Below, piece after piece: positions 1 through 64,000 of a DNA stretch of 64,000 nt. The notes beneath the pieces are model-generated. The model saw only the letters and a list, made by a program, of their open reading frames with translations. It was not told the DNA's origin and did no database searches. The position numbers and the translations under genes are program-made. Numbering within the stretch: position 1 is the first letter of the stretch; the number at the start of each line of letters is the position of its first letter. This DNA comes from Cetorhinus maximus (Eukaryota): positions 33,976,001 to 34,040,000 of the forward strand of contig NC_135903.1 in assembly GCF_964194155.1 (NCBI RefSeq). The letters are read 5' to 3'.

Positions 1-850
1 GGTTGGTGGAGTGGTTGGTAAAGTGGCAGATGGATTTTAACATAGAGAAGTGTGAGCTCATACATTTAGAGAGGTCAAACAGTTACAGAGATTACACAAT
101 AAAAGGGAATATACTAAGAGGGGTAGATGAAGTGAGAGATGTTGGCGTGCAAGTACACAGGTCCCGGAAGGCAGCAGTTCAAGTAAACAAGGTTGTAAAG
201 AAGGCATATGGAATGCTCTCCTTCAATGGCAGAGGTATAGAATATACAAGTAAGGATATGATGTTGGAATTGCATAAAACACTGGTGAGACCACAACTGG
301 AGTATTGTGTGCAGTTCTCATCACCACATTACAGGAAGGACGTAATAGCTCTGGAGAGAGTGCAGAGGAGGTTTACAAGAATGTTGCCTGTGTTAGAAAT
401 GTGTAGCTATGAAGAGAGATTGAATAGGTTAAGGCTATTTTCCCTGAGAACAAAGAAGGCTGAGAGGTGACTTGATTGAGGTGTACAAAATTATGAGGGG
501 AATAGATAGATGGACAGGATAAAATTGTTTCCCTTGATGGAGAATTCTAGAACCAGGGGACATAGATTCAAGATAAGTGGCAGAAGGTGTAGGGGGGACA
601 TGAGGAAGAATTTTTTATGCAGAGGGTAGTGGGTGTCTGGAATTCACTGCCCAACTTGGTGGTGGAGGCAGAAACTTTAAACTCTTTTAAAAAGTACCTG
701 GATCTGCACCTAAAATGCTGTAAGGTGCAAGACTATGGGCCGAGTGCAGGAACGTGGGATTAGAAAGGGTACCTGGGAGTCCCTGGGCTGGCATGGACAA
801 GTTGGGCCGAATGGCCTCCTTCTGTGCTGTAACTTTTCTATGGTTCTACG
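1..850 (+). mobile_element. CR1-clade LINE 3' portion (RT C-terminus and 3' tail), degenerate
   Basis: ORF 3-470 reads WQMDFNIEKCELIH...LVRPQLEYCVQF.SPHYRKDVIALERVQRRFTRMLP, typical of the CR1 ORF2 C-terminus. It ends in a gggccgaatggcctccttctg...ttctatggttct tail. Confidence 0.9.
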
Positions 851-859
851 GATCTGGAA

Positions 860-3100
860 GTCCAGAAGTACTACAGATACAGGATCCCCATTGTCCACTT
901 TGCTTGTCACATCTTCAAAGAACTCATTACTACTTCCTTACTAATGGATTTCAACAATTTCCCAATGACAGACATTAAACTAACTGCTTTATAATTTTCT
1001 ACTTTCTGCCTCCCCCCCCCCCACCTTTTTGAATAAGGGCATTATATTAGCATTTTTCCAATCCACTGGAATCTTTCCAGAATCCAGGGAATTTTGGAAT
1101 ATTATTACCAATGCACCCACTATCTCCATTTCCACTTCCTTTAACACCCTGTGATGTAGGCCATCAGGTCCTGGGGGCTTGTCACCCTTTAATCCCAATA
1201 GTTTTCTCAGTGCTTTTTCTCGAGAGATGGTGATGGTTCTAAGGTCCTCCATTTCTATACCCTCTGCACTACTTATTATTGGGGTGGTGCTAGTGTCCTC
1301 CACCATGAAAACTGAGGCAAAATATTGATTAAGCGTCTCTGCCATTTCTGCGTTCCCCCCTATTAACTCCCCAGTCTCATCCTCCAAGGGACCAACATTC
1401 AGTTTAGCTACTCTCTTTCCTTTTATATAATTGTAGAAGCTTTTGCTATCAGTTTTTACATTTTGCGCTAGTTTTCTTTCATAATTTACCTTTGCACGTT
1501 TTTTAATCATTTTTTAGTAACGCTTTGTTGATCTTTAAAAGTTTCCCAATCTTCCAGCCTGCCACTGACCTTTGCAATTTTGTATGCCTTAGATTTTACC
1601 CTTATGTTACTTTTAACTTCCTTGCTTAGCCATGGATGCTTTTTCCCCCTCTTACCATCTTCCTTCCTCAATAGAATATATTTTCCTTGGGAGGTATTGA
1701 ATATCCCCTTAAATATCTGCCATTGTTCATCAACTGTCCTACCTTGTAGTCTTCCTGCCCCAGTCCACTAGGCCCAAAACTGCTCTCATGCCTATGTAGT
1801 TCCCTTTGTTAAACTCCAGAACACTAGTGTGGGACTCAGGTTTCTTGCTCTCAAACTGAACTTGAAATTCTAGCATGCTATGATCACTCTTCCCTAGAGG
1901 ATCCTTTACTCAGAGATCATTAATTAATCCCATCTCATTACACAAAACAAAATCCATAACAGCCTGCTGCCTGGTTGGTTCCACAACATATTGCTCCAAG
2001 GAACAATCTCTAATACACTCTATGAACTCTACCTTGAGGCTACCCTTGCCAATTTGATTAGTCCAGTCCATATGCATGTTAAAATCACCCAGGATTATTG
2101 CCGTGCCTTTCTTACATGCTCCCACTATTTCCTGGTTTATACTGTGCCCTACTGCTGAACTATTGTTTGGGGACCTATAGATTACTCCCACCAGGGACTT
2201 TTTTCCCTTGCAATTTCTTATTTCTACCCAGACTGACTCTATGTCTTGCTCTCCAGTGCCTATATCATTCCTCACTATAGTATTGATCTCTTCATTTACT
2301 AACAAATCTACACCACCTCCTTTTTGGTAACAATCAGCCCCATCACTAATCTGCACTCTTACCCTCTCCTTAAACTTTGATTGTTTATATTTCCATGCAA
2401 CTGAACCCTCCTCCCAACTATTTAGTTTAAAGCCCTATCTACAGCCCTAGTTCTGCGATTCACCAAGACACTGGTCCCAGCCTGATTCAAGCGAAGCTGA
2501 TCTGAATGAAATAGCTCCCTCTTTGCCCAGTATTGGTGCCAATGTCCCATGAATTCGAACCCATTTTTCCCACACCAATCTTTGAGCCATGCATTTATCT
2601 CCATAATCTTATTGGCCCTGTGCCAATTAGCTCGTGGCTCAGGTAGTAATCGGGAGATTGTTATCTTTTTGGTTCTGCTTTTTAATTTATCCCCCAGCTG
2701 CTCGTATTCCCTCAGCAGAACCTCTTTCCTAATTCTACCTATATCATTAGTACCTACGAGGACCACCACAACTGGATATTTCCCCTCCCACTCAAGTTCC
2801 TCTGCAACCTAGATGAGATATCCTTAACCCTGGTACCAGGTAGGCAACACAGCCTTAGGGACTCTTGATCCTGGATACAGAGAACAGTATCTATTCCCCT
2901 GCCTATACTATCACGGATTACAACTACATTTCTCTTTTCTCCCCCAACTTGAATGGCTCTCTGTACCATGGTGCTATGGGAGCTCATCCTCCCGACAGTC
3001 CCCGCTCTCGGCCACACAGGGGGCAAGAATCTAGAACCTGTTGGATAAGGGCAAGGGTTGAGGCTCCTGCAGTGCTACTTCCTGGATCCCTCTACCTGCC
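860..3100 (-). mobile_element. CR1-clade LINE fragment: ORF1 esterase-like domain, APE endonuclease and start of RT, frameshifted
   Basis: Minus-strand ORFs: VVLVGTNDIGR (SGNH esterase-like, 2422-2769), ESVWVEIRN..VGVIYRSPN..IILGDFN (APE, 1910-2356) and LNQYFASVF...KPPGPDGLH.RVLKE...DWKNANIMPLFKK (989-1510). Confidence 0.88.
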
Positions 3101-3399
3101 TCACCCATACTTGGGCTCAAGTCTTGGGCTCAGAACTATGTCCTCATTCCTTCACTGTTACTGGCTAAAACTCCTGGAAACACCCCTGTACATTTAGCTA
3201 CACCACATGGTCGGCAGTGGTTCAAGGAGAGGGTTCTTCACCACCTTCTGAGGGGTAATTAGGGAGGAGAAACAAATTCTGGCCTTGCCAGTGACGCCCA
3301 CATCCGATCAGGGAATAAATGAAGCCGAATACTTCAAAAGTACCTGTGAATGAGCCTAATATTTTTGTATGGTAAAGATGGACACGCTCCTGTAGGTCC

Positions 3400-4434
3400 G
3401 TCCTTTTCCAACTGCCCATCACCCCTCTCAGTCTGATCCACCCTCTTTACAAACTCTCCTCCCTTTCGGAAATGACAAAACACGTCACTTTCCTTCAGAC
3501 ACTTTCGCTTTGGGATGAAATTGACACCAGGTTAATTTGCAGAGAGAAAGTGACACGGACACTTTCCCGGGAGAGAGACAAGAAAGAAAGGATGAAAGAA
3601 AAGAGAGCGGGATCACTTTCGGACTCAGAATCGGAGCAGATCAAATATTCTTTCAATCCGACTCTGAAAATGGCTCCAGAAAACAACCGAGAAATGAGAA
3701 ACTTCTCCCAGTTAAAGAGCAGATTGTGGGACAGGTCAATCGGAGCGGAGTCTGTCTCCATGAAGCGGTGTCCCTGGGCTGTGAGCCGAGCTGTCTGCAA
3801 TGTCCAACCTGTGAAGTGTGAACAGGACAAGCGCCAGGTGAACACACCGCGGGGACACAGTGGATTTCAAAGGGAATCGCTCTTCATGGGGCCCAATGTC
3901 AGCACTAAAAGCCGCCGCACCGGATCACCGCTGTCGCTCTCTCTATAATCCGGATGATAAAATCCAGCCCCCGATACATGTTCACACTGCCCCCAATTCA
4001 GAGCCTCCCTCTACACCACCTTCGTACCCCAGGTGAGCTGAAGCCACACAACACTGAGCCCGAACCGAGCGCTGCCTGTGATTTTCAACCGGGGATTTTC
4101 CACTCGCTGCTTCCGGAATCTCCAGCTTTTACATTCCTGACCTCAGAAAGGAAACCGGACAAACTATTGATCTCCCGCAGCTCTTCCAAAAATCCTCGAG
4201 CCCGTTTTCACTTTTCGAATGTAATGCCACACATTAAAGCCGACAGCATGGCAGCGCCAGTGAGAGCACCGAGCAGACTCCACACTCACACTCACACTGT
4301 TCGGCAGCACAGGCGCTCGCTCCCGGATCACAAGCAGCTCCGATTCGACTTTCCCAGTTTAAATCCGCCGCGGAATCAAGAAGCCGCCGGTTTCTCATCT
4401 TTCACATCGGTGTTTCACTCTGGGTCGCTTGATC
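3400..4434 (+). promoter_or_regulatory. IFN promoter type A, copy 1 (CpG-rich, IRF/NF-kB motifs)
   Basis: Contains GGGATTTTCC (kB consensus, 4092-4101), GAAAGGAAAC (4146-4155), GTTTTCACTTTTC (reverse strand GAAAAGTGAAAAC, an IRF-E, 4204-4216), a distal GAAA cluster at 3470-3710, TATAAT at 3944 and TTTAAA at 4358. It lies directly upstream of the IFN ATG and occurs six times in the window. Confidence 0.7.
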
Positions 4435-7400
4435 ATGGCTTTGGCGAGTATCTGGAGATTCTGGATGGTGTTGCTCTTCTTGTCCGGGACCCTCAGTCTG
4501 GGATGTGAGAGGCTGCAATTACAGCAAGTTCTCAACACAGAGACTCTCAGCAAACTGAATGCAATGGTGAGTTGAACCTGCAGCCAGAGCAGGAGGTGAA
4601 TCACATTGCGTCCATTTGTTTTGAAAAATTATATCAGGAGAAGTCGTTTTCGTCCTTGCAACGGTTAATTGTCAGCGGACTGCAGTATTTCTGTTTCTCA
4701 TGTGTTTGAAACAGTGTTTGTCTTTTCTCTCAGGGCGGTCGCTTCCCCCGACAATGTATAAGGGAAAGGTTGGACCTGAAAACCAAGCCCATGGATCTAG
4801 TGAGGCTTTCGGAGGGTTTGCAGGTGAGTGAACACTGGGGCTTATTTTCACTTATACTAACAGAATTTTATGTAAAACCAGGTTGAGATCCACAGCCCTC
4901 GCCCAGAACGTACATAGCAGGTCGCCCACTGATGTGAAGATGTCGGTAGAGATAAGAGTCAGGTCCTGCTTAGAGTCAGGGTTGATTACGTGCTGCGCAG
5001 TTTAAGATCCCTGGAGGGATGTCCACATGTCAGATCCACATCCCTGAAAAACTCAGCAGGTTTGGCAGCATCGGCGGAGAAGAAAAGAGTTGACGTTTCG
5101 AGTCCTCATGACCCTTCGGCAGAACTGAGTAAAGTTAGGAGAGGGGTGAAATATAAACTGGTATAAGGTGGGGGGTGGGGGCGGGGGAGAGAAGTTGGTG
5201 CGATGCGGGGGGTGGGGGGAGTGGTTGTAGGGACAAGCAAGCAGTGATAGGAGCAGATAATCAAAAGATGTCACAGACAAAAGGATCAAAGGGGTGTTAA
5301 AGGTGGTGATATTACCTAAGAAAATGTGCTAATTAAGAATGGATGGCAGGACACTCAAGGTACAGCTCTAGTGGGGCTGGGGTGGAAAGACTGACGACAG
5401 GGTATTACAGTTATAGATTTAAAAATAATGGAAATAGGTGGGAAAAGAAAAATCTATATAAATTATTGGACCAAAACAAAAGGGAGGGGGATGAAACGGG
5501 AAGGGGGTGGGGATGGGGGAGGGAGTTTAAGATCTAAAGTTTTGAATTCAATATTCAGCCCGGAAGGCTGTAAAGTGCCTAGTCGGAAGATGAGGTGCTG
5601 TTCCTCCAGTTTGCGTTGGGCTTCACTGGAACAATGCAGCAAGCCAAGGACAGATATGTGGGCAAGAGAGCAGGGTGGAGTGTTAAAATGGCAAGCGACA
5701 GGGAGGTTTGGGTCTTTCTTGCGGACAGACCGCAAGTGTTCTGCAAAGCAGTCACCCAGTTTGCATTTGGTCTCTCCAATGTAGAGGAGACTGCATTGGG
5801 AGCAACGAATGCAGTGGACTAAATTAGGGGAAATGCAATTGAAATGCTGCTTCACTTGGAAGGAATGTTTGGGCCCTTGGACGGTGAGGAAAGAGGAAGT
5901 GAAGGGGCAGGTGTTGCATCTTCTGCGTGGGCATGGGGAAGTGCCATAGGTGGGGGGTGAGGAGTAGGGGGTGATGGAGGAGTGGACCAGGGTGTCCCGG
6001 AGGGAACGATCCCTACGGAATGCCGCCAGGGGGGGTGAAGGGAAGATGTGTTTGGTGGTGGCATCATGCTGGAGTTGGCAGAAATGGCGGAGGATGATCC
6101 TTTGAATGCGGAGGCTGGTGGGGTGATAAGTGAGGACAAGGGGGACCCTATCATGTTTCTGGGAGGGAGGAGAAGGCATGAGGGTGGATGCACGGGAGAT
6201 GGGCCGGACACGGTTGAGGGCCCTGTCAACGACCGTGGGTGGAAAACCTCGGTTAAGGAAGAAGGAGGACATGTCAGAGGAGCTGTTTTTGAAGGTAGCA
6301 TCATCAGAACAGATGTGACGGAGGCAAAGGAACTGAGAGAATGGGATGGAGTCCTTACAGGAAGTGGGGTGTGAGGATCTGTAGTCGAGGTAGCTGTGGG
6401 AGTCAGTAGGCTTGTAATGGATATTGGTGGACAGTCTATCATCAGAAATTGAGACAGAGAGGTCAAGGAAGGGAAGGGAAGTGTCAGAGATGGACCATAT
6501 GAAAATGATGGCCGTTAGCTTAGTTGGTTAGTCGAGAATAACGCCACCAGAGCGGGTTCAATTCCTTTCCCACTGAGGTAGATTTTGAGACCTGCCGCTT
6601 TGCCCTGCACCTGACATTGGGAGAAAATGGCAAACCACCACCGACAAATGAAAAACTGCCCAGAAATCAGTTCAGGATGAAGAATCAACAGATAACAAGC
6701 CAAGGACATGCCTTCTGGCACAGCGCACCTCCCGCTGGCAGGGATACAATCAACTAATTGGCAGTCAATTAAATATTGAGAAGTCCAAAGACATTCTTTT
6801 CAACTACCGCCATTAACTCTGTTCCCTAGTTACTGACTTCAAAGCTCTACCGAACCAATGTCTGATACTGACTCAGAATATTGGCCTTCTATTTAACCCA
6901 CAGCTGAGCTTCCAACACCATCAGCAAGCTAACCTATTTCAACCTTCGTAATATCACCCATCTCTGCACTTGCCTCAGCTCATCTGATCCTGAAACTTTG
7001 ATCCATGTATTTCTTCCCCTAGACTCCATTATTCTAATACTCTTCAGGCTGACCTCCAACCTTGCGCCCTCTATAAACTCGAACTCACTCAATTAACTGC
7101 TGCAATATATCTAAACTCTAATATATCTAAATATCCCAACGAGCACAATGTCCTAATCAGCCATCACCTCAGTATTCTGAGATCTATTCTGAGGCAATGT
7201 AAGATCAAAAGGCAGCTGTAAGCCTCCAACTGGCTCCACAGTGGAAAGAACCTCATTTTGAATTCGTAAGATGAAAATGCTTTGCCTGATGTTTGGTTAA
7301 ATCTGTGCGTTTCTGGTGCCTTAATGGAGATTAGTTTGGGAATCTGTTTAAAATTATGATGGTAGTAATTTGTAGCCATGTGTGCATATTTTAACCTGTG

Positions 7401-8734
7401 TAAATGAATAAAATATTTCAATTAGTTTCATGTAAAACCTCAAGAACTGGTGGTCTGATTCCTGAATTTAGAGTTGTATCTCAAACATAACACTTAAAAT
7501 GATAGGTTATTACAGTTGTTTAAAGTTTTCCTCAGGGACTTTTAAATAACTCAGCTGCACCAACTGCATCGCCCCAGCTTCCAAACCAGCAACATCTCTT
7601 TTTTTATATACTCATGCTGGTTTTGCCCCTTGCATTTTTTGTAACTTCCTCCAGGCCCCAACAACCCTTCCAGATCTCTGTGTTACATCCAATGTTCTCA
7701 TCATGCTCATTCCAGATGTTCATTGCTCCATCACTGTGTAGCTGTGCCTTCATCTGTCTGGCCCTTAAGCTCTGGAATTAACTCCTTCCTAACTCTCTCT
7801 CCTCTGTAATTGCCTCCTAAAAGCCTAACTCTGAGCAAACATTCCACCTCCTTTTGTGGCTGGGTGTAAATTTTCTTTGATAATGCCCCTGTGAACCTTC
7901 TTGAGGTTTTTCACTATGTTAAATGTCCTACATAAATGCAAGTTGTTATTGTTGGTATCATGGGACCAATTGGAACTGTACATAGACTGGTCTAAATGGG
8001 GTGTGAGGTCACCATCAGCAGAGAGTCTCAAAGTGTTTGGCCAGGTGATAGATCTTCAGTGCCAGTTGGACTGTAGAGTTTGCATCAGTACTAGCCTGTA
8101 CCACCTAGTAACTACATTTCAGGGAATATAATAATCAGTTAAATAGAGGCAGCAACTTTATTGATGTGATGTAATTAGTCACTTTCTCCTGAGCAACAGC
8201 AAGGATTAACTGTGAAATTTGCACCAGCCCTGACTGGTTACACAGGAACAGGTCCTCTCTAATGTCCTTGTGAATATTTCTCACAGGCCCAGGACAGGAT
8301 CCAGATTGTCCATCAAACCCTGCGTCACATCAGCAAGATCTACAGCATGAACCTGGGCTCAGTCACGTGGCCCCGAGACAAGGTGGAAAACGTCCGGCTT
8401 CTCCTGGATCGGCAGCTCAGCGAGCTGGAAGAATGTGTCAGGGAACCAGGGTCAGAGCACAAGATGAGGAGAAACTCCGCCATTCAAAAATACTTCAGGA
8501 AACTTCGAAAGTTTCTCAAACAGAAGGTGAGACAATAAATAATTGACAGTGTGATTACTGCCATGTCGTTCATTCAGCTGCATTTAAATCTGTTCATTCT
8601 CTAATGAGGTTTCCTGAATGATTTCTCTTTTTCAGGGATTCAGTGACTGTGCCTGGGAAATAATCCGCACTGAGACCAGGACCCGTTTACAACAGCTCCT
8701 TTTCGTAACGGCACAAATCAACAGAAGAAACTGA
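4435..8734 (+). CDS. IFN: Type I interferon, copy 1 (divergent; 4 exons, 186 aa)
   Basis: Exons 4435-4566, 4734-4823, 8287-8526 and 8636-8734, all GT-AG phase 0. Translation: MALASIWRFWMVLLFLSGTLSLG/CERLQLQQVLNTETLSKLNAM-GGRFPRQCIRERLDLKTKPMDLVRLSEGLQ-AQDRIQIVHQTLRHISKIYSMNLGSVTW...ELEECV...KYFRKLRKFLKQK-GFSDCAWEIIRTETRTRLQQLLFVTAQINRRN*. It has a signal peptide, 4 Cys and the CAWE motif. Confidence 0.95.
5040..6510 (-). mobile_element. Penelope-like retroelement 3' part (RT thumb and GIY-YIG endonuclease) in intron 2 of copy 1
   Basis: ORF 5463-6272 contains VPLVLTYHP, a Cys knuckle CPRRRCNTC and VHCIRCSQCSLLYIGETKCKLGDCFAEHL (GIY-YIG). The flank carries a gaagggtc...cgaaacgtcaac-type terminal motif. 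Confidence 0.88.
6510..6730 (+). mobile_element. tRNA-derived SINE-like fragment
   Basis: A-box-like TAGCTTAGTTGG and B-box-like GGTTCAATTCC at 6516-6565, with no complete cloverleaf. Confidence 0.5.
6830..7950 (+). mobile_element. Degenerate L2/CR1-type LINE 3' fragment, interrupted at about 7230-7570
   Basis: Decayed sequence resembling L2 RT C-terminal motifs (NLRNIT.L...LSSSD.ETLIH.F...RL.YSN.L.A.L), ending in an aaatgcaagttgttattgttg-type tail. Confidence 0.5.
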
Positions 8735-9840
8735 AAAAAAATTCCAGTAGTAGAGACTAAATTAATTTATTTAAATTACCTCCTATTTATAAAAATAATT
8801 ATATCTTATTGTATTTTATTGTATTGCTGAGATGACACTTTGATGCTTGGTGGCCGATGGAGAGCAAAGAATATCTTGATGCCACTTTATATTTGATTAT
8901 TTGTTTCAATTTATTGATAGTTCTCGCTCTGATATTTTTCTGTGTTGAAATGTTAAATGTTTCACGAGGGGAAAAATCTGAGGAAAAATGCTATTTCTGT
9001 CCCTCCCTTTATTGGCTGGCAGTGGCTGCAATAACAGTTTCATTTCACCTTTGCTCTGTTAAGCACCTGATTCCAGTCGTTGGATATCCAGCGTAGATTC
9101 TCTGAACTGGCCCACGTAGCTTGCTCCTAATGCTCCTTATCTTATCTGCATTGAGTTAAACTGAATGCCATGATGCCTTTCTGCAATAGATGTTACGGTT
9201 TTTAAGGTGTAAAATCAAAAATGAAAAGAAGGAACTGAAGATTTTTCAATGACAAGTTTTATACAGATTGAAAAGATAATAAGTTATTTTAGAGTCCTCA
9301 CTTTTTAAAGAAGTATAATATTTTATGCATACAGAATGCAAAGTATCATTAATTATAAAGTTCTGTCAGCTTGGCTCAATGCTGGCACTCTGAGGCAGAA
9401 AGTGGTAGGTTCAAACCCCACTCCAAAGGTTTAATTTCCATTGAGTTTTATGAAGCTCCTTATCCAACTGCTGGACTTCCAGTGACAATTCTGCACTGGA
9501 AATGGTCTGGCCATTCCACAACTCTGGTTTCCAGGTTACTCTCAGGCTCAAGGGTGGGGTTGCAGCCCAATGACCACTGACCTTATTCCTGTTCCACAGT
9601 AACCTTTACATTTCTGCTCTCCAAGACGTCAACACTGCAACTAATTCCACGTCATTTTAATGTATTGATATTTATCATTGTGATGCCTTTGTGTAATGAA
9701 TTGCTACAGTTTTATACAATGTATGAAGTGAGTTCAAAAAGAAATGTTAATTTATTGATATTTAAGATTTGCGAAATTAGTGTTTTTTTTATAAAACTGA
9801 AAACTTTTTATGTTGAAGGAAAGCATGTTTGTAATAGCTC

Positions 9841-10420
9841 AAATCAGCAGAAGAAACTGAAAAAGACATGTTTACTACAGGCTGGGAGCAATGAATATTT
9901 ATTTTTAAAAACTTTCAATTTAAAGCTATTTCCATATATATTTGTAACAAATTTTATATTTTATTGTACTGATCACAGAACAATCAGTGACATGATGGTA
10001 TTATTTATTTTATTTATTGATTGATATTTATTGCTGTGACATTTTCACCTGATGTAATCCTAAACCTTCAGTGGCTGGGGTGTCTGCTCTGGAATTTACT
10101 GTCAGGCTTTCAAGATATGGGTTTGCAGACCTATAAACCCTGGGCTGCACTGACCTTTCCATTTCTCCCTTCCTAAGTTAAGTGGCCAACTTTCCAATCT
10201 ATTTCAGCCACTGTAATTTATTGATCTTTATTGTTGTGATGTCTTCATATAATGAAATATTACAGTGTTATACAATGTATAACGTGAGTTTTTCACAATA
10301 ACTTATTTAATGATATTTATTAAGATTTGGGGAACACACAATGTTTTTTGTAACTGGAAAATTGTATATACAATGAGAGCCTTTTCCTGTAAATAAATTA
10401 TTTTCAATATTACGCATTAA
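9841..10420 (+). pseudogene. Remnant of an additional IFN gene: last codons of exon 4 plus the array-type AU-rich 3' UTR
   Basis: AAATCAGCAGAAGAAACTGA (..ISRRN*) at 9841-9860, followed by the same 3' UTR found after copies 2-8. The rest of the gene is absent. Confidence 0.8.
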
Positions 10421-10924
10421 CTGAAATGACGTTCGTTTGTCAGTTCTGTGGATTGGTTTTCCATACTCTGTATAAATGCTCTGGGTTCTCTTACCTGCTG
10501 CCTCTTCCTGTCAGTCCTTCTCTGTTCTCCTCTCCTTTCTCCACAATTGGATTTTCCCTCACCCGTTGGAACTGTGACCACATTGTGAACCAAACAGGCC
10601 TGATTTATCATCTTTTAACCCTCTGCTTCTCAAGGCCATATTCCAGCTCCAAATGAGAGAGGACTGAACGTTATGTTCAGGACAGACAAGTGGAAAATGG
10701 AGGCAATAATTGGAAATGGACAGATGGAAAAATGGAATAGTTGGATGTAGGAGATGACTGGAGTGTCAGCCATAGTGAAGATATGGGGACAACAGACAAT
10801 GGGGTTAAAAGTGACATCAGGCAATGAGTAGGAAGGAGATGACTGGAGAGTGGGGATGAAAATCTCTTATTTCGCATTGTGGTTTGCACCTTCTGAAAAT
10901 CTGCATGTTAAACACTGTCTGCAT

Positions 10925-11720
10925 TACATAAGAACAGAAAAAAAATAGAAGGATTAGGCCATTTGGCCACTCAAGCCTGCTCCACCATTCAATAATATTC
11001 TGACTGATTTGATTGTGGCCTGAAATTCACTTCCCTGCCTTCCACCCATAACATTTGACTCCTTTGTTGATCAAATTCTATATAACTCAGTTTTGGATAT
11101 ATTCAGTAACCCAACCTCTACTGTTCTCTGGGGTGAAGAAATTCAAAGGTTAATGACACTCGGCACAAAAGAAATCCTCCTCATCTCCATGTCACATGCA
11201 GTTGCCGTACTCTGAAACTGTGAACCTGAATCCCCCTCCCGCCCTCACCCCATTCCAGATTCCTCCAGAGAGGAAATATCTCAATACCTACCCGTTCAAA
11301 TCTCCTCACAATCTTAAATGATTCAATGACATCACCTCTCATTCTTCAAAACTCGAAGGAGTATAGGCTCAACCTGGTTAAGATTGCTTCATAAACCAAC
11401 TTCTCTTTCCAGGAATCAACCTGGTGAACCCTCTCTGAAGTGTCTCCAATGCAAGTTAATCGCTGCTTAAATAAGGAGACCAAAGCTGTACATAGTACTC
11501 CAGGCCTGGTCTCACAAATGGCCTGTAGAGTTGAAGCAAAACTTCCCTAATTGTATTCTTCATCCTCTTTGCAATAAAGGACAACATACCATTTACCTTT
11601 CCAATTAATTGCTCTACCTGTTTGCTAAATTTTCATTGCTCAGGTCCAAGGACACCCAGGTCCCTCTGCACTGAAAGATTCTGTGTTCTTTCTCCATTTA
11701 AACAACATTCTGACTTTCTG
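10925..11720 (-). mobile_element. CR1 LINE 3' fragment in the intergenic spacer, repeated in every unit (about 20365-21125, 27915-28670, 31720-32490, 38360-39110, 42125-42890, 51860-52610, 62490-63260)
   Basis: Paralogous minus-strand ORFs read QRDLGVL...LLQLYRPFVRPDLEYYVQ.WSPYL. Confidence 0.8.
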
Positions 11721-12729
11721 CTGGGCACAGCAACGGCTAACTTGTGTCTTAAATTACATCAGTCACTATATATCTAAAGTACTTTATAAGCTGTTGAGTG
11801 CTTTGAGACACCTGTGCTCAGGAAGGGCACAATGTGAATGCAAGCCTGTTTTGAAAAAAATATCATCGAGAAAGCTGGGCCTACACACAAAACTGCCCTC
11901 ACTCCAGGGTGAATTTATCAGCAGTGCAGTTGTTTACAGGCCTTCCAAAGGGCCCCAAAAAATAAACTGGATGATTTGGGTTTGAGTACAGCAACAGACA
12001 TGTGTTAAAAGGTTTGCAAAGCAACTTTATTAATTTACAAATACAATAACTATTGCATTCCAATTCCAAAAAAGTGGGAATGAACCAATCCAATTTCCAT
12101 CACCATTAATTTCTACAAAACAGCAAAGGTTGCTTCCCATTCAAGGGACAAGCATACTGACTTGGAACTATTTCCCATTTCTTCACTGTTACTGGCTAAC
12201 ACTCCTGGAAAACCCTTCCCAACACCTCTGTAAATTCACCTACACCACATGAACGGCAGCAGTTCAGGTGTTCAAGGGGGCGGTTCATCACCACCTTCTG
12301 TCGGGTAATTAGGGAGGAGCAACAAATTCTGGCCTTTCCAGAGACGCCCACGTCCCATCAAGGAAGAAATGAAGCCAAATCATGCAAAAGTAGCTGTGAA
12401 TGATCCGCATATTTTAGTAATGTAAAAATGCTCACGCTCCCGTAGGTCCTTCCTATTTCCTCTAATGTCACTCGCCAGTGTTTTTAATATTCTTCCTTCA
12501 GTTCCCTGACCCTCCTTCCGCCTCCGCCTTCAATAATTACAATTCCCACTGTTCTATTCGCCAATAACAGCATTGTTGTAAATTGTAGTTTCTCTCCAGC
12601 CTCCAGTTGGGGAATGTGGGATTCCGCTCCCACATCCACCCGGACGGTAGATTTTGGTTACACTTCCAGCTGAGAGGGATTTGGTGACATTTCCTATGTA
12701 CCCGGGCATTTACCGAATACCCCAAAGCT

Positions 12730-13760
12730 TTTCCCAACTGCCCCTCACCCCTCTCAGTCTGATCCACCCTCTTTACAAACCCTCCTCCCTTTCGGAAATG
12801 ACAAAACACGTCACTTTCCTTCAGGCACTTTCGCTTTGGGCTGAAATGGACACCAGGTTAATTTCCAGAGAGAAAGTGACACGGACACTTTCCCGGGAGA
12901 GGGACAAGAAAGAAAGGATGAAAGAAAAGAGAGCGGGATCACTTTCGGACTCAGAATCGGAGCAGATCAAATATTCTTTCAATCCGACTCTGAAAATGGC
13001 TCCAGAAAACAACCGAGAAATGAGAAACTTCTCCCAGTTAAAGAGCAGATTGTGGGACAGGTCAATCGGAGCGGAGTCTGTCTCCATGAAGCGGTGTCCC
13101 TGGGCTGTGAGCCGAGCTCTCTGCAATGTCCAACCTGTGAAGTGTGAACAGGACAAGCGCCAGGTGAACACACCGCGGGGACACAGTGGATTTCAAAGGG
13201 AATCGCTCTTCATGGGGCCCAATGTCAGCACTAAAAGCCGCCGCACCGGATCACCGCTGTCGCTCTCTCTATAATCCGGATGATAAAATCCAGCCCCCGA
13301 TACATGTTCACACTGCCCCCAATTCAGAGCCTCCCTCTACACCACCTTCGTGCCCCAGGTGAGCTGAAGCCACACAACACTGAGCTGGAACCGAGCGCTG
13401 CCTGTGATTTTCAACCGGGGATTTTCCACTCGCTGCTTCCGGAATCTCCAGCTTTTACATTCCTGACCTCAGAAAGGAAACCGGACAAACTATTGATCTC
13501 CCGCAGCTCTTCCAAAAATCCTCGAGCCCGTTTTCACTTTTCGAATGTAATGCCACACATTAAAGCCGACAGCATGGCAGCGCCAGTGAGAGCACCGAGC
13601 AGACTCCACACTCACACTCACACCGTTCGGCAGCACAGGCGCTCGCTCCCGGATCACAAGCGGCTCCGATTCGACTTTCCCAGTTTAAATCCGCCGCGGA
13701 ATCACGAAGCAGTCGGTTTCTCATCTTTCACATCAGTGTTTCACTCTGGGTCGCTTGATC
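12730..13760 (+). promoter_or_regulatory. IFN promoter type A, copy 2
   Basis: Near-identical to 3400-4434, with the same kB and IRF motifs. Confidence 0.7.
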
Positions 13761-16700
13761 ATGGCTTTGGCGAGTATCTGGAGATTCTGGATGGTGTTGC
13801 TCTTCTTGTCCGGGACCCTCAGTCTGGGATGTGACAGGCTGCAGTTACAGCAAGTTCTCAACACAGAGACTCTCAGCAAACTGAATGCAATGGTGAGTTG
13901 AACCCAAAACACCGAGTCGGTAATTATGTTGAGGGGAGAGAGGGAATCAGCCTCCAGGAGAGATTAAATCTGGATTTGGGTGAAGGAACAAATGGGATCT
14001 GAGAGGAAATTGGAAAGCAGACATTGAGGAGGAGGGCGCTCAATGACGGAAGAAGCGGAATGTGAACCTGAAGGGGGAGAGGGGGCAAATCAGAGACAGC
14101 CCATCAGTAACAACCATTCAGAATAATAGAGCCACTTTAAGGTCTCAAGGTGCCTCACGGGAATGTTATACAGCAACATTTGTTGTGGTGGGCACAGCAA
14201 GATTTCAAACTTTGCAGATGATACAAATTTTGGAAATGTTGTCAACTGTGATGCGGATGGTGCTGAACTTAAAAACGACATTGGCATGTTTGTGGATTGG
14301 GCAGACAAGTGGCAGATGAAGTTCAATGTAGAGAAATGTGAGGTGATACGTTTTGGGAGGCAAGATAAGGCGAGACCTTATAAAATAAAGGGAGTGACTC
14401 TACAGGATGTGCAGGAACAGAGGGACCTCGGTGTATATGCGGATTGGTCATTGAAGATGGCAGGGCATATTGAGAGCAGTTAATAAAGAATATACTAGCA
14501 TAGGCTTTATTAATTGTGGCGTTGAGTAGAAGAGAAAAGAGGTCATGTCGAACTTGTATAAGACACCAGTTAGGCATCATCTGGAGTACTGTTCTGGGCA
14601 CCATACTTGAGGAAGGATGTAAGGGTATTGTTGAGAGTACAGAGGAGGTTAACAAGAATCATTCCCAGGATAACGAACTGTAGCTACGCGGGAGGATTGG
14701 AGAGGTTGTCACTGTTTTCCTTGGAGAAAAGAATGTGGAGATTAGGCTTAATTGAGGAACTCAAGGTACCCTGTGGGGTATGGACAGCGTTAATAATAAG
14801 AAACCGTCTCCACGAAAACGAACATCAAGAAATATAGGGCACAGGTTGAAAATAGTTGGCAAAGGGAGTAAATGTGATATGAGGAGCAATTTTTGAACCC
14901 AGGGTGTGATTGGAGCAAACTTCACGCAGTGCTTTCAATATTTGAAAATGAGGGTGAGAATTTTAAAATGAAGGTATTTCTTATCCAGGAGACTGACGCT
15001 GTGTTTTGTTTGATCTCCCTGAGGAGATGCATGTCGAACAGAAATAGAAAGGGACCTAAAATAGATTCTTGGGGACACAGAGGCTAAACGTTGGGGCTGG
15101 GTGGGTGATGGTGGGGAAGAGATGCCATTCTGGGCTTTTACAGTCTGCATTTAGACAGTGGGAGCCAGGCAGTGTATCCCCAACCAGCAGGCCCATGGTG
15201 GAGAAAGTTGAATTCTGATGTTCATGTCGACTATGTCACAGGGCTAGAAGGAGGAGAATGTTTTACATATGTCACGGGCATGTTGAATGTAATTTATGAA
15301 TTTGCCTATCACCTTATGGAGATCTTGTGATGCAATGGGTCGGACCTGCTTTCAGGCAGAGAACTCAAGAACAAGTACAGCCTTATAATGAATCAATGTT
15401 ACCAAATGCCCCTTCATTGCCCCCTTAATGCGAATCCGTTCAATTTGGAGGAAGCATGATAATGTTCCCAAAACATTGTTAAAACTGTTGATCCAAATTA
15501 TTAGAACTTTGAGCTGGAACCGAGCGCGGGTTGTGATTTTCTCTCGGGCATCTTCCAGTCACTGGTTCAGGAATCTCCAGATTTCAGATTCCTTACCTCA
15601 GACAGGGAGCAGACAAACTCTTCCTCTCCTGAAGTCCTTCCAAAACTCCCGCAACCAGATTTCACTTATAGAGTGTAATAGCAACATCGCCAGTCCCCCC
15701 TCTTCACAGCGACAGCTCCTCCCAGCACAATTCTCACACAAACATACACAAACAGGACTGGACATTCAGGCGGTCGCTCCGGCTTCACAAGCTGCAGCAT
15801 TTCCACTCCTCGTGTTTCATTCGCTTCAAAGTAACAGACTTTCGGAGTTGATCCCAGATCCGGTCAGTGTCTGATCCTCAACTCGGGGTGTTTCACTCTG
15901 GGTCGCTTGATCATGGCTTTGGCGAGTATCTGGAGAATTTGGATGGTGTTGCTCTTCTTGTCCGGGACCCTCAGTCATATTTCTTGATGTTCGCTTTCGT
16001 GGAAACGGTTTCTTATTATTTACGCTGTCCATACCCCACAGGCTATCTTGAGTTCCTCAATTAAGCCTAATCTCCACATTCTTTTCTCCAAGGAAAACAG
16101 TGACAACCTCTCCAATCCTCCCGCGTAGTTACAGTTCACCTCCTCTGTACCTCTCAGGGCGGACCTTTTCCCCGACACTGTATAAGACAGAGACTCTCAC
16201 TGAAAACCAAACCCTTGAACCTGGTGAAACTCTCGAAGGAATTAGAGGTGAGTAAACACTCGGTTCATTTGATTCACACAGGGCTTATATACAAAGTAAG
16301 ATCAACAACCGGATCGGAAACTTCCACATCAGGAATTTGGAATAGAGTGATTTGTACCCATTGTGAATGTAGGAGCAGTCTCACTTATTGTATTTCACTC
16401 ACTATCTCACTCATGAACTATATCACTCTCTCTAACCGCACTCACTACTCCCTTATCTCCAACTCTCTCCCTCCCAGATATTATGTCCCTCCCTCTAACT
16501 ACCTGCTCTGCGAGCCATCCGACTGGATCTCCCATCTCCTTTTCCTGCAGGGTCTCTAGATTATTCCGTGCAGACCACTGCCTGATGGGCCTGTTGTCAA
16601 AGGTGTTTCTCTGCCTGAACATTTCTACACGGGATAGGTGGTGAGTCAGGTTCCAAAGGCTTCGAGTGTTCCCGACAACAAGGCCAGTCCCATCCTTTGC

Positions 16701-19299
16701 AACACCGGGGACAGGTTGAAAGTCAGCACTTGCAGTTTGCGTTCCAAGGGTCCACGCACAGCTTGATGCAGCAAGACACAAATGTAGTCATCAGGATGAG
16801 GGCGATGTTGACTGCGTTTGGTCCTCTGATCATTGACTATGTGAAAACTTCTCAACTTTTCTCAACCTAACACCCTTTAATTTTCTCACCGCCTCTAACC
16901 ACCTCACTTCCTCTAAACATCTTATTCCCTGTAACAATTTGCCTCCCTCGAAACATCTCACTCCTCAGCTGCACTGAAAGACTTTGGGGCATGAACCACG
17001 CAGGCAGGTTAGGCCATAGGAACATAGAATGATCCTGTGCTGAAGGAGACCGATTGGGCAGAATGGCCTGTTTCTGTGCCACGTTTCCGATCAACTACCT
17101 GGTGGAAAAATACGTTAGTAGGTACGCACTAACCAGCATTCATATATTCAAGAAAAATCACCTTTCCCAAACTTGATTGAGTTATGTGATAATGCAGCAG
17201 AGAGTGTTCATGAGGTTAGTGCGCTTAATCTTCTGATGATGTCATCATACCTCTGCAGCACTTTGAATGAACGATTCAAATTATTCCCGATCTCATCCCC
17301 CATTACAATGCAAAAATCTTCTCTGACTATTTATCCAATTCTCTCTTGAAAGTTATTATTGAATCTGCTTTTGCTGTTTTGAAAATCAATCCATACGCAC
17401 AGTTTTAAAAGACTAATCATCAGAAGATCCAGCGCACAATCCTCATCAACGCTCTGCTACATTAACACATAACTCAATCAAGCTTGGTAAAGATAATTTG
17501 ATGGTAAAGATGTCTCCCCAGAGATCTCTGTGTCTGAAGGTTTCCCACCACCCAAAATGGTCTAACTGGCCTGTATTTGTTGGGTTTATCCCTCTTCCAT
17601 TTTTGAATGGGATGTAAGTATTTGAAATCTTCTGGTCCGCTGCCATCATGTCCCTCATATCTAAAGAGGACTGGAGGAATGCGGCCAGAAGTGTCATTTC
17701 AACCCTTGCTTTCCTCAGCAATCTCAGCTGTATTCCGACCAGATCAGGTGACTTTCCTAACCTGAGTGCTGCCAATATTTTACGTACCTCCTCTTTATCT
17801 ATTTTAATCCTACCCAATTTCTCTACTCGCTCCCCCTTCACTGTGACTTTTGAAGCATCTGCTTGTGAAGTGAAGACAAATTCCAAGAACTGGTTTAGGT
17901 CCTCCGCCATGTCCTTTGTGTCCCACAAGAAGATTTATTTTTTGCTCACTAATCAACACAAACAAACATTTATTTACATGCTTATTAAAAGTTATTAGCT
18001 TCCCTCTTATGTGACCTGCTCATCAATTCTCATGCATTCTGTTTATTCCTTATTTCTTTTGATAACTTTTCTCCATATTGGCTGCATTCAGCTTGGTTCC
18101 TCACTCAGCTAAGAGCCTAATGTTTCACATAAGGCTTCGTTTTCTGTTTTGTTTTAATGTCTACATCTTTTGGCGATGAGGTCATTGACCTTGCCATGCC
18201 CTTCCTTTCTGCTTCATTGAAAGGAGTCCAGTCTGCAACCATAACATCTCCACTTAAAAAGAGCCTCAATTGCTACTTTCCTCCTGAGGAAGCACTATTT
18301 AAGAGGAGTCAGTGGCTTAGTGGTAGATTCACAGGGTTAATAATTCATGGCCTAGGCTAATGCTCTGGGCACCTGAGTTCATGCCCCATCACACAGCTGG
18401 TGGAATTTTAATTCAATCAATAAACGTGGAATATAACACTAGTGTCAGTAATACTGACCATGCAACTATCATGGATCTTTGTAAAACCCTTCTGATTCAC
18501 TAATGCCTTTTAAGAAAGGAAATGTGACTTCTGCATCTGGACTGGATGACATGTCACTCTCAGCACATGGTCGAATCTTCACTGTCCTTTCTAATATTCA
18601 GTTCAAGGGACATTAGGGATGGACATGTAATTCTGGCTTTGCCAGTGATGCACACATCCCATGAATGTCTAAAGGAAAATAGAATCCTTGATTCAAATAC
18701 ACCTGGGCCAGATCCCCTTTAAATGCACTAAAATTAATCCTCCCCCTTTTGCCCATTTTCAGCTGTATTTGTATTTTGTTCTTTAACATAGTCTGTTCTA
18801 AAATTAAAAGTGAACATGTCCTTTCTAATGTCATTCTCTACATTATACACAGATACAGGATAGGATCCAGATTGTCCATCAAACCCTGTGTCACATCAGA
18901 AAGATCTACAGCATGAACCTGGGTTCAGCCGCATGGGCCCAGGACAAGGTGGAAAACCTTCGGCTTCTCCTGGATCGGCAGCTCGGTGAGCTGGAAGAAT
19001 GTGTCAGGAAAGCAGGATCAGAGCACAAGATGAGGAGAAACTCCGCCATTCACAATTACTTTAGGAAACTGGAAAAGTTTCTCAAACAGGAGGTAGGTCA
19101 ATTGATAAATGACAATGTGATTGCTGGCATGTAGTTCATTTCACCACATTTAAATCTGCTCATTCTCTAATCGGTTTCCCTGAATAATTTTCTTTTTCAG
19201 AAATTCAGTGACTGTGCCTGGGAAATAATGCGCAATGAGACCAGAGCCCGTTTACAACAGCTCCTTTTCATCATAGCACAAATCATCAGAAGAAACTGA
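13761..19299 (+). CDS. IFN: Type I interferon, copy 2 (intact only if upstream exon 1a is spliced to exon 2)
   Basis: Exon 1a 13761-13892 (GTGAG donor), exon 2 16158-16247, exon 3 18853-19092 and exon 4 19201-19299 give an open 186-aa frame ending KFSDCAWEIMRNETRARLQQLLFIIAQIIRRN*. There is an extra Cys in exon 3, and the proximal exon 1b is disrupted. Confidence 0.75.
14195..14900 (+). mobile_element. CR1 LINE 3' fragment between exon 1a and promoter B (paralogs at about 45610-46315 and 55105-56020)
   Basis: ORF 14163-14483 reads ISNFADDT...WADKWQMKFNVEKCEVIRFGR...QRDLGVY. Confidence 0.88.
15509..15912 (+). promoter_or_regulatory. IFN promoter type B, copy 2 (diverged paralog of the proximal half of promoter A)
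   Basis: Aligns by eye to promoter A from tgagctggaaccgagcgc onward. The kB site is altered (gggcatcttcc), GAAAGGAAAC is lost, and it leads into an exon 1 ATG. Confidence 0.55.
15913..16137 (+). pseudogene. Disrupted IFN exon 1b of copy 2
   Basis: Reads MALASIWRIWMVLLFLSGTLS then HIS*. The rest of the exon and intron 1 are replaced by an inverted copy of 14675-14835. Confidence 0.88.
17416..18060 (-). mobile_element. CR1 ORF2 fragment in IFN intron 2 (paralogs at about 24970-25600, 48900-49550 and 59640-60200)
   Basis: ORF 17446-17928 reads MAEDLNQFLEFVFT...LRLGKSPDLVGIQLRLLRK...FQSSLD-like. Confidence 0.75.
18310..18680 (+). mobile_element. tRNA-derived SINE in IFN intron 2 (paralogs at about 25857-26228, 29640-30040, 36313-36685, 40080-40445, 49800-50172, 60440-60812)
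   Basis: Head GGTGGCTTAGTGG...GAGTTCA (pol III A/B boxes) and tail gctggctttgccagtgatgcccacatcccatgaatgaataaa followed by an A-rich end. Confidence 0.75.
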
Positions 19300-19840
19300 G
19301 AAAGATGTTTAGCACAGACTGGGAGCAATGAATATTTATTTTAAAAACTTTTAACATAAAGCTATTTATATATATATTTGTAACAAATTTTATATTTTAT
19401 TGTACTGATGACAGAACAATGAGTGACATGATTGGATTATTTATTTATTTTAATTATTCATTTATTTATTGATATTTATTGCTATGATATTTTCCCCTGA
19501 TATAATCCTAACCCTTTAGTGGGTGGGGTGTCTGCTCTGGAATTTACTGGTAGGCTTTCAAGATATGGGTTTTCAGACCTATAAACCCTGGGCTGCACTG
19601 ACCTTTCCATTTCTCCTCTCCTAAGTGGCCAACTTTTCAATCTATTTCAGCCACTGTAATTTATTGATCTTTATTGTTGTGATGTCTTCATGTAATGAAA
19701 TGTTACATGTAATTTAATGTGTAATGTGAATTTTTAATGATAATTTATGTATTGATATTTATTAAGTGTTGGCGAACAGATAAATTTTTTTGTAACTGGA
19801 ATATTTTATACACAATGAGAGCCTTTGGTACAAATAAATT
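19300..19840 (+). promoter_or_regulatory. AU-rich 3' UTR (clustered ATTTA elements) and candidate polyA signal; equivalent in each copy
   Basis: Overlapping TTATTTAT motifs at 19335-19480 and AATAAA at about 19832. Confidence 0.65.
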
Positions 19841-22359
19841 GTTTTCAATATTACGCATTGACTGGAATGATGTTCATTTTTCAATTCTGTCGGTTGGCTT
19901 TCCATACTCAATACAAATGCTCTGGATTCTCCCAGCTGCTGCCTCTTCCTGTCAGCCCTTCTCTGTTCGCCTCTTCTGTCTCCACAATCAGATTTTCCCT
20001 CACCCGTTGGAACTGTGAACCTATTGTGAACCGAACTGCCCTGATTTATCATCTTTTACCCCTCTGCATCTCAACGCCACATTCCAGCTCCAAAGGAGAG
20101 AGGCCTGAGCTTGATGTTCAGGAGACAAGTGGAAAATAGAGGTATAAATTAGAAATGGACAGATGGAGAAATGGAATGGGTGGACATAGAAGATGACTGG
20201 AGTGTCAGCCTCTGCGAATATATGGGGACATCAGACAATGGGGTTGAGAATGACATCAGGTAATGAGTAGGAAGGAGAATGAGTGCAGAGTGGGAATGGA
20301 AATCTTTTGTTTCGCATGGTTGTTTACACCTTCTGAAAATCTGTATGATAAATACTGTCTGCATTACATTAGAACAGAAGAAAAAAGAGAAGTAGGCCAT
20401 TTGGCCACTCAAGCCTGCTCCACCATTCAATAAGATTCCAACTGATTTGATTGTGGCCTTAAATCCACTCCCCTGCCTGCCACCTATAACCTTTGACTCC
20501 TTTGTTGATCAATCCCATCTAACTCATACTTGAATATATTCAATAACACAATCTCCAACTGTACTCTGAGGTGGAGATTTAAAAGATTAATGACACTCAG
20601 CACAAAAGAAATCCACCTCATCTCCGTCTCATGTGCATATTGAAACTTTGGCCCCCAGTTAGAGACTCCCACAGAGAGGAAACACCTCAACATCTACACG
20701 GTCAAATCTCCTCACAATCTTAAATGATTCAATGACATCACCTCTCATTCTTCCAAACTCGAAGGAGTATAGGCTCAACCTGGTTATGATTGCTTCATAA
20801 ACCAACTTCTCTTTCCAGGAATCAACCTGGTGAACCCTCTCTGAAGTGTCTCCAATGCAAGTTAATCCCTGCTTAAATAAGGAGACCAAATCTGTACATA
20901 GTACTCCAGGTCTGGTCTCACAAATGGCCTGTAGAGTTGAAGCAAAACTTCCCTACTTCTATTCTTCATCCTCTTTGCAATAAAGGACCACATACCATTT
21001 ACCTTTCCAATTAATTGCTCTACCTGTTTGCTAAATTTTAATTGCTCAGGTCCAAGGACACCCAGGTCCCTCTGCACTGAAAGATTCTGTGTTCTTTCTC
21101 CATTTAAACAACATTCTGACTTTCTGCTGGGCAGAGCAACGGCTAACTTGTGTCCTACATTACATCAGTCACTATATATCTAAAGTACTTTATAAGCTGC
21201 TGAGTGCTTTGAGACACCTGTGGTCAGGAAGGGCACAATGTGAAAGGAAGCCTGTTTTGAAAAAAATATCATCGAGAAAGTTGGGCCTACACACAAAACT
21301 GCCCTCACTCCAGGGTGAAATTATCAGCAGTGCAGTTGTTTACAGGCCTTCCAAAGGGCCCCAAAAAATAAACTGGATGATTTGGGTTTGAGCACAGCAA
21401 CAGACATGTGTTAAAAGATATGCAAAGCAACTTTATTAATTTACAAAGACAATAACTATTGCACTCCAATTCCAAAAAAGTGGGGATGAACCAATCCAAT
21501 TTCCATCACCATTAATTTCTACAAAACAGAAAACCGACCCCAAAAGTGGTATCAAGTTGTGAACGTCAGTAAGTCTACAACGCTCTAACCAACTTCAATA
21601 TTTACTGTCCACCACCGACAAACACTGGGGTCAGTGTGTACCATGTACATGGTGAACTGCAGGATCTCACCAAAGCCCCTTCAACACCGCTTCCCAAACT
21701 GACGGCTTCTACAACCCAGAAGAACAAGGGTAGCAGGTGCAAGGGACCAGCAGAAAAGTTCGTTTCCCATTCAAGGGACAAGATACTGACTTGGAACTAT
21801 TTCCCATTTTTTCACTGTTACAGGCTAACACTCCTGGAAAACCCTTCCCAACACCTCTGTAAATTCACCTACACCACATGAATGGCAGCAGTTCACGGGT
21901 TGAAGGGGGCGGTTCATCACCACCTTCTGTCGGGTAATTAGGGAGGAGCAACAAATTCTGGCCTTTCCAGAGACGCCCACGTCCCATCAAGGAGAAAATG
22001 AAACCAAATTTTGCAAAAGGAGCTGTGAATGGGCCGCATATTTTAGTAATGTAAAAATGCACACGCTCCCGCAGGTCCTTCCTATTTCCTCCAATGTCAC
22101 TCTCCAGTGCTTTTAATATTCTTCCTTCAGTTCCCTGACCCTCCTTCCGCCTCCGCCTTCAATAATTACAATTCCCACTGTTTTATTCGCCAATAACAGC
22201 ATTTTCGTAAGTTGTAGTTTCTCTCGTGTCTCCAGTTGGGGAATGTGGGATCCCGCTCCCACATCTACCCGGACGGTAGATTTTGGTGACACTTCCAGCT
22301 GAGAGGGATTTGGTGCCATTTCCTATGTAGCCGGGCATTTAGCGAATACCCCAAAGCAA

Positions 22360-23408
22360 TTCCCAACTGCCCCTCACCCCTCTCAGTCTGATCCACCCTC
22401 TTTACAAACCCTCCTCCCTTTCGGAAATGACAAAACACGTCACTTTCCTTCAGGCACTTTCGCTTTTGGCTGAAATGGACACCAGGTTAATTTCCAGAGA
22501 GAAAGTGACACAGACACTTTCCCGGGAGAGAGACAAGAAAGAAAGGATGAAAGAAAAGAGAGCGGGATCACTTTCGGACTCAGAATCGGAGCAGATCAAA
22601 TATTCTTTCAATCCGACTCTGAAAATGGCTCCAGAAAACAACCGAGAAATGAGAAACTTCTCCCAGTTAAAGAGCAGATTGTGGGACAGGTCAATCGGAG
22701 CGGAGTCTGTCCCCATGAAGCGGTGTCCCTGGGCTGTGAGCCGAGCTGTCTGCAATGTCCAACCTGTGAAGTGTGAACAGGACAAGCGCCAGGTGAACAC
22801 ACCGCGGGGACACAGTGGATTTCAAAGGGAATCGCTCTTCATGGTGCCCAATGTCAGCACTAAAAGCCGCCGCACCGGATCACCGCTGTCGCTCTCTCTA
22901 TAATCCGGATGATAAAATCCAGCCCCCGATACATGTTCACACTGCCCCCAATTCAGAGCCTCCCTCTACACCACCTTCGTGCCCCAGGTGAGCTGAAGCC
23001 ACACAACACTGAGCTGGAACCGAGCGCTGCCTGTGATTTTCAACCGGGGATTTTCCACTCGCTGCTTCCGGAATCTCCAGCTTTTACATTCCTGACCTCA
23101 GAAAGGAAACCGGACAAACTATTGATCTCCCGCAGCTCTTCCAAAAATCCTCGAGCCCGTTTTCACTTTTCGAATGTAATGCCACACATTAAAGCCGACA
23201 GCATGGCAGCGCCAGTGAGAGCACCGAACATACTCCACACTCACACTCACACTGTTCGGCAGCACAGGCGCTCGCTCCCGGATCACAAGCGGCTCCGATT
23301 CGACTTTCCCAGTTTAAATCCGCTCGCAAGAACCATTTTCGCCGCGGAAACACGAAGCCGCCGGTTTCTCATCTTTCACATCGGTATTTCACTCTGGGTC
23401 GTTTGATC
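22360..23408 (+). promoter_or_regulatory. IFN promoter type A, copy 3
   Basis: Near-identical to copy 1, and carries the 19-nt longer 5' allele. Confidence 0.7.
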
Positions 23409-26400
23409 ATGGCTTTGGCGAGTATCTGGAGATTCTGGATGGTGTTGCTCTTCTTGTCCGGGACCCTCAGTCTCGGATGTGACAGGCTGCAGCTACAGCA
23501 AGTTCTCAACACAGAGACTCTCAGCAAACTGAATGCAATGGTGAGTTGAACCTGCAGCCAGAGCAGGAGGTGAATCACATTGTGTCCGCTTGCTGTGAAA
23601 TGTCACATCAGGGGAAATGTTTTGCAATTTGTCATTTTGTGCAATGAATAGCCTGTGATTCTCCAGTATTTGAGTTTTTGGGGCTGATTGTAACAGTGAT
23701 TGTTTTCCCCTCTCAGGGCGGACCCTTTCCCCGACACTGTATAAGACAGAGACTCTCACTGAAAACCAAACCCTTGAACATGGTGAAACTCTCGAAGGAA
23801 TTAGAGGTGAGTGAACACTCGGTTCATTTGATTCACACAGGGCTTTTATACAAAGTAAGATTAGCAACCGAATCGGAAACTTCCACATCAGGAATTTGGA
23901 ATAGAGTGATTTGTACCCATTGTGAATGTAGGAGCAGTCTTACTTATTGAATTTCACTCACTATCTCACCCATGAACTATATCACTCTCTCTAACTGCAT
24001 TCACTACCGACTTATCTCCAACTATATCCCTCCCTGATATTATGTCCCTCCCTCTAACCACCTGCTCTGGGAGCCATCCGACTGGATCGCCCATCTCCTT
24101 TTCCTGCAGGGCCTTTAGATTATTCTGTGCAGACCACTGCCTGCTGGGCATGTTGTCAAAGATGTTTCTCTGCCTAAGCATTTCTACACGGGATAGGTGG
24201 TGAGGCAATTACAAAGGCTTCGAGTGTTCACGACAGCAAGGCCACTCCCATCCTTTGCAACACTGGGGACAGGTTGAAACTCAGCACTTGCAGTTTGCGC
24301 TCCAAGGGTCCACGCACAGCTTGATGCAGCCAGACACAAATGTAGTCATCAGGATGAGGGCGATGCTGAGAGCATTTTGTCCTCTGATCATTGACTACGT
24401 GAAAACGTCTCAACTTCTCTCAACCTAACACCATTTAATTTTCTCCCTGCCTCTAACCACCTCACTTCCTCTAATCATCTTATTCCCTGTAACAATTTGC
24501 CTCCCTCGAAACATCTCACTCCTCAGCTGCACTGAATGACTTTGGGGCATGAACCACGCAGGCAGGTTAGGCCATAGGATCATAGAATGATCCTGTGTTG
24601 AAAGAGACCGATTGGGCAGAATAGTCTGTTTCCTTGCCACGTTTCCGATCAAGTACCTGGTGGAAAAATACGTTAGTAGGTACGCACTAACCAGCATTCA
24701 TATATTCAAGAAAAATCACCTTTCCCAAACTTGATTGAGTTATGTTATAATGTAGCAGAGAGTGTTCATGAGGTTAGTGCGCTTAATCTTCTGATGATGT
24801 CATCATACCTCTGCAGCACTTTGAATGAACGATTCAAATTATTCCCGATCTCATCCCCCATTACAATGCAAAAATCTTCTCTGACTATTTATCCAATTCT
24901 CTCTAGAAAGTTATTATTGAATCTGCTTTTGCTGTTTTGTAAATCAATCCATACGCACACTTTTAAAAGATTAATCATCAGAAGATCCAGCGCACAATCC
25001 TCATCAACGCTCTGCTACATTATCACATAACTCAATCAAGCTTGGTAAAGATAATTTGATGGTAAAGATGTCTCCCCAGAGATCACTGTGTCTGAAGTTT
25101 TCCCACCACCCAAAATAGTCTAACTGGCCTGTATTTGTTGGGTTTATCCCTCTTCCATTTTTGAATGGGATGTAAGTATTTGAAATCTGCTGGTCCGCTG
25201 CCATCATGTCCTTCATATCTAAAGAGGACTGGAGGAATGCGGCCAGAAGTGTCATTTCAACCCATGCTTTCCTCAGCAATCTCAGCTGTATTCCGTCCAG
25301 ATCAGGTGACTTTCCTAACCTGAGTGCTGCCAATATTTTACGTACCTCCTCTATCTAGTTTTATCCTACCCAATTCCTCTACTCGCTCCCCCTGCACTGT
25401 GACTTTTGAAGCATCTGCTTGTGAAGTGAAGACAAATTCCAAGAATTGGTTTAGATCCTCCGCCATGTCCTTTGTGTCCCACAAGAAGATTTATTTTTTG
25501 CTCACTAATCAACATTTATTTACATGCTTATTAAAGGTTTTTAGCTTCCCTCTTACGTGACCTGCTCATCAATTCTCATGCATTCTGTTTATTCCTTATT
25601 TCTTTTGATAACTTTTCTCCATATTGGCTGCATTCAGTTTGGTTCCTCACTCAGCTAAGAGCCTAATGTTTCACATAAGGCTTCGTTTTCTGTTTTGTTT
25701 TAATCTCTACATCTTTTGGCGATGAGGTCATTGACCTTTCCATGCCCTTCCTTTCTGCTTCATTGAAAGGAGTCCAGTCTGCAACCATAACATCTCCACT
25801 TAAAAAGAGCCTCAATTGCTACTTTCCTCCTGAGGAAGCACTATTTAAGAGGAGTCGGTGGCTTAGTGGTAGATTCACAGGGTTAATAATTCATGGCCTA
25901 GGCTAATGCTCTGGGTACCTGAGTTCATGCCCCATCACACAGCTGGTGGAATTTTAATTCAATCAATGAACGTGGAATATAACACTAGTGTCAGTAATAC
26001 TGACCATGCAACTATCATGGATCTTTGTAAAACCCTTCTGATTCACTAATGCCTTTTAAGAAAGCAAACGTGTCTTCTGCACCTGGACTGGATGACATGT
26101 CACTCTCAGCACATGGTCGAATCTTCACTGTCCTTTCAAATATTCAGTTCAAGGGATATTAGGGAAGGACATCTAATGCTGGCTTTGCCAGTGATGCCCA
26201 CATCCCATGAATGAATAAAGGAAAAAAGAATCCTTGATTCAAATACACCTGGGCCAGATCCCCTTTAAACAAACTAAAATTAATCCTCCCCCTTTTGCCC
26301 ATTTTTAGCTCTATTTGTATTTTGTTCTTTAACATAGTCTGTTCTAAAACTAAAGGTGTACATGTCCTCTCTAATGTCATTCTCTTCATTATACACAGAC

Positions 26401-26844
26401 ACAGGACAGGATCCAGATTGTCCATCAAACCCTGCGTTACATCAGCAAGATCTACAGCATGAACCTGGGTTCAGCCACATGGGCCCAGGACAAGGTGGAA
26501 AACCTCCGGCTTCTCCTGGATCGGCAGCTCGGTGAGCTGGAAGAATGTGTCAGGAAAGCAGGATCAGAGCACAAGATGAGGAGAAACTCTGCCATTCACA
26601 ATTACTTTAGGAAACTGGAAAAGTTTCTCAAACAGGAGGTAGGTCAATTGATAAATGACAATGTGATTGCTGGCATGTAGTTCATTTCACCACATTTAAA
26701 TCTGCTCATGCTCTAATCGGTTTCCCTGAATAATTTTCTTTTCAGAAATTCAGTGACTGTGCCTGGGAAATAATCCGCAATGAGACCAGAGCCCGTTTAC
26801 AACAGCTCCTTTTCATCATAGCACAAATCAGCCGAAGAAACTGA
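23409..26844 (+). CDS. IFN: Type I interferon, copy 3 (4 exons, 186 aa)
   Basis: Exons 23409-23540, 23717-23806, 26399-26638 and 26746-26844. The frame is open with GT-AG introns, 4 Cys and CAWEIIRNETR. Confidence 0.95.
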
Positions 26845-29800
26845 GAAAGACATGTTTAGCACAGACTGGGAACAATGAATATTTATTTTAAAAACTTTTA
26901 ACATAAAGCTATTTATATATATATTTGTAACAAATTTTATATTTTATTGTACTGATGACAGAACAATGTGTGACATGATTGGATTATTTATTTATTTTAT
27001 TTATTCACTTATTTATTGATATTTATTGCTATGATATTTTCCCCTGATATAATCCTAACCCTTTAGTGGGTGGGGTGTCTGCTCTGGAATTTACTGGTAG
27101 GCATTCAAGATATGGGTTTTCAGACCTATAAACTCTGGGCCGCACTGACCTTTCCATTTCTCCTCTCCTAAGTGGCCAACTTTTCAATCTATTTCAGCCA
27201 CTGTAATTTATTGATCTTTATTGTTGTGATGTCTTTATGTAATGAAATGTTACATGTAATTTAATGTGTAATGTGAATTTTTAATGATAATTTATTTATT
27301 GATATTTATTAAGTGTTGGCGAACCGATAAAATTTGTTTGTAACTGGAATATTTTATACACAATGAGAGACTTTGGTACAAATAAATTGTTTTCAATATT
27401 ACGCATTGACATGAATGATGTTCATATTTCAATTCTGTCGGTTGGCTTTCCATAATCAGTATAAATGCTCTGGATTCTCCCACCTGCTGCCTCTTCCTGT
27501 CAGCCCTTCTCTGTTCGCCTCTTCTGTCTCAACAATCAGATTTTCCCTCACCCGTTGGAACTGTGAACCTATTGTGAACCGAACTGCCCTGATTTATCAT
27601 CTTTTACCCCTCTGCTTCTCTACACCACATTCCAGCTCCAAAGGAGAGAGGCCTGAGCTTGATGTTCAGGAGAAAAGTGGAAAATAGAGGTATAAATTAG
27701 AAATACACAGATGGAGAAATGGAATGGGTGGACATAGAAGATGACTGGAGTATCAGCCTCTGTGAATATATGCGGACATCAGACAATGGGGTTGAGAGTG
27801 ACATCAGGTAATGAGTAGGAAGGAAAATGAGTGGAGGGTGGGGATGGAAATCTTTTGTTTCGCATGGTTGTTTACACCTTCTGAAAATCTGTATGATAAA
27901 TACTGTCTGCATTACATTAGAACAGAAGATAAAAGAGAAGTAGGCCATTTGGCCACTCAAGCCTGCTCCACCATTCAATAAGATTCCAATTGATTTGATT
28001 GTGGCCTTAAATCCACTCCCCTGCCTGCCACCTATAACCTTTGACTCCTTTGTTGATCAATCCCATCTAACTCAGACTTGAATATATTCAATAACATAAC
28101 CTCCACTGTTCTCTGAGGTGGAGATTTAAAAGATTAATGACACTCGGCACAAAAGAAATCCTCCTCATCTCCGTCTCACGTGCATATTGAAACTTTGGCC
28201 CCCAGTTACAGACTCCCACAGAGAGGAAACACCTCAACATCTACACGGTCAAATCTCCTCACAATCTTAAATGATTCAATGACATCACATCTCATTCTTC
28301 AAAACTCAAAGGAGTGTTGGCTCAACCTGGTTAAGATTGCTTCATAAACCAACTTCTCTTTCCAGGAATCAACCTGGTCAACCCTCTCTGAAGTGTCTCT
28401 AATGCAAGTTAATCGCTGCTTAAATAAGGAGACCAATGCTGTACATAGTACTCCAGGTCTGGTCTCACAAATGGCCTGTAGAGTTGAAGCAAAACTTCCC
28501 TACTTCTATTCTTCATCCTCTTTGCAATAAAGGACAACGTACCATTTACCTTTCCAATTACTTGCTCTACCTGTTTGCTAAATTTTAATTGCTCAGTTCC
28601 AAGGTCACCCAGGTCCCTCTGCACTGAAAGATTCTGTGTTCTTTCTCCATTTAAACAACATTCTGACTTTCTGCTGGGCGCAGCAATGGCTAACTTGTGT
28701 CCTACATTACATCAGTCACTATATATCTAAAGTACTTTATAAGCTGCTGAGTGCTTTGAGACACCTGTGGTCAGGAAGAGCACAATGTGAATGCAAGCCT
28801 GTTTTGAAAAAAATATCATCGAGAAAGTTGGGCCTACACACAAAACTGCCCTCACTCCAGGGTGAATTTATCAGCAGTGCAGTTGTTTACAGTCCTTCCA
28901 AAGGGCCCCAAAAAATAAACTGGATGATTTGGGTTTGAGCACAGCAACAGACATGTGTTAAAAGATATGCAATGCAACTTTATTAATTTACAAAGACAAT
29001 AACTATTGCACTCCAATTCCAAAAAAGTGGGGATGAACCAATCCAATTTCCATCACCATTAAATTCTACAAAACAGAAAACCGACCCCAAAAGTGGTATC
29101 AAGTTGTGAACATCAGTAAGTCTACAACGCTCTAACCAACTTCAATATTTACTGTCCACCACCGACAAACACTGGGGTCAGTGTGTACCATATACATGGT
29201 GAACTGCAGGATCTGACCAAAGCCCCTTCAACGCCGCTTCCCAAACTGACGACTTCTACCACCCAGATGATCAAGCGTAGCAGGTGCAAGGGACCAGCAG
29301 AAAAGTTCGTTTCCCATTCAAGGGACAAGCATCCTGACTTGGAACTATTTCCCATTTTTTCACTGTTACAGGCTAACACTCCTGGAAAACCCTTCCCAAC
29401 ACCTTTGTAAATTCTCGTACACCACATGAATGGCAGCAGTTCACGGGTTAAAGGGGGCGGTTCATCATCACCTTCTGTTTTGTTTTAATCTCTACATTTT
29501 TGGCGATGACGTCATTGACCTTTCGATGCCCTCCCTTTGTACTTCATTGAAAGGAGTCCAGTCTGCAACCATTACATCTACGGTTAAAAAGAACCTCAAT
29601 TGCTCCTTTTCTACTGACAAAGCACTATTTAAGAGGAGATGGTCACTTAATGGTAGATAGTGGTGGTAGATAGTAGTGGTAGATTCACAGGTTTAATAAT
29701 TCATGGCCTAGGCTAATGCTCTGGGTACCTGAGTTCATGTCCCATCACACAGATGGTGGAATTTTAATTCAATCAATAAACGTGGAATATAACACTAGTG

Positions 29801-30208
29801 TCAGTAATACTGACCATGCAACTATCATGGATCTTTGTAAAACCCTTCTGATTCACTAATGACTTTTAAGAAAGGAAACGTGAATTCTGCACCTGGACTG
29901 GATGACATGTCACTCTCAGCACATGGTCGAATCTTCACTGTCCTTTCAAATATTCAGTTCAAGGGACATTAGGGATGGGCATCTAATGCTGGCTTTGCCA
30001 GTGATGCCCACATCCCATGAATGAATAAAGGAAAAAAGAATCCTTGATTCAAATACACCTGGGCCAGATGCCCTTTAAACGCACTAAAATTAATCCTCCC
30101 CCCTTTGAACATTTTTATCTCTATTTATAATTTGTTCTTTAACATAGTCTGTTCTAAAATTAAAGGTGAACATGTCCTCTCTAATGTCATTCCTTACATT
30201 ATACACAG

Positions 30209-30655
30209 ACACAGGACAGGATCCAGATTGTCCATCAAACCCTGCGTCACATCAGCAAGATCTACAGCATGAACCTGGGTTCAGCCACATGGGCCCAGGA
30301 CAAGGTGGAAAAGTTCCAGCTTCTCCTGGACCGGCAGCTCGGTGAGCTGGAAGAATGTGTCAGGAAAGCAGGATCAGAGCACAAGATGAGGAGAAACTCC
30401 GCCATTCACAATTAATTTAGGAAACTGGAAAAGTTTCTCAAACAGGAGGTAGGTCAATTGATAAATGACAATGTGAATGCTGGCATGTAGTTCATTTCAC
30501 CACATTGAAAACTGCTCATTCTCTAATCGGTTTCCCTGAATAATTTTCTTTTTCAGAAATTCAGTGACTGTGCCTGGGAAATAATCCGCAATGAGACCAG
30601 AGCCCGTTTACAACAACTCCTTTTCATCATAGCACAAATCAGCAGAAGAAACTGA
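30209..30655 (+). pseudogene. Headless IFN pseudogene, copy 4 (exons 3-4 only, premature stop)
   Basis: Exon 3 30209-30448 has TAC>TAA at 30413-30415, and exon 4 is 30557-30655. Promoter and exons 1-2 are deleted at a junction near 29473-29478. Confidence 0.92.
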
Positions 30656-33600
30656 GAAAGACATGTTTAGCTGAGACTGGGAACAAAGATTATCTATTTA
30701 AAAACTTTTAACATAAAGCTATCTATATATATATTTGTAACAAATTTTATATTTTATTGTACTGATGACAGAACAATGAGTGACATGAGGAGATTATTTT
30801 ATTTATTTATTTATTTATTTATTGATATTTGATGCTATGTCATTTTCCTCTGATATAATCCTAACCCTTTAATGGGTGGGGTGTCTGCTCTGGAATTTAC
30901 TGGTAGGCTTTCAAGATATGGGTTTTCAGACCTATAAACCCTGGGCCGCACTGACCTTTCCATTTCTCCTCTCCTAAGTGGCCAACTTTTCAATCTATTT
31001 CAGCCACTGTAATTTATTGACCTTTATTGTTGTGATGTCTTCATGTAATGAAATGTTACATGTTATTTAATGTGCAATGTGAATTTTTAATGATAATTTA
31101 TTTATTGATATTTATTAAGTGTTGGCGAACAGATAAATTTTTTTGTAACAGGCAAATTTTATACACAATGAGAGCCTTTGCTACAAATAAATTGTTTTCA
31201 ATATTACGCATTGAGTGGAATGATGTTCATTTTACAATTCTGTCGGTTGCCTTTCCATATTCAGTATAAATGCTGTGGATTCTCCCACCTGCTGCCTCAT
31301 CCTGTCAGCCCTTCTCTGTTCTCCTCTTCTTTCTCCACAATCAGATTTTCCCTCACCCTTTGGAACTGTGAACCTATTGTGAACAGAACTACCCTGATCT
31401 ATCATCTTTTACCCCTCTGCTTCTCAACGCCACATTCCAGCTCCAAAGGAGAGAGGACTGAGCGTGATGTTCAGGAGACAAGTGGAAAATAGAGATATAA
31501 ATTAGAAATGGACAGATGGAGAAATGGAATGTGTGGTCATAGAAGATGACTGGAGTGTCAGACTCTATGAATATATGGGGACATCAGACAATGGGTTTGA
31601 GAATTACATCAGGCAATTAGTAGGAAGGAGAATGAGTGCAGAGTGGGGATGAAAATCTTATATTTTGCATTGTTGTTTACACCTTCTGAAAATCTGTATG
31701 ATAAATACTGTCTGCATTACAATAGAACAGAAGGAAAAAGAGAAGTAGGCCATTTGGCCACTCAAGCCTGCTCCACCATTCAATAAGATTCTGACTGATT
31801 TGATTGTGGCCTTAAATCCACTCCCCTGCCTGCCACCTATAACCTTTGACTCCTTTGTTGATCAATCCCATCTAACTCAGACTTGAATATATTCAATAAC
31901 ACAACCTCCACTGTTCTCTGAGGTGATGAAATTAAAAGATTAATGACACTCGGCACAAACGAAACCCTCCTCATCTCCGTCTCAGGTGCAGTTGCCACAT
32001 ATTGAAACTTTGGCCCCCAGTTACAGACTCCTCCAGAGAGGAAACACCTCAACATCTACCCGATCAAATCTCCTCACAATCTTAAATGACTCAATGATAT
32101 CACCTCTCATTCTTCAAAACTCGAAGGAGTATAGGCTCAACCTGGTTAAGATTGCTTCATAAACCAACTTCTCTTTCCAGGAATCAACCTGGTCAACCCT
32201 CTCTGAAGTGTCTCCAATGCAAGTTAATCGCTGCTTAAATAAGGAGACCAAAGCTGTACAAAGTACTCCAGGCCTAGTCTCACAAATGGCCTGTAGAGTT
32301 GAAGCAAAACTTCACTACTTCTTTTCTTCATCCTCTTTGCAATAAAGGAGAACATACCATTTACCTTTCCAATTAATTGCACTACTGTTTGCTAAATTTT
32401 CATTGCTCAGTTCCTAGGACACCCAGGTCTCTCTGCACTGAAAGATTCTGTGTTCTTTCTCCATTTAAACAACATTCTTACTTTCTGCTGGGCACAGTAA
32501 AGGCTAACTTGTGCCCTACATTACATCAGTCACTATATATCTAAAGTATTTTATAAGCTGCTGAGTGCTTTGAGACACCTGTGGTCAGGAAGGGCACAAT
32601 GTGAATGCAAGCCTGTTTTGATAAAAAGATCATAGAGAAAGTGGGGCCTACACACAAAACTGACCTCACTCCAGGGTGAATTTATCAGCAGTGCTGTTGT
32701 TTACAGACATTCCAAAGGGCCCCAAAAAATAAACTGGATGATTTGGGTTTGAGCACAGCAACAGACATGTGTTAAAAGGTTTGCATAGCAACTTTATTAA
32801 TTTACAAAGACAATAACTAATGCACTCCAATTCCAAAAAAGTGGGGATGAACCAATCCAATTTCCATCACCATTAATTTCTACAAAACAGAAAACCGACC
32901 CCAAAAGTGGTATCAAGTTGTGGACGACAGGAAGTCTACAACGCTCTAACCAACTTCAATATTTACTGTCCACCACCGACACACACTGGGATCAGTGTGT
33001 ACCATGTACATGGTGAACTGCAGGATCTCAGCAAAGCCCCTTCAACACCGATTCCCAAACTGACGACTTCTACCACCTAGAAGAACAAGGGTAGCAGACG
33101 CAAGGGACCAGCACCAAAGTTCGCTTCCCATTCAAGGGACAAGCATACTGACTTGGAACTATTTCCCATTTCTTCACTGTTACAGGCTAACACTCCTGGT
33201 AAACCCTTCCCAACACCCCTGTAAATTCACCTACACCACATGAACGGCAGCAGTTCAGTGGTTAAATGGGGCGGTTCATCACCACCTTCTGTCGGGTAAT
33301 TAGGGAGGAGCAACAAATTCTGGCCTTTCCAGAGACGCCCACGTTCCATCAAGGAAGAAATGAAGCCAAATTATTCAAAAGAAGCTGTGAATGGGCCGCA
33401 GATTTTTGTAAGTTAAAAATGCACACGCTCCCGCAGGTCCTTCCTATTTCCTCTAATGTCACTCGCCAGTGCTTTTATTATTCTTCCTTCAGTTCCCTGA
33501 CCCTCCTTCCGCCTCCGCCTTCAATAATTACAATTCCCACTGTTTTATTCGACAATAACAGCATTGTTGTAAATTGTAGTTTCTCGCGTGTCTCCAGTTG

Positions 33601-33719
33601 GGGAATGTGGGATCCCGCTCCCACATCCACCCGGACGGTAGATTTTGGTCACACTTCCAGCTGAGAGGGATTTGGTGACATTTCCTATGTACCCGGGCAT
33701 TTACCGAATACCCCAAAGC

Positions 33720-34751
33720 CTTTCCCAACTGCCCCTCACCCCTCTCAGTCTGATCCACCCTCTTTACAAACTCTCCTCCCTTTCGGAAATGACAAAACAC
33801 GTCACTTTCCTTCAGGCACTTTCGCTTTTGGCTGAAATGGACACCAGGTTAATTTCCAGAGAGAAAGTGACACGGACACTTTCCTGGGAGAGAGACAAGA
33901 AAGAAAGGATGAAAGAAAAGAGAGCGGGATCACTTTCGGACTCAGAATCGGAGCAGATCAAATATTCTTTCAATCCGACTCTGAAAATGGCTCCAGAAAA
34001 CAACCGAGAAATGAGAAACTTCTCCCAGTTAAAGAGCAGATTGTGGGACAGGTCAATCGGAGCGGAGTCTGTCTCCATGAAGCGGTGTCCCTGGGCTGTG
34101 AGCCGAGCTCTCTGCAATGTCCAACCTGTGAAGTGTGAACAGGACAAGCGCCAGGTGAACACACCGCGGGGACACAGTGGATTTCAAAGGGAATCGCTCT
34201 TCATGGGGCCCAATGTCAGCACTAAAAGCCGCCGCACCGGATCACCGCTGTCGCTCTCTCTATAATCCGGATGATAAAATCCAGCCCCCGATACATGTTC
34301 ACACTGCCCCCAATTCAGAGCCTCCCTCTACACCACCTTCGTGCCCCAGGTGAGCTGAAGCCACACAACACTGAGCTGGAACCGAGCGCTGCCTGTGATT
34401 TTCAACCGGGGATTTTCCACTCGCTGCTTCCGGAATCTCCAGCTTTTACATTCCTGACCTCAGAAAGGAAACCGGACAAACTATTGATCTCCCGCAGCTC
34501 TTCCAAAAATCCTCGAGCCCGTTTTCACTTTTCGAATGTAATGCCACACATTAAAGCCGACAGCATGGCAGCGCCAGTGAGAGCACCGAGCAGACTCCAC
34601 ACTCACACTCACACCGTTCGGCAGCACAGGCGCTCGCTCCCGGATCACAAGCGGCTCAGATTCCACTTTCCCAGTTTAAATCCGCCGCGGAATCAAGAAG
34701 CCGTCGGTTTCTCATCTTTCACATCGGTGTCTCACTCTGGGTCGCTTGATC
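33720..34751 (+). promoter_or_regulatory. IFN promoter type A, copy 5
   Basis: Near-identical to copy 1. Confidence 0.7.
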
Positions 34752-37302
34752 ATGGCTTTGGCGAGTATCTGGAGATTTTGGATGGTGTTGCTCTTCTTGT
34801 CCGGGACCCTCAGTCTGGGATGTGACAGGCTGCAGCTACAGCAAGTTCTCAACACAGAGACTCTCAGCAAACTGAATGCAATGGTGAGTTGAACCTGCAG
34901 CCAGAGCAGGAGGTGAATCACATTGTGTCCGCTTGCTGTGAAATGTCACATCAGGGGAAATGTTTTGCGATTTGTCATTTTGTGCAATGAATAGCCTGTG
35001 ATTCTCCAGTATTTGAGTTTTTGGGGCTGATTGTAACAGTGATTGTTTTCCCCTCTCAGGGCGGACCCTTTCCCCGACACTGTATAAGACAGAGACTCTC
35101 ACTGAAAACCAAACCCTTGAACCTGGTGAAACTCTCGAAGGAATTAGAGGTGAGTGAACACTCGGTTCATTTGATTCACACAGGGCTTTTATACAAAGTA
35201 AGATCAACAACCGGATCGGAAACTTCCACATCAGGAATTTGGAACAGAGTGATTTGTACCCATTGTGAATGTAAGAGCAGTCTTACTTATTGTATTTCAC
35301 TCACTATCTCACTCATGAACTATATCACTCTCTCTAACCGCACTCACTACCCCCTTATCTCCAACTATATCCCTCCCTGATATTATGTCCCTTCCTCTAA
35401 CTACCTGCTCTGCGAGCCATCCGACTGGATCTCCCATCTCCTTTTCCTGCAGGGCCTATAGATTATTCTGGGCAGACCACTGCCTGATGGGCCTGTTGTC
35501 AAAGATGTTTCTCTGCCTAAGCATTTCTATACGGGAAAGGTGGTGAGGCAATTCCAAAGGCTTCGAGTGTTCACGACAGCAAGGCCACTCCCATCCTTTG
35601 CAACAACGGGGACTGGTTGAAACTCAGCACTTGCAGTTTGCGTTCCAAGGGTCCACGCACAGCTTGATGCAGCAAGACACCAATGTAGTTATCAGGATGA
35701 GGGCGATGTTGAGAGCATTTTGTCCTCTGATCATTGACTACGTGAAAACTTCTCAACATTTCTCAACCTAACACCATTTAATTTTCTCCCTGCCTCTAAC
35801 CACCTCACTTCCTCTAATCATCTTATTCCCTGTAACAATTTGCCTCGCTCGAAACATCTCACTCCTGAGCTGCACTGAATGACTTTGGGGCATGAATCAC
35901 GCAGGCAGGATAGGCCAAAGGATCATAGAATGAAGGTTTATTTTATGCTCATGAATGATCAAAAACAAAAATTTAATTACATGCTTATTAAAGGTTTTTA
36001 GCTTCCCTCTTACGTGACCTACTCATCAATTCTCATGCATTCTGTTCACTCCTCATTTCTCTTGATAACTTTTCTCCATATTGGCTGCATTCAGCTTGGT
36101 TCCTCACTCTGCTAAGAGCCTAATGTTTCACATAAGGCTTCGTTTTCTGTTTTGTTTTAATCTCTACATCTTTTGGCGAGGACGTCATTGACCTTTCCAT
36201 GCCCTTCCTTTCTGCTTCATTGAAAGGAGTCCAGTCTGCAACCATAACATCTCCACTTAAAAAGAGCCTCAATTGCTACTTTCCTCCTGAGGAAGCACTA
36301 TTTAAGAGGAGATGGTGGCTTAGTGGTAGATTCACAGGTTTAATAATTCATGGCCTAGGCTAATGCTCTGGGTACCTGAGTTCATGCCCCATCACACAGC
36401 TGGTGGAATTTTAATTCAATCAATAAACGTGGAATATAACACTAGTGTCAGTATTACTGACCATGCAACTGTCATGGATCTTTGTAAAACCCTTCTGATT
36501 CACTAATGCCTTTTAAGAAAGAAAACGTGACTTCTGCACCTGGACTGGATGACATGTCACTCTCAGCACATGGTCGAATCTTCACTGTCCTTTCAAATAT
36601 TCAGTTCAAGGGACATTAGGGATGGACATGTAATGCTGGCTTTGCCAGTGATGCCCACATCCCATGAATGAATAAAGGAAAAAAGAATCCTTGATTCAAA
36701 TACACCTGGGCCAGATCCCTTTTAATTGAAACTAAAATTAATCCTCCCCCTTTGCCCATTTTTATCTCCATTTATAATTTGTTCTTTAACATAGTCAGTT
36801 CTAAAATTAAAGGTGAACATGTCCTCTCTAATGTCATTCTCTACATTATACACAGACACAGGACAGGATCCAGATTGTCCATCAAACCCTGCATCACGTC
36901 AGCAAGATCTACAGCATGAACCTGGGTTCAGCCACATGGGCCCAGGACAAGGTGGAAAACCTTCGGCTTCTCCTGGATCGGCAGCTCGGTGAGCTGGAAG
37001 AATGTGTCAGGAAAGCAGGATCAGAGCACAAGATGAGGAGAAACTCTGCCATTCACAATTACTTTAGGAAACTGGAAAAGTTTCTCAAACAGGAGGTAGG
37101 TCAATTGATAAATGACAATGTGAATGGTGGCATGTAGTTCATTTCACCCCATTTAAATCTGCTCATTCTCTAATCGGTTTCCCTGAATAATTTTCTTTTT
37201 CAGAAATTCAGTGACTGTGCCTGGGAAATAATTCGCAATGAGACCAGAGCCCGTTTACAACAGCTCCTTTTCATCATAGGACAAATCAGCAGAAGAAACT
37301 GA
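34752..37302 (+). CDS. IFN: Type I interferon, copy 5 (4 exons, 186 aa, shortened intron 2)
   Basis: Exons 34752-34883, 35060-35149, 36856-37095 and 37204-37302, with an open frame. About 0.9 kb of intron 2 is deleted near 35930. Confidence 0.95.
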
Positions 37303-40300
37303 GAAAGATGTTTAGCACAGAATGGGAGCAATGAATATTTATTTTAAAAAACTTTTAACATGAAGCTATTTATATATATATTTGTAACAAATTTTATATT
37401 TTATGAGTCACAATGAGTGACATGATTGGATTATTTATTTATTTTATTTATTCATTTATTTATTGATATTTATTGCTTTGAGATTTTCCCCTGATATAAT
37501 CCTAACCCTTTAGTGGGTGGGGTGTGTGCTCTGGAATTTACTGGTAGGCTTTCAAGATATGGGTTTTCAGAACTATAAACCCTGGGCCGCACTGACCTTT
37601 CCATTTCTCCTCTCCTAAGTGGCCAACTTTTCAATCTATTTCAGCCACTGTAATTTATTGATCATTATTGTTGTGATGTCTTCATGTAATGAAATGTTAC
37701 ATGTTATTTAATGTGTAATGTGAATTTTTAATGATAATTTATTTATTGATATTTATTAAGTGTTGGCGAACAGATAAATTTTTTTGTAACTGGAAATTTT
37801 ATACACAATGAGAGCCTTTGCTACAAATAAATTGTTTTCAATATTACGCATTGAGTGGAATGATGTTCATTTTTCAATTCTGTCGTTTGGCTTTCCATAC
37901 TCAGTGTAAATGCTCTGGATTCTCTCACCTGCTGACTCTTCCTGTCAGCCCTTCTCTGTTCTCCTCTTCTGTCTTCACAATCAGATTTTCCCTCACCCAT
38001 TGGAAATGTGAACCTATTGTGAACCGAACTGCCCTGATTTATCATCTTTTAGCCCTCTGCTTCTCAACGCCACATTCCAGCTGCAAAGGAGAGAGGACTG
38101 AGCGTGACATTCAGGAGACAAGTGGAAAATAGAGGTATAAATTAGAAATGGACAGATGGAGAACTGGAATGGGTGGACATAGAAGATGACTGGAGTGTCA
38201 GCCTCTGCGAATATATGGGGACATCAGACAATGGGGCTGAGAGTGACATCAGGTAATGAGTAGGAAGGAGAATGAGTGGAGAGTGGGGATGGAAATCTTT
38301 AGATTCACATGGTTGTTTACACCTTCAGAAAATCTGTATGATAAATACTGTCTGCATTACATTAGAACAGAAGAAAAAAGAGAAGTAGGCCATTTGGCCA
38401 CTCAAGCCTGCTCCACCATGCAATAAGATTCCGACTGATTTGATTGTGGCCTTAAATCCATTCCCCTGCCTGCCACCTATAACCTTTGACTCCTTTGTTG
38501 ATTAAATCGCATCTAACTCAGACTTGAATATATTCAATAACACAACCTCCACTGTTCTCTGAGGTGGAGATTTAAAAGATTAATGACACTCGGCACAAAA
38601 TAAATCCTCCTCATCTCCGTCTCACGTGCATATTGAAACTTTGGCCCCCAGTTACAGACTCCCCCAGAGAGGAAACACCTCAACATCTACACGGTCAAAT
38701 TTCCTCACAATCTTAAATGATTCAATGACATCACCTCTCATTCTTCAAAACCCGAAGGACTATAGGCTCAAACTGGTTAAGATTGCTCATAAATTCTCTT
38801 TCCAGGAATCAACCTGGTCAACCCTCTCTGAAGTGTCTCTAATGCAAGTTAATCCCTGCTTAAATAAGGAGACAAAAGCTGTACATAGTACTCCAGGCCT
38901 GGTCTCACAAATGGCCTGTAGAGTTGAATCAAAACTTCCCTACTTGTATTCTTCATCCTCTTTGCAATAAAGGACAACATACCATTTAACTTTCCAATTA
39001 ATTGCTCTACCTGTTTGCTAAATTTTAATTGCTCAGGTCCAAGGACAACCAGGTTCGTCTGCACTGAAAGATTCTGTGTTCTTTCTCCATTTAAACAACA
39101 TTCTGACTTTCTGCTGGGCACAGCAACGGCTAACTTGTGTCCTACATTACTTCAGTCACTATATATCTAAATAACTTTATAAGCTGCTGAGTGCTTTGAG
39201 ACACCTGTGGTCAGGAAGGGCACAATGTGAATGCAAGCCTGTTTTGAAAAAAATATCATAGAGAAAGCTGGGCCTTCACACAAAACTGACCTCACTCCAG
39301 GGTGAATTTATCAGCAGTGCAGTTGTTTACAGTCCTTCCAAAGGGCCCCAAAAAATAAACTGGATGATTTGGATTTGAGCACAGCAACAGACATGTGTTA
39401 AAAGATTTGCAAAGCAACTTTATTAATTTACAAAGACAATAACTATTGCATTCCAATTCCAAAAAAGTGGGGATGAACCACTCCAATTTCCATCACCATT
39501 AATTTCTACAAAACAGAAAACCGACCCCAAAAGTGGTATCAAGTTGTGTACGTCAGGAAGTCTACAACGCTCTAACCAACTTCAATATTTACTGTCCACC
39601 ACCGACAAACACTGGGGTCAGTGTGTATCATGTACATAGTGAACTGCAGGATCTCACCAAAGCCCCTTCAATGCCGCTTCCCAAACTGACGACTTCTACC
39701 ACCCAGAAGAACAAGGGTAGCAGGCGCAAGGGACCAGCAGAAAAGTTCGTTTCCCATTCAAGGGACAAGCATACTGACTTGGAACTATTTCCCATTTCTT
39801 CCCTTTTGCTGGCTAACAGTCCTGGAAAACCCTTCCCAACACCCCTGTAAATTCACCTACACCACATGAACGGCAGCAGTTCAGGGGTTCAAGGGGGCGG
39901 TTTATCACCACCTTCTGTTTTGTTTTAATCTCTACATTTTTGGCTAATGACGTCATTGACCTTTCGATGCCCTCCCTTTGTACTTCATTGAAAGGAGTCC
40001 AGTCTGCAACCATAACATCTCCAGTTAAAAAGAGCCTCAATTGCTCCTTTTCTCACGAGGAAGCACTATTTAAGAGGAGATGGTGGCTTAGTGGTAGATT
40101 CCCAACTTTAATAATTCATGGCCTAGGCTAATGCTCTGGGCACCTGAGTTCATGCCCCATCACACAGATGGTGGAATTTTAATTCAATCAATAAACGTGG
40201 AATATAACACTAGTGTCAGTAATACTGACCATGCAACTATCATGGATCTTTGTAAAACCCCTCTGATTCATAATACCTTTTAAGAAAGGAATCGTGCCTT

Positions 40301-40616
40301 CTGCACCTGGCTTGGATGACATGTCACTCTCAGCACATGGTCGAATCTTCACTGTCCTTTCAAATATTCAGTTCAAGGGACATTAGGGATGGGCATCTAA
40401 TGCTGCCAGTGATGCCCACATCCCATGAAAGAATAAAGGAAAAAAGAATCCTTGATTCAAATACACCTGCGCCAGATCCCCTTTAAACACACTAAAATTA
40501 AACCTCCCCCTTCTGAACATTTTTAGCTCTATTTGTATTTTGTTCTTTAACATAGTCTTTTCTAAAACTAAAGGTGAGCATGTCCTCTCTAATGTCATTC
40601 TCTACATTATACACAG

Positions 40617-41063
40617 ACACAGGACAGGATCCAGATTGTCCATCAAACCCTGCGTCACATCAGTAAGATCTACAGCATGAACCTGGGTTCAGCCACATGG
40701 GCCCAGGACAAGCTGGAAAACCTCTGGCTTCTCCTGGATTGGCAGCTCGGTGAGCTGGAAGAATGTGTCAGGAAAGCAGGATCAGAGCACAAGATGAGGA
40801 GAAACTCCGCCATTCACAATTACTTTAGGAAACTGGAAAAGTTTCTCAAACAGGAGGTAGGTCAATTGATAAATGACAATGTGATTGCTGGCATTTAGTT
40901 CATTTCACCACATTTAAATCTGCTCATTCTCTAATCGGTTACCCTGAATAACTTTCTTTGTCAGAAATTCAGTGACTGTGCCTGGGAAATAATCCGCACC
41001 GAGACCAGAGCCCGTTTACAACAGCTCCTTTTCATCATAGGACAAATCAGCAGAAGAAAGTGA
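40617..41063 (+). pseudogene. Headless IFN cassette, copy 6 (exons 3-4 only, frame open)
   Basis: Exon 3 40617-40856 has two CGG>TGG Arg>Trp changes, and exon 4 is 40965-41063. The deletion junction at about 39913-39918 is the same as in copy 4. Confidence 0.88.
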
Positions 41064-44000
41064 GAAAGACATCTTTAGCACAGACTGGGAACAAAGATTA
41101 TTTATTTTAATGGCTTTTAACATAAAGCTTTTTATATATATATTCGTAACATATTTTATATTTTATTGTACTGATGACAGAACAATGAGTGACATGATGG
41201 GATTATTTATTTTATTTGTTTATTTATTGATATTTATTGCTATGATATTTTCCCCTGATGTAATCCTAACACTTCAGTGGATGGGGTGTCTGCTCTGGAA
41301 TTTACTGTCAGGCTTTCAAGATATGGGTTTGCAGACCTATAAACCCTGGGCCGCACTGACCTTTCCATTTCTCCTCTCCTAAGTGGCCAACTTTTCAATC
41401 TATTTCAGCCACTGTAATTTATTGATCTTTATTGTTGTGATGTATTCATGTAATGAAATGTTACATGTTATTTAATGTGTAATGTGAATTTTTACTGATA
41501 ATTTATTTATTGATATTTATGAACTGTTGGCAAACACATAAATTTATTTGTAACTGGAAAATTTTATGCACAATGAGAGCCTTTGCTAAAATAAATTGTT
41601 TTCAATATTACGCATTGACTGGAATGATGTTCATTTTCCAATTCTGTCGGTTGGCTTTCCATACTCAGTATAAATGCTCTGGATTCTCCCACCTGCTGCC
41701 TCTTCCTGTCAGTCCTTCTCTGTTCTCCTGTCCTTTCTCCACAATCAGATTTTCCCTCACCCGTTGGAACTGTGAACCTATTGTGAACCGAACTGCCCTG
41801 ATTTATCATCTTTTACCCCTCTGCTTCTCTACACCACATTCCAGTTCCAAAGGAGAGAGGCCTGAGCGTGATGTTCAGGAGACAAGGTGAAAAGAGAGGC
41901 ATAAATTAGAAATGAACAGATGCAGAAATGGAATGGGTGGGCATAGAAGATGACTGGAGTGTCAGCCTCTGTGAATATATGGGGACATCAGACAGTTGGG
42001 TTGGGAGTGTCATCAGGCAATGAATAGGGAGGAGAATGAGTGGAAAGTGGGGATGGAAATCTTTTGTTTCGCATGGTTGTTTACACCTTCTGAAAATCTG
42101 TATGATAAATACTGTCTGCATTACATAAGTACAGAAGGAAAAAGAGATGTAGGCCACTTGGCCTCTCAGGCCTGCTCCACCATTCAATAAGATTCTGACT
42201 GATTTGATTGTGGCCTTAAATCCACTTCCCTGCCTGCCACCTATAACCTTTGACTCCTTTGTTGATCAATCCCATCTAACTCAGACTTGAATATATTTAA
42301 TAACCCGACATCCACTGTTCTCTGAGGTGGAGAATTTACAAGATTAATGACACTCGGCGCAAAAGAAATCCTCCTCATCTACGTCTCACGCGCATTTGCC
42401 CTATTTTGAAACTGTGCTCCCCAGTTACAAATTCGCCCACAGTGGAAACGCCTCAACATCCACCCGGACAAATCTCCTCACAATCTTAAATGATTCAATG
42501 ACATCACCTCTTATTCTTCAAAACTCGAAAAGAGTATAGGCTCAAACTGCTAAGATTGCTTCATAAACCAACTTCTCTTTCCAGGATTTAACCTGGTGAA
42601 CCCTCTCTGAAGTGTCTCCAATGCAAGTTAATTCCTGCTGAAATAAGGAGAACAAAGCTGTACATAGTACTCCAGGCCTGGTCTCACAAATGGCCTGTAG
42701 AGTTGAAGCAAAACTTCCCTACTTGTATACTTCATCCTCTTTGCAATAAAGGACAACATACCATTTACCTTTCCAATTACTTGCTCGACCTGTTTGCTAA
42801 ATTTTCATTGCTCAGTTCCAAGGACACCCAGGTCCCTCTGCACTGAAAGATTCTGTGTTCTTTCTCCATTTAAACAACATTCTGATTTTCTGCTGTGCAC
42901 AGCATAGGCTAACTTGTGTCCTACATTACATCAGTCACTATATATCTAAAGTATTTTATAAGCTGCTTAGTGCTTTGAGACACCTGTGGTCAGGAAGGGC
43001 ACAATGTGAATGCAAGCCTGTTTTGATAAAAATATCATAGAGAAAGCGGGGCCTACACACAAAACTGCCCTCACTCCAGGGTGAATTTATCAGCAGTGCA
43101 GTTGTTTACAGACATTCCAAAGGGCCCCAAAAAATAAACTGGATGATTTGGGTTTGAGCACAGCAACAGACATGTGTTAAAAGATTTGCAAAGCAACTTT
43201 ATTAATTTACAAAGACAATAACTATTGCATTCCAATTCCAAAAAAGTGGGAATGAACCAATCCAATTTCCATCACCATTAAATTCTTCAAAACAGAAAAC
43301 CGACCCCAAAAGTGGTATCAAGTTGTGTACGTCAGGAAGTCTACAACGCTCCAACCAACTTCAATATTTACTGTCCACCACCGACACACACTGGGATCAG
43401 TGTGTACCATGTACATGGTGAACTGCAGGATCTCAACAAAGCCCCTTCAACACGGCTTCCCAAACTGACGACTTCTACCAACCAGAAGAACAAGGGTAGC
43501 AGACGCAAGGGAGCAGCACCAAAGTTTGCTTCCCATTCAAGGGACAAGCATACTGACTTGGAACTATTTCCCATTTCTTCACTGTTACTGGCTAACACTC
43601 CTGGAAAACCCATCCCAACACCTCTGTAAATTCACCTACACCACATGAACGGCAGCAGTTCAAGGGTTAAAGGGGGCGGTTCATCACCACCTTCTGTCGG
43701 GTAATTAGGGAGGAGCAACAAATTCTGGCCTTTCCAGAGACGCCCACGTCCCTCAAGGAAGAAATGAAGCCAAATTATGCAAAAGTAGCTGTGAATGGGC
43801 GGTAGATTTTTGTAAGGTAAAAATGCACACGCTCCCGCAGGTCCTTCCTATTTCCCCTAATGTCACTCGCCAGTGCTTTTAATATTCTTCCTTCAGTTCC
43901 CTGACCCTCCTTCCGCCTCCGCTTTCAATAATTACAATTCCCACTGTTTTATTCGCCAATAACAGCATTGTTGTAAATTGTAGTTTCTCTCCAGTCTCCA

Positions 44001-44124
44001 GTTGGGGAATGTGGGATCCCGCTCCCACATCCACCCGGACGGTAGATTTTGGTCACACTTCCAGCTGAGAGGGATTTGGTGACATTTCCTATGTACCCGG
44101 GCATTTACCGAATACCCTAAAGCT

Positions 44125-45174
44125 TTTCCCAACTGCCCCTCACCCCTCTCAGTCTGATCCACCCTCTTTACATACCCTCCTCCCTTTCGGAAATGACAAA
44201 ACACGTCACTTTCCTTCAGGCACTTTCGCTTTGGGATGAAATTGACACCAGGTTAATTTGCAGAAAGAAAGTGACACGGACACTTTCCCGGGACAGAGAC
44301 AAGAAAGAAATGATGAAAGAAAAGAGAGCGGGATCACTTTCGGACTCAGAATCGGAGCAGATCAAATATTCTTTCAATCCGACTCTGAAAATGGCTCCAG
44401 AAAACAACCGAGAAATGAGAAACTTCTCCCAGTTAAAGAGCAGATTGTGGGACAGGTCAATCGGAGCGGAGTCTGTCTCCATGAAGCGGTGTCCCTGGGC
44501 TGTGAGCCGAGCTCTCTGCAATGTCCAACCTGTGAAGTGTGAACAGGACAAGCGCCAGGTGAACACACCGCGGGGACACAGTGGATTTCAAAGGGAATCG
44601 CTCTTCATGGGGCCCAATGTCAGCACTAAAAGCCGCCGCACCGGATCACCGCTGTCGCTCTCTCTATAATCCGGATGATAAAATCCAGCCCCCGATACAT
44701 GTTCACACTGCCCCCAATTCAGAGCCTCCCTCTACACCACCTTCGTGCCCCAGGTGAGCTGAAGCCACACAACACTGAGCTGGAACCGAGCGCTGCCTGT
44801 GATTTTCAACCGGGGATTTTCCACTCGCTGCTTCCGGAATCTCCAGCTTTTACATTCCTGACCTCAGAAAGGAAACCGGACAAACTATTGATCTCCCGCA
44901 GCTCTTCCAAAAATCCTCGAGCCCGTTTTCACTTTTCGAATGTAATGCCACACATTAAAGCCGACAGCATGGCAGCGCCAGTGAGAGCACCGAGCAGACT
45001 CCACACTCACACTCACACCGTTCGGCAGCACAGGCGCTCGCTCCCGGATCACAAGCGGCTCAGATTCCACTTTCCCAGTTTTAACCCGCTCGCAAGAACC
45101 GTTTTCGCCGCGGAACCACGAAGCCGCCGGTTTCTCATCTTTCACATCGGTGTTTCACTCTGGGTCGCTTGATC
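44125..45174 (+). promoter_or_regulatory. IFN promoter type A, copy 7
   Basis: Near-identical to copy 1. Confidence 0.7.
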
Positions 45175-45306
45175 ATGGCTTTGGCGAGTATCTGGAGATT
45201 TTGGATGGTGTTGCTCTTCTTGTCCGGGACCCTCAGTCTGGGATGTGAGAGGCTGCAATTACAGCAAGTTCTCAACACAGAGACTCTCAGCAAACTGAAT
45301 GCAATG
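45175..45306 (+). CDS. IFN: Upstream alternative IFN exon 1a of copy 7
   Basis: Intact 44 codons (MALASIW...LNAM) with a GTGAGT donor, followed by CR1 sequence rather than intron 1/exon 2. Confidence 0.7.
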
Positions 45307-46932
45307 GTGAGTTGAACCCAAAACACCGAGTCGGTAATTATGTTGAGGGGAGAGAGGGAATCAGCCTCCAGGAGAGATTAAATCTGAATTTGGGTGAAGG
45401 AACAAATGGGATCCGAGAGGAAACTGGAAAGCAGACATTGAGGAGGAGGGCGCTCAGTGACGGACGGAGCGGAATGTGACCCTGAAGGGGGAGAGGGGGC
45501 AAATCAGAGACAGCCCATCAGTAACAACCATTCAGAATAATAGAGCGACTTTAAGGTCTCAAGGTGCCTCACGGGAATGTTATACAGCAACATTTGTTGT
45601 GGTGGGCACAGCAAGATTTCAAACTTTGCAGATGATACGAAGTTGGAAATGCTGTCGACAGTGACGGGGATGGTGTTGAACTTAAAAAGGACATAGACAT
45701 GTTGGTGGATTGGGCAGACAAGCGGCAGATGAAGTTTAGTGCAGAGAAGTGTGAGGTGATAAGTTTTGGGAGGCAAGATAAAGTGAGACGGTACAAAATA
45801 AAGGGAGTGACTCTACAGGAGGTGCAGGAACAGAGGGACCTCGGTGTATATGCGGATTGGTCAGTGAAGAAGGCAGGGAATATTGAGAGAGCAGTTAATA
45901 AAGCATATACTAGCTTAGGCTTTATTAATCGTGGCATTGAGTAGAACAGAAAAGAGGTCATGTCGAACTTGTATAAGACACTAGTTAGGCATCATCTGGA
46001 ATACTGTTCTGGGCACCATACTTGAGGAAAGATGTGAGGGTATTGGTGAAAGTACAGAAGAGATGCACAAGAATGATTCCCAGGATAATGAACTGTATCT
46101 ACGCGGGAGGATTGGAGAGGTTGTCAATGTTTTCCTTGGAGAAAAGAATGTGGAGATTAGGTTTAATTGAGGAACTCAAGATCCTGTGGGGTATGGACAG
46201 GGTAAATAATGAGAAACTGTCTCCACTAAAGCGAACATCAAGAAATATAGGGCAAAGGTTCAAAATAGTTGGCAAAATGAGTAAATGTGATGTGAGGAGC
46301 AATTTTTGAACCCAGGATGTGATTGGAGCAAACTTCACACAGTGCTTTCAATATTTGAAAATGAGGGTGAGAATTTTAAAATGAAGGTATTTCTTATCCA
46401 GGAGACTGACGCTGTGTTTTGTTTGATCTCCCCGAGGAGATGCATGTCGAACAGAAATAGAAAGGGACCAAAAATAGATTCTTGGGGACACAGGGGCTAA
46501 ACGTTGGGGCTGGGTGGGTGATGGTTGAGAAGAGATGCCATTCTGGGGGTTTATAGGCTGCATTTAGACAGTGGGAGCCAGGCAGTGTATCCCCAACCAG
46601 CAGGCCCATGGTGGAGAATGTTGAATTCTGATGTTCATGTCGAACATGTCAAAGATTGCGGACAGGGCGAGAAGGAGGAGAACAGTTTACGTATGTCACG
46701 GGCATGTTGAATGTAATTTATGAATTTATCTATCATCTTATGGAGATCTTGTGATGCAATGGGTCGGACCTGCTTTCAGGCAGAGAACTCAAGAACAACT
46801 ACAGCCTTATAACCTATCAATGTAACCAAATGCCCCTTCATTGCCCCCTTGATGTGAATCAGTTCAATTTGGAGGAAACATTATAATTTTCCCAAAATAT
46901 TGTTAATACTTTTGATCAAAATTATAGAACTT

Positions 46933-47339
46933 TGAGCTGGAACCGAGCGCGTGTTGTGATTTTCTCTCGGGCATCTTCCAGTCACTGGTTCAGGAATCTC
47001 CAGATTTCAGATTCCTTACCTCAGACAGGGAGCAGACAAACTCGTCCGCTCCTGAAGTCCTTCCAAAACTCCCGCAAGCAGATTTCACTTTTCGGGTGTA
47101 ATAGCAACATCGCCAGTCCCCCCTCTTCACAGCGACGGCAACTCCCAGCACAATTCTCACACAAACATACACACACACACAGGACTGGACATTCAGGCGG
47201 TCGCTCCGGCTTCACAAGCGGCAGCATTTCCACGCCTGGTGTTTCATTCGCTTCAAAGGAAGTGTCTTTCGGAGTTGATCCCGGATCCAGTCAGTGTCTG
47301 ATCCTCAGCTCGGGGTGTTTCACTCTGGGTCTCTTGATC
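46933..47339 (+). promoter_or_regulatory. IFN promoter type B, copy 7
   Basis: Paralog of 15509-15912 that retains the IRF-E-like TTTCACTTTTC at about 47083. Confidence 0.55.
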
Positions 47340-50300
47340 ATGGCTTTGGCGAGTATCTGGAGATTCTGGATGGTGTTGCTCTTCTTGTCCGGGACCCTCA
47401 GTCTGGGATGTGACAGGCTGCACTTACAGCAAGTTCTCAACACAGAGACTCTCAGCAAACTGAATGCAATGGTGAGTTGAACCTGCAGCCAGAGCAGGAG
47501 GTGAATCACATTGTGTCCGCTTGCTGTGAAATGTCACATCAGGGGAAATGTTTTGCGATTTGTCATTTTGTGCAATGAATAGTCGGTGATTCTTCAGTAT
47601 TTGAATTTATGGGGCTGATTGTAACAGTGATTGTTTTCCCCTCTCAGGGCGGACCCTTTCCCCGACACTGTATAAGACAGAGACTCTCACTGAAAACCAA
47701 ACCGTTGAACCTGGTGAAACTCTCGAAGGAATTAGAGGTGAGTAAACACTCGGTTCATTTGATTCACACAGGGCTTTTATACAAAGTAAGATCAACAACC
47801 GGATCGGAAACTTCCACATCAGGAATTTGGAATAGAGTGATTTGTACCCATTGTGAATGTAGGAGCAGTCTCACTTATTGTATTTCACTCACTATCTCAC
47901 TCATGAACTATATCACTCTCTCTAACCGCACTCACTACCCCTTATCTCCAACTCTCTCCCTCCCTGATATTATGTCCCTCCCGCTAACTACCTGCTCTGG
48001 GAACCATCCGACTGGATCTCACATCTCCTTTTCCTGCAGGGCCTCTAGATTATTCCGTGCAGACCACTGCCTGATGGGCCTGTTGTCAAAGATGTTTCTC
48101 TGCCTGAACATTTCTACACGGGATAGGTGGTGAGGCAAGTTCCAAAGGCTTCGAGTGTTCCCGACAACAAGGCCACTCCCATGCTTTACAACACCGGGGA
48201 CAGGTTTAAACTCAACACTTGCAGTTTGCGTTCAAAGGGTCCACGCACAGCTTGATGCAGCCAGACACAAATGTAGTCATCAGGATGAGGGCGATGTTGA
48301 GTGCGTTTTGTCCTCTGATCATTGACTACGTGAAAACTTCTCAACTTTTCTCAACCTAACACCCTATAATTTTCTCACCGCCTCTAACCACCTCACTTCC
48401 TCTAAACATCTTATTCCCTGTAACAATTTGCCTCCCTCGAAACATCTCACTCCTGAGCTGCACTGAATGACTTTGGGGCATGAATCACGCAGGCAGGATA
48501 GGCCATAGGATCATAGAATGATCCTGTGCTGAAGGAGTCCGATTGGGCAGAATGGTCTGTTTCTGTGCCACGTTTCCGATCAACTACCTGGTGGATAAAT
48601 ACGTTAGTAGGTACGCACTAACCAGCATTCATATATTCAAGAAAAATCACCTTTCCCAAACTTGATTGAGTTATGTGATAATGTAGCAGAGCGTGTTCAT
48701 GAGATTAGTGCGCTTAATCTTCTGATGATGTCATCATACCTCTGCAGCACTTTGAATGAACGATTCAAATTAATCCCGCTTTCATCCCCCATTACAATGC
48801 AAAATTTTTCTCTGACTATTTATCCAATTCTCTCTTGAAAGTTATTATTGAATCTGCTTTTGCTGTTTTGTAAATCAATCCGTACGCACACTTTTAAAAG
48901 GCTAATCATCAGAAGATCCAGCGCACAATCCTCATCAACGCTCTCTGCTACATTATCACTTAACACAATCAAGCTTGGTAAAGATAATTTGATGGTAAAG
49001 ATGTCTCCCCAGAGATCATTGTGTCTGAAGGTTTCCCACCACCCAAAATGGACTAACTGGCCTGGAGTTGTTGGATTTATCCCTCTTCCATTTTTGAATG
49101 GGATGTAAGTATTTGAAATCTTCTGGTCCGCTGCCATCATGTCCCTCATATCTAAAGAGGACTGGAGGAATGCGGCCAGAAGTGTTATTAAAACCCTTGC
49201 TTTCCTCAGCAATCTCAGCTGTATTCCGTCCAGACCAGGTGACTTTCCCAACCTGAGTGCTGCCAATATTTTACGTACCTCCTCTTTATCTATTTTTATC
49301 CTGCCCAATTTCTCTACTCGCTCCCCCTTCACTGTGACTTTTGAAGCATCTGCTTGTGAAGTGAAGACAAATTCCAAGAATTGGTTTAGATCCTCCGCCA
49401 TGTCCTTTGTATCCCACAAGAAGATTTATTTTTTGCTCACTAATCATCACAAACAAACATTTATTTACATGCTTATTAAAGGTTTTTAGCTTCCCTCTTA
49501 CGTGATCTGCTCATCAATTTTCATGCATTCTGTTTATTCCTCATTTCTTTTGATAACCTTTCTCCATATGGGCTGCATTCAGCTTGGTTCCTCACTGTGC
49601 TAAGAGCCTAATGTTTCACATAAGGCTTCGTTTTCTGTTTTGTTTTAATCTCTACATCTTTTGGCGATGACGTCATTGACCTTTCAATGCCCTTCCTTTC
49701 TGCTTCATTGAAAGGAGTCCAGTCTGCAACCATAACATCTCCACTTAAAAAGAGCCTCAATTGCTACTTTCCTCCCGAGGATGCACTATTTAAGAGGAGA
49801 TGGTGGCTTAGTGGTAGATTCACAGGTTTAATAATTCATGGCCTAGGCTAATGCTCTGGGCACCTGAGTTCATGCCCCATCACACAGATGGTGGAATTTT
49901 AATTCAATCAATAAACGTGGAATATAACACTAGTGTCAGTAATACTGACCATGCAACTATCATGGATCTTTGTAAAACCCTTCTGATTCACTAATGTCTT
50001 TTAAGAAAGGAAACGTGACTTCTGCACCTGGACTGGATGACATGTCACTCTCAGCACATGGTCGAATCTTCACTGTCCTTTCAAATATTCAGTTCAAGGG
50101 ACATTAGGGATGGGCATCTAATGCTGGCTTTGCCAGTGATGCCCACATCCCATGAATGAATAAAGGAAAAAAGAATCCTTGATTCAAATACACCTGGGCC
50201 AGATCCCATTTAAATGCACTAAAATTAATCCTCCCCTTTTTGACCGATTTTAGCTCTATTTGAATTTTGTTCTTTAACATAGTCTGTTCTAAAACTAAAG

Positions 50301-50790
50301 GTGAACATGTCCTCTCTAATGTCATTCTCTACATTATACACAGACACAGGACAGGATCCAGATTGTCCATCAAACCCTGCGTCACATCAGCAAGATCTAC
50401 AGCATGAACCTGGGTTCAGCCACATGGGCCCAGGACAAGGTGGAAAACCTTCGGCTTCTCCTGGATCGGCAGCTCGGTGAGCTGGAAGAATGTGTCAGGA
50501 AAGCAGGATCAGAGCACAAGATGAGGAGAAACTCTGCCATTCACAATTACTTTAGGAAACTGGAAAAGTTTCTCAAACAGGAGGTAGGTCAATTGATAAA
50601 TGACAATGTGAATGCTGGCATGTAGTTCATTTCACCACATTTAAATCTGCTCATGCTCTAATCGGTTTCCCTGAATAACTTTCTTTTTCAGAAATTCAGT
50701 GACTGTGCCTGGGAAATAATCCGCAATGAGACCAGAGCCCGTTTACAACAACTCCTTTTCATCATAGCACAAATCAGCAGAAGAAACTGA
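47340..50790 (+). CDS. IFN: Type I interferon, copy 7 (4 exons, 186 aa)
   Basis: Exons 47340-47471, 47648-47737, 50344-50583 and 50692-50790, with an open frame, 4 Cys and CAWE. Confidence 0.95.
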
Positions 50791-53616
50791 GAAAGAGATG
50801 TTTAGCATAGACTGGGAGCAAAGATTATTTATTTTAATGGCTTTTAACATAAAGTTATTTATATATATATTTGTAACAAATTTTATATTTTATTGTACTG
50901 ATGACAGAACAATGAGTGACATGATGGGATTATTTATTTTATTTATTTATTTATTTATTTATTGATATTTATTGCTATGACATTTTCCTCTGATATAATC
51001 CTATCCTTTAGTGGGTGGGGTGTCTGCTCTGGAATTTACTGGTAGGCTTTCAAGATATGGGTTTTCAGACCTATAAACCCTGGGCCGCACTGACCTTTCC
51101 ATTTCTCCTCTCCTAGGTGGCCAACTTTTCAATCTATTTCAGCCACTGTAATTTATTGATCTTTATTATTGTGATGTCTTCATGTAATGAAATGTTACAT
51201 GTTATTTAATGTGTAATGTGAATTTTTAATGATAGTTTATTTATTGATATTTATCAAGAGTTGGAGAAGAGCTAAATATTTTTGTAACTGGTAAATTTTA
51301 TACACAATGAAAGCCTTTGCTAAAATAAATTGTTTTCAATATTACGCATTGACTGGAATGATGTTCATTTTTCAATTCTGTCGGTTGGCTTTCCATACTC
51401 AGTATAAATGCTCTGGATTTTCCCACCTGCTGCCTCGTCCTGTCAGCCCTTCTCTGTTCTCCTCTCCTTTCTGCACAATCAGGTTTTCCCTCACCCGTTG
51501 GAACTGTGAACGTATTGTGAACCGAACTGCCCTGATTTATCATCTTTTACCCCTCTGCTTCTCAACGCCACATTCCAGCTCCAAAGGAGAGAGCACTGAG
51601 CGTGATGTTCAGGAGGCAAATGGAAAATAGAGGCATAAATTAGAAATGGCCAGATGGAGAAATGGAATGGGTGGACATAGAAGATGACTGAAGTGTCAGC
51701 CTGTGTGAATATATGTGGACATCAGACAATGGGGTTGAGAGTGACATCAGGAAATTAGTAGGAAGGAGAATGAGTGGAGAGTGGGGATGAAAATCTTTTA
51801 TTTCGCACGGTTGTTTACACCTACTGAAAATCTGTATGATAAATACTGTCTGCATTACATTAGAACAGAAGAAAAAAGGCCATCCAAGCCTGCTCCACCA
51901 TTCAATAAGATAACGACTGATTTGATCGTGGCCTTAAATCTACTCCCCTGCCTGCCACCTATAACCTTTGACTCCTTTGTTGATCAATCCCATCTAACTC
52001 AGACTTGAATATATTCAATAACACAACCTCCACTGTTCTCTGAGGTGGAGATTTAAAAGATTAATGACACTCGGGGCAAAAGAAATCCTCCTCATCGCCG
52101 TCTCACGTGCAGTTGCTGCATATTGAAACCTTGGCCCTAGTTACAGCCTCCCCAAGAGAGGAACCACCTCAACATCCACCCGGTCAAATCTCCTCACAAT
52201 CTTAAATGAGTTAATGACATCACCTCTCATTCTTCAAAACTCAAAGGAGTATAGGCTCAACCTGGTTAAGATTGTTTTATATACCAACTTCTCTTTCCAG
52301 GAATCAACCTGGTGAACCCTCTCTGAAGTGTCTCCAATGCAAGTTAATCCCTGCTTAAATAAGGAGACCAAAGCTGTACATAGTACTCCAGGCCTGGTCT
52401 CACAAATGGCCTGTAGAGTTGAAGCAAAACTTCCCTACTTGTATTCTTCATCCTCTTTGCAATAAAGGACAACATACCATTTACTTTTCCAATTCTTTGC
52501 TCGACCTGTTTGCTAAATTTTCATTGCTCATTTCTAAGGACACCCAGGTCCCTCTGCACTGATAGATTCTGTGTTCTTTCTCCATTTAAAAAACATTCTG
52601 ACATTCTGCTGGGCACAACAAAGGCTAACTTGTGTCCTACATTACCATAGTCACTTTATATCAAAAGTACTTTATAAGCTGCTGAGTGCTTTGAGACACC
52701 TGTGGTCAGGAAGGGCACAATGTGAATGCAAGCCTGTTTTGAAAAAAATATCATAGAGAAATCTGGACCGACACACAAAACTGCCCTCACTCCAGGGTGA
52801 ATTTATCAGCAGTGCAGTTGTTTACAGGCCTTCCAAAGGGCCCCAAAAAATAAACCGGATGATTTGGGTTTGAGCACAGCAACAGACATGTGTTAAAGGT
52901 TTGCAAAGCAACTTTATTAATTTACAAAGACAATAAATATTGCATTCCAATTCCAAAAAAGTGGGGATGAACCAACCTAATTTCCATCACCATTAATTTC
53001 TACAAAACAGCAAAGGTTGCTTCCCATTCAAGGGACAAGCATACTGACTTGGAACTATTTACCATTTCTTCACTGTTACTGGCTAACACTCCTGGAAAAC
53101 CCATCCCAACACCTCTGTAAATTCACCTACACCACATGAACGGCAGCAGTTCAGGGGTTAAAGGGGGCGGTTAATCGCCACCTTCTGTCGGGTAATTAGG
53201 GAGGAGCAACAAATTCTGGCCTTTCCAGAGACGCCCACGTTCCATCAAGGAAGAAATGAAGCCAAATTATGCAAAAGTAGCTGTGAATGGGCCGCAGATT
53301 TTTGTAAGGTAAAAATGCACACGCTCCCGTAGGTCCTTCCTATTTCCTCTAATGTCACTCGCCAGTGTTTTTAATATTCTTCCTTCAGTTCCCTGACTCT
53401 CCTTCCGCCTCCGCCTTCAATAATTACAATTCCCACTGTTCTATTCGCCAATAACAGCATTGTTGTAAATTGTAGTTTCTCTCCAGTCTCCAGTTGGGGA
53501 ATGTGGGATTCCGCTCCCACATCCACCCGGACGGTAGATTTTGGTTACACTTCCAGCTGAGAGGGATTTGGTGACATTTCCTATGTACCCGGACATTTAC
53601 CGAATACCCTAAAGCT

Positions 53617-54666
53617 TTTCCCAACAGCCCCTCACCCCTCTCAGTCTGATTCACCCTCTTTACAAACCCTCCTCCCTTTCGGAAATGACAAAACACATCA
53701 CTTTCCTTCAGGCACTTCCACTTTTGGCTGAAATTGACACCAGGTTAATTTGCAGAGAGAAAGTGACACGGACACTTTCCCGGGAGAGAGACAAGAAAGA
53801 AAGGATGAAAGAAAAGAGAGCGGGATCACTTTCGGACTCAGAATCGGAGCAGATCAAATATTCTTTCAATCCGACTCTGAAAATGGCTCCAGAAAACAAC
53901 CGAGAAATGAGAAACTTCTCCCAGTTAAAGAGCAGATTGTGGGACAGGTCACTCGGAGCGGAGTCTGTCTCCATGAAGCGGTGTCCCTGGGCTGTGAGCC
54001 GAGCTCTCTGCAATGTCCAACCTGTGAAGTGTGAACAGGACAAGCGCCAGGTGAACACACCGCGGGGACACAGTGGATTTCAAAGGGAATCGCTCTTCAT
54101 GGGGCCCAATGTCAGCACTAAAAGCCGCCGCACCGGATCACCGCTGTCGCTCTCTCTATAATCCGGATGATAAAATCCAGCCCCCGATACATGTTCACAC
54201 TGCCCCCAATTCAGAGCCTCCCTCTACACCACCTTCGTGCCCCAGGTGAGCTGAAGCCACACAACACTGAGCTGGAACCGAGCGCTGCCTGTGATTTTCA
54301 ACCGGGGATTTTCCACTCGCTGCTTCCGGAATCTCCAGCTTTTACATTCCTGACCTCAGAAAGGAAACCGGACAAACTATTGATCTCCCGCAGCTCTTCC
54401 AAAAATCCTCGAGCCCGTTTTCACTTTTCGAATGTAATTCCACACGTTAAAGCCGACAGCATGGCAGCGCCAGTGAGAGCACCGAGCAGACTCCACACTC
54501 ACACTCACACCGTTCGGCAGCACAGGCGCTCGCTCCCGGATCACAAGCGGCTCCGATTCGACTTTCCCAGTTTAAATCCGCTCGCAAGAACCGTTTTCGC
54601 CGCGGAACCACGAAGCCGCCGGTTTCTCATCTTTCACATCGGTGTTTCACTCTGGGTCGCTTGATC
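53617..54666 (+). promoter_or_regulatory. IFN promoter type A, copy 8
   Basis: Near-identical to copy 1. Confidence 0.7.
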
Positions 54667-54798
54667 ATGGCTTTGGCGAGTATCTGGAGATTTTGGATGA
54701 TGTTGCTCTTCTTGTCCGGGACCCTCAGTCTGGGATGTGACAGGCTGCAGCTACAGCAAGTTCTCAACACAGAGACTCTCAGCAAACTGAATGCAATG
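54667..54798 (+). CDS. IFN: Upstream alternative IFN exon 1a of copy 8
   Basis: Intact 44 codons (MALASIWRFWMMLL...LNAM) with a GTGAGT donor, followed by CR1 sequence. Confidence 0.7.
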
Positions 54799-56912
54799 GT
54801 GAGTTGAACCCAAAACACCGAGTCGGTAATTATGTTGAGGGGAGAGAGGGAATCAGCCTCCAGGAGAGATTAAATCTGAGTCTGGGCGAAGGTACAAATG
54901 GGATCTGAGAGGAAATTGGAAAGCAGACATTGAGGAGGAGAGCACTCAGTGACGGAAGAAGCGGAATGTGACCCTGAAAGGGGAGAGGGGGCAAATCAGA
55001 GGCAGCCCATCAGTAACAACCATTCAGAATGATAGAGCGACTTTAAGGTCTCAAGGTGCCTCACGGGAATGTTATACAGCAACATTTGTTGTGGTGGTCA
55101 CAGCAAGATTTCAAACTTTTCAGATGATATGAAGTTGGAAATGTTGCCGACTGTGACGGGGATGGTGTTGAAGTTAAAAAGGACATAGACATGTTGGTGG
55201 ACTGGGCAGACAAGTGGCAGATGTAGTTCAATGCAGAGAACTGTGAGGTGATCCGTTTTGGCAGGAAAGGTAAGGAGGGACGGTATAAATTAAAGGGAGT
55301 GACTGTACAGTAGGTACTGGAACAGAGGAACTTCGGTGTATATACGGATTGGTCAATGAAAATGGCATGGCATGTTGAGAGAGCTGTTAAAAAGCATATA
55401 GTAGCTTAGGCTTTATTAATAAGGGCATTGAGTGCTAGAGAAAAGAGGTCATGTCGAACTTGTATGAGACTCTAGTTAGGCGTCATTTGGAGTACTGTGT
55501 CCAGTTCTTCGCACCATTCTTGAGGAAGGATGTGAAGGCATTGGTGAGAGTACAGTGGAGATTCACAAGAATGATTCCCTGGATAATAAACTGTAGCTAT
55601 GCGGGTGGATTGGAGAGTTTGGCACTGTTTTCCTTGGAGAAGAGATGGTGGAGATGACACTTGATTGAGGGACTCAAGTCGCTGGGGGGTATGGACAGGG
55701 TAAGTAATGAGAAACTGTTTCCACTAAAGCGAACATCAATAGTTAGAGGGCACAGGTTCAAAATAGTTGGCAAAAGGAGTAAATGTGATGTGAGGAAAAG
55801 TATTTGAACCCAGAAGGTGGTTGGAGTCTGGGGCAAACTTCCTGAAAGTGTATTGGGGGCAGGTTCGATCGAGGCATTGAACAGGGAATTGGATTTCTTC
55901 CTGAAAAGAGAGAGAATGTGCAAGGTTACAAGGATAAGGCAGGGGAGCGCAACTATGTTGAATGCTCTTTCAGAGAAGCAGTGCAGACTCGATGGGCCAA
56001 ATGGCCTTCTTCTGCAATGTAAAGACATTGTGACACTGTGGACAATTGATGCCAAGTCACAGGAGAAGATATTAAAGCAGGTGACTAAAAGCTTGGTCAA
56101 AGAAGTTGATTTTAAGGAGCGTTTTAATGGCGAAATAGGGGGAAAGAGTCGGAGAGATTTAGGTCAGAAATTACTGAGGTTGAGAGTTCGGCAGGCGAAG
56201 GGACCGCCCCCAATGGTGGAATAGTTAAAGTGGGGATTGTGGAGACGGTAGAATTAGAGGAGAGCTGGTATCTCAGAAGGTTGAAAGGCTGGAGGTGATT
56301 ACAGAGATAGGGAGTGTTTAGGGCCTGGAGTGATTTGAAAATGAGGATGAGGATTTTAAAGTCAAGCATTTCTTATCCAGGAGACTGACGCTGTGTTTTG
56401 TTTGATCTCCCCGAGGGGCGGCATGTTGATGAGAAATAGAAAGGGACCAAAGATAGGTCCTTGGGCACACAGAGGCTAAAGGTTGGGGCTGGGTGGGTGA
56501 TGGTGGAGAAGAGATGCTATTCTGGGGGTTTACAGTCTGCATTTAGACAGTGGGAGCCAGGCAGTGTATCCCCAACCAGCAGGCCCATGGTGGAGAAAGT
56601 TCAATTCTGATGGTCTCGTCGACCATGTCAAAGATTGCGGACAGGGCGAGAAGGAGGAGAATAGTTTACATATGTCACGGGCATATTGAATGTAATTTAT
56701 TAATTTGACTATCACCTTATGGAGATCTTGTGATGCAATGGGTCGAACCTGCTTTCAGGCAGAGAACTCAAGAACACGAACAGCCTTATAATCTAACAAT
56801 CTAACCAAAGGCCCCTTTATTGCCCCCTTAATGCGAATCCGTTCAATTTGGAGGAAACATTATATTTTTCCCAAAGCGTTATGAATTATATTGATCCAAA
56901 TTGTTGGAACGT

Positions 56913-57312
56913 TGACCAGGAACCGAGCGCGGGTTGTGATTTCCTCTCGGCATCTTCCAGTCACTGGTTCAGGAATCTCCAGATTTCAGATTCCTTACCT
57001 CAGACAGGGAGCAGACAAACTCGTCCTCTCCTGAAATTCTTCCAAATCTCCCGCAACCAGATTTCGCTTTTCGAATGTAATAGCAACATCGCCAGTGCCC
57101 CCTCTTCACAACGACAGCTCCTCCCAGCACAATTCGCACACACACACACACACAGGACTGGATGTTCAGGCGGTCGCTCCGGCTTCACAAGCAGCAGCTT
57201 TCCCACTCCCGGTGTTTCATTCGCTTCAGAAGAACCGTTGTTCGAAGTTGAACCCAGATCTGGTCAGTGCATGATCCTCAGGTCGGAGCGATTCACTCTG
57301 GGTCGCTTGATC
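56913..57312 (+). promoter_or_regulatory. IFN promoter type B, copy 8
   Basis: A more diverged paralog of 46933-47339. Confidence 0.55.
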
Positions 57313-60300
57313 ATGGCTTTGGCGAGTATCTGGAGATTTTGGATGGTGTTGCTCTCCTTGTCCGGGACCCTCATTCTGGGATGTGACAGGCTGCAGTTAC
57401 AGCAAGTTCTCAACACAGAGACTCTCAGAAAACTGAATGCAATGGTGAGTTGAACCTGCAGTCAGAGCAGGAGGTGAATCACATTGTGTCCGCTTGCTGT
57501 GAAATGTCACATCAGGGGAAATGTTTTGCGATTTGTCATTTTGTGCAATGAATTGTCTGTGATTCTCCAGTATTTGAGTTTTTGGGGCTGATTGTAACAG
57601 TGATTGTTTTCCCCTCTCAGGGCGGACCCTTTCCCCGACACTGTATAAGACAGAGACTCTCACTGAAAACCAAACCCTTGAACCTGGTGATACTCTCGAA
57701 GGAATTAGAGGTGAGTGAACACTCAGTTTATTTGATTCACACAGGGCTTTTATACAAAGTAAGATCAACAACCGGATCGGAAACTTCCACATCAGGAATT
57801 TGGAATAGAGTGATTTGTACCCATTGTGAATGTAGGTGCAGTCTCACTTATTGTATTTCACTCACTATCTCACTCATGAACTATATCACTCTCTCTAACC
57901 GCACTCACTACCCCCTTAACTCCAACTATCTCCCTCCCTGATATTATGTCCCTCCCTCGAACTACCTGTTCTGGGAACCACCGACTGAATCTCACATCTC
58001 CTTTTCCTGCAGGGCCTCTAGATTATTCCGTGCAGACCACTGCCTGCTGGGCCTGTTGTCAAAGGTGTTTCTCTGCTAAGCATTTCTACAGGGGATAGGT
58101 GGTGAGTCAGGTTCCAAAGGCTTCGAGTGTTCGCGACAACAAGGCCAGTCCCATCCTTTGCAACACCGGGGACAGGTTGAAAGTCAGCACTTGCAGTTTG
58201 CGTTCCAAGGGTCCACGCACAGCTTGATGCAGCCGGACACAAATGTAGTCATCAGGATGAGGGCGATGTTGAGTGCGTTTTGTCCTCTGATCATTGACTT
58301 CGTGAAAACTTCTCAACTTTTCTCAACCTAACACCCTATAATTATCTTACTGCCTCTAACCACCTCACTTCCTCTAATCATCTTATTCCCTTTAACAATT
58401 TGCCTCCTCGAAACATCTCCCTCCTGGGCTGCACTGATTGAATTTGGGGCATTAATCACGCAGGCAGGGTGATTCATAGAATCATAGAATGATCTTGTGC
58501 TGAAGGAGACCGATTGGGCCGAATGGCCTGTTTCTGTGCCACATTTCCTATCAACTGCCTCGTGGAAAAAATTAGGTTAGTAGGTACGCACTAACCAACA
58601 TTCATATATTGAAGAAAAATCACCTTTCCCAAACTTGATTGAGTTATGTGATAATGTAGCCGAGAGTGTTGATACGAATAGTGCGCTGAAACTTCTGATG
58701 ATGTCATCACACCTCTGCAGCTCTTTGAATGAATTATTCAAATTATTCCCGCTCTCATCCCCCATTACAATGCAAACTTTTCCTCCGACTATTTATCCAA
58801 TTCTCTCTTGAAAGTTATTAATGAATCAGCTTTTGCTATTTTGTCAATAAATCCATACGCACACTTTTAAAAGACTAATCATCACAAGATCCAGCGCACA
58901 ATCCTCATCAACACTCTCGGCTACATTATCACATAACTCAATCAAGTTTGGGAAAGATGATTTTTCTTGAATATACGAATGCTGGCTAGTTCGTACCTAC
59001 TAACATATTTTTTTCTAAGTGGCAGTTGATAGGAAATGTGGCACAGAAACAGTCCATTCGTCCCAATCGGTCCATGCCAGTGATTATGCTCCACTCGAGT
59101 CTCCTCACATTTACTCATCTAAATCTAGCATTGTAACCATTTATTTCCAGCACAGGAGGTTGAGGACACATTTGATAGATGTGCACAAGGTTATGACAGG
59201 TTTGAATAAACAAGACAGGAAAAAAATCTTCCTGTTACCTCGTGGTGCAGGGTCTAGGAGACACAGTTAGTGTCTCGCCCCTCTGCCACTTGTATTCAAC
59301 TAGCAGCAGGCAGGGGAGTCACCTAGTGGGAATTCCGAAGAGCAATCCCTGTCAGATTTGCTTCCTGGTTGCCATTAAGGGGTTGAGGGGATGGTGCCCT
59401 TCGTTCAACAGCAGTCAGTGCCTGGTCAAGTAACCCAGCACCAGGAAGATGTCGGGCTGTGGTGAAAGTCACAGGGATTTCCACCTACACCACCACAGCC
59501 CTCACCACCGCCCTCCACCCCCCACCCCCCGCCCCAACCCACCCACCCTGGTATCTTGCTCCTGGTAACCACTTAAGTGCCTAACTGGCACTGAATGCGG
59601 CTGGCCTACCATAAAGAAGGTGAAGCAAGGCTCTCCCTGCCTCTCCAGAGATTACTGTGTCTGAAAGTTTCCCATATCCCAAAATAGATTATCTGGCCTG
59701 TAGTTACTGGGTTTATCCCTCATCCATTTTTGAATGGGATGTAATTACTAGAAATCTTCTGCTCCCCTGCCATCATGTCCCTCATGTCTAAAGAGGACTG
59801 GAAGAATGAGGCCAGAAGCTCTGCTACCTCATTCCTTACTTCGCTCAGCAATCTCAGCTGTATTCCATCCAGACCAGGTGACTTTCCTACCCTGAGCGCT
59901 GCCAATATATTAAGTACCTCCTCTTCATCTCTTTTTATCCTACCCAATTTCTCTACTCGCTCCCCCTTCACTGTGACTTTTGAAGCATCTGCTTGTGAAG
60001 TGAAGACAAATTCCAAGAATTGGTTTAGTTCCTCAGCCATGGCCTTTGAATCCCACAAGAAGATTTCTATTTTGCTCACTAATCATCACAAACAAACATT
60101 TATTTACATGCTTATTAAAGGTTATTAGCTTCCCTCTTACGTGACCTGCTCATCAATTCTCATGCATTCTGTTTACTCCTCATTTCTTTTGGTAATTTTT
60201 CTCCATGTTGTCTGTATTCAGCTTGGATCCTCACTGTACTAAGAGCCTAATATTTAACATAAGGCTTCTTTTTCTGTTTTGTTTTAATCTCTACTTCTTT

Positions 60301-61431
60301 TGGCTATCGGGTCATTAACCTTTGGATGTCCTTCCCTTCTGCTGCATTGAAAGGAGTCCAGTGTGCAACCATAAGATCCCCACTTATAAAGAGCCTCAAT
60401 TGCTCCTTTTCTCTTGACTTAGTAGCCTTATGGAGGAGATGGTGGCTTAGTGGTACTTTCAATTGGTTTAATAAATCATAGCTCAGGATAATGCTCTGGG
60501 GACATGAGTTCAAACCCCACCATAGAGGTGGTGGGATTTTAATTCAATCAATAAATGTGGAATACAACACGAGCCTCAGTAATGTTGACCGTGTAATGAT
60601 CATTGATCATTGTAAAAGCCCTTCTGATTCACTGATGCCCTTTAAGAAAGGAAACCTGCTATCTATTCCTGGCCTGACTGACATGTCGCACTTGGCACAT
60701 GTTCGACTTTCCACTGTCCTTTGAAATATTAAGTTCAAGGGAAATTAGGGATTGGCATCAAATGCTGGCTTTGCCAATGATGCCCACATCCCATGAAAGA
60801 ATAAAGGAAAAAAGAATCTTTGATTCAAAAACACCTGAGCCAGATCCCCTTTAAACTCACTAAAATTAATCTTCTCTCTTTTAAACATTTTTAGCTTGAT
60901 TTGTCTTTTGTTCTTTAACATAATCTGTTCTAAAACGAAAGGAGAACATGTCCTCTCTAATGTCATTCTCTACATTTTACACAGGCACAGGACAGGATCC
61001 AGATTGTCCATCAAACCCTGCGTCGTATCAGCAAGATCTACAGCATGAACCTGGGTTCAGTTGCATGGGCCCGGGACGAGGTGGAGAATTTCCGGATTCT
61101 CCTGGATCGGCAGCTCAGCGAGCTGGAAGAATGTGTTAGGAAACCAGGATCAGAGCACAAGATGAGGAGAAACTTCGCCATTCACAATTACTTTAGGAAA
61201 CTGGAAAAGTTTCTCAAGCAGGAGGTGGGTCAATTGATAATTGACAGTGTGATTGCTGGCATGTAGTTCATTTCACCACATTGAAATCTGTTCATTCTCT
61301 AATCAATTTCCCTGAATGATTTTCTTTTTCAGAAATTCAGTGACTGTGCCTGGGAAATAATCCACACTGAGACCAGAGCCCGTTTACAACAGCTCCTTTT
61401 CATCATAGCACAAATCAGCAGAAGAAACTGA
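57313..61431 (+). CDS. IFN: Type I interferon, copy 8 (4 exons, 186 aa)
   Basis: Exons 57313-57444, 57621-57710, 60985-61224 and 61333-61431, with an open frame ending KFSDCAWEIIHTETRARLQQLLFIIAQISRRN*. Confidence 0.95.
58508..59073. repeat. Imperfect inverted repeat (arms about 195 bp) in intron 2 of copy 8
   Basis: 58508-58702 is the reverse complement of 58878-59073, e.g. aaacttgattgagttatgtgataatgtagccgagagtgttgat versus atcaacactctcggctacattatcacataactcaatcaagttt. Confidence 0.85.
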
Positions 61432-64000
61432 AAAATACATGTTTATTACAAACTGGGAGCAATGAATATTTATTTTAAAGACTTTCAATTTAAAGCTATT
61501 TCCATATATATTTGTAACAAATTTTATAGTTTATTGTACTGATCACAGAAGAATGAGTGACATGATGGGATTATTTATCTCATTTATTTATTTATTGATA
61601 TTTTTTGCTATGATATTTTCCCCTGATGTAATCCTAACACTTCCGTGGATGGGGTGTCTGCTCTGGAATTTACTGTCAGGCTTTCAAGATATGGGTTTTC
61701 AGACCTATAAACCCTGGGCCGCACTGACCTTTCCATTTCTCCTCTCCTAAGTGGCCAACTTTTCAATCTATTTCAGCCACTGTAATTTATTGATCTTTAT
61801 TGTTGTGATGTCTTCATGTAATGAAATGTTACATGTTATTTAATGTGTAATGTGAATTTTTAGTGATAATTTATTTATTGATATTTATTAAGAGTTGGCG
61901 AACAGGCAATGTTTTTGTAACTGGAAAATTTTATACACAATGAGAGCCTTTACTGCAAATAAATTATTTTCAATATTACGCATTAACTGAAATGATGTTC
62001 ATTTTTCAGTTGTGTCGATTGGTTTTCCATACTCAGCTCTGGGTTCTACTAACTGCTGCCTCTTCCGGTCAGTCCTTTCCTTTTCTCCTCTCCTTTCTCC
62101 ACAATCGGATTTTCCCTCACCCGTTGGAACTCTGAACCTATTGTGAACCGAACTGCCCTGATTTATCATCTTTTACGCCTCTGCTTCTCAACGCCACATT
62201 CCAGCTCCAAAGGAGAGAGGACTGAGCGTGATGTTCAGGACAGACAAGTGGAAAATGGAGGCATTAATTGGAAATGGACAGATGGAGAAATGGAATGGGT
62301 GGGATTAGAAGATGACTGGAGTGTCAGCATCTGTGAATATATGGGGACATCAGACAATGGGGTTGAGAGTGACATCAGTCATTGAGTAGGAAGGAGAATG
62401 AGTGGAGGGTGGGGATGAAAATCTCTTATTTCGCATGGTGGTTTACACATTCTGAAAATCTGTATGATAAACACTGTCTGCATTACATGAGAAGAGAAAA
62501 AAAAGGAGCTGGAGTTGGCCATTTGTCCCCTCAAGCCTGTTCCACCATTCAATAAGATTCCGACTGATTTGATTGTGGCCTTAAATCCACTTGTCTACCA
62601 GCCACTTATAACCTTTGACTCCTTTGTTGATCAAATTCTAACGCAGACTTGAATATATTCAATGACATGACCTCTACTGTTCTCTGGGGTGAAGAATTTC
62701 AAAGATTAATGACACTCGGTGCAAAAGAAATCCTCCTCATCTCCATCTCACATGCAGTTGCCGTGCTTTGAATCTGTGACCCCCAACCACCGTTCCTGAT
62801 TCCTCCAGAGAGGAAACACCTCAACATCTACCCGGTCAAATCTCCTCACAATCTTAAATGATTCAATGACATCACCTCTAATTCCTCTAAACTCGAAGGA
62901 GTATCGGCCCAACCTGGTCAAGATTGCTTCATTAACCAACTGCTCCTTCCAGGAATCAACCTGGTGAACCCTTTCTGAATTGCCTCCAATGCAAGTTAAT
63001 CCCTGTTTATTTAAGGAGTCCAAAGCTGTACATAGTACTCCAGGTCTGGTCTCACAAATGGCCTGTAGAGTTGAAGCAAAACTTCCCTACTTGTATTCTT
63101 CATCCTCTTTGCAATAAAGGACAACATACCATTTACCTTTCCAATTGCTTGCCTTACCAGCTAGCTAAATTTTCATTGCTCACTTACAATGACACCCAGA
63201 TCCCTTTACACTGCAAGGTTCTGCAGTGTTTTTCCATTTAAACAACATTCTGATTTTCTGTTCCGTGTTATACAATTTATAAAGTGAGTATTTAATGAAA
63301 ACTTATCCAATGATATTTAAACAAAGGCTAACTTTTATCCCACATGACAGCAGTCACTATACACCTAAAGTACTTTATAAGCTGTGGAGTGCTTTGAGAT
63401 GCCTGTAGACAGGAGGGGCACTATGTGAACGCAAGTCTGTTTTGAAAAGAAATCAGAGAGAAAGCTGGTTCCACACACAAAACTGACCACATCCCAGGGT
63501 GAATTAATAAGTAGTGCAATTGTTTCCAGGCCTTCCAAAGAGCCCCAAAGATAAACTTGGTCATTTGGGATTGAGGACTGTAACAGACATGTGTTAAAGG
63601 GTTTGCAATGCAGATTTTTTTAATTTACAAAGACAATAACTATTGCATTCCAATATAACCAGAAAATGGGCCTGTCTTCTTTTCAAGTAAGTTTCAGCAT
63701 TTGAAAAGTATGTTACACACAGCAGGTGGATTGATACTGTTGTTAAAATCCTGAAGTTTTGGAATGAACACATTTTCTGTGTACTAATAGAATTGCACCC
63801 TTTAACATGCTTAAATATGTAAATGAATATTTCAAGACAGTTTTACAAATTCCATTTTAAAATCTTGCCCAATTGTGCTGGTTCATGGTAGATGTCAGGT
63901 TTGGTGATTGGCGCATGCGTTTGAGTGGGAAGTCTAGGAAAAGAATCCCAGTTTTGCTGGGGGGATGGTGTGGGTGGGGGGTCAGACAGGGTGAAAAGTG

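Follow-up and report, generated by a model that had tools for sequence, protein, structure and literature searches.

A tandem cluster of four-exon, four-cysteine type I interferon genes in a shark, with likely gene conversion of exons 3-4 across three old subtypes

The 64-kb stretch of DNA analysed here (the window; G000:C26:33976001-34040000) is a sixth of a 385-kb locus, which we regard with good confidence as a shark cluster in which type I interferon (IFN) genes with four exons and four cysteines lie in tandem. They are predicted to code for antiviral cytokines, and the cluster has likely been shaped by unequal crossing-over and, likely too, by conversion of exons 3 and 4 across three old subtypes, designated P, R, and S. 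The gene family, its 4-exon form, and its expansion in elasmobranchs are already published, and the genes are already in NCBI models; what the locus contributes is a tally of 35 intact genes on contiguous sequence, along with a clear example of introns marking the edges of gene-conversion tracts.

A search of the window with exon queries found nine copies of exon 1, six of exon 2, and eight of exons 3-4, exactly the numbers given in a preliminary description made from the sequence alone, and a six-frame scan found eight CAWE-bearing exons on the + strand. Every exon in the window lies on the + strand, and all junctions are GT-AG in phase 0: exon 1 starts at 4435, 13761, 15913 (truncated after 64 nt), 23409, 34752, 45175, 47340, 54667, and 57313; exon 2 at 4734, 16158, 23717, 35060, 47648, and 57621; and exons 3/4 at 8287/8636, 18853/19201, 26399/26746, 30209/30557, 36856/37204, 40617/40965, 50344/50692, and 60985/61333. 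The same description had the blocks splicing into 186-aa proteins, which is true of six 4-exon genes (44+30+80+32 codons per exon), but the other two exon-3/4 blocks are fragments that lack a promoter and both upstream exons. That leaves three exon 1s over, which belong to three of the genes as tandem first exons.

Gene 1 (4435..8734, + strand; exons 4435-4566, 4734-4823, 8287-8526, and 8636-8734) was modelled as subtype R, and its product is identical to NCBI protein P0048 and scores 104 bits against PF00143. Self-BLAST and motif scanning delimit a putative CpG-rich promoter of type X ahead of it (3403..4434, +), with a kappaB-like GGGATTTTCC located by motif scan at 4092-4101. Three long open frames nearby (3376-3945, 3909-4505, and 5395-5781) gave no match in Pfam, and we do not count them as genes. 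Gene 2 (13761..19299, +), of subtype P, comprises a distal X exon 1 (13761-13892) and exons 16158-16247, 18853-19092, and 19201-19299; it codes for an additional cysteine at mature position 64, and its product is identical to P0037. Its proximal (Y) exon 1 (15913..16138, +) is broken, with 64 nt followed by a 162-nt inverted copy of 14675-14835, and the exon-2 acceptor is retained. The spacer between the two exon 1s (13905..15520, unstranded) holds what we take to be decayed LINE reverse-transcriptase-like remnants, matched by short RT motifs; it has counterparts after 45318 and 54810. Downstream of gene 2 is an AU-rich 3′ UTR (19300..19840, +) with 11-14 ATTTA motifs and a poly(A) signal ~530 nt past the stop codon, and such a UTR recurs after all seven P-type exon 4s. 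AU-rich, ATTTA-bearing 3′ UTRs play a role in mRNA decay.

The remaining four genes are all of subtype P and on the + strand. Gene 3 (23409..26844; exons 23409-23540, 23717-23806, 26399-26638, and 26746-26844) and gene 4 (34752..37302; exons 34752-34883, 35060-35149, 36856-37095, and 37204-37302) have X promoters; the gene 3 product is identical to P0035 (PF00143, 99 bits), and gene 4 has a shortened intron 2. Genes 5 (45175..50790) and 6 (54667..61431) each start with a tandem pair of exon 1s. In gene 5, X 45175-45306 and Y 47340-47471 precede 47648-47737, 50344-50583, and 50692-50790, and in gene 6, X 54667-54798 and Y 57313-57444 precede 57621-57710, 60985-61224, and 61333-61431; the NCBI model of gene 5, P0041, takes the X exon. 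Both orphan exon 3-4 fragments are on the + strand, one at 29473..30655 (exons 30209-30448, with a TAA at 30413, and 30557-30655; deletion junction ~29473) and the other at 39913..41063 (exons 40617-40856 and 40965-41063), with an open frame and the same junction.

Profile and structure searches confirm, at the level of sequence, that these are type I interferons and members of PF00143. Exon 3 alone passes the Pfam cut-off of 26.8 (46 bits, E 8e-12), and full-length proteins identical to the models score 93-104 bits, which settles the PF00143 check put forward in the preliminary description. The best PDB relatives are carp IFN, zebrafish IFN, and human IFN-omega/alpha (E 4e-17 to 1e-10); each of the 22 interferon matches in that search is either a fish IFN or named as type I, and none of the 27 PDB matches is a lambda, gamma, or IL-10 structure. 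Cysteines at mature positions 1, 29, 101, and 136, first noted in the window, occur in every one of the locus's 35 intact genes and align with those of IFN-omega, and the CAWE motif, noted at the same time, is present in 34 of the 35. The hydrophobic N-terminus and the alignment point to a signal peptide, and the predicted products are secreted antiviral cytokines. Their sequences also predict a five/six-helix fold with putative C1-C3 and C2-C4 disulphides.

The nearest relatives are all elasmobranch, with sharks and rays accounting for 28 of 28 homologue matches (59 candidates). With four exons, three phase-0 introns, and a long third exon, the genes belong to the cartilaginous-fish 4-exon IFN1 type, a published form, as the preliminary description had noted, in which intron 3 has been lost, according to PMC5332411. 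That paper also treats the four-cysteine pattern as the ancestral vertebrate state, and the likeness to IFN-alpha is therefore probably a parallel and not orthology: the IFN-alpha-like pattern described earlier is there in the four cysteines, but it need not imply orthology. The genes are probably not IFN-alpha orthologues, and they also have three introns where mammalian IFN-alpha genes are intronless. Elimination from section 16 of PMC6640115 (PP 0.53) would tentatively place them with IFN-f (group 3).

Across the genome, 50 of the 54 candidates scored for exon 3 matched, as did 49 of the 109 scored for PF00143; every one of these matches falls in C26:33.925-34.308 Mb, and neither search gave an IFN match on another contig. 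The region modelled spans 464 kb free of Ns and has 47 exon-3/4 blocks, 29 on the + strand and 18 on the - strand; one degenerate copy and two divergent genes are left out of this count, and for the divergent gene near C26:34.303-34.308 Mb a search for exon 1 found none. Thirty-five of the 47 units are intact (17 P, 4 R, and 14 S), coding for 30 distinct proteins, one of them of 184 aa, and 12 are broken: seven promoter-less orphans and one with acceptor loss on the + strand, and four on the - strand. At least 16 of the 35 intact models are identical to NCBI Cetorhinus maximus proteins (15 of the 22 main-cluster members among the matches listed), so the DNA most likely comes from a basking shark and automatic annotation already covers these genes.

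A Nav-channel gene lies 0.5 Mb upstream of the array and an ARHGAP12/15-like exon 0.3 Mb downstream. The fish IFN locus is placed between SCN4A and ARHGAP27 in PMC5127012, and these flanks fit that arrangement, paralogues aside; the best PDB match of the Nav gene is SCN2A with SCN4A ranked lower, a match that does not fix the paralogue. The growth-hormone search gave one family match, on contig C2096 and not on the array contig, and is uninformative for synteny.

The + array consists of a 69-73-kb block present in three copies with pairwise identities of 99.0, 98.8, and 98.4%, the window holding the end of copy 1 (1-13002) and most of copy 2 (13003..64000, +); the - array has a period of 5.35 kb. 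The three copies are 99.1-99.8% identical in most 5-kb windows, as would be expected if the ~70-kb triplication, or much of the array, were an assembly or haplotype duplication artefact, yet two haplotypes cannot give three mutually different copies, the 464 kb contains no Ns, and other contigs have no IFN match. Read depth, which the preliminary description had recommended for confirming copy number, bears on the same point. In run X1, single-copy contigs have a depth of 71-89 and the collapsed exon and promoter contigs one of 1079-1670, which is 13-21 times single copy and broadly supports a high copy number, but two of five block-specific contigs, at 1.6 and 2.0 copies with ~2.7-2.9 expected, sit closer to what an artefact would give (the others are at 2.5, 3.2, and 3.7; 2.7-3.0 expected over all five). 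Run X1 is possibly the assembly's own sample and contig depth a crude measure, and the raw reads of run X21, a targeted capture from another individual, are too shallow for a copy count. We consider an artefact very unlikely and the array probably genuine, likely with exactly three ~70-kb blocks, although depth does not settle three versus two per haplotype. Within-subtype pS of 0.03-0.07, together with the three closely similar blocks, bears out the earlier proposal of recent amplification. In a related organism (D, run X10), an exon-1 contig is at ~6.5 times single-copy depth (87 versus 13.5), as would fit another recent rise in copy number in G000.

The subtypes are set apart by exons 1-2, and P, R, and S are common to catsharks, Mustelus, Heterodontus, Heptranchias, and Pristiophorus. 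In trees of exons 1-2, S separates from P/R across orders, the P/R branch having support of 99/99 in one tree and 100/96 in another; these trees have 74-80 columns, the 100/96 tree dropping three mis-predicted models and the 99/99 tree, used for the approximately unbiased (AU) tests, having 22 selected rows, and their clustering is partly circular because the subtype labels came from exon 2. P and R share exon 1 (pS 0.05) and diverge in exon 2 (pS 0.60), and neither is a clean clade. As judged from these sequences, the three subtypes appear old and are shared across shark orders, and the comparison with chondrichthyan IFNs advised at the outset gives elasmobranch nearest relatives and an S versus P/R split. 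Within a subtype, copies mostly group by species or genus, and each lineage has therefore amplified its own copies. Multi-member IFN clusters occur in two Scyliorhinus species (14 and 7 members), Mustelus (10), and Heterodontus (9), and PMC6640115 lists 49 little-skate IFN1 rows (Table S2) and describes a lineage-specific IFN expansion in cartilaginous fish (section 16); large IFN1 sets are thus general in elasmobranchs. The lineage-specific burst of near-identical genes that had been proposed is accordingly right as to recent amplification, but the three subtypes are shared with other sharks and large sets are not peculiar to this one.

The similarity between subtypes changes along the gene. 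Protein identity between P and S is 44% in exon 1, 55% in exon 2, and 87% in exon 3, and synonymous difference over exons 1-4 is 0.48, 0.56, 0.17, and 0.26. Intron 3 (108 nt) is 85% identical between P and S and 79% between P and R and between R and S (40 pairs sampled per comparison), whereas four other non-coding stretches are 48-55% identical between P and S, and stretches of the same length from introns 1 and 2 and from the 3′ UTR reach 42-57% identity, both against a shuffle null of 46%. Between-subtype similarity runs from ~45 nt upstream of exon 3 to the stop codon. The exon-3 tree rejects an S clade (AU p=4e-6) and pairs different subtypes within Pristiophorus (98/86) and within Heptranchias (100/96), pairs that exons 1-2 reject (AU p=1e-3 and 5e-5, respectively). 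Exon 3 of gene 6 groups with that of an S gene ~160 kb off on the opposite strand (support 92/89).

Selection on the protein cannot explain the similarity of intron 3 or of silent sites, and it is for this reason that we favour recurrent gene conversion between subtypes as the likely process homogenising exon 3, intron 3, and exon 4. A history of birth-and-death only, in which exons 3-4 were kept alike by strong purifying selection and the subtypes did not convert one another, would draw on the structural core and CAWE motif being in those exons, on pN being below pS throughout (pN/pS within subtypes ~0.2-0.45), on the 12 of 47 broken units, and on the preference of Redmond et al. for birth-and-death in IFN1 overall; we nonetheless give it little credence, since protein-level selection cannot preserve a pS of 0.17 (versus 0.5) or a 108-nt intron at 85% (versus ~50%), species-specific residues are common to different subtypes, and congruence is rejected by the AU tests. 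Birth-and-death, named in the preliminary description, is borne out, as regards gene death, by those broken units, but it is insufficient alone given the likely exon-restricted conversion. For the question of concerted versus birth-and-death evolution in type I IFNs, the data indicate that gene conversion acts besides birth-and-death, on different exons, and they carry a warning that whole-protein trees of shark IFNs mix two histories.

Promoters in the locus are of three types (22 X, 11 Y, and 16 S). The kappaB-like GGGATTTTCC occurs in 21 of the 22 X promoters but in none of the 11 Y promoters, and an IRF-like GAAAGTGAAA at about -271 in all 16 S promoters, with the copies not independent in either case. 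The kappaB motif is not enriched over shuffles (6 seen, 11 expected), being one element copied many times. Eleven genes have tandem first exons with two promoter types: every one of the 11 Y-promoter genes also has an X promoter with its own distal exon 1, lying 2.1-2.8 kb ahead of exon 2, and in each of the 11 this distal exon keeps an open frame and a GT donor. The single-exon-1 P genes all have an X promoter joined to a P intron 1, the expected remnant if an X-exon-1/Y-exon-1 tandem had collapsed by recombination across the near-identical exon 1s.

On the + strand, the seven orphans all share one deletion junction, with TTCTGT microhomology, and they therefore probably trace to one event that was later amplified. 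Three carry the same stop and one has lost its donor; their pN/pS equals that of intact genes (0.49), which does not support neutrality. One could suppose instead that the extra exon 1s and the orphan exon-3/4 blocks are functional alternative exons, from which a single transcription unit would make combinatorial isoforms, a reading with some attraction in the intact distal exons, in two genes that are complete only via the distal exon, in the use of that exon by five of six informative NCBI models (whose basis is not given), and in the alternative promoters of teleost IFNa (PMC5127012). It remains rather unlikely in our estimation: X and Y exon 1 peptides are nearly equal, so that regulation alone would differ, and the orphans lie after the poly(A) signal, besides having stops in three and a broken donor in one.

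Interferons of this family are induced by virus, secreted, and signal through IFNAR-type receptors. On the reading we prefer, of a tandem cluster with crossing-over and conversion, viral sensing would induce the genes via kappaB/IRF-like promoter sites, and the secreted IFNs would signal via an IFNAR1/IFNAR2-type receptor, with many near-identical copies presumably giving more output and a supply of variants. The array would be modular, with promoters X/Y/S, exon 1 of P or S kind, exon 2 of P, R, or S kind, and shared exons 3-4. Unequal crossing-over would change copy number both by single units and by whole 70-kb blocks, copies would be lost steadily, and gene conversion would even out the 3′ half. 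A single microhomology-mediated deletion could have yielded the exon-3/4 fragment that lacks a promoter, and later copying its seven dead copies.

Comparable genes are known in other vertebrates. At the GH/CD79 locus of other cartilaginous fish, dogfish IFN1/2_sqac, catshark Scca_1, and elephant shark IFN1-3 likewise have four exons, 186 aa, and four cysteines (PMC5332411 and PMC6640115), and by eye the spiny dogfish sequences of PMC6640115 Table S2 resemble subtype S, and Scca_1 subtype P; relative to the elasmobranch IFNs in these papers, the present locus is contiguous and countable, with 35 intact genes. The automatic NCBI models are named interferon alpha-F-like, kappa-like, or alpha-21-like, which implies mammalian subtypes without orthology, and they carry no subtype, conversion, or pseudogene analysis. 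The mammalian IFN-alpha cluster is likewise a tandem multi-copy set of four-cysteine genes with duplication, pseudogenisation, and gene conversion, the last documented among human IFNA genes (PMC3244034), but it is intronless and at another locus, and the likely conversion in the shark instead tracks exon boundaries; shark orthologues of amniote IFNs are a separate "new locus" lineage according to PMC6640115. In teleosts, the SCN4A-ARHGAP27 locus carries group I/II and IFN-f genes that are likewise intron-containing and phase-0 with compatible flanks, but have five exons and not four; their alternative transcripts lack a signal peptide, whereas both shark first exons are predicted to encode one (PMC5127012, PMC12232857, and PMC8980424). 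In the literature searched, which covered few subscription fish-immunology journals, we found no description of shark IFN subtypes, exon-bounded conversion, or tandem first exons.

Alignment to IFN-omega equates exon 1 with helix A and exon 2 with the AB loop. In human IFN, helix A and the AB loop contact IFNAR2 and the middle helices contact IFNAR1, and the nearly invariant Arg56 of the shark proteins aligns with the AB-loop hot-spot arginine (PMC8980424). The elephant shark has two IFNAR2-like genes and one IFNAR1-like gene (PMC5332411), and from the exon-to-helix mapping, Arg56, and this receptor count, subtype-specific choice of IFNAR2 becomes a reasonable hypothesis. In teleosts, the IFNAR2-like chain differs between IFN groups and the IFNAR1-like chain is common to them, and alternative promoters are known there (PMC5127012, PMC12232857, and PMC8980424). 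We speculate, quite tentatively, that this is a modular shark IFN system, in which three subtypes dating back to the division between the main shark lineages would be distinct only in exons 1-2 (the IFNAR2 face), conversion would keep exons 3-4 (the IFNAR1 helices) uniform per species, the subtypes would differ in which of the duplicated IFNAR2-like chains they take up alongside a common IFNAR1-like chain, and tandem first exons would allow coding units to be driven by a promoter either with or without kappaB. A class II receptor search of the genome found a cluster at C16:81.3-81.5 Mb.

Two divergent type I interferon (IFN1) genes lie near the array on basking shark contig C26. The first, a single-copy, plus-strand, four-exon gene at 34294611-34296050, codes for a CAWK motif and four cysteines, and its exon 3 has 36-41% identity to that of the array genes. 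The second, at 34302978-34308270, gives the top PF00143 match of the whole genome; we identified exons 2-4 of this gene, and a search for its exon 1 did not find one. It lacks the third conserved cysteine, and in this it resembles a two-cysteine IFN form described in shark (PMC5332411).

There is also variation among the array genes of subtypes S and P, which are defined by exons 1-2. In several S genes at C26:34234748-34256600, SDCAWEI is replaced by SGCAWE or CAWER, and one S gene in this region has CPWE; four neighboring units here are nearly identical, which is a very recent local amplification. Three P genes (window 18853-19092, exon 3 of the second window gene, and two further copies in the locus) code for an additional cysteine at position 64 of the mature protein, which two proteins of the white shark, P0004 and P0012, have as well, and a different P gene has an additional cysteine at mature position 148.

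Where the plus- and minus-strand arrays meet, there is a degenerate IFN copy (C26:34170164-34172494) with exon 1 in the opposite orientation to exons 2-4. Upstream of the array, open frames at C26:33893986-33895378 resemble a transposon, putatively of Harbinger type. The sole growth-hormone-family match in the genome search (49984-50109) is on the 53-kb contig C2096, not adjoining the IFN locus. On contig C16, exons for class II cytokine receptors (PF09294) are clustered at 81337858-81487805, a candidate IFNAR/IL10R2 locus.

Follow-up and report, generated by a model that had tools for sequence, protein, structure and literature searches.

How does a gene fare when half of one of its two first exons and nearly all of the following intron have been replaced by an inverted piece of a LINE, and would the long RNA stem that this piece could form with a LINE fragment further upstream help or mask the splice site beside it? 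G2, a gene of a tandem interferon array in Cetorhinus maximus, raises both questions. They are considered here in a window of 64,000 nucleotides, the whole stretch of DNA analysed (contig NC_135903.1, positions 33,976,001 to 34,040,000 of the forward strand), to which all positions below refer.

The interferon array

Self-comparison resolves the window into a tandem array whose units, 4-10 kb long and mostly 85-98% alike, encode type I interferons. Exon 3 matches the Interferon alpha/beta domain (PF00143) with an E-value of 7.8e-12 and 46.1 bits, above the cut-off of 26.8, and interferons account for 15 of its 19 matches in the PDB, the best of which is named Interferon. The genes are built from exons of 132, 90, 240 and 99 nt with three introns, all in phase 0 and bounded by GT and AG; four exons and three introns are also the layout of cartilaginous-fish type I interferons in the accessible part of PMC5332411. 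Like those interferons, as excerpts of PMC5332411 and PMC6640115 describe them, the units have four conserved cysteines and occur as tandem copies with relics, type I interferons being held to evolve by birth-and-death (PMC6640115, same excerpt). They differ from the genes in these excerpts in that the promoter and exon 1 are duplicated in three copies; we found no published description of such a duplication in interferon genes, in a literature of which the subscription papers were mostly out of reach. Eight units can be told apart:

G1: exon 1 at 4435; divergent intron 1 and exon 2
G2: first exons at 13761 and 15913; two first exons, 1a and 1b
G3: exon 1 at 23409; single first exon
G5: exon 1 at 34752; single first exon
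G7: first exons at 45175 and 47340; two first exons, 1a and 1b
G8: first exons at 54667 and 57313; two first exons, 1a and 1b
G4 and G6: exons 3-4 alone, without exons 1-2; G4 with a stop

In G2, G7 and G8 the roughly 2 kb between exons 1a and 1b contain a decayed LINE fragment and a second promoter.

The array also holds fragments and mosaics. The two orphan exon 3-4 units (30209-30655, with an in-frame stop at 30415, and 40617-41063) have no exon 1 or 2 close by and could in principle be spliced onto exon 2 of the upstream gene. A 27-nt remnant of the end of exon 4 at 9834-9860, followed by its 3′ flank, indicates that one more unit, since deleted, lay between G1 and G2. G1 itself (4435-8734) is a mosaic. 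It is nearly identical to the other genes in exon 1 and over the first 42 nt of intron 1, about 28-30% different in the remainder of intron 1 and in exon 2, and about 10% different in exon 3; neither AATAAA nor ATTAAA occurs within 700 nt of its stop codon. Intron 2 of G8 carries a MITE-like element (58508-59072) with 195-nt inverted arms (90% alike) around 175 nt, which is shortened to arms of about 86 nt in G2 (17048-17499), G3 (24606-25057) and G7 (48539-48990) and absent from G5; it amounts to a second intronic stem in its carriers.

Anatomy and origin of the inverted insert

Along G2, the features that matter here are the following:

13341 to 13760, + strand: promoter A of G2; NF-kB-like site, IRF-like site and TATA-like motif intact
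13761 to 13892, + strand: exon 1a; 44 codons, signal peptide, intact, GT donor
14199 to 14940, + strand (sense): degenerate LINE fragment (reverse-transcriptase end, approximate limits); RVT_1 at E 9e-4, below the curated cut-off
14632 to 14637, + strand: 6-nt microhomology, with an offset of 1 nt, to the acceptor end that G2 keeps
14637 to 14649, + strand: donor segment 1, 13 nt, part of the 5′ stem arm
14650 to 14674, + strand: 25-nt segment missing from the insert (template skip or later deletion)
14675 to 14835, + strand: donor segment 2, 161 nt, 5′ stem arm
15493 to 15912, + strand: promoter B of G2, in the 1141-nt loop of the stem; without a perfect NF-kB match
15913 to 15976, + strand: remnant of exon 1b, 64 of 132 nt; stop after 24 codons
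15977 to 16137, - strand: main part of the inverted insert, 161 nt, 3′ stem arm; blunt left junction
16138 to 16150, - strand: short part of the inverted insert, 13 nt; on the + strand, candidate branch A at 16138 and new pyrimidine tract
16151 to 16157, + strand: last 7 nt of native intron 1, including the acceptor AG
16158 to 16247, + strand: exon 2; 30 codons, phase 0, intact
18853 to 19092, + strand: exon 3; 80 codons, Interferon domain, open, private amino-acid changes
19201 to 19299, + strand: exon 4 to the stop codon; open

The NF-kB-like and IRF-like sites are matches to general consensus motifs. The LINE fragment, putatively of the CR1 clade, sits within the 2265-nt intron between exon 1a and exon 2.

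Relative to G7, 237 bp are missing from G2, made up of 68 nt from exon 1b and 169 nt from the 176-nt intron 1; 174 bp stand in their place, and the donor LINE fragment lies 1.1-1.5 kb upstream. An earlier note on this DNA had taken 15977-16137 for the reverse complement of 14675-14835, and self-comparison bears this out: the two agree ungapped at 155 of 161 positions, with a longest exact run of 82 nt, as against 151 of 161 for the paralogous segment in G7 (about 46.1 kb) and 132 of 161 for that in G8 (about 55.6 kb). Its assignment of 16138-16150 to the reverse complement of 14637-14649 is likewise correct, the match being exact and the only one that this 13-mer has in the window. The stem arms lie 1141 nt apart and differ at 6 of 161 positions, which makes the insertion an old one. 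At the right junction CTCTCA (16151-16156) is the reverse complement of 14632-14637, so that the proposed join through ctctc microhomology extends to 6 nt but is offset by one extra C. The left junction (between 15976 and 15977) is blunt, and the internal 25-nt gap is without microhomology to the present-day donor.

Origin by a deletion with an inverted templated insertion is, in our judgement, highly probable. During repair or replication, an ancestor of G2 would have lost exon 1b in its 3′ half and almost the whole of intron 1. The end on the side of exon 2 would have annealed by the 6-nt microhomology, with a slip of 1 nt, to a G2-type exon-1a module, on the opposite strand of its dead LINE fragment. 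Some 199 nt would then have been copied inverted, with 25 nt skipped at that time or lost afterwards, before the copied end rejoined bluntly within exon 1b. Of the two-step FoSTeS/MMBIR-type event that had been invoked, the deletion with inverted templated insertion stands; microhomology, however, is confined to the right junction, and a single 199-nt copy followed by a 25-nt deletion fits as well as two steps.

The scar fits a known class, the MMBIR-like insertions (MMB-TI). In the part of PMC8421209 consulted, these are inverted copies of nearby templates with 2-12 bp of microhomology at 80% of junctions, present as germline variants at about a hundred per person in two human genomes. The G2 insertion resembles those described there in that an inverted nearby copy replaces native DNA, with microhomology of 2-12 bp at one junction and possibly more than one template step, as a germline variant. 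It departs from them in that its template is 1.1-1.5 kb away, whereas the search tool of that paper, as far as the same part describes it, looks within 100 bp; moreover, one of three junctions only has microhomology, and the age of the event hides the number of steps. We infer a repair pathway of this kind, to which end-joining with templated synthesis may be an alternative.

The identity of the donor can be narrowed by shared variants and by read-derived contigs. Contigs from 4 runs (of 24), here called X1, X5, X6 and X10, were compared over 15450-16550; for X1 the comparison concerns the best 32 of 2303 pieces, with 62% of X1 covered, and contigs drop rare paths. Against G7 and G8, the insert and the copy in cis have four substitutions and one 2-nt indel in common, with one further common base in the 13-mer, and by these variants the donor is of the G2 module lineage. 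At 15994 and 16021, however, the insert agrees with both paralogs and the cis copy differs, and the cis copy's own changes are probably missing from the insert at 16004 and 16046 too. The claim that the insert carries the private variants of the cis copy is accordingly right for the variants of the lineage and wrong for the bases found in the cis copy alone. A 'locally templated' insertion, with the copy in cis as donor, is plausible.

The earlier note had also asked whether a distant LINE copy might be closer. Better matches do exist: X1 record 3 agrees with the insert at 151 of 152 positions, where the cis copy matches 147, and X5 record 18 agrees with it at 157 of 159 (on 15979-16137); both contigs look like low-copy relatives from the same module and not like distant LINE copies. 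X1 record 3 has a further 133 letters that do not fit exon 1b. High-copy genomic LINE matches fit only a core of about 39 nt (16079-16117) and are unlike the insert on both sides, which excludes a fresh retrotransposition; de novo LINE retrotransposition was rejected also on the ground that the insert is an internal piece with the variants of the decayed module. Donor-like contigs of two other organisms are without the 2 nt of the shared indel, so that the insertion is later than that change. X5 record 18 (175 nt, from another organism) keeps the base of the insert at 16043 and continues for 16 letters beyond 16137; it may represent a donor-type copy or else the insert prior to the 25-nt loss.

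It is a real possibility, if short of an even one, that the template was another G2-type module, in the sister chromatid, the allele or a tandem neighbour, that the event had one switch out and one back, and that the 25-nt gap is a later small deletion. The differences from the insert (1 of 152 in X1 record 3 and 2 of 159 in X5 record 18, against 5 of 152 in the cis copy) speak for such a template, as do the heavy reshuffling of the array and the internal gap without microhomology to the present donor. The excess of changes in the cis copy (about 4 against 1-2) is nevertheless not significant (p=0.38-0.69), so the closer contigs could be alleles or recent paralogs that keep the ancestral state, and the letters of X1 record 3 outside the matching stretch were themselves identified by inference. 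The choice concerns the origin alone and is compatible with either functional outcome discussed below.

Repair templated by RNA appears improbable. Here the reverse transcriptase of a LINE would have extended the left break end on the gene's own promoter-A pre-mRNA, the sense template yielding an inverted copy, with 25 nt skipped and the right end annealed by the 6-nt microhomology. The geometry is suitable, since the donor would be transcribed in sense and the copy starts bluntly and ends in microhomology; but no feature of the insertion needs RNA, interferon genes should rarely be transcribed in the germ line, and DNA-templated events of this form are common in the excerpt of PMC8421209 at hand.

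The insertion structure in G2 is real. X1 record 4 (97 nt, 16099-16195, 0 differences, 0 gaps) bridges the internal and the right junctions, and the question of read support raised by the earlier note can be answered positively for these two, the left junction having no bridging contig among the 32 of 2303 pieces listed for X1. As X1 may be the assembly's own sample, this places the junctions in reads and is not independent support. Among the pieces listed for X5, X6 and X10 no contig crosses any junction, which is no proof of absence, just as the failure to find the insert among the listed pieces of three other organisms gives no indication of it. A fold-back artefact of assembly or sequencing, for which the repeat-rich array and the unbridged left junction might be cited, is extremely unlikely given six differences between arms 1141 nt apart and a 97-nt contig that spans two junctions without a difference.

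Reading frames, acceptor and stem of G2

Promoter A of G2 differs from the other five A copies by 1.4-2.7%. Promoter B is 31% different from promoter A, and the IRF-like site that G7 and G8 retain in theirs is broken in G2. Exon 1b has been killed, as had been claimed: the frame of a promoter-B transcript stops after 24 codons and the GT donor is lost. A crude consensus count found no cryptic GT donor scoring at least 6/9 in the exon 1b remnant or the insert, and one GC-type donor site, at 15922, that scored at least 6/9. A leaderless interferon from promoter B was considered and rejected, as the sole in-frame ATG (15987) meets stops before exon 2. On the promoter-A route the frame is open through all four exons, with no stop or frameshift in exons 1a, 2, 3 or 4, and an intact reading frame is left to G2 only by way of exon 1a, the dependence that the earlier note had foreseen. 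Of native intron, only 12 nt follow exon 1a; AATAAA occurs twice in the new intron between exon 1a and exon 2 (14384 and 14482), and the AATAAA at the 3′ end of G2 is intact. Promoter-B transcripts would hence be non-coding, and promoter-A transcripts would keep an open frame and a normal-looking acceptor. Exon 3 of G2 has a private Arg-to-Cys change at 18889, which gives a fifth cysteine in the mature protein.

Two promoters in one fish interferon gene have a parallel in teleost IFNa/IFNphi1, where, in the portion of PMC5127012 available, they give rise to secreted and intracellular forms. G2 is like that gene in having two potential start regions. Unlike it, as that portion presents it, both first exons here encode the same signal peptide, and the broken promoter-B transcript of G2 yields no leaderless interferon.

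With 14 pyrimidines in 17 positions the patched acceptor of exon 2 resembles all five native ones, and it has a branch-like motif whose A is at 16138. An equally good tract without AG would be supplied by 132 of 697 antisense endpoints in the LINE, as against 7 of 697 sense endpoints, and a good tract together with a branch motif by 79 of 697 antisense endpoints. That the acceptor was rebuilt is thus true of the sequence, and it is also what chance would lead one to expect; given the 132 of 697, no selection is needed. The acceptor looks normal because antisense LINE sequence is pyrimidine-rich and because the microhomology itself selects such a stretch.

Known cases of splice-site masking by long-range RNA stems include loop-out by inverted Alu elements. 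The long stem that the earlier note described would indeed loop out promoter B, which lies in the 1141-nt loop. The predicted duplex has -318.7 kcal/mol; folded by themselves, the arms reach -43.9 and -27.6. When the transcript is folded truncated at 16020, 16060 and 16157, the arm bases paired with the donor are 42 of 44, 80 of 84 and 175 of 180; in the first two folds most of the arm bases that have emerged pair with the donor before the acceptor exists. The 5′ arm, transcribed 1.1 kb earlier, would zip onto the 3′ arm as the latter emerges, and the zipped stem would bury the branch point, pyrimidine tract and acceptor of exon 2. Pairing probabilities over 16120-16156 are 0.87-1.0, with the exception of 16150-16151 (0.5), and that of the G of the AG is 0.51; the predicted duplex covers the branch point, the pyrimidine tract and most of the acceptor. 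In a control fold of G7, however, the acceptor is also paired (with an average of 0.74 for its last 40 nt and of 0.62 overall). Pairing probability was rejected on this ground as the sole argument for masking, and the argument rests on the length and energy of the helix.

Stems that contain an acceptor or a branch point suppress that site in tests reported in excerpts of PMC2724269 and PMC2275289, and stems of more than 50 perfect pairs acted in vivo according to Solnick and Lee as cited in the latter excerpt; the longest perfect run in the G2 stem is 82. Formation of long-range stems in vivo is debated and may be poor (PMC2724269, in the part consulted). The G2 stem is like Drosophila Atrophin (PMC2724269) and the case of branch-point sequestration in PMC2275289, as these excerpts present them, in that an inverted repeat in the pre-mRNA pairs with elements of the acceptor; it differs from both in its far longer helix (about 175 bp) and in its birth from one mutation. 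On the folding models, masking of the acceptor by the stem appears likelier than help for splicing, which is disfavoured by the location of the branch point and pyrimidine tract within the stem, with the 5′ splice site about 740 nt outside it. We infer that the stem probably forms in vivo and that G2 expression is probably reduced or lost.

The exons of G2 offer a further, indirect view of its fate. Private changes number 7 in exons 3-4 of G2 and 16 in the 1090 sites that flank them, the corresponding counts for G3, G5 and G7 together being 5 and 60 (p=0.012, one-sided Fisher); this is a sign of relaxed constraint on G2, from a post hoc test on small counts whose pattern gene conversion or positive selection could mimic. 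The same test shows no difference between G2 and the orphans G4 and G6 (p=0.23); it is weak, as no significant difference emerges even between the orphans and the intact copies (p=0.085). The ratio of synonymous to non-synonymous changes in G2, 2:5, is uninformative (p=0.46). On the whole, G2 is probably a weak or silent paralog, decaying in birth-and-death turnover.

Somewhat unlikely, though the foremost competitor of such decay, is a working G2 in which exon 1a is spliced to exon 2 through the patched acceptor and the stem is incidental, being unwound or out-competed. The open frame and canonical splice sites of all four exons, the intact promoter A and a pyrimidine content like that of the five native acceptors are all in keeping with a working gene, and the pattern in G8 described below hints that exon 1a can serve in this interferon family; on the other side stand some 175 paired bases over the acceptor, the AATAAA motifs at 14384 and 14482 in the new intron and the surplus of private exon changes. 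Very unlikely is a live G2 whose output is gated by RNA structure, with mRNA made only when the duplex is edited or unwound (for example by interferon-inducible ADAR), or with unspliced duplex RNA feeding innate sensors; if true, one mutation would have created a feedback switch that acts on an antiviral cytokine, with promoter A replacing B in the array. Retention of the stem as an aid to exon 1a-exon 2 splicing, with promoter B and the remnant of exon 1b in the loop, the helpful alternative that the earlier note had allowed, can be given hardly any credence: the effective intron would shorten from 2265 to about 750 nt and bridging stems are known (PMC7404189, in excerpt), but the acceptor lies inside the helix and not beside it, and none of the six arm differences is a two-sided paired change that can be polarised as compensatory.

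Promoters A and B across the array

A weakened or silent G2, the outcome that we favour, can be set beside the distribution of the two promoters:

4015-4566, 13341-13904, 22989-23540, 34332-34883, 44755-45318 and 54247-54810: promoter A with exon 1, six copies
15493-15912, 46920-47339 and 56893-57312: promoter B, three copies

The six A copies, including that of the divergent G1, are 1.4-2.7% apart and the three B copies, which are drifting, 6-12%, while A and B differ from each other by 31-35%, about the distance of intron 1 and exon 2 of G1 from those of the other genes (27-30%). Upstream of the shared tract, G1 and the exon 1a modules have flanks that are 79% alike. Both promoters occur in G7 and G8; in G2 the B exon is destroyed, and A alone occurs in G3 and G5. 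Judged from these distances, promoter A and exon 1a probably derive from a G1-type gene, were left upstream of a B-type gene and then spread, an apparent takeover of promoters between interferon lineages; a pop-out between exons 1a and 1b would account for the form of G3 and G5, and the event in G2 would be a third way in which the B route was removed. Such a history is in keeping with the birth-and-death mode of type I interferons (PMC6640115).

Exon 1b of G8 (57313-57444) has three private non-synonymous changes and no private synonymous one, and exons 2-4 of G8 look constrained (6 synonymous to 6 non-synonymous, p=0.027), a pattern that hints at expression of G8 from exon 1a. In promoter A, just upstream of exon 1 (the region of 13684-13700 and its paralogs), G3, G7 and G8 have a 19-nt segment that G1, G2 and G5 lack; it marks conversion tracts, and its distribution cuts across gene structure.

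G2 is a natural example of a repair scar that disables one first exon in a fast-turning immune array. It also calls for caution in annotation, being intact to a gene predictor and yet a gene that may go unspliced. Its stem sets up a natural test of whether a 3′ splice site can be masked in vivo by a long inverted repeat lying 1.1 kb upstream of it, for which the near-identical, stem-free paralogs G7 and G8 are ready controls. The series of promoters A and B across G7, G8, G2, G3 and G5 may outweigh the insertion itself in interest.

Follow-up and report, generated by a model that had tools for sequence, protein, structure and literature searches.

Whether one interferon (IFN) gene body can be served by two regulatory heads, each with its own first exon, is the question raised by a locus in the 64,000-nucleotide stretch of Cetorhinus maximus DNA analysed here (the window), for which an earlier note had proposed such a layout in three gene copies. 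The full arrangement, i.e. head A, exon 1a, spacer, head B, exon 1b, a 176-nt intron and exons 2-4, is found in copy 7, which is the gene followed below, and in copy 8 (53617..61431, forward strand; exon 1a at 54667, exon 1b at 57313, exon 2 at 57621), which has a longer spacer; in copy 2 (12730..19299, forward strand), exon 1b is cut at 15976, so that the proposed layout holds for two of the three copies. The double head is commoner than first seen. The four-exon shark type I IFN genes form a 240-kb array, in which head A is followed by a LINE-filled spacer and head B in 11 genes, with duplicated exon 1 units before a common gene body as in hydra-type alternative first exons, and in which head A stands alone in 11 others; a search of the whole assembly gave no head B without a head A. 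With 11 such genes in the array, the double layout is not a chance arrangement.

The array consists of higher-order repeats of 69-73 kb that are ~1% apart, and the copy number may therefore be off. Such repeats could also give a collapsed or chimeric tandem array in assembly, but the double head is hardly to be taken for an artefact of this kind: the dual genes fall into five spacer lineages differing by up to 15% in CR1, the A and B upstream regions are ~33% apart, the unique part of the spacer is covered by contigs of run X7, and organism A also yields gapless pieces of the spacer.

The gene model of copy 7 has four exons and three phase-0 GT-AG introns, and encodes 186 aa with a signal-type N-terminus, four Cys and a CAWE motif, as read from the translation. 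Exon 2 (47648..47737), of the GGPFPRHC type, has AG/GT ends; exon 3 (50344..50583) matches the interferon alpha/beta domain PF00143 (E=1.6e-12); exon 4 (50692..50790), read from the gene model, carries the CAWE motif and the stop, all on the forward strand. Exons 2-4 are open in all 11 dual genes, with a changed exon-4 acceptor in one. Exon 1a plus exons 2-4 are identical to the public protein P0043, and eight of the 11 dual genes were matched to a public protein, seven via exon 1a and one via exon 1b, these public models being predictions. Close proteins are found in many sharks; in a check of the growth hormone side of the growth hormone/CD79 synteny expected of cartilaginous-fish type I IFN, PF00103 gave one match, on the small contig C2096. 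Cartilaginous-fish type I IFN genes have four exons and three introns, lie in a tandem cluster, encode the PF00143 domain and show lineage-specific expansion (PMC5332411; PMC6640115), and the shark array is alike in gene structure, cluster, domain and expansion; the available portions of these accounts describe neither a duplicated first exon nor a promoter ('promoter' having no match in that of PMC6640115).

Exon 1a (45175..45306, forward strand) encodes the signal peptide and the start of mature IFN. It is an open signal exon of 44 codons that ends in ATG directly before the donor GTGAGT at 45307, in phase 0 and in frame with exon 2, and the intactness reported for it and its donor at 13761, 45175 and 54667 was confirmed in all three copies; it is open with a GT donor in all 11 dual genes. 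Upstream of it, head A holds two modules. The proximal one (44776..45144, forward strand) contains the kB site (44812-44822), GAAAGGAAAC (44867-44876) and IRF-E (44927-44937) that had been ascribed to promoter A, together with a TATA-like ATTAAA (44954-44959); kB is present in 21 of the 22 A heads, and IRF-E and the TATA-like element in all of them. The distal one (44150..44260, forward strand), likely the start region of a long transcript, contains an IRF-like CACTTTCGCTTT at 44221-44232 and is likewise present in 22/22 A heads, the version of the leftmost gene being old and diverged. As far as motif reading goes, two IRF-site modules lie ~700 nt apart in every A head; an origin of one module by duplication of the other was rejected, since 18-111 of 300 shuffled sequences score at least as high.

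The leader of head A (44260..45174, forward strand; ~915 nt) holds both the earlier 'promoter A' and the purine-rich cluster. Its diversity among the dual copies is 1.1-1.6%, and 13 upstream ATGs are found in it (counted over 44250-45174). Coding use of a uORF at 44313-44669 was rejected, the 13 X1 differences listed comprising 4 silent ones and 9 in changed codons.

Joining of A-type sequence to the gene body is seen in RNA-like contigs of two related sharks (six runs), from which rare forms have been dropped. The join 45306>47648 (GT..AG) is present in a contig of 4/4 runs, with which two further runs agree, and with 47737>50344 and 50583>50692 all three exon joins are seen. Upstream of the first join these contigs carry A-type sequence, unbroken where A and B part, and every exon-1 contig in the six runs has A-type upstream sequence. 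The X1 contig spans 44259-45307 and continues into exon 2, with no splice in the leader and with the signal exon kept; the spliced contig of the relatives also takes in the purine-rich 'distal GAAA cluster'. One G of GAAAGGAAAC is missing from the contigs of each of the six runs, and none of the 38 listed X1 substitutions (of 39) strikes kB or IRF-E. Compared with organism A, the A leader differs at 39/1042 positions, much as exon 3 does (10/240), against 19/228 and 16/223 in pieces of intron 2. The B region 47077-47534 has depth 0 in 4/4 runs of the relatives, a weak sign by itself, since B may be absent or diverged in them and the contigs omit rare forms. The A-to-exon-2 join of the relatives is not specific to dual genes, since it is equally expected from single-head genes.

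Given that one contig reaches ~915 nt upstream of the ATG, head A itself probably holds two promoters, as salmon IFNa does; the relatives' contigs begin at 44241, 44259 and 44261, although contigs can prove neither a start nor a single molecule. A distal, IRF-type start would yield a leader of roughly 915 nt with many upstream ATGs; the start at the proximal kB/IRF-E/TATA-like module would probably be inducible. Two-promoter fish IFN genes are already known, and the idea that dual promoters are new to IFN loci goes too far: teleost IFNa/IFNphi1 (salmon IFNa1, zebrafish IFNphi1, trout IFN1) carry a pair of promoter regions and give both long and short transcripts (PMC5127012; PMC3828176). Head A alone resembles them, as far as the available portions of these papers describe one transcript that is inducible and short and another whose 5′ UTR is long and rich in start codons. 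In the teleost genes, the signal peptide is lost from the long form, whereas the long contig of the relatives keeps the signal exon behind an unspliced leader; and the second whole signal exon downstream sets the shark dual genes apart from the two-promoter genes so described. No report of such a duplicated signal-peptide exon in an IFN gene, and no study of shark IFN promoters, was found in the literature searched, outside which lay most subscription journals. If head A does have a distal and a proximal start, a design of the teleost IFNa type either predates the divergence of bony fish and sharks or had two origins.

Between the heads lies more than the CR1 that had been named. A sense CR1 3′ end is present (45600..46330, forward strand; a decayed CR1-type LINE with the RT motif FADDTK and stops, and dispersed genomic copies at 83-87%), accompanied by ~280 nt of unique DNA (45319..45599, forward strand), of which 11 full-length copies exist, all in dual genes, and by the remnant of an antisense LINE reverse transcriptase that borders B on the upstream side (46353..46930, reverse strand). 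The reverse translation of this remnant resembles an RT stretch of the L2/CR1 clade; its first 52 nt are dispersed in the genome. The likeness of the spacer to intron 1 stops 12 nt past the exon 1a donor, and descent from an old intron 1 was rejected (no significant alignment to four intron-1 types, with 54-179 of 300 shuffles scoring at least as high). Nor was descent from an old A leader accepted for the DNA upstream of B, whose score was matched by 10 of 300 shuffles.

The spacer bears on whether exon 1a is an orphan, the RNA started at A either ending in the spacer with a 46-aa dead product or using the nearer donor of exon 1b (both donors being identical); the IFN would then come from the 11 single-head genes, and the dual genes would be silent or depend on B. 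Each of the three spacers checked has AATAAA/ATTAAA hexamers, reading on past exon 1a meets a stop after two codons, and the relatives' join might come entirely from single-head genes. Yet such a fate is unlikely for exon 1a, because genes of the copy 2 type, which have no other complete first exon, keep exon 1a open and retain the frame of exons 2-4 and the acceptor despite the loss of 1b, because 1a is linked to exon 2 in seven of the eight matched public models and exons 2-4 are open in all 11 dual genes, and because of the join in the relatives. In copy 2, exon 1b is reduced to 64 nt (15913-15976) and its open frame is 24 codons long; in place of donor and intron 1 stands a CR1 piece in inverted orientation (15977-16137), followed by a 12-nt switch and by the retained AG acceptor at 16156-16157. 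Full-length IFN is thus possible from exon 1a only, and the exon 1a version of this gene is the public protein P0039.

The upstream region of head B (46933..47309, forward strand) is an old homologue of the proximal module of A (~68% identical; 268 of 395 aligned columns). As had been noted, it lacks the distal cluster: homology between the two heads begins ~410 nt ahead of the ATG, and the distal part of A has no counterpart in B. The altered kB and ISRE sites were also found, with kB (46969-46979) and GAAAGGAAAC changed in this copy and IRF-E (47083-47093) kept; among the 11 B heads, kB and the TATA-like element are present in none and IRF-E in eight, having been lost in three. Upstream diversity among the 11 copies is 6.9% in B, close to that of the adjoining CR1/L2, and ~1.5% in A. 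Counted over five of the 11 dual genes, each representing a lineage, variable columns amount to 60/371 in B, 135/728 in CR1, 80/567 in the antisense LINE, 11/350 in proximal A and 8/475 in the A leader. B differs from proximal A (p=1e-9) and not from the flanking repeats (p=0.87), and among these five representatives no constraint on the B promoter relative to the repeats was detectable, its 5′ half being somewhat less variable (21/173; p=0.15). The contrast between A and B is not one of pure selection, since conversion is possible among 22 A copies and B has 11 partners. With flank-like variation and lost sites, the proposal of B as a second, differently regulated promoter gained no positive support.

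Exon 1b (47340..47471, forward strand) is ~97.7% identical to exon 1a, with the same donor. It is intact in nine of the 11 dual genes, and in the other two the donor is gone and the acceptor retained. Together with the eight B heads that have IRF-E, a CpG o/e of 0.73 in B (flanks 0.41-0.44) and the one public protein built on 1b, this is what might be expected if both heads were used, A for a strong primary response and B as an IRF-only, kB-independent start for nearly the same secreted IFN; the arrangement, moreover, looks old (A and B 33% apart, spacer pieces in organism A), and duplicated first exons can act as alternative starts, as the accessible account of Drosophila hydra indicates (PMC1904467). 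We nevertheless regard the use of both heads as doubtful: B shows no detectable constraint, its kB and TATA-like elements are gone from all copies and IRF-E from three, exon 1b is destroyed in two dual genes, all exon-1 contigs of the six runs carry A-type upstream sequence, and conversion alone explains an open exon 1b, since intron 1 is equally homogeneous (2.5% versus 2.8% for exon 1b).

The B region has also been considered as an internal coding exon, reached from exon 1a through an acceptor at 47024, which would add a linker of 105 aa and another hydrophobic segment and so give a tethered or intracellular IFN. The frame of the 1b ATG is open over 151-174 codons in 6/11 copies, with an acceptor-like in-frame CAG, and 105 open codons are reached by 78/5000 shuffles; coding was rejected on pN/pS values about 1 (0.83 and 1.23, as in the other two frames), and a product of this kind is very unlikely, given that the frame stays open in 36-62% of neutral simulations, is broken in 5/11 copies and lies in a region skipped by the relatives' contigs.

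On balance, the probable course of events in the dual genes is that head A drives transcription, likely from two starts, that exon 1a is spliced across B to exon 2, and that B is a relic whose exon has likely been kept open by conversion. B would be an old proximal-promoter-plus-exon-1 unit that a LINE has severed from any distal module; exon 1b would have been maintained through gene conversion with the A exons, 22 in number, over a tract from about -30 to exon 2; and single-head genes of the GGPF type may stem from crossing-over of exon 1a with exon 1b. Conversion of heads is visible in the old GGRF-type paralog, which shares 95-100% from -1000 to +100, with flanks at 67-86%. With a head cassette common to paralogs that differ in exon 2, the IFN family might share an induction program while its proteins differ. 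IRF-E in 8/11 B heads, the raised CpG o/e and the public model via 1b are at odds with this. In the minus-strand and MAPSC paralogs, likeness extends just ~70 nt upstream of the ATG, too short to root A versus B. If B is dead, the double head mainly records the growth of the array and is a trap for annotation. The locus offers direct tests, since exons 1a and 1b carry SNP tags and copy 2 is a natural case of 1b loss.

The leader exons of IGF1 encode different signal peptides, unlike the shark exons 1a and 1b, which are ~97% identical. Human IGF1 has promoters P1 and P2 on one gene for a secreted protein, according to the available part of the source (PMC7582825). In the portion of the hydra account available, nine duplicated first exons are described, at least four of them shown as starts (PMC1904467); tandem exon 1 units with transposon DNA between them before one gene body are common to hydra and the shark dual genes, but the shark unit is itself multiplied in the array, and B is at most a candidate start where those of hydra are demonstrated. 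Constraint on each promoter, as a hydra-type system would imply, was not seen in B, which varies like the flanking repeats.

A bolder scheme, which we offer only tentatively and think rather improbable, has three starts per gene body: a basal transcript, long and damped by uORFs, would come from a distal IRF start, the primary response would depend on a proximal kB/IRF start, and B, responding to IRF only, would bring its own signal exon. By crossover of 1a with 1b, dual genes would become single-head genes, the ratio of the two forms tuning induction, and conversion would spread a 1.2-kb head cassette over old paralogs.

The target interferon (IFN) gene, copy 7, comprises four plus-strand exons (45175-45306, 47648-47737, 50344-50583 and 50692-50790) with phase-0 GT-AG introns and encodes a 186-aa protein; the published structure of cartilaginous-fish type I IFN genes, in the available part of PMC5332411, also has four exons. 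Exon 3 matches Pfam PF00143. Of 60 candidate homologues, 30 reach E<=0.001; every one of these is a PF00143 protein from a shark or skate, and the closest bear the source label Cetorhinus maximus. Within the 454 kb mapped around the window, which lies at G000:C26:33976001-34040000, a plus-strand IFN array (33.92-34.16 Mb), built of 69-73-kb repeats, contains 33 copies of exon 1, of which 22 belong to head A, the upstream promoter-plus-exon-1 unit, and 11 to head B, the downstream one. In all 11 cases head B follows a head A, with one common type of spacer between the two, whereas the remaining 11 A heads run directly into intron 1, seven with a GGPF-type and four with an old GGRF-type body (named by exon 2). 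A genome search with B as query gave, among the best candidates, no head B copy outside the array. The CR1 placed between the heads in the earlier note is present as a sense 3' part, but it follows ~280 unique nt and precedes an antisense LINE-RT remnant adjoining B. The double-headed gene is a real structure, the probability of an artefact being very low; any function of the double head is putative.

Exon 1a, held to be intact with a GTGAGT donor, is indeed open with that donor in all 11 dual genes, and exon 1b in 9/11. Copy 2 and its twin, located at 33922837, have lost exon 1b: only its first 64 nt remain, and after them come an inverted spacer-CR1 piece (94-98% to eight spacers), a switch of 12 nt and a CAG acceptor that is intact. 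Thus, the dual layout claimed for copies 2, 7 and 8 fails for copy 2; a double head is found in 11 genes. The corrected layout of copy 2 favours exon 1a, since exon 1a is the only complete first exon of copy 2 and forms with exons 2-4 an open frame, identical to the public protein P0039; that exon 1a is an orphan duplicate not joined to exon 2 is unlikely. Among 47 public proteins, all predicted models and with 15/22 cluster members listed, exact matches exist for 8/11 dual genes, seven via exon 1a (P0043 for the target gene) and one via exon 1b, the exon 1b version being matched exactly by P0002.

Head B is probably a relic with no working promoter. The upstream regions of A and B are 33% apart, against a difference of ~6% between position -30 and the exon 1 end. 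When the 11 dual genes are compared with one another, the mean difference is 1.1-1.6% for A, 6.9% for B, 8.6% for CR1 and 6.5% for the antisense LINE. With each of the five lineages represented by one copy, B cannot be told from the neighbouring repeats (p=0.87), and its variability greatly exceeds that of A (p=1e-9). The kB site (21/22 A heads) and the TATA-like box (22/22) are gone from 11/11 B heads, and the IRF-E (22/22 in A) is retained in 8/11 and gone from 3/11. Against a relic stand the conversion partners of A, twice as many as those of B, the retention of CpG in B (o/e 0.73 vs 0.41-0.44) and the slightly lower variability of its 5' half (p=0.15). Use of both heads, as the earlier note supposed, is possible but doubtful; intron 1 is equally homogeneous, so selection is not required to explain why exon 1b is open. 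In 6/11 copies, the B region at 46887-47339 has an open frame of 151-174 codons in phase with exon 1b; a coding role was rejected as very improbable, pN/pS being ~1.

Of 11 listed RNA-like runs, seven were compared, all as contigs of presumed RNA nature, six of them from two related organisms (four studies, five samples). An X1 contig is unbroken over 44259-45307 at depth 65, against 3-4 upstream, and pieces of X2 and X3 start at 44241 and 44261, which are contig ends and no proof of a transcription start. Therefore, in at least some RNA of relatives, the 'promoter A' sites of the earlier note lie within transcribed sequence, which begins just after an IRF-like site (44221-44232). The leader of head A contains 13 upstream ATGs and is conserved across species as much as exon 3. 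As seen in contigs only, it echoes salmonid IFNa, for which the available parts of PMC3828176 and PMC5127012 describe two promoter regions and a long 5' UTR rich in start codons; two-promoter IFN genes are known in teleosts. An acceptor-like TTTTACATTCCTGACCTCAG at 44840-44867 of the leader is retained in B at 47024, and no splice joint at it was seen in the relatives' contigs.

The predicted join 45306>47648 was found, with GT..AG ends, in a contig of each of 4/4 relatives' runs, with later introns also joined; contigs of X4 and X6 pass from exon 1 into exon-2 letters, and the upstream sequence is A-type in all exon-1 contigs. However, single-head genes yield the same join, so it does not decide whether exon 1a is used in dual genes. 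RNA would start in head A and be spliced from exon 1a across 2.3-2.8 kb to exon 2.

Three pieces from organism A, one of the two related sharks, align gaplessly to the spacer at 46184-46344, 46321-46471 and 45514-45590 (depth 2-3, one study), and full-length matches to these stretches in the Cetorhinus genome lie in dual-gene spacers only (40 scored of 65, 93 and 676 candidates). They hint weakly at a double head older than the split of the species, although they could be pre-mRNA or DNA carry-over. The double head may stem from deletion of an upstream gene's body or from duplication of a head; head B may be an old unit separated off by a LINE, and single-head GGPF genes may be products of 1a-1b crossover. 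The Drosophila hydra gene is similar, with duplicated first exons and transposons between them, according to the available part of PMC1904467. Neither a duplicated signal exon in an IFN gene nor a study of shark IFN promoters was found in the literature searched, including the accessible portions of PMC6640115 and PMC5536018.

Gene conversion of heads between GGRF-type and GGPF-type genes is plain from sequence comparison: the GGRF-type paralog resembles a GGPF-type gene at 95-100% between -1000 and +100, and at 67-86% immediately beyond these limits. Between named proteins of the two types within one species, exon 1 is identical at 42-44/44 positions and exon 2 at 20/30; between species, exon 2 is identical at 30/30. 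White shark proteins have the same exon-1 pattern. The head cassette that has been homogenised across the two old types of paralog, which differ in exon 2, is 1.2 kb long (window 3404-4650 compared with the other A heads) and comprises the distal module, leader, exon 1 and ~50 nt of intron 1. In L006, the leftmost gene, conversion ends at -758, and its own diverged distal module (G000:C26:33919700-33919927), with a perfect TTTCACTTTC site, is homologous to that of A (score reached by 0/300 shuffles).

Elsewhere in the array, seven headless exon 3-4 units lie behind complete genes (including window 30209-30655 and 40617-41063); 3/7 carry a stop in exon 3 and 1/7 an altered donor, and the others, being open, could provide alternative 3' ends. 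The last dual gene (G000:C26:34153309) has CCG instead of CAG as exon-4 acceptor, with an in-frame CAG 9 nt downstream. Beyond it lie a broken exon 1 (G000:C26:34170273), a second tandem IFN array of MVFPSV type on the minus strand (G000:C26:34190000-34286000, period ~5.35 kb) and a divergent plus-strand MAPSC-type gene at G000:C26:34294611.
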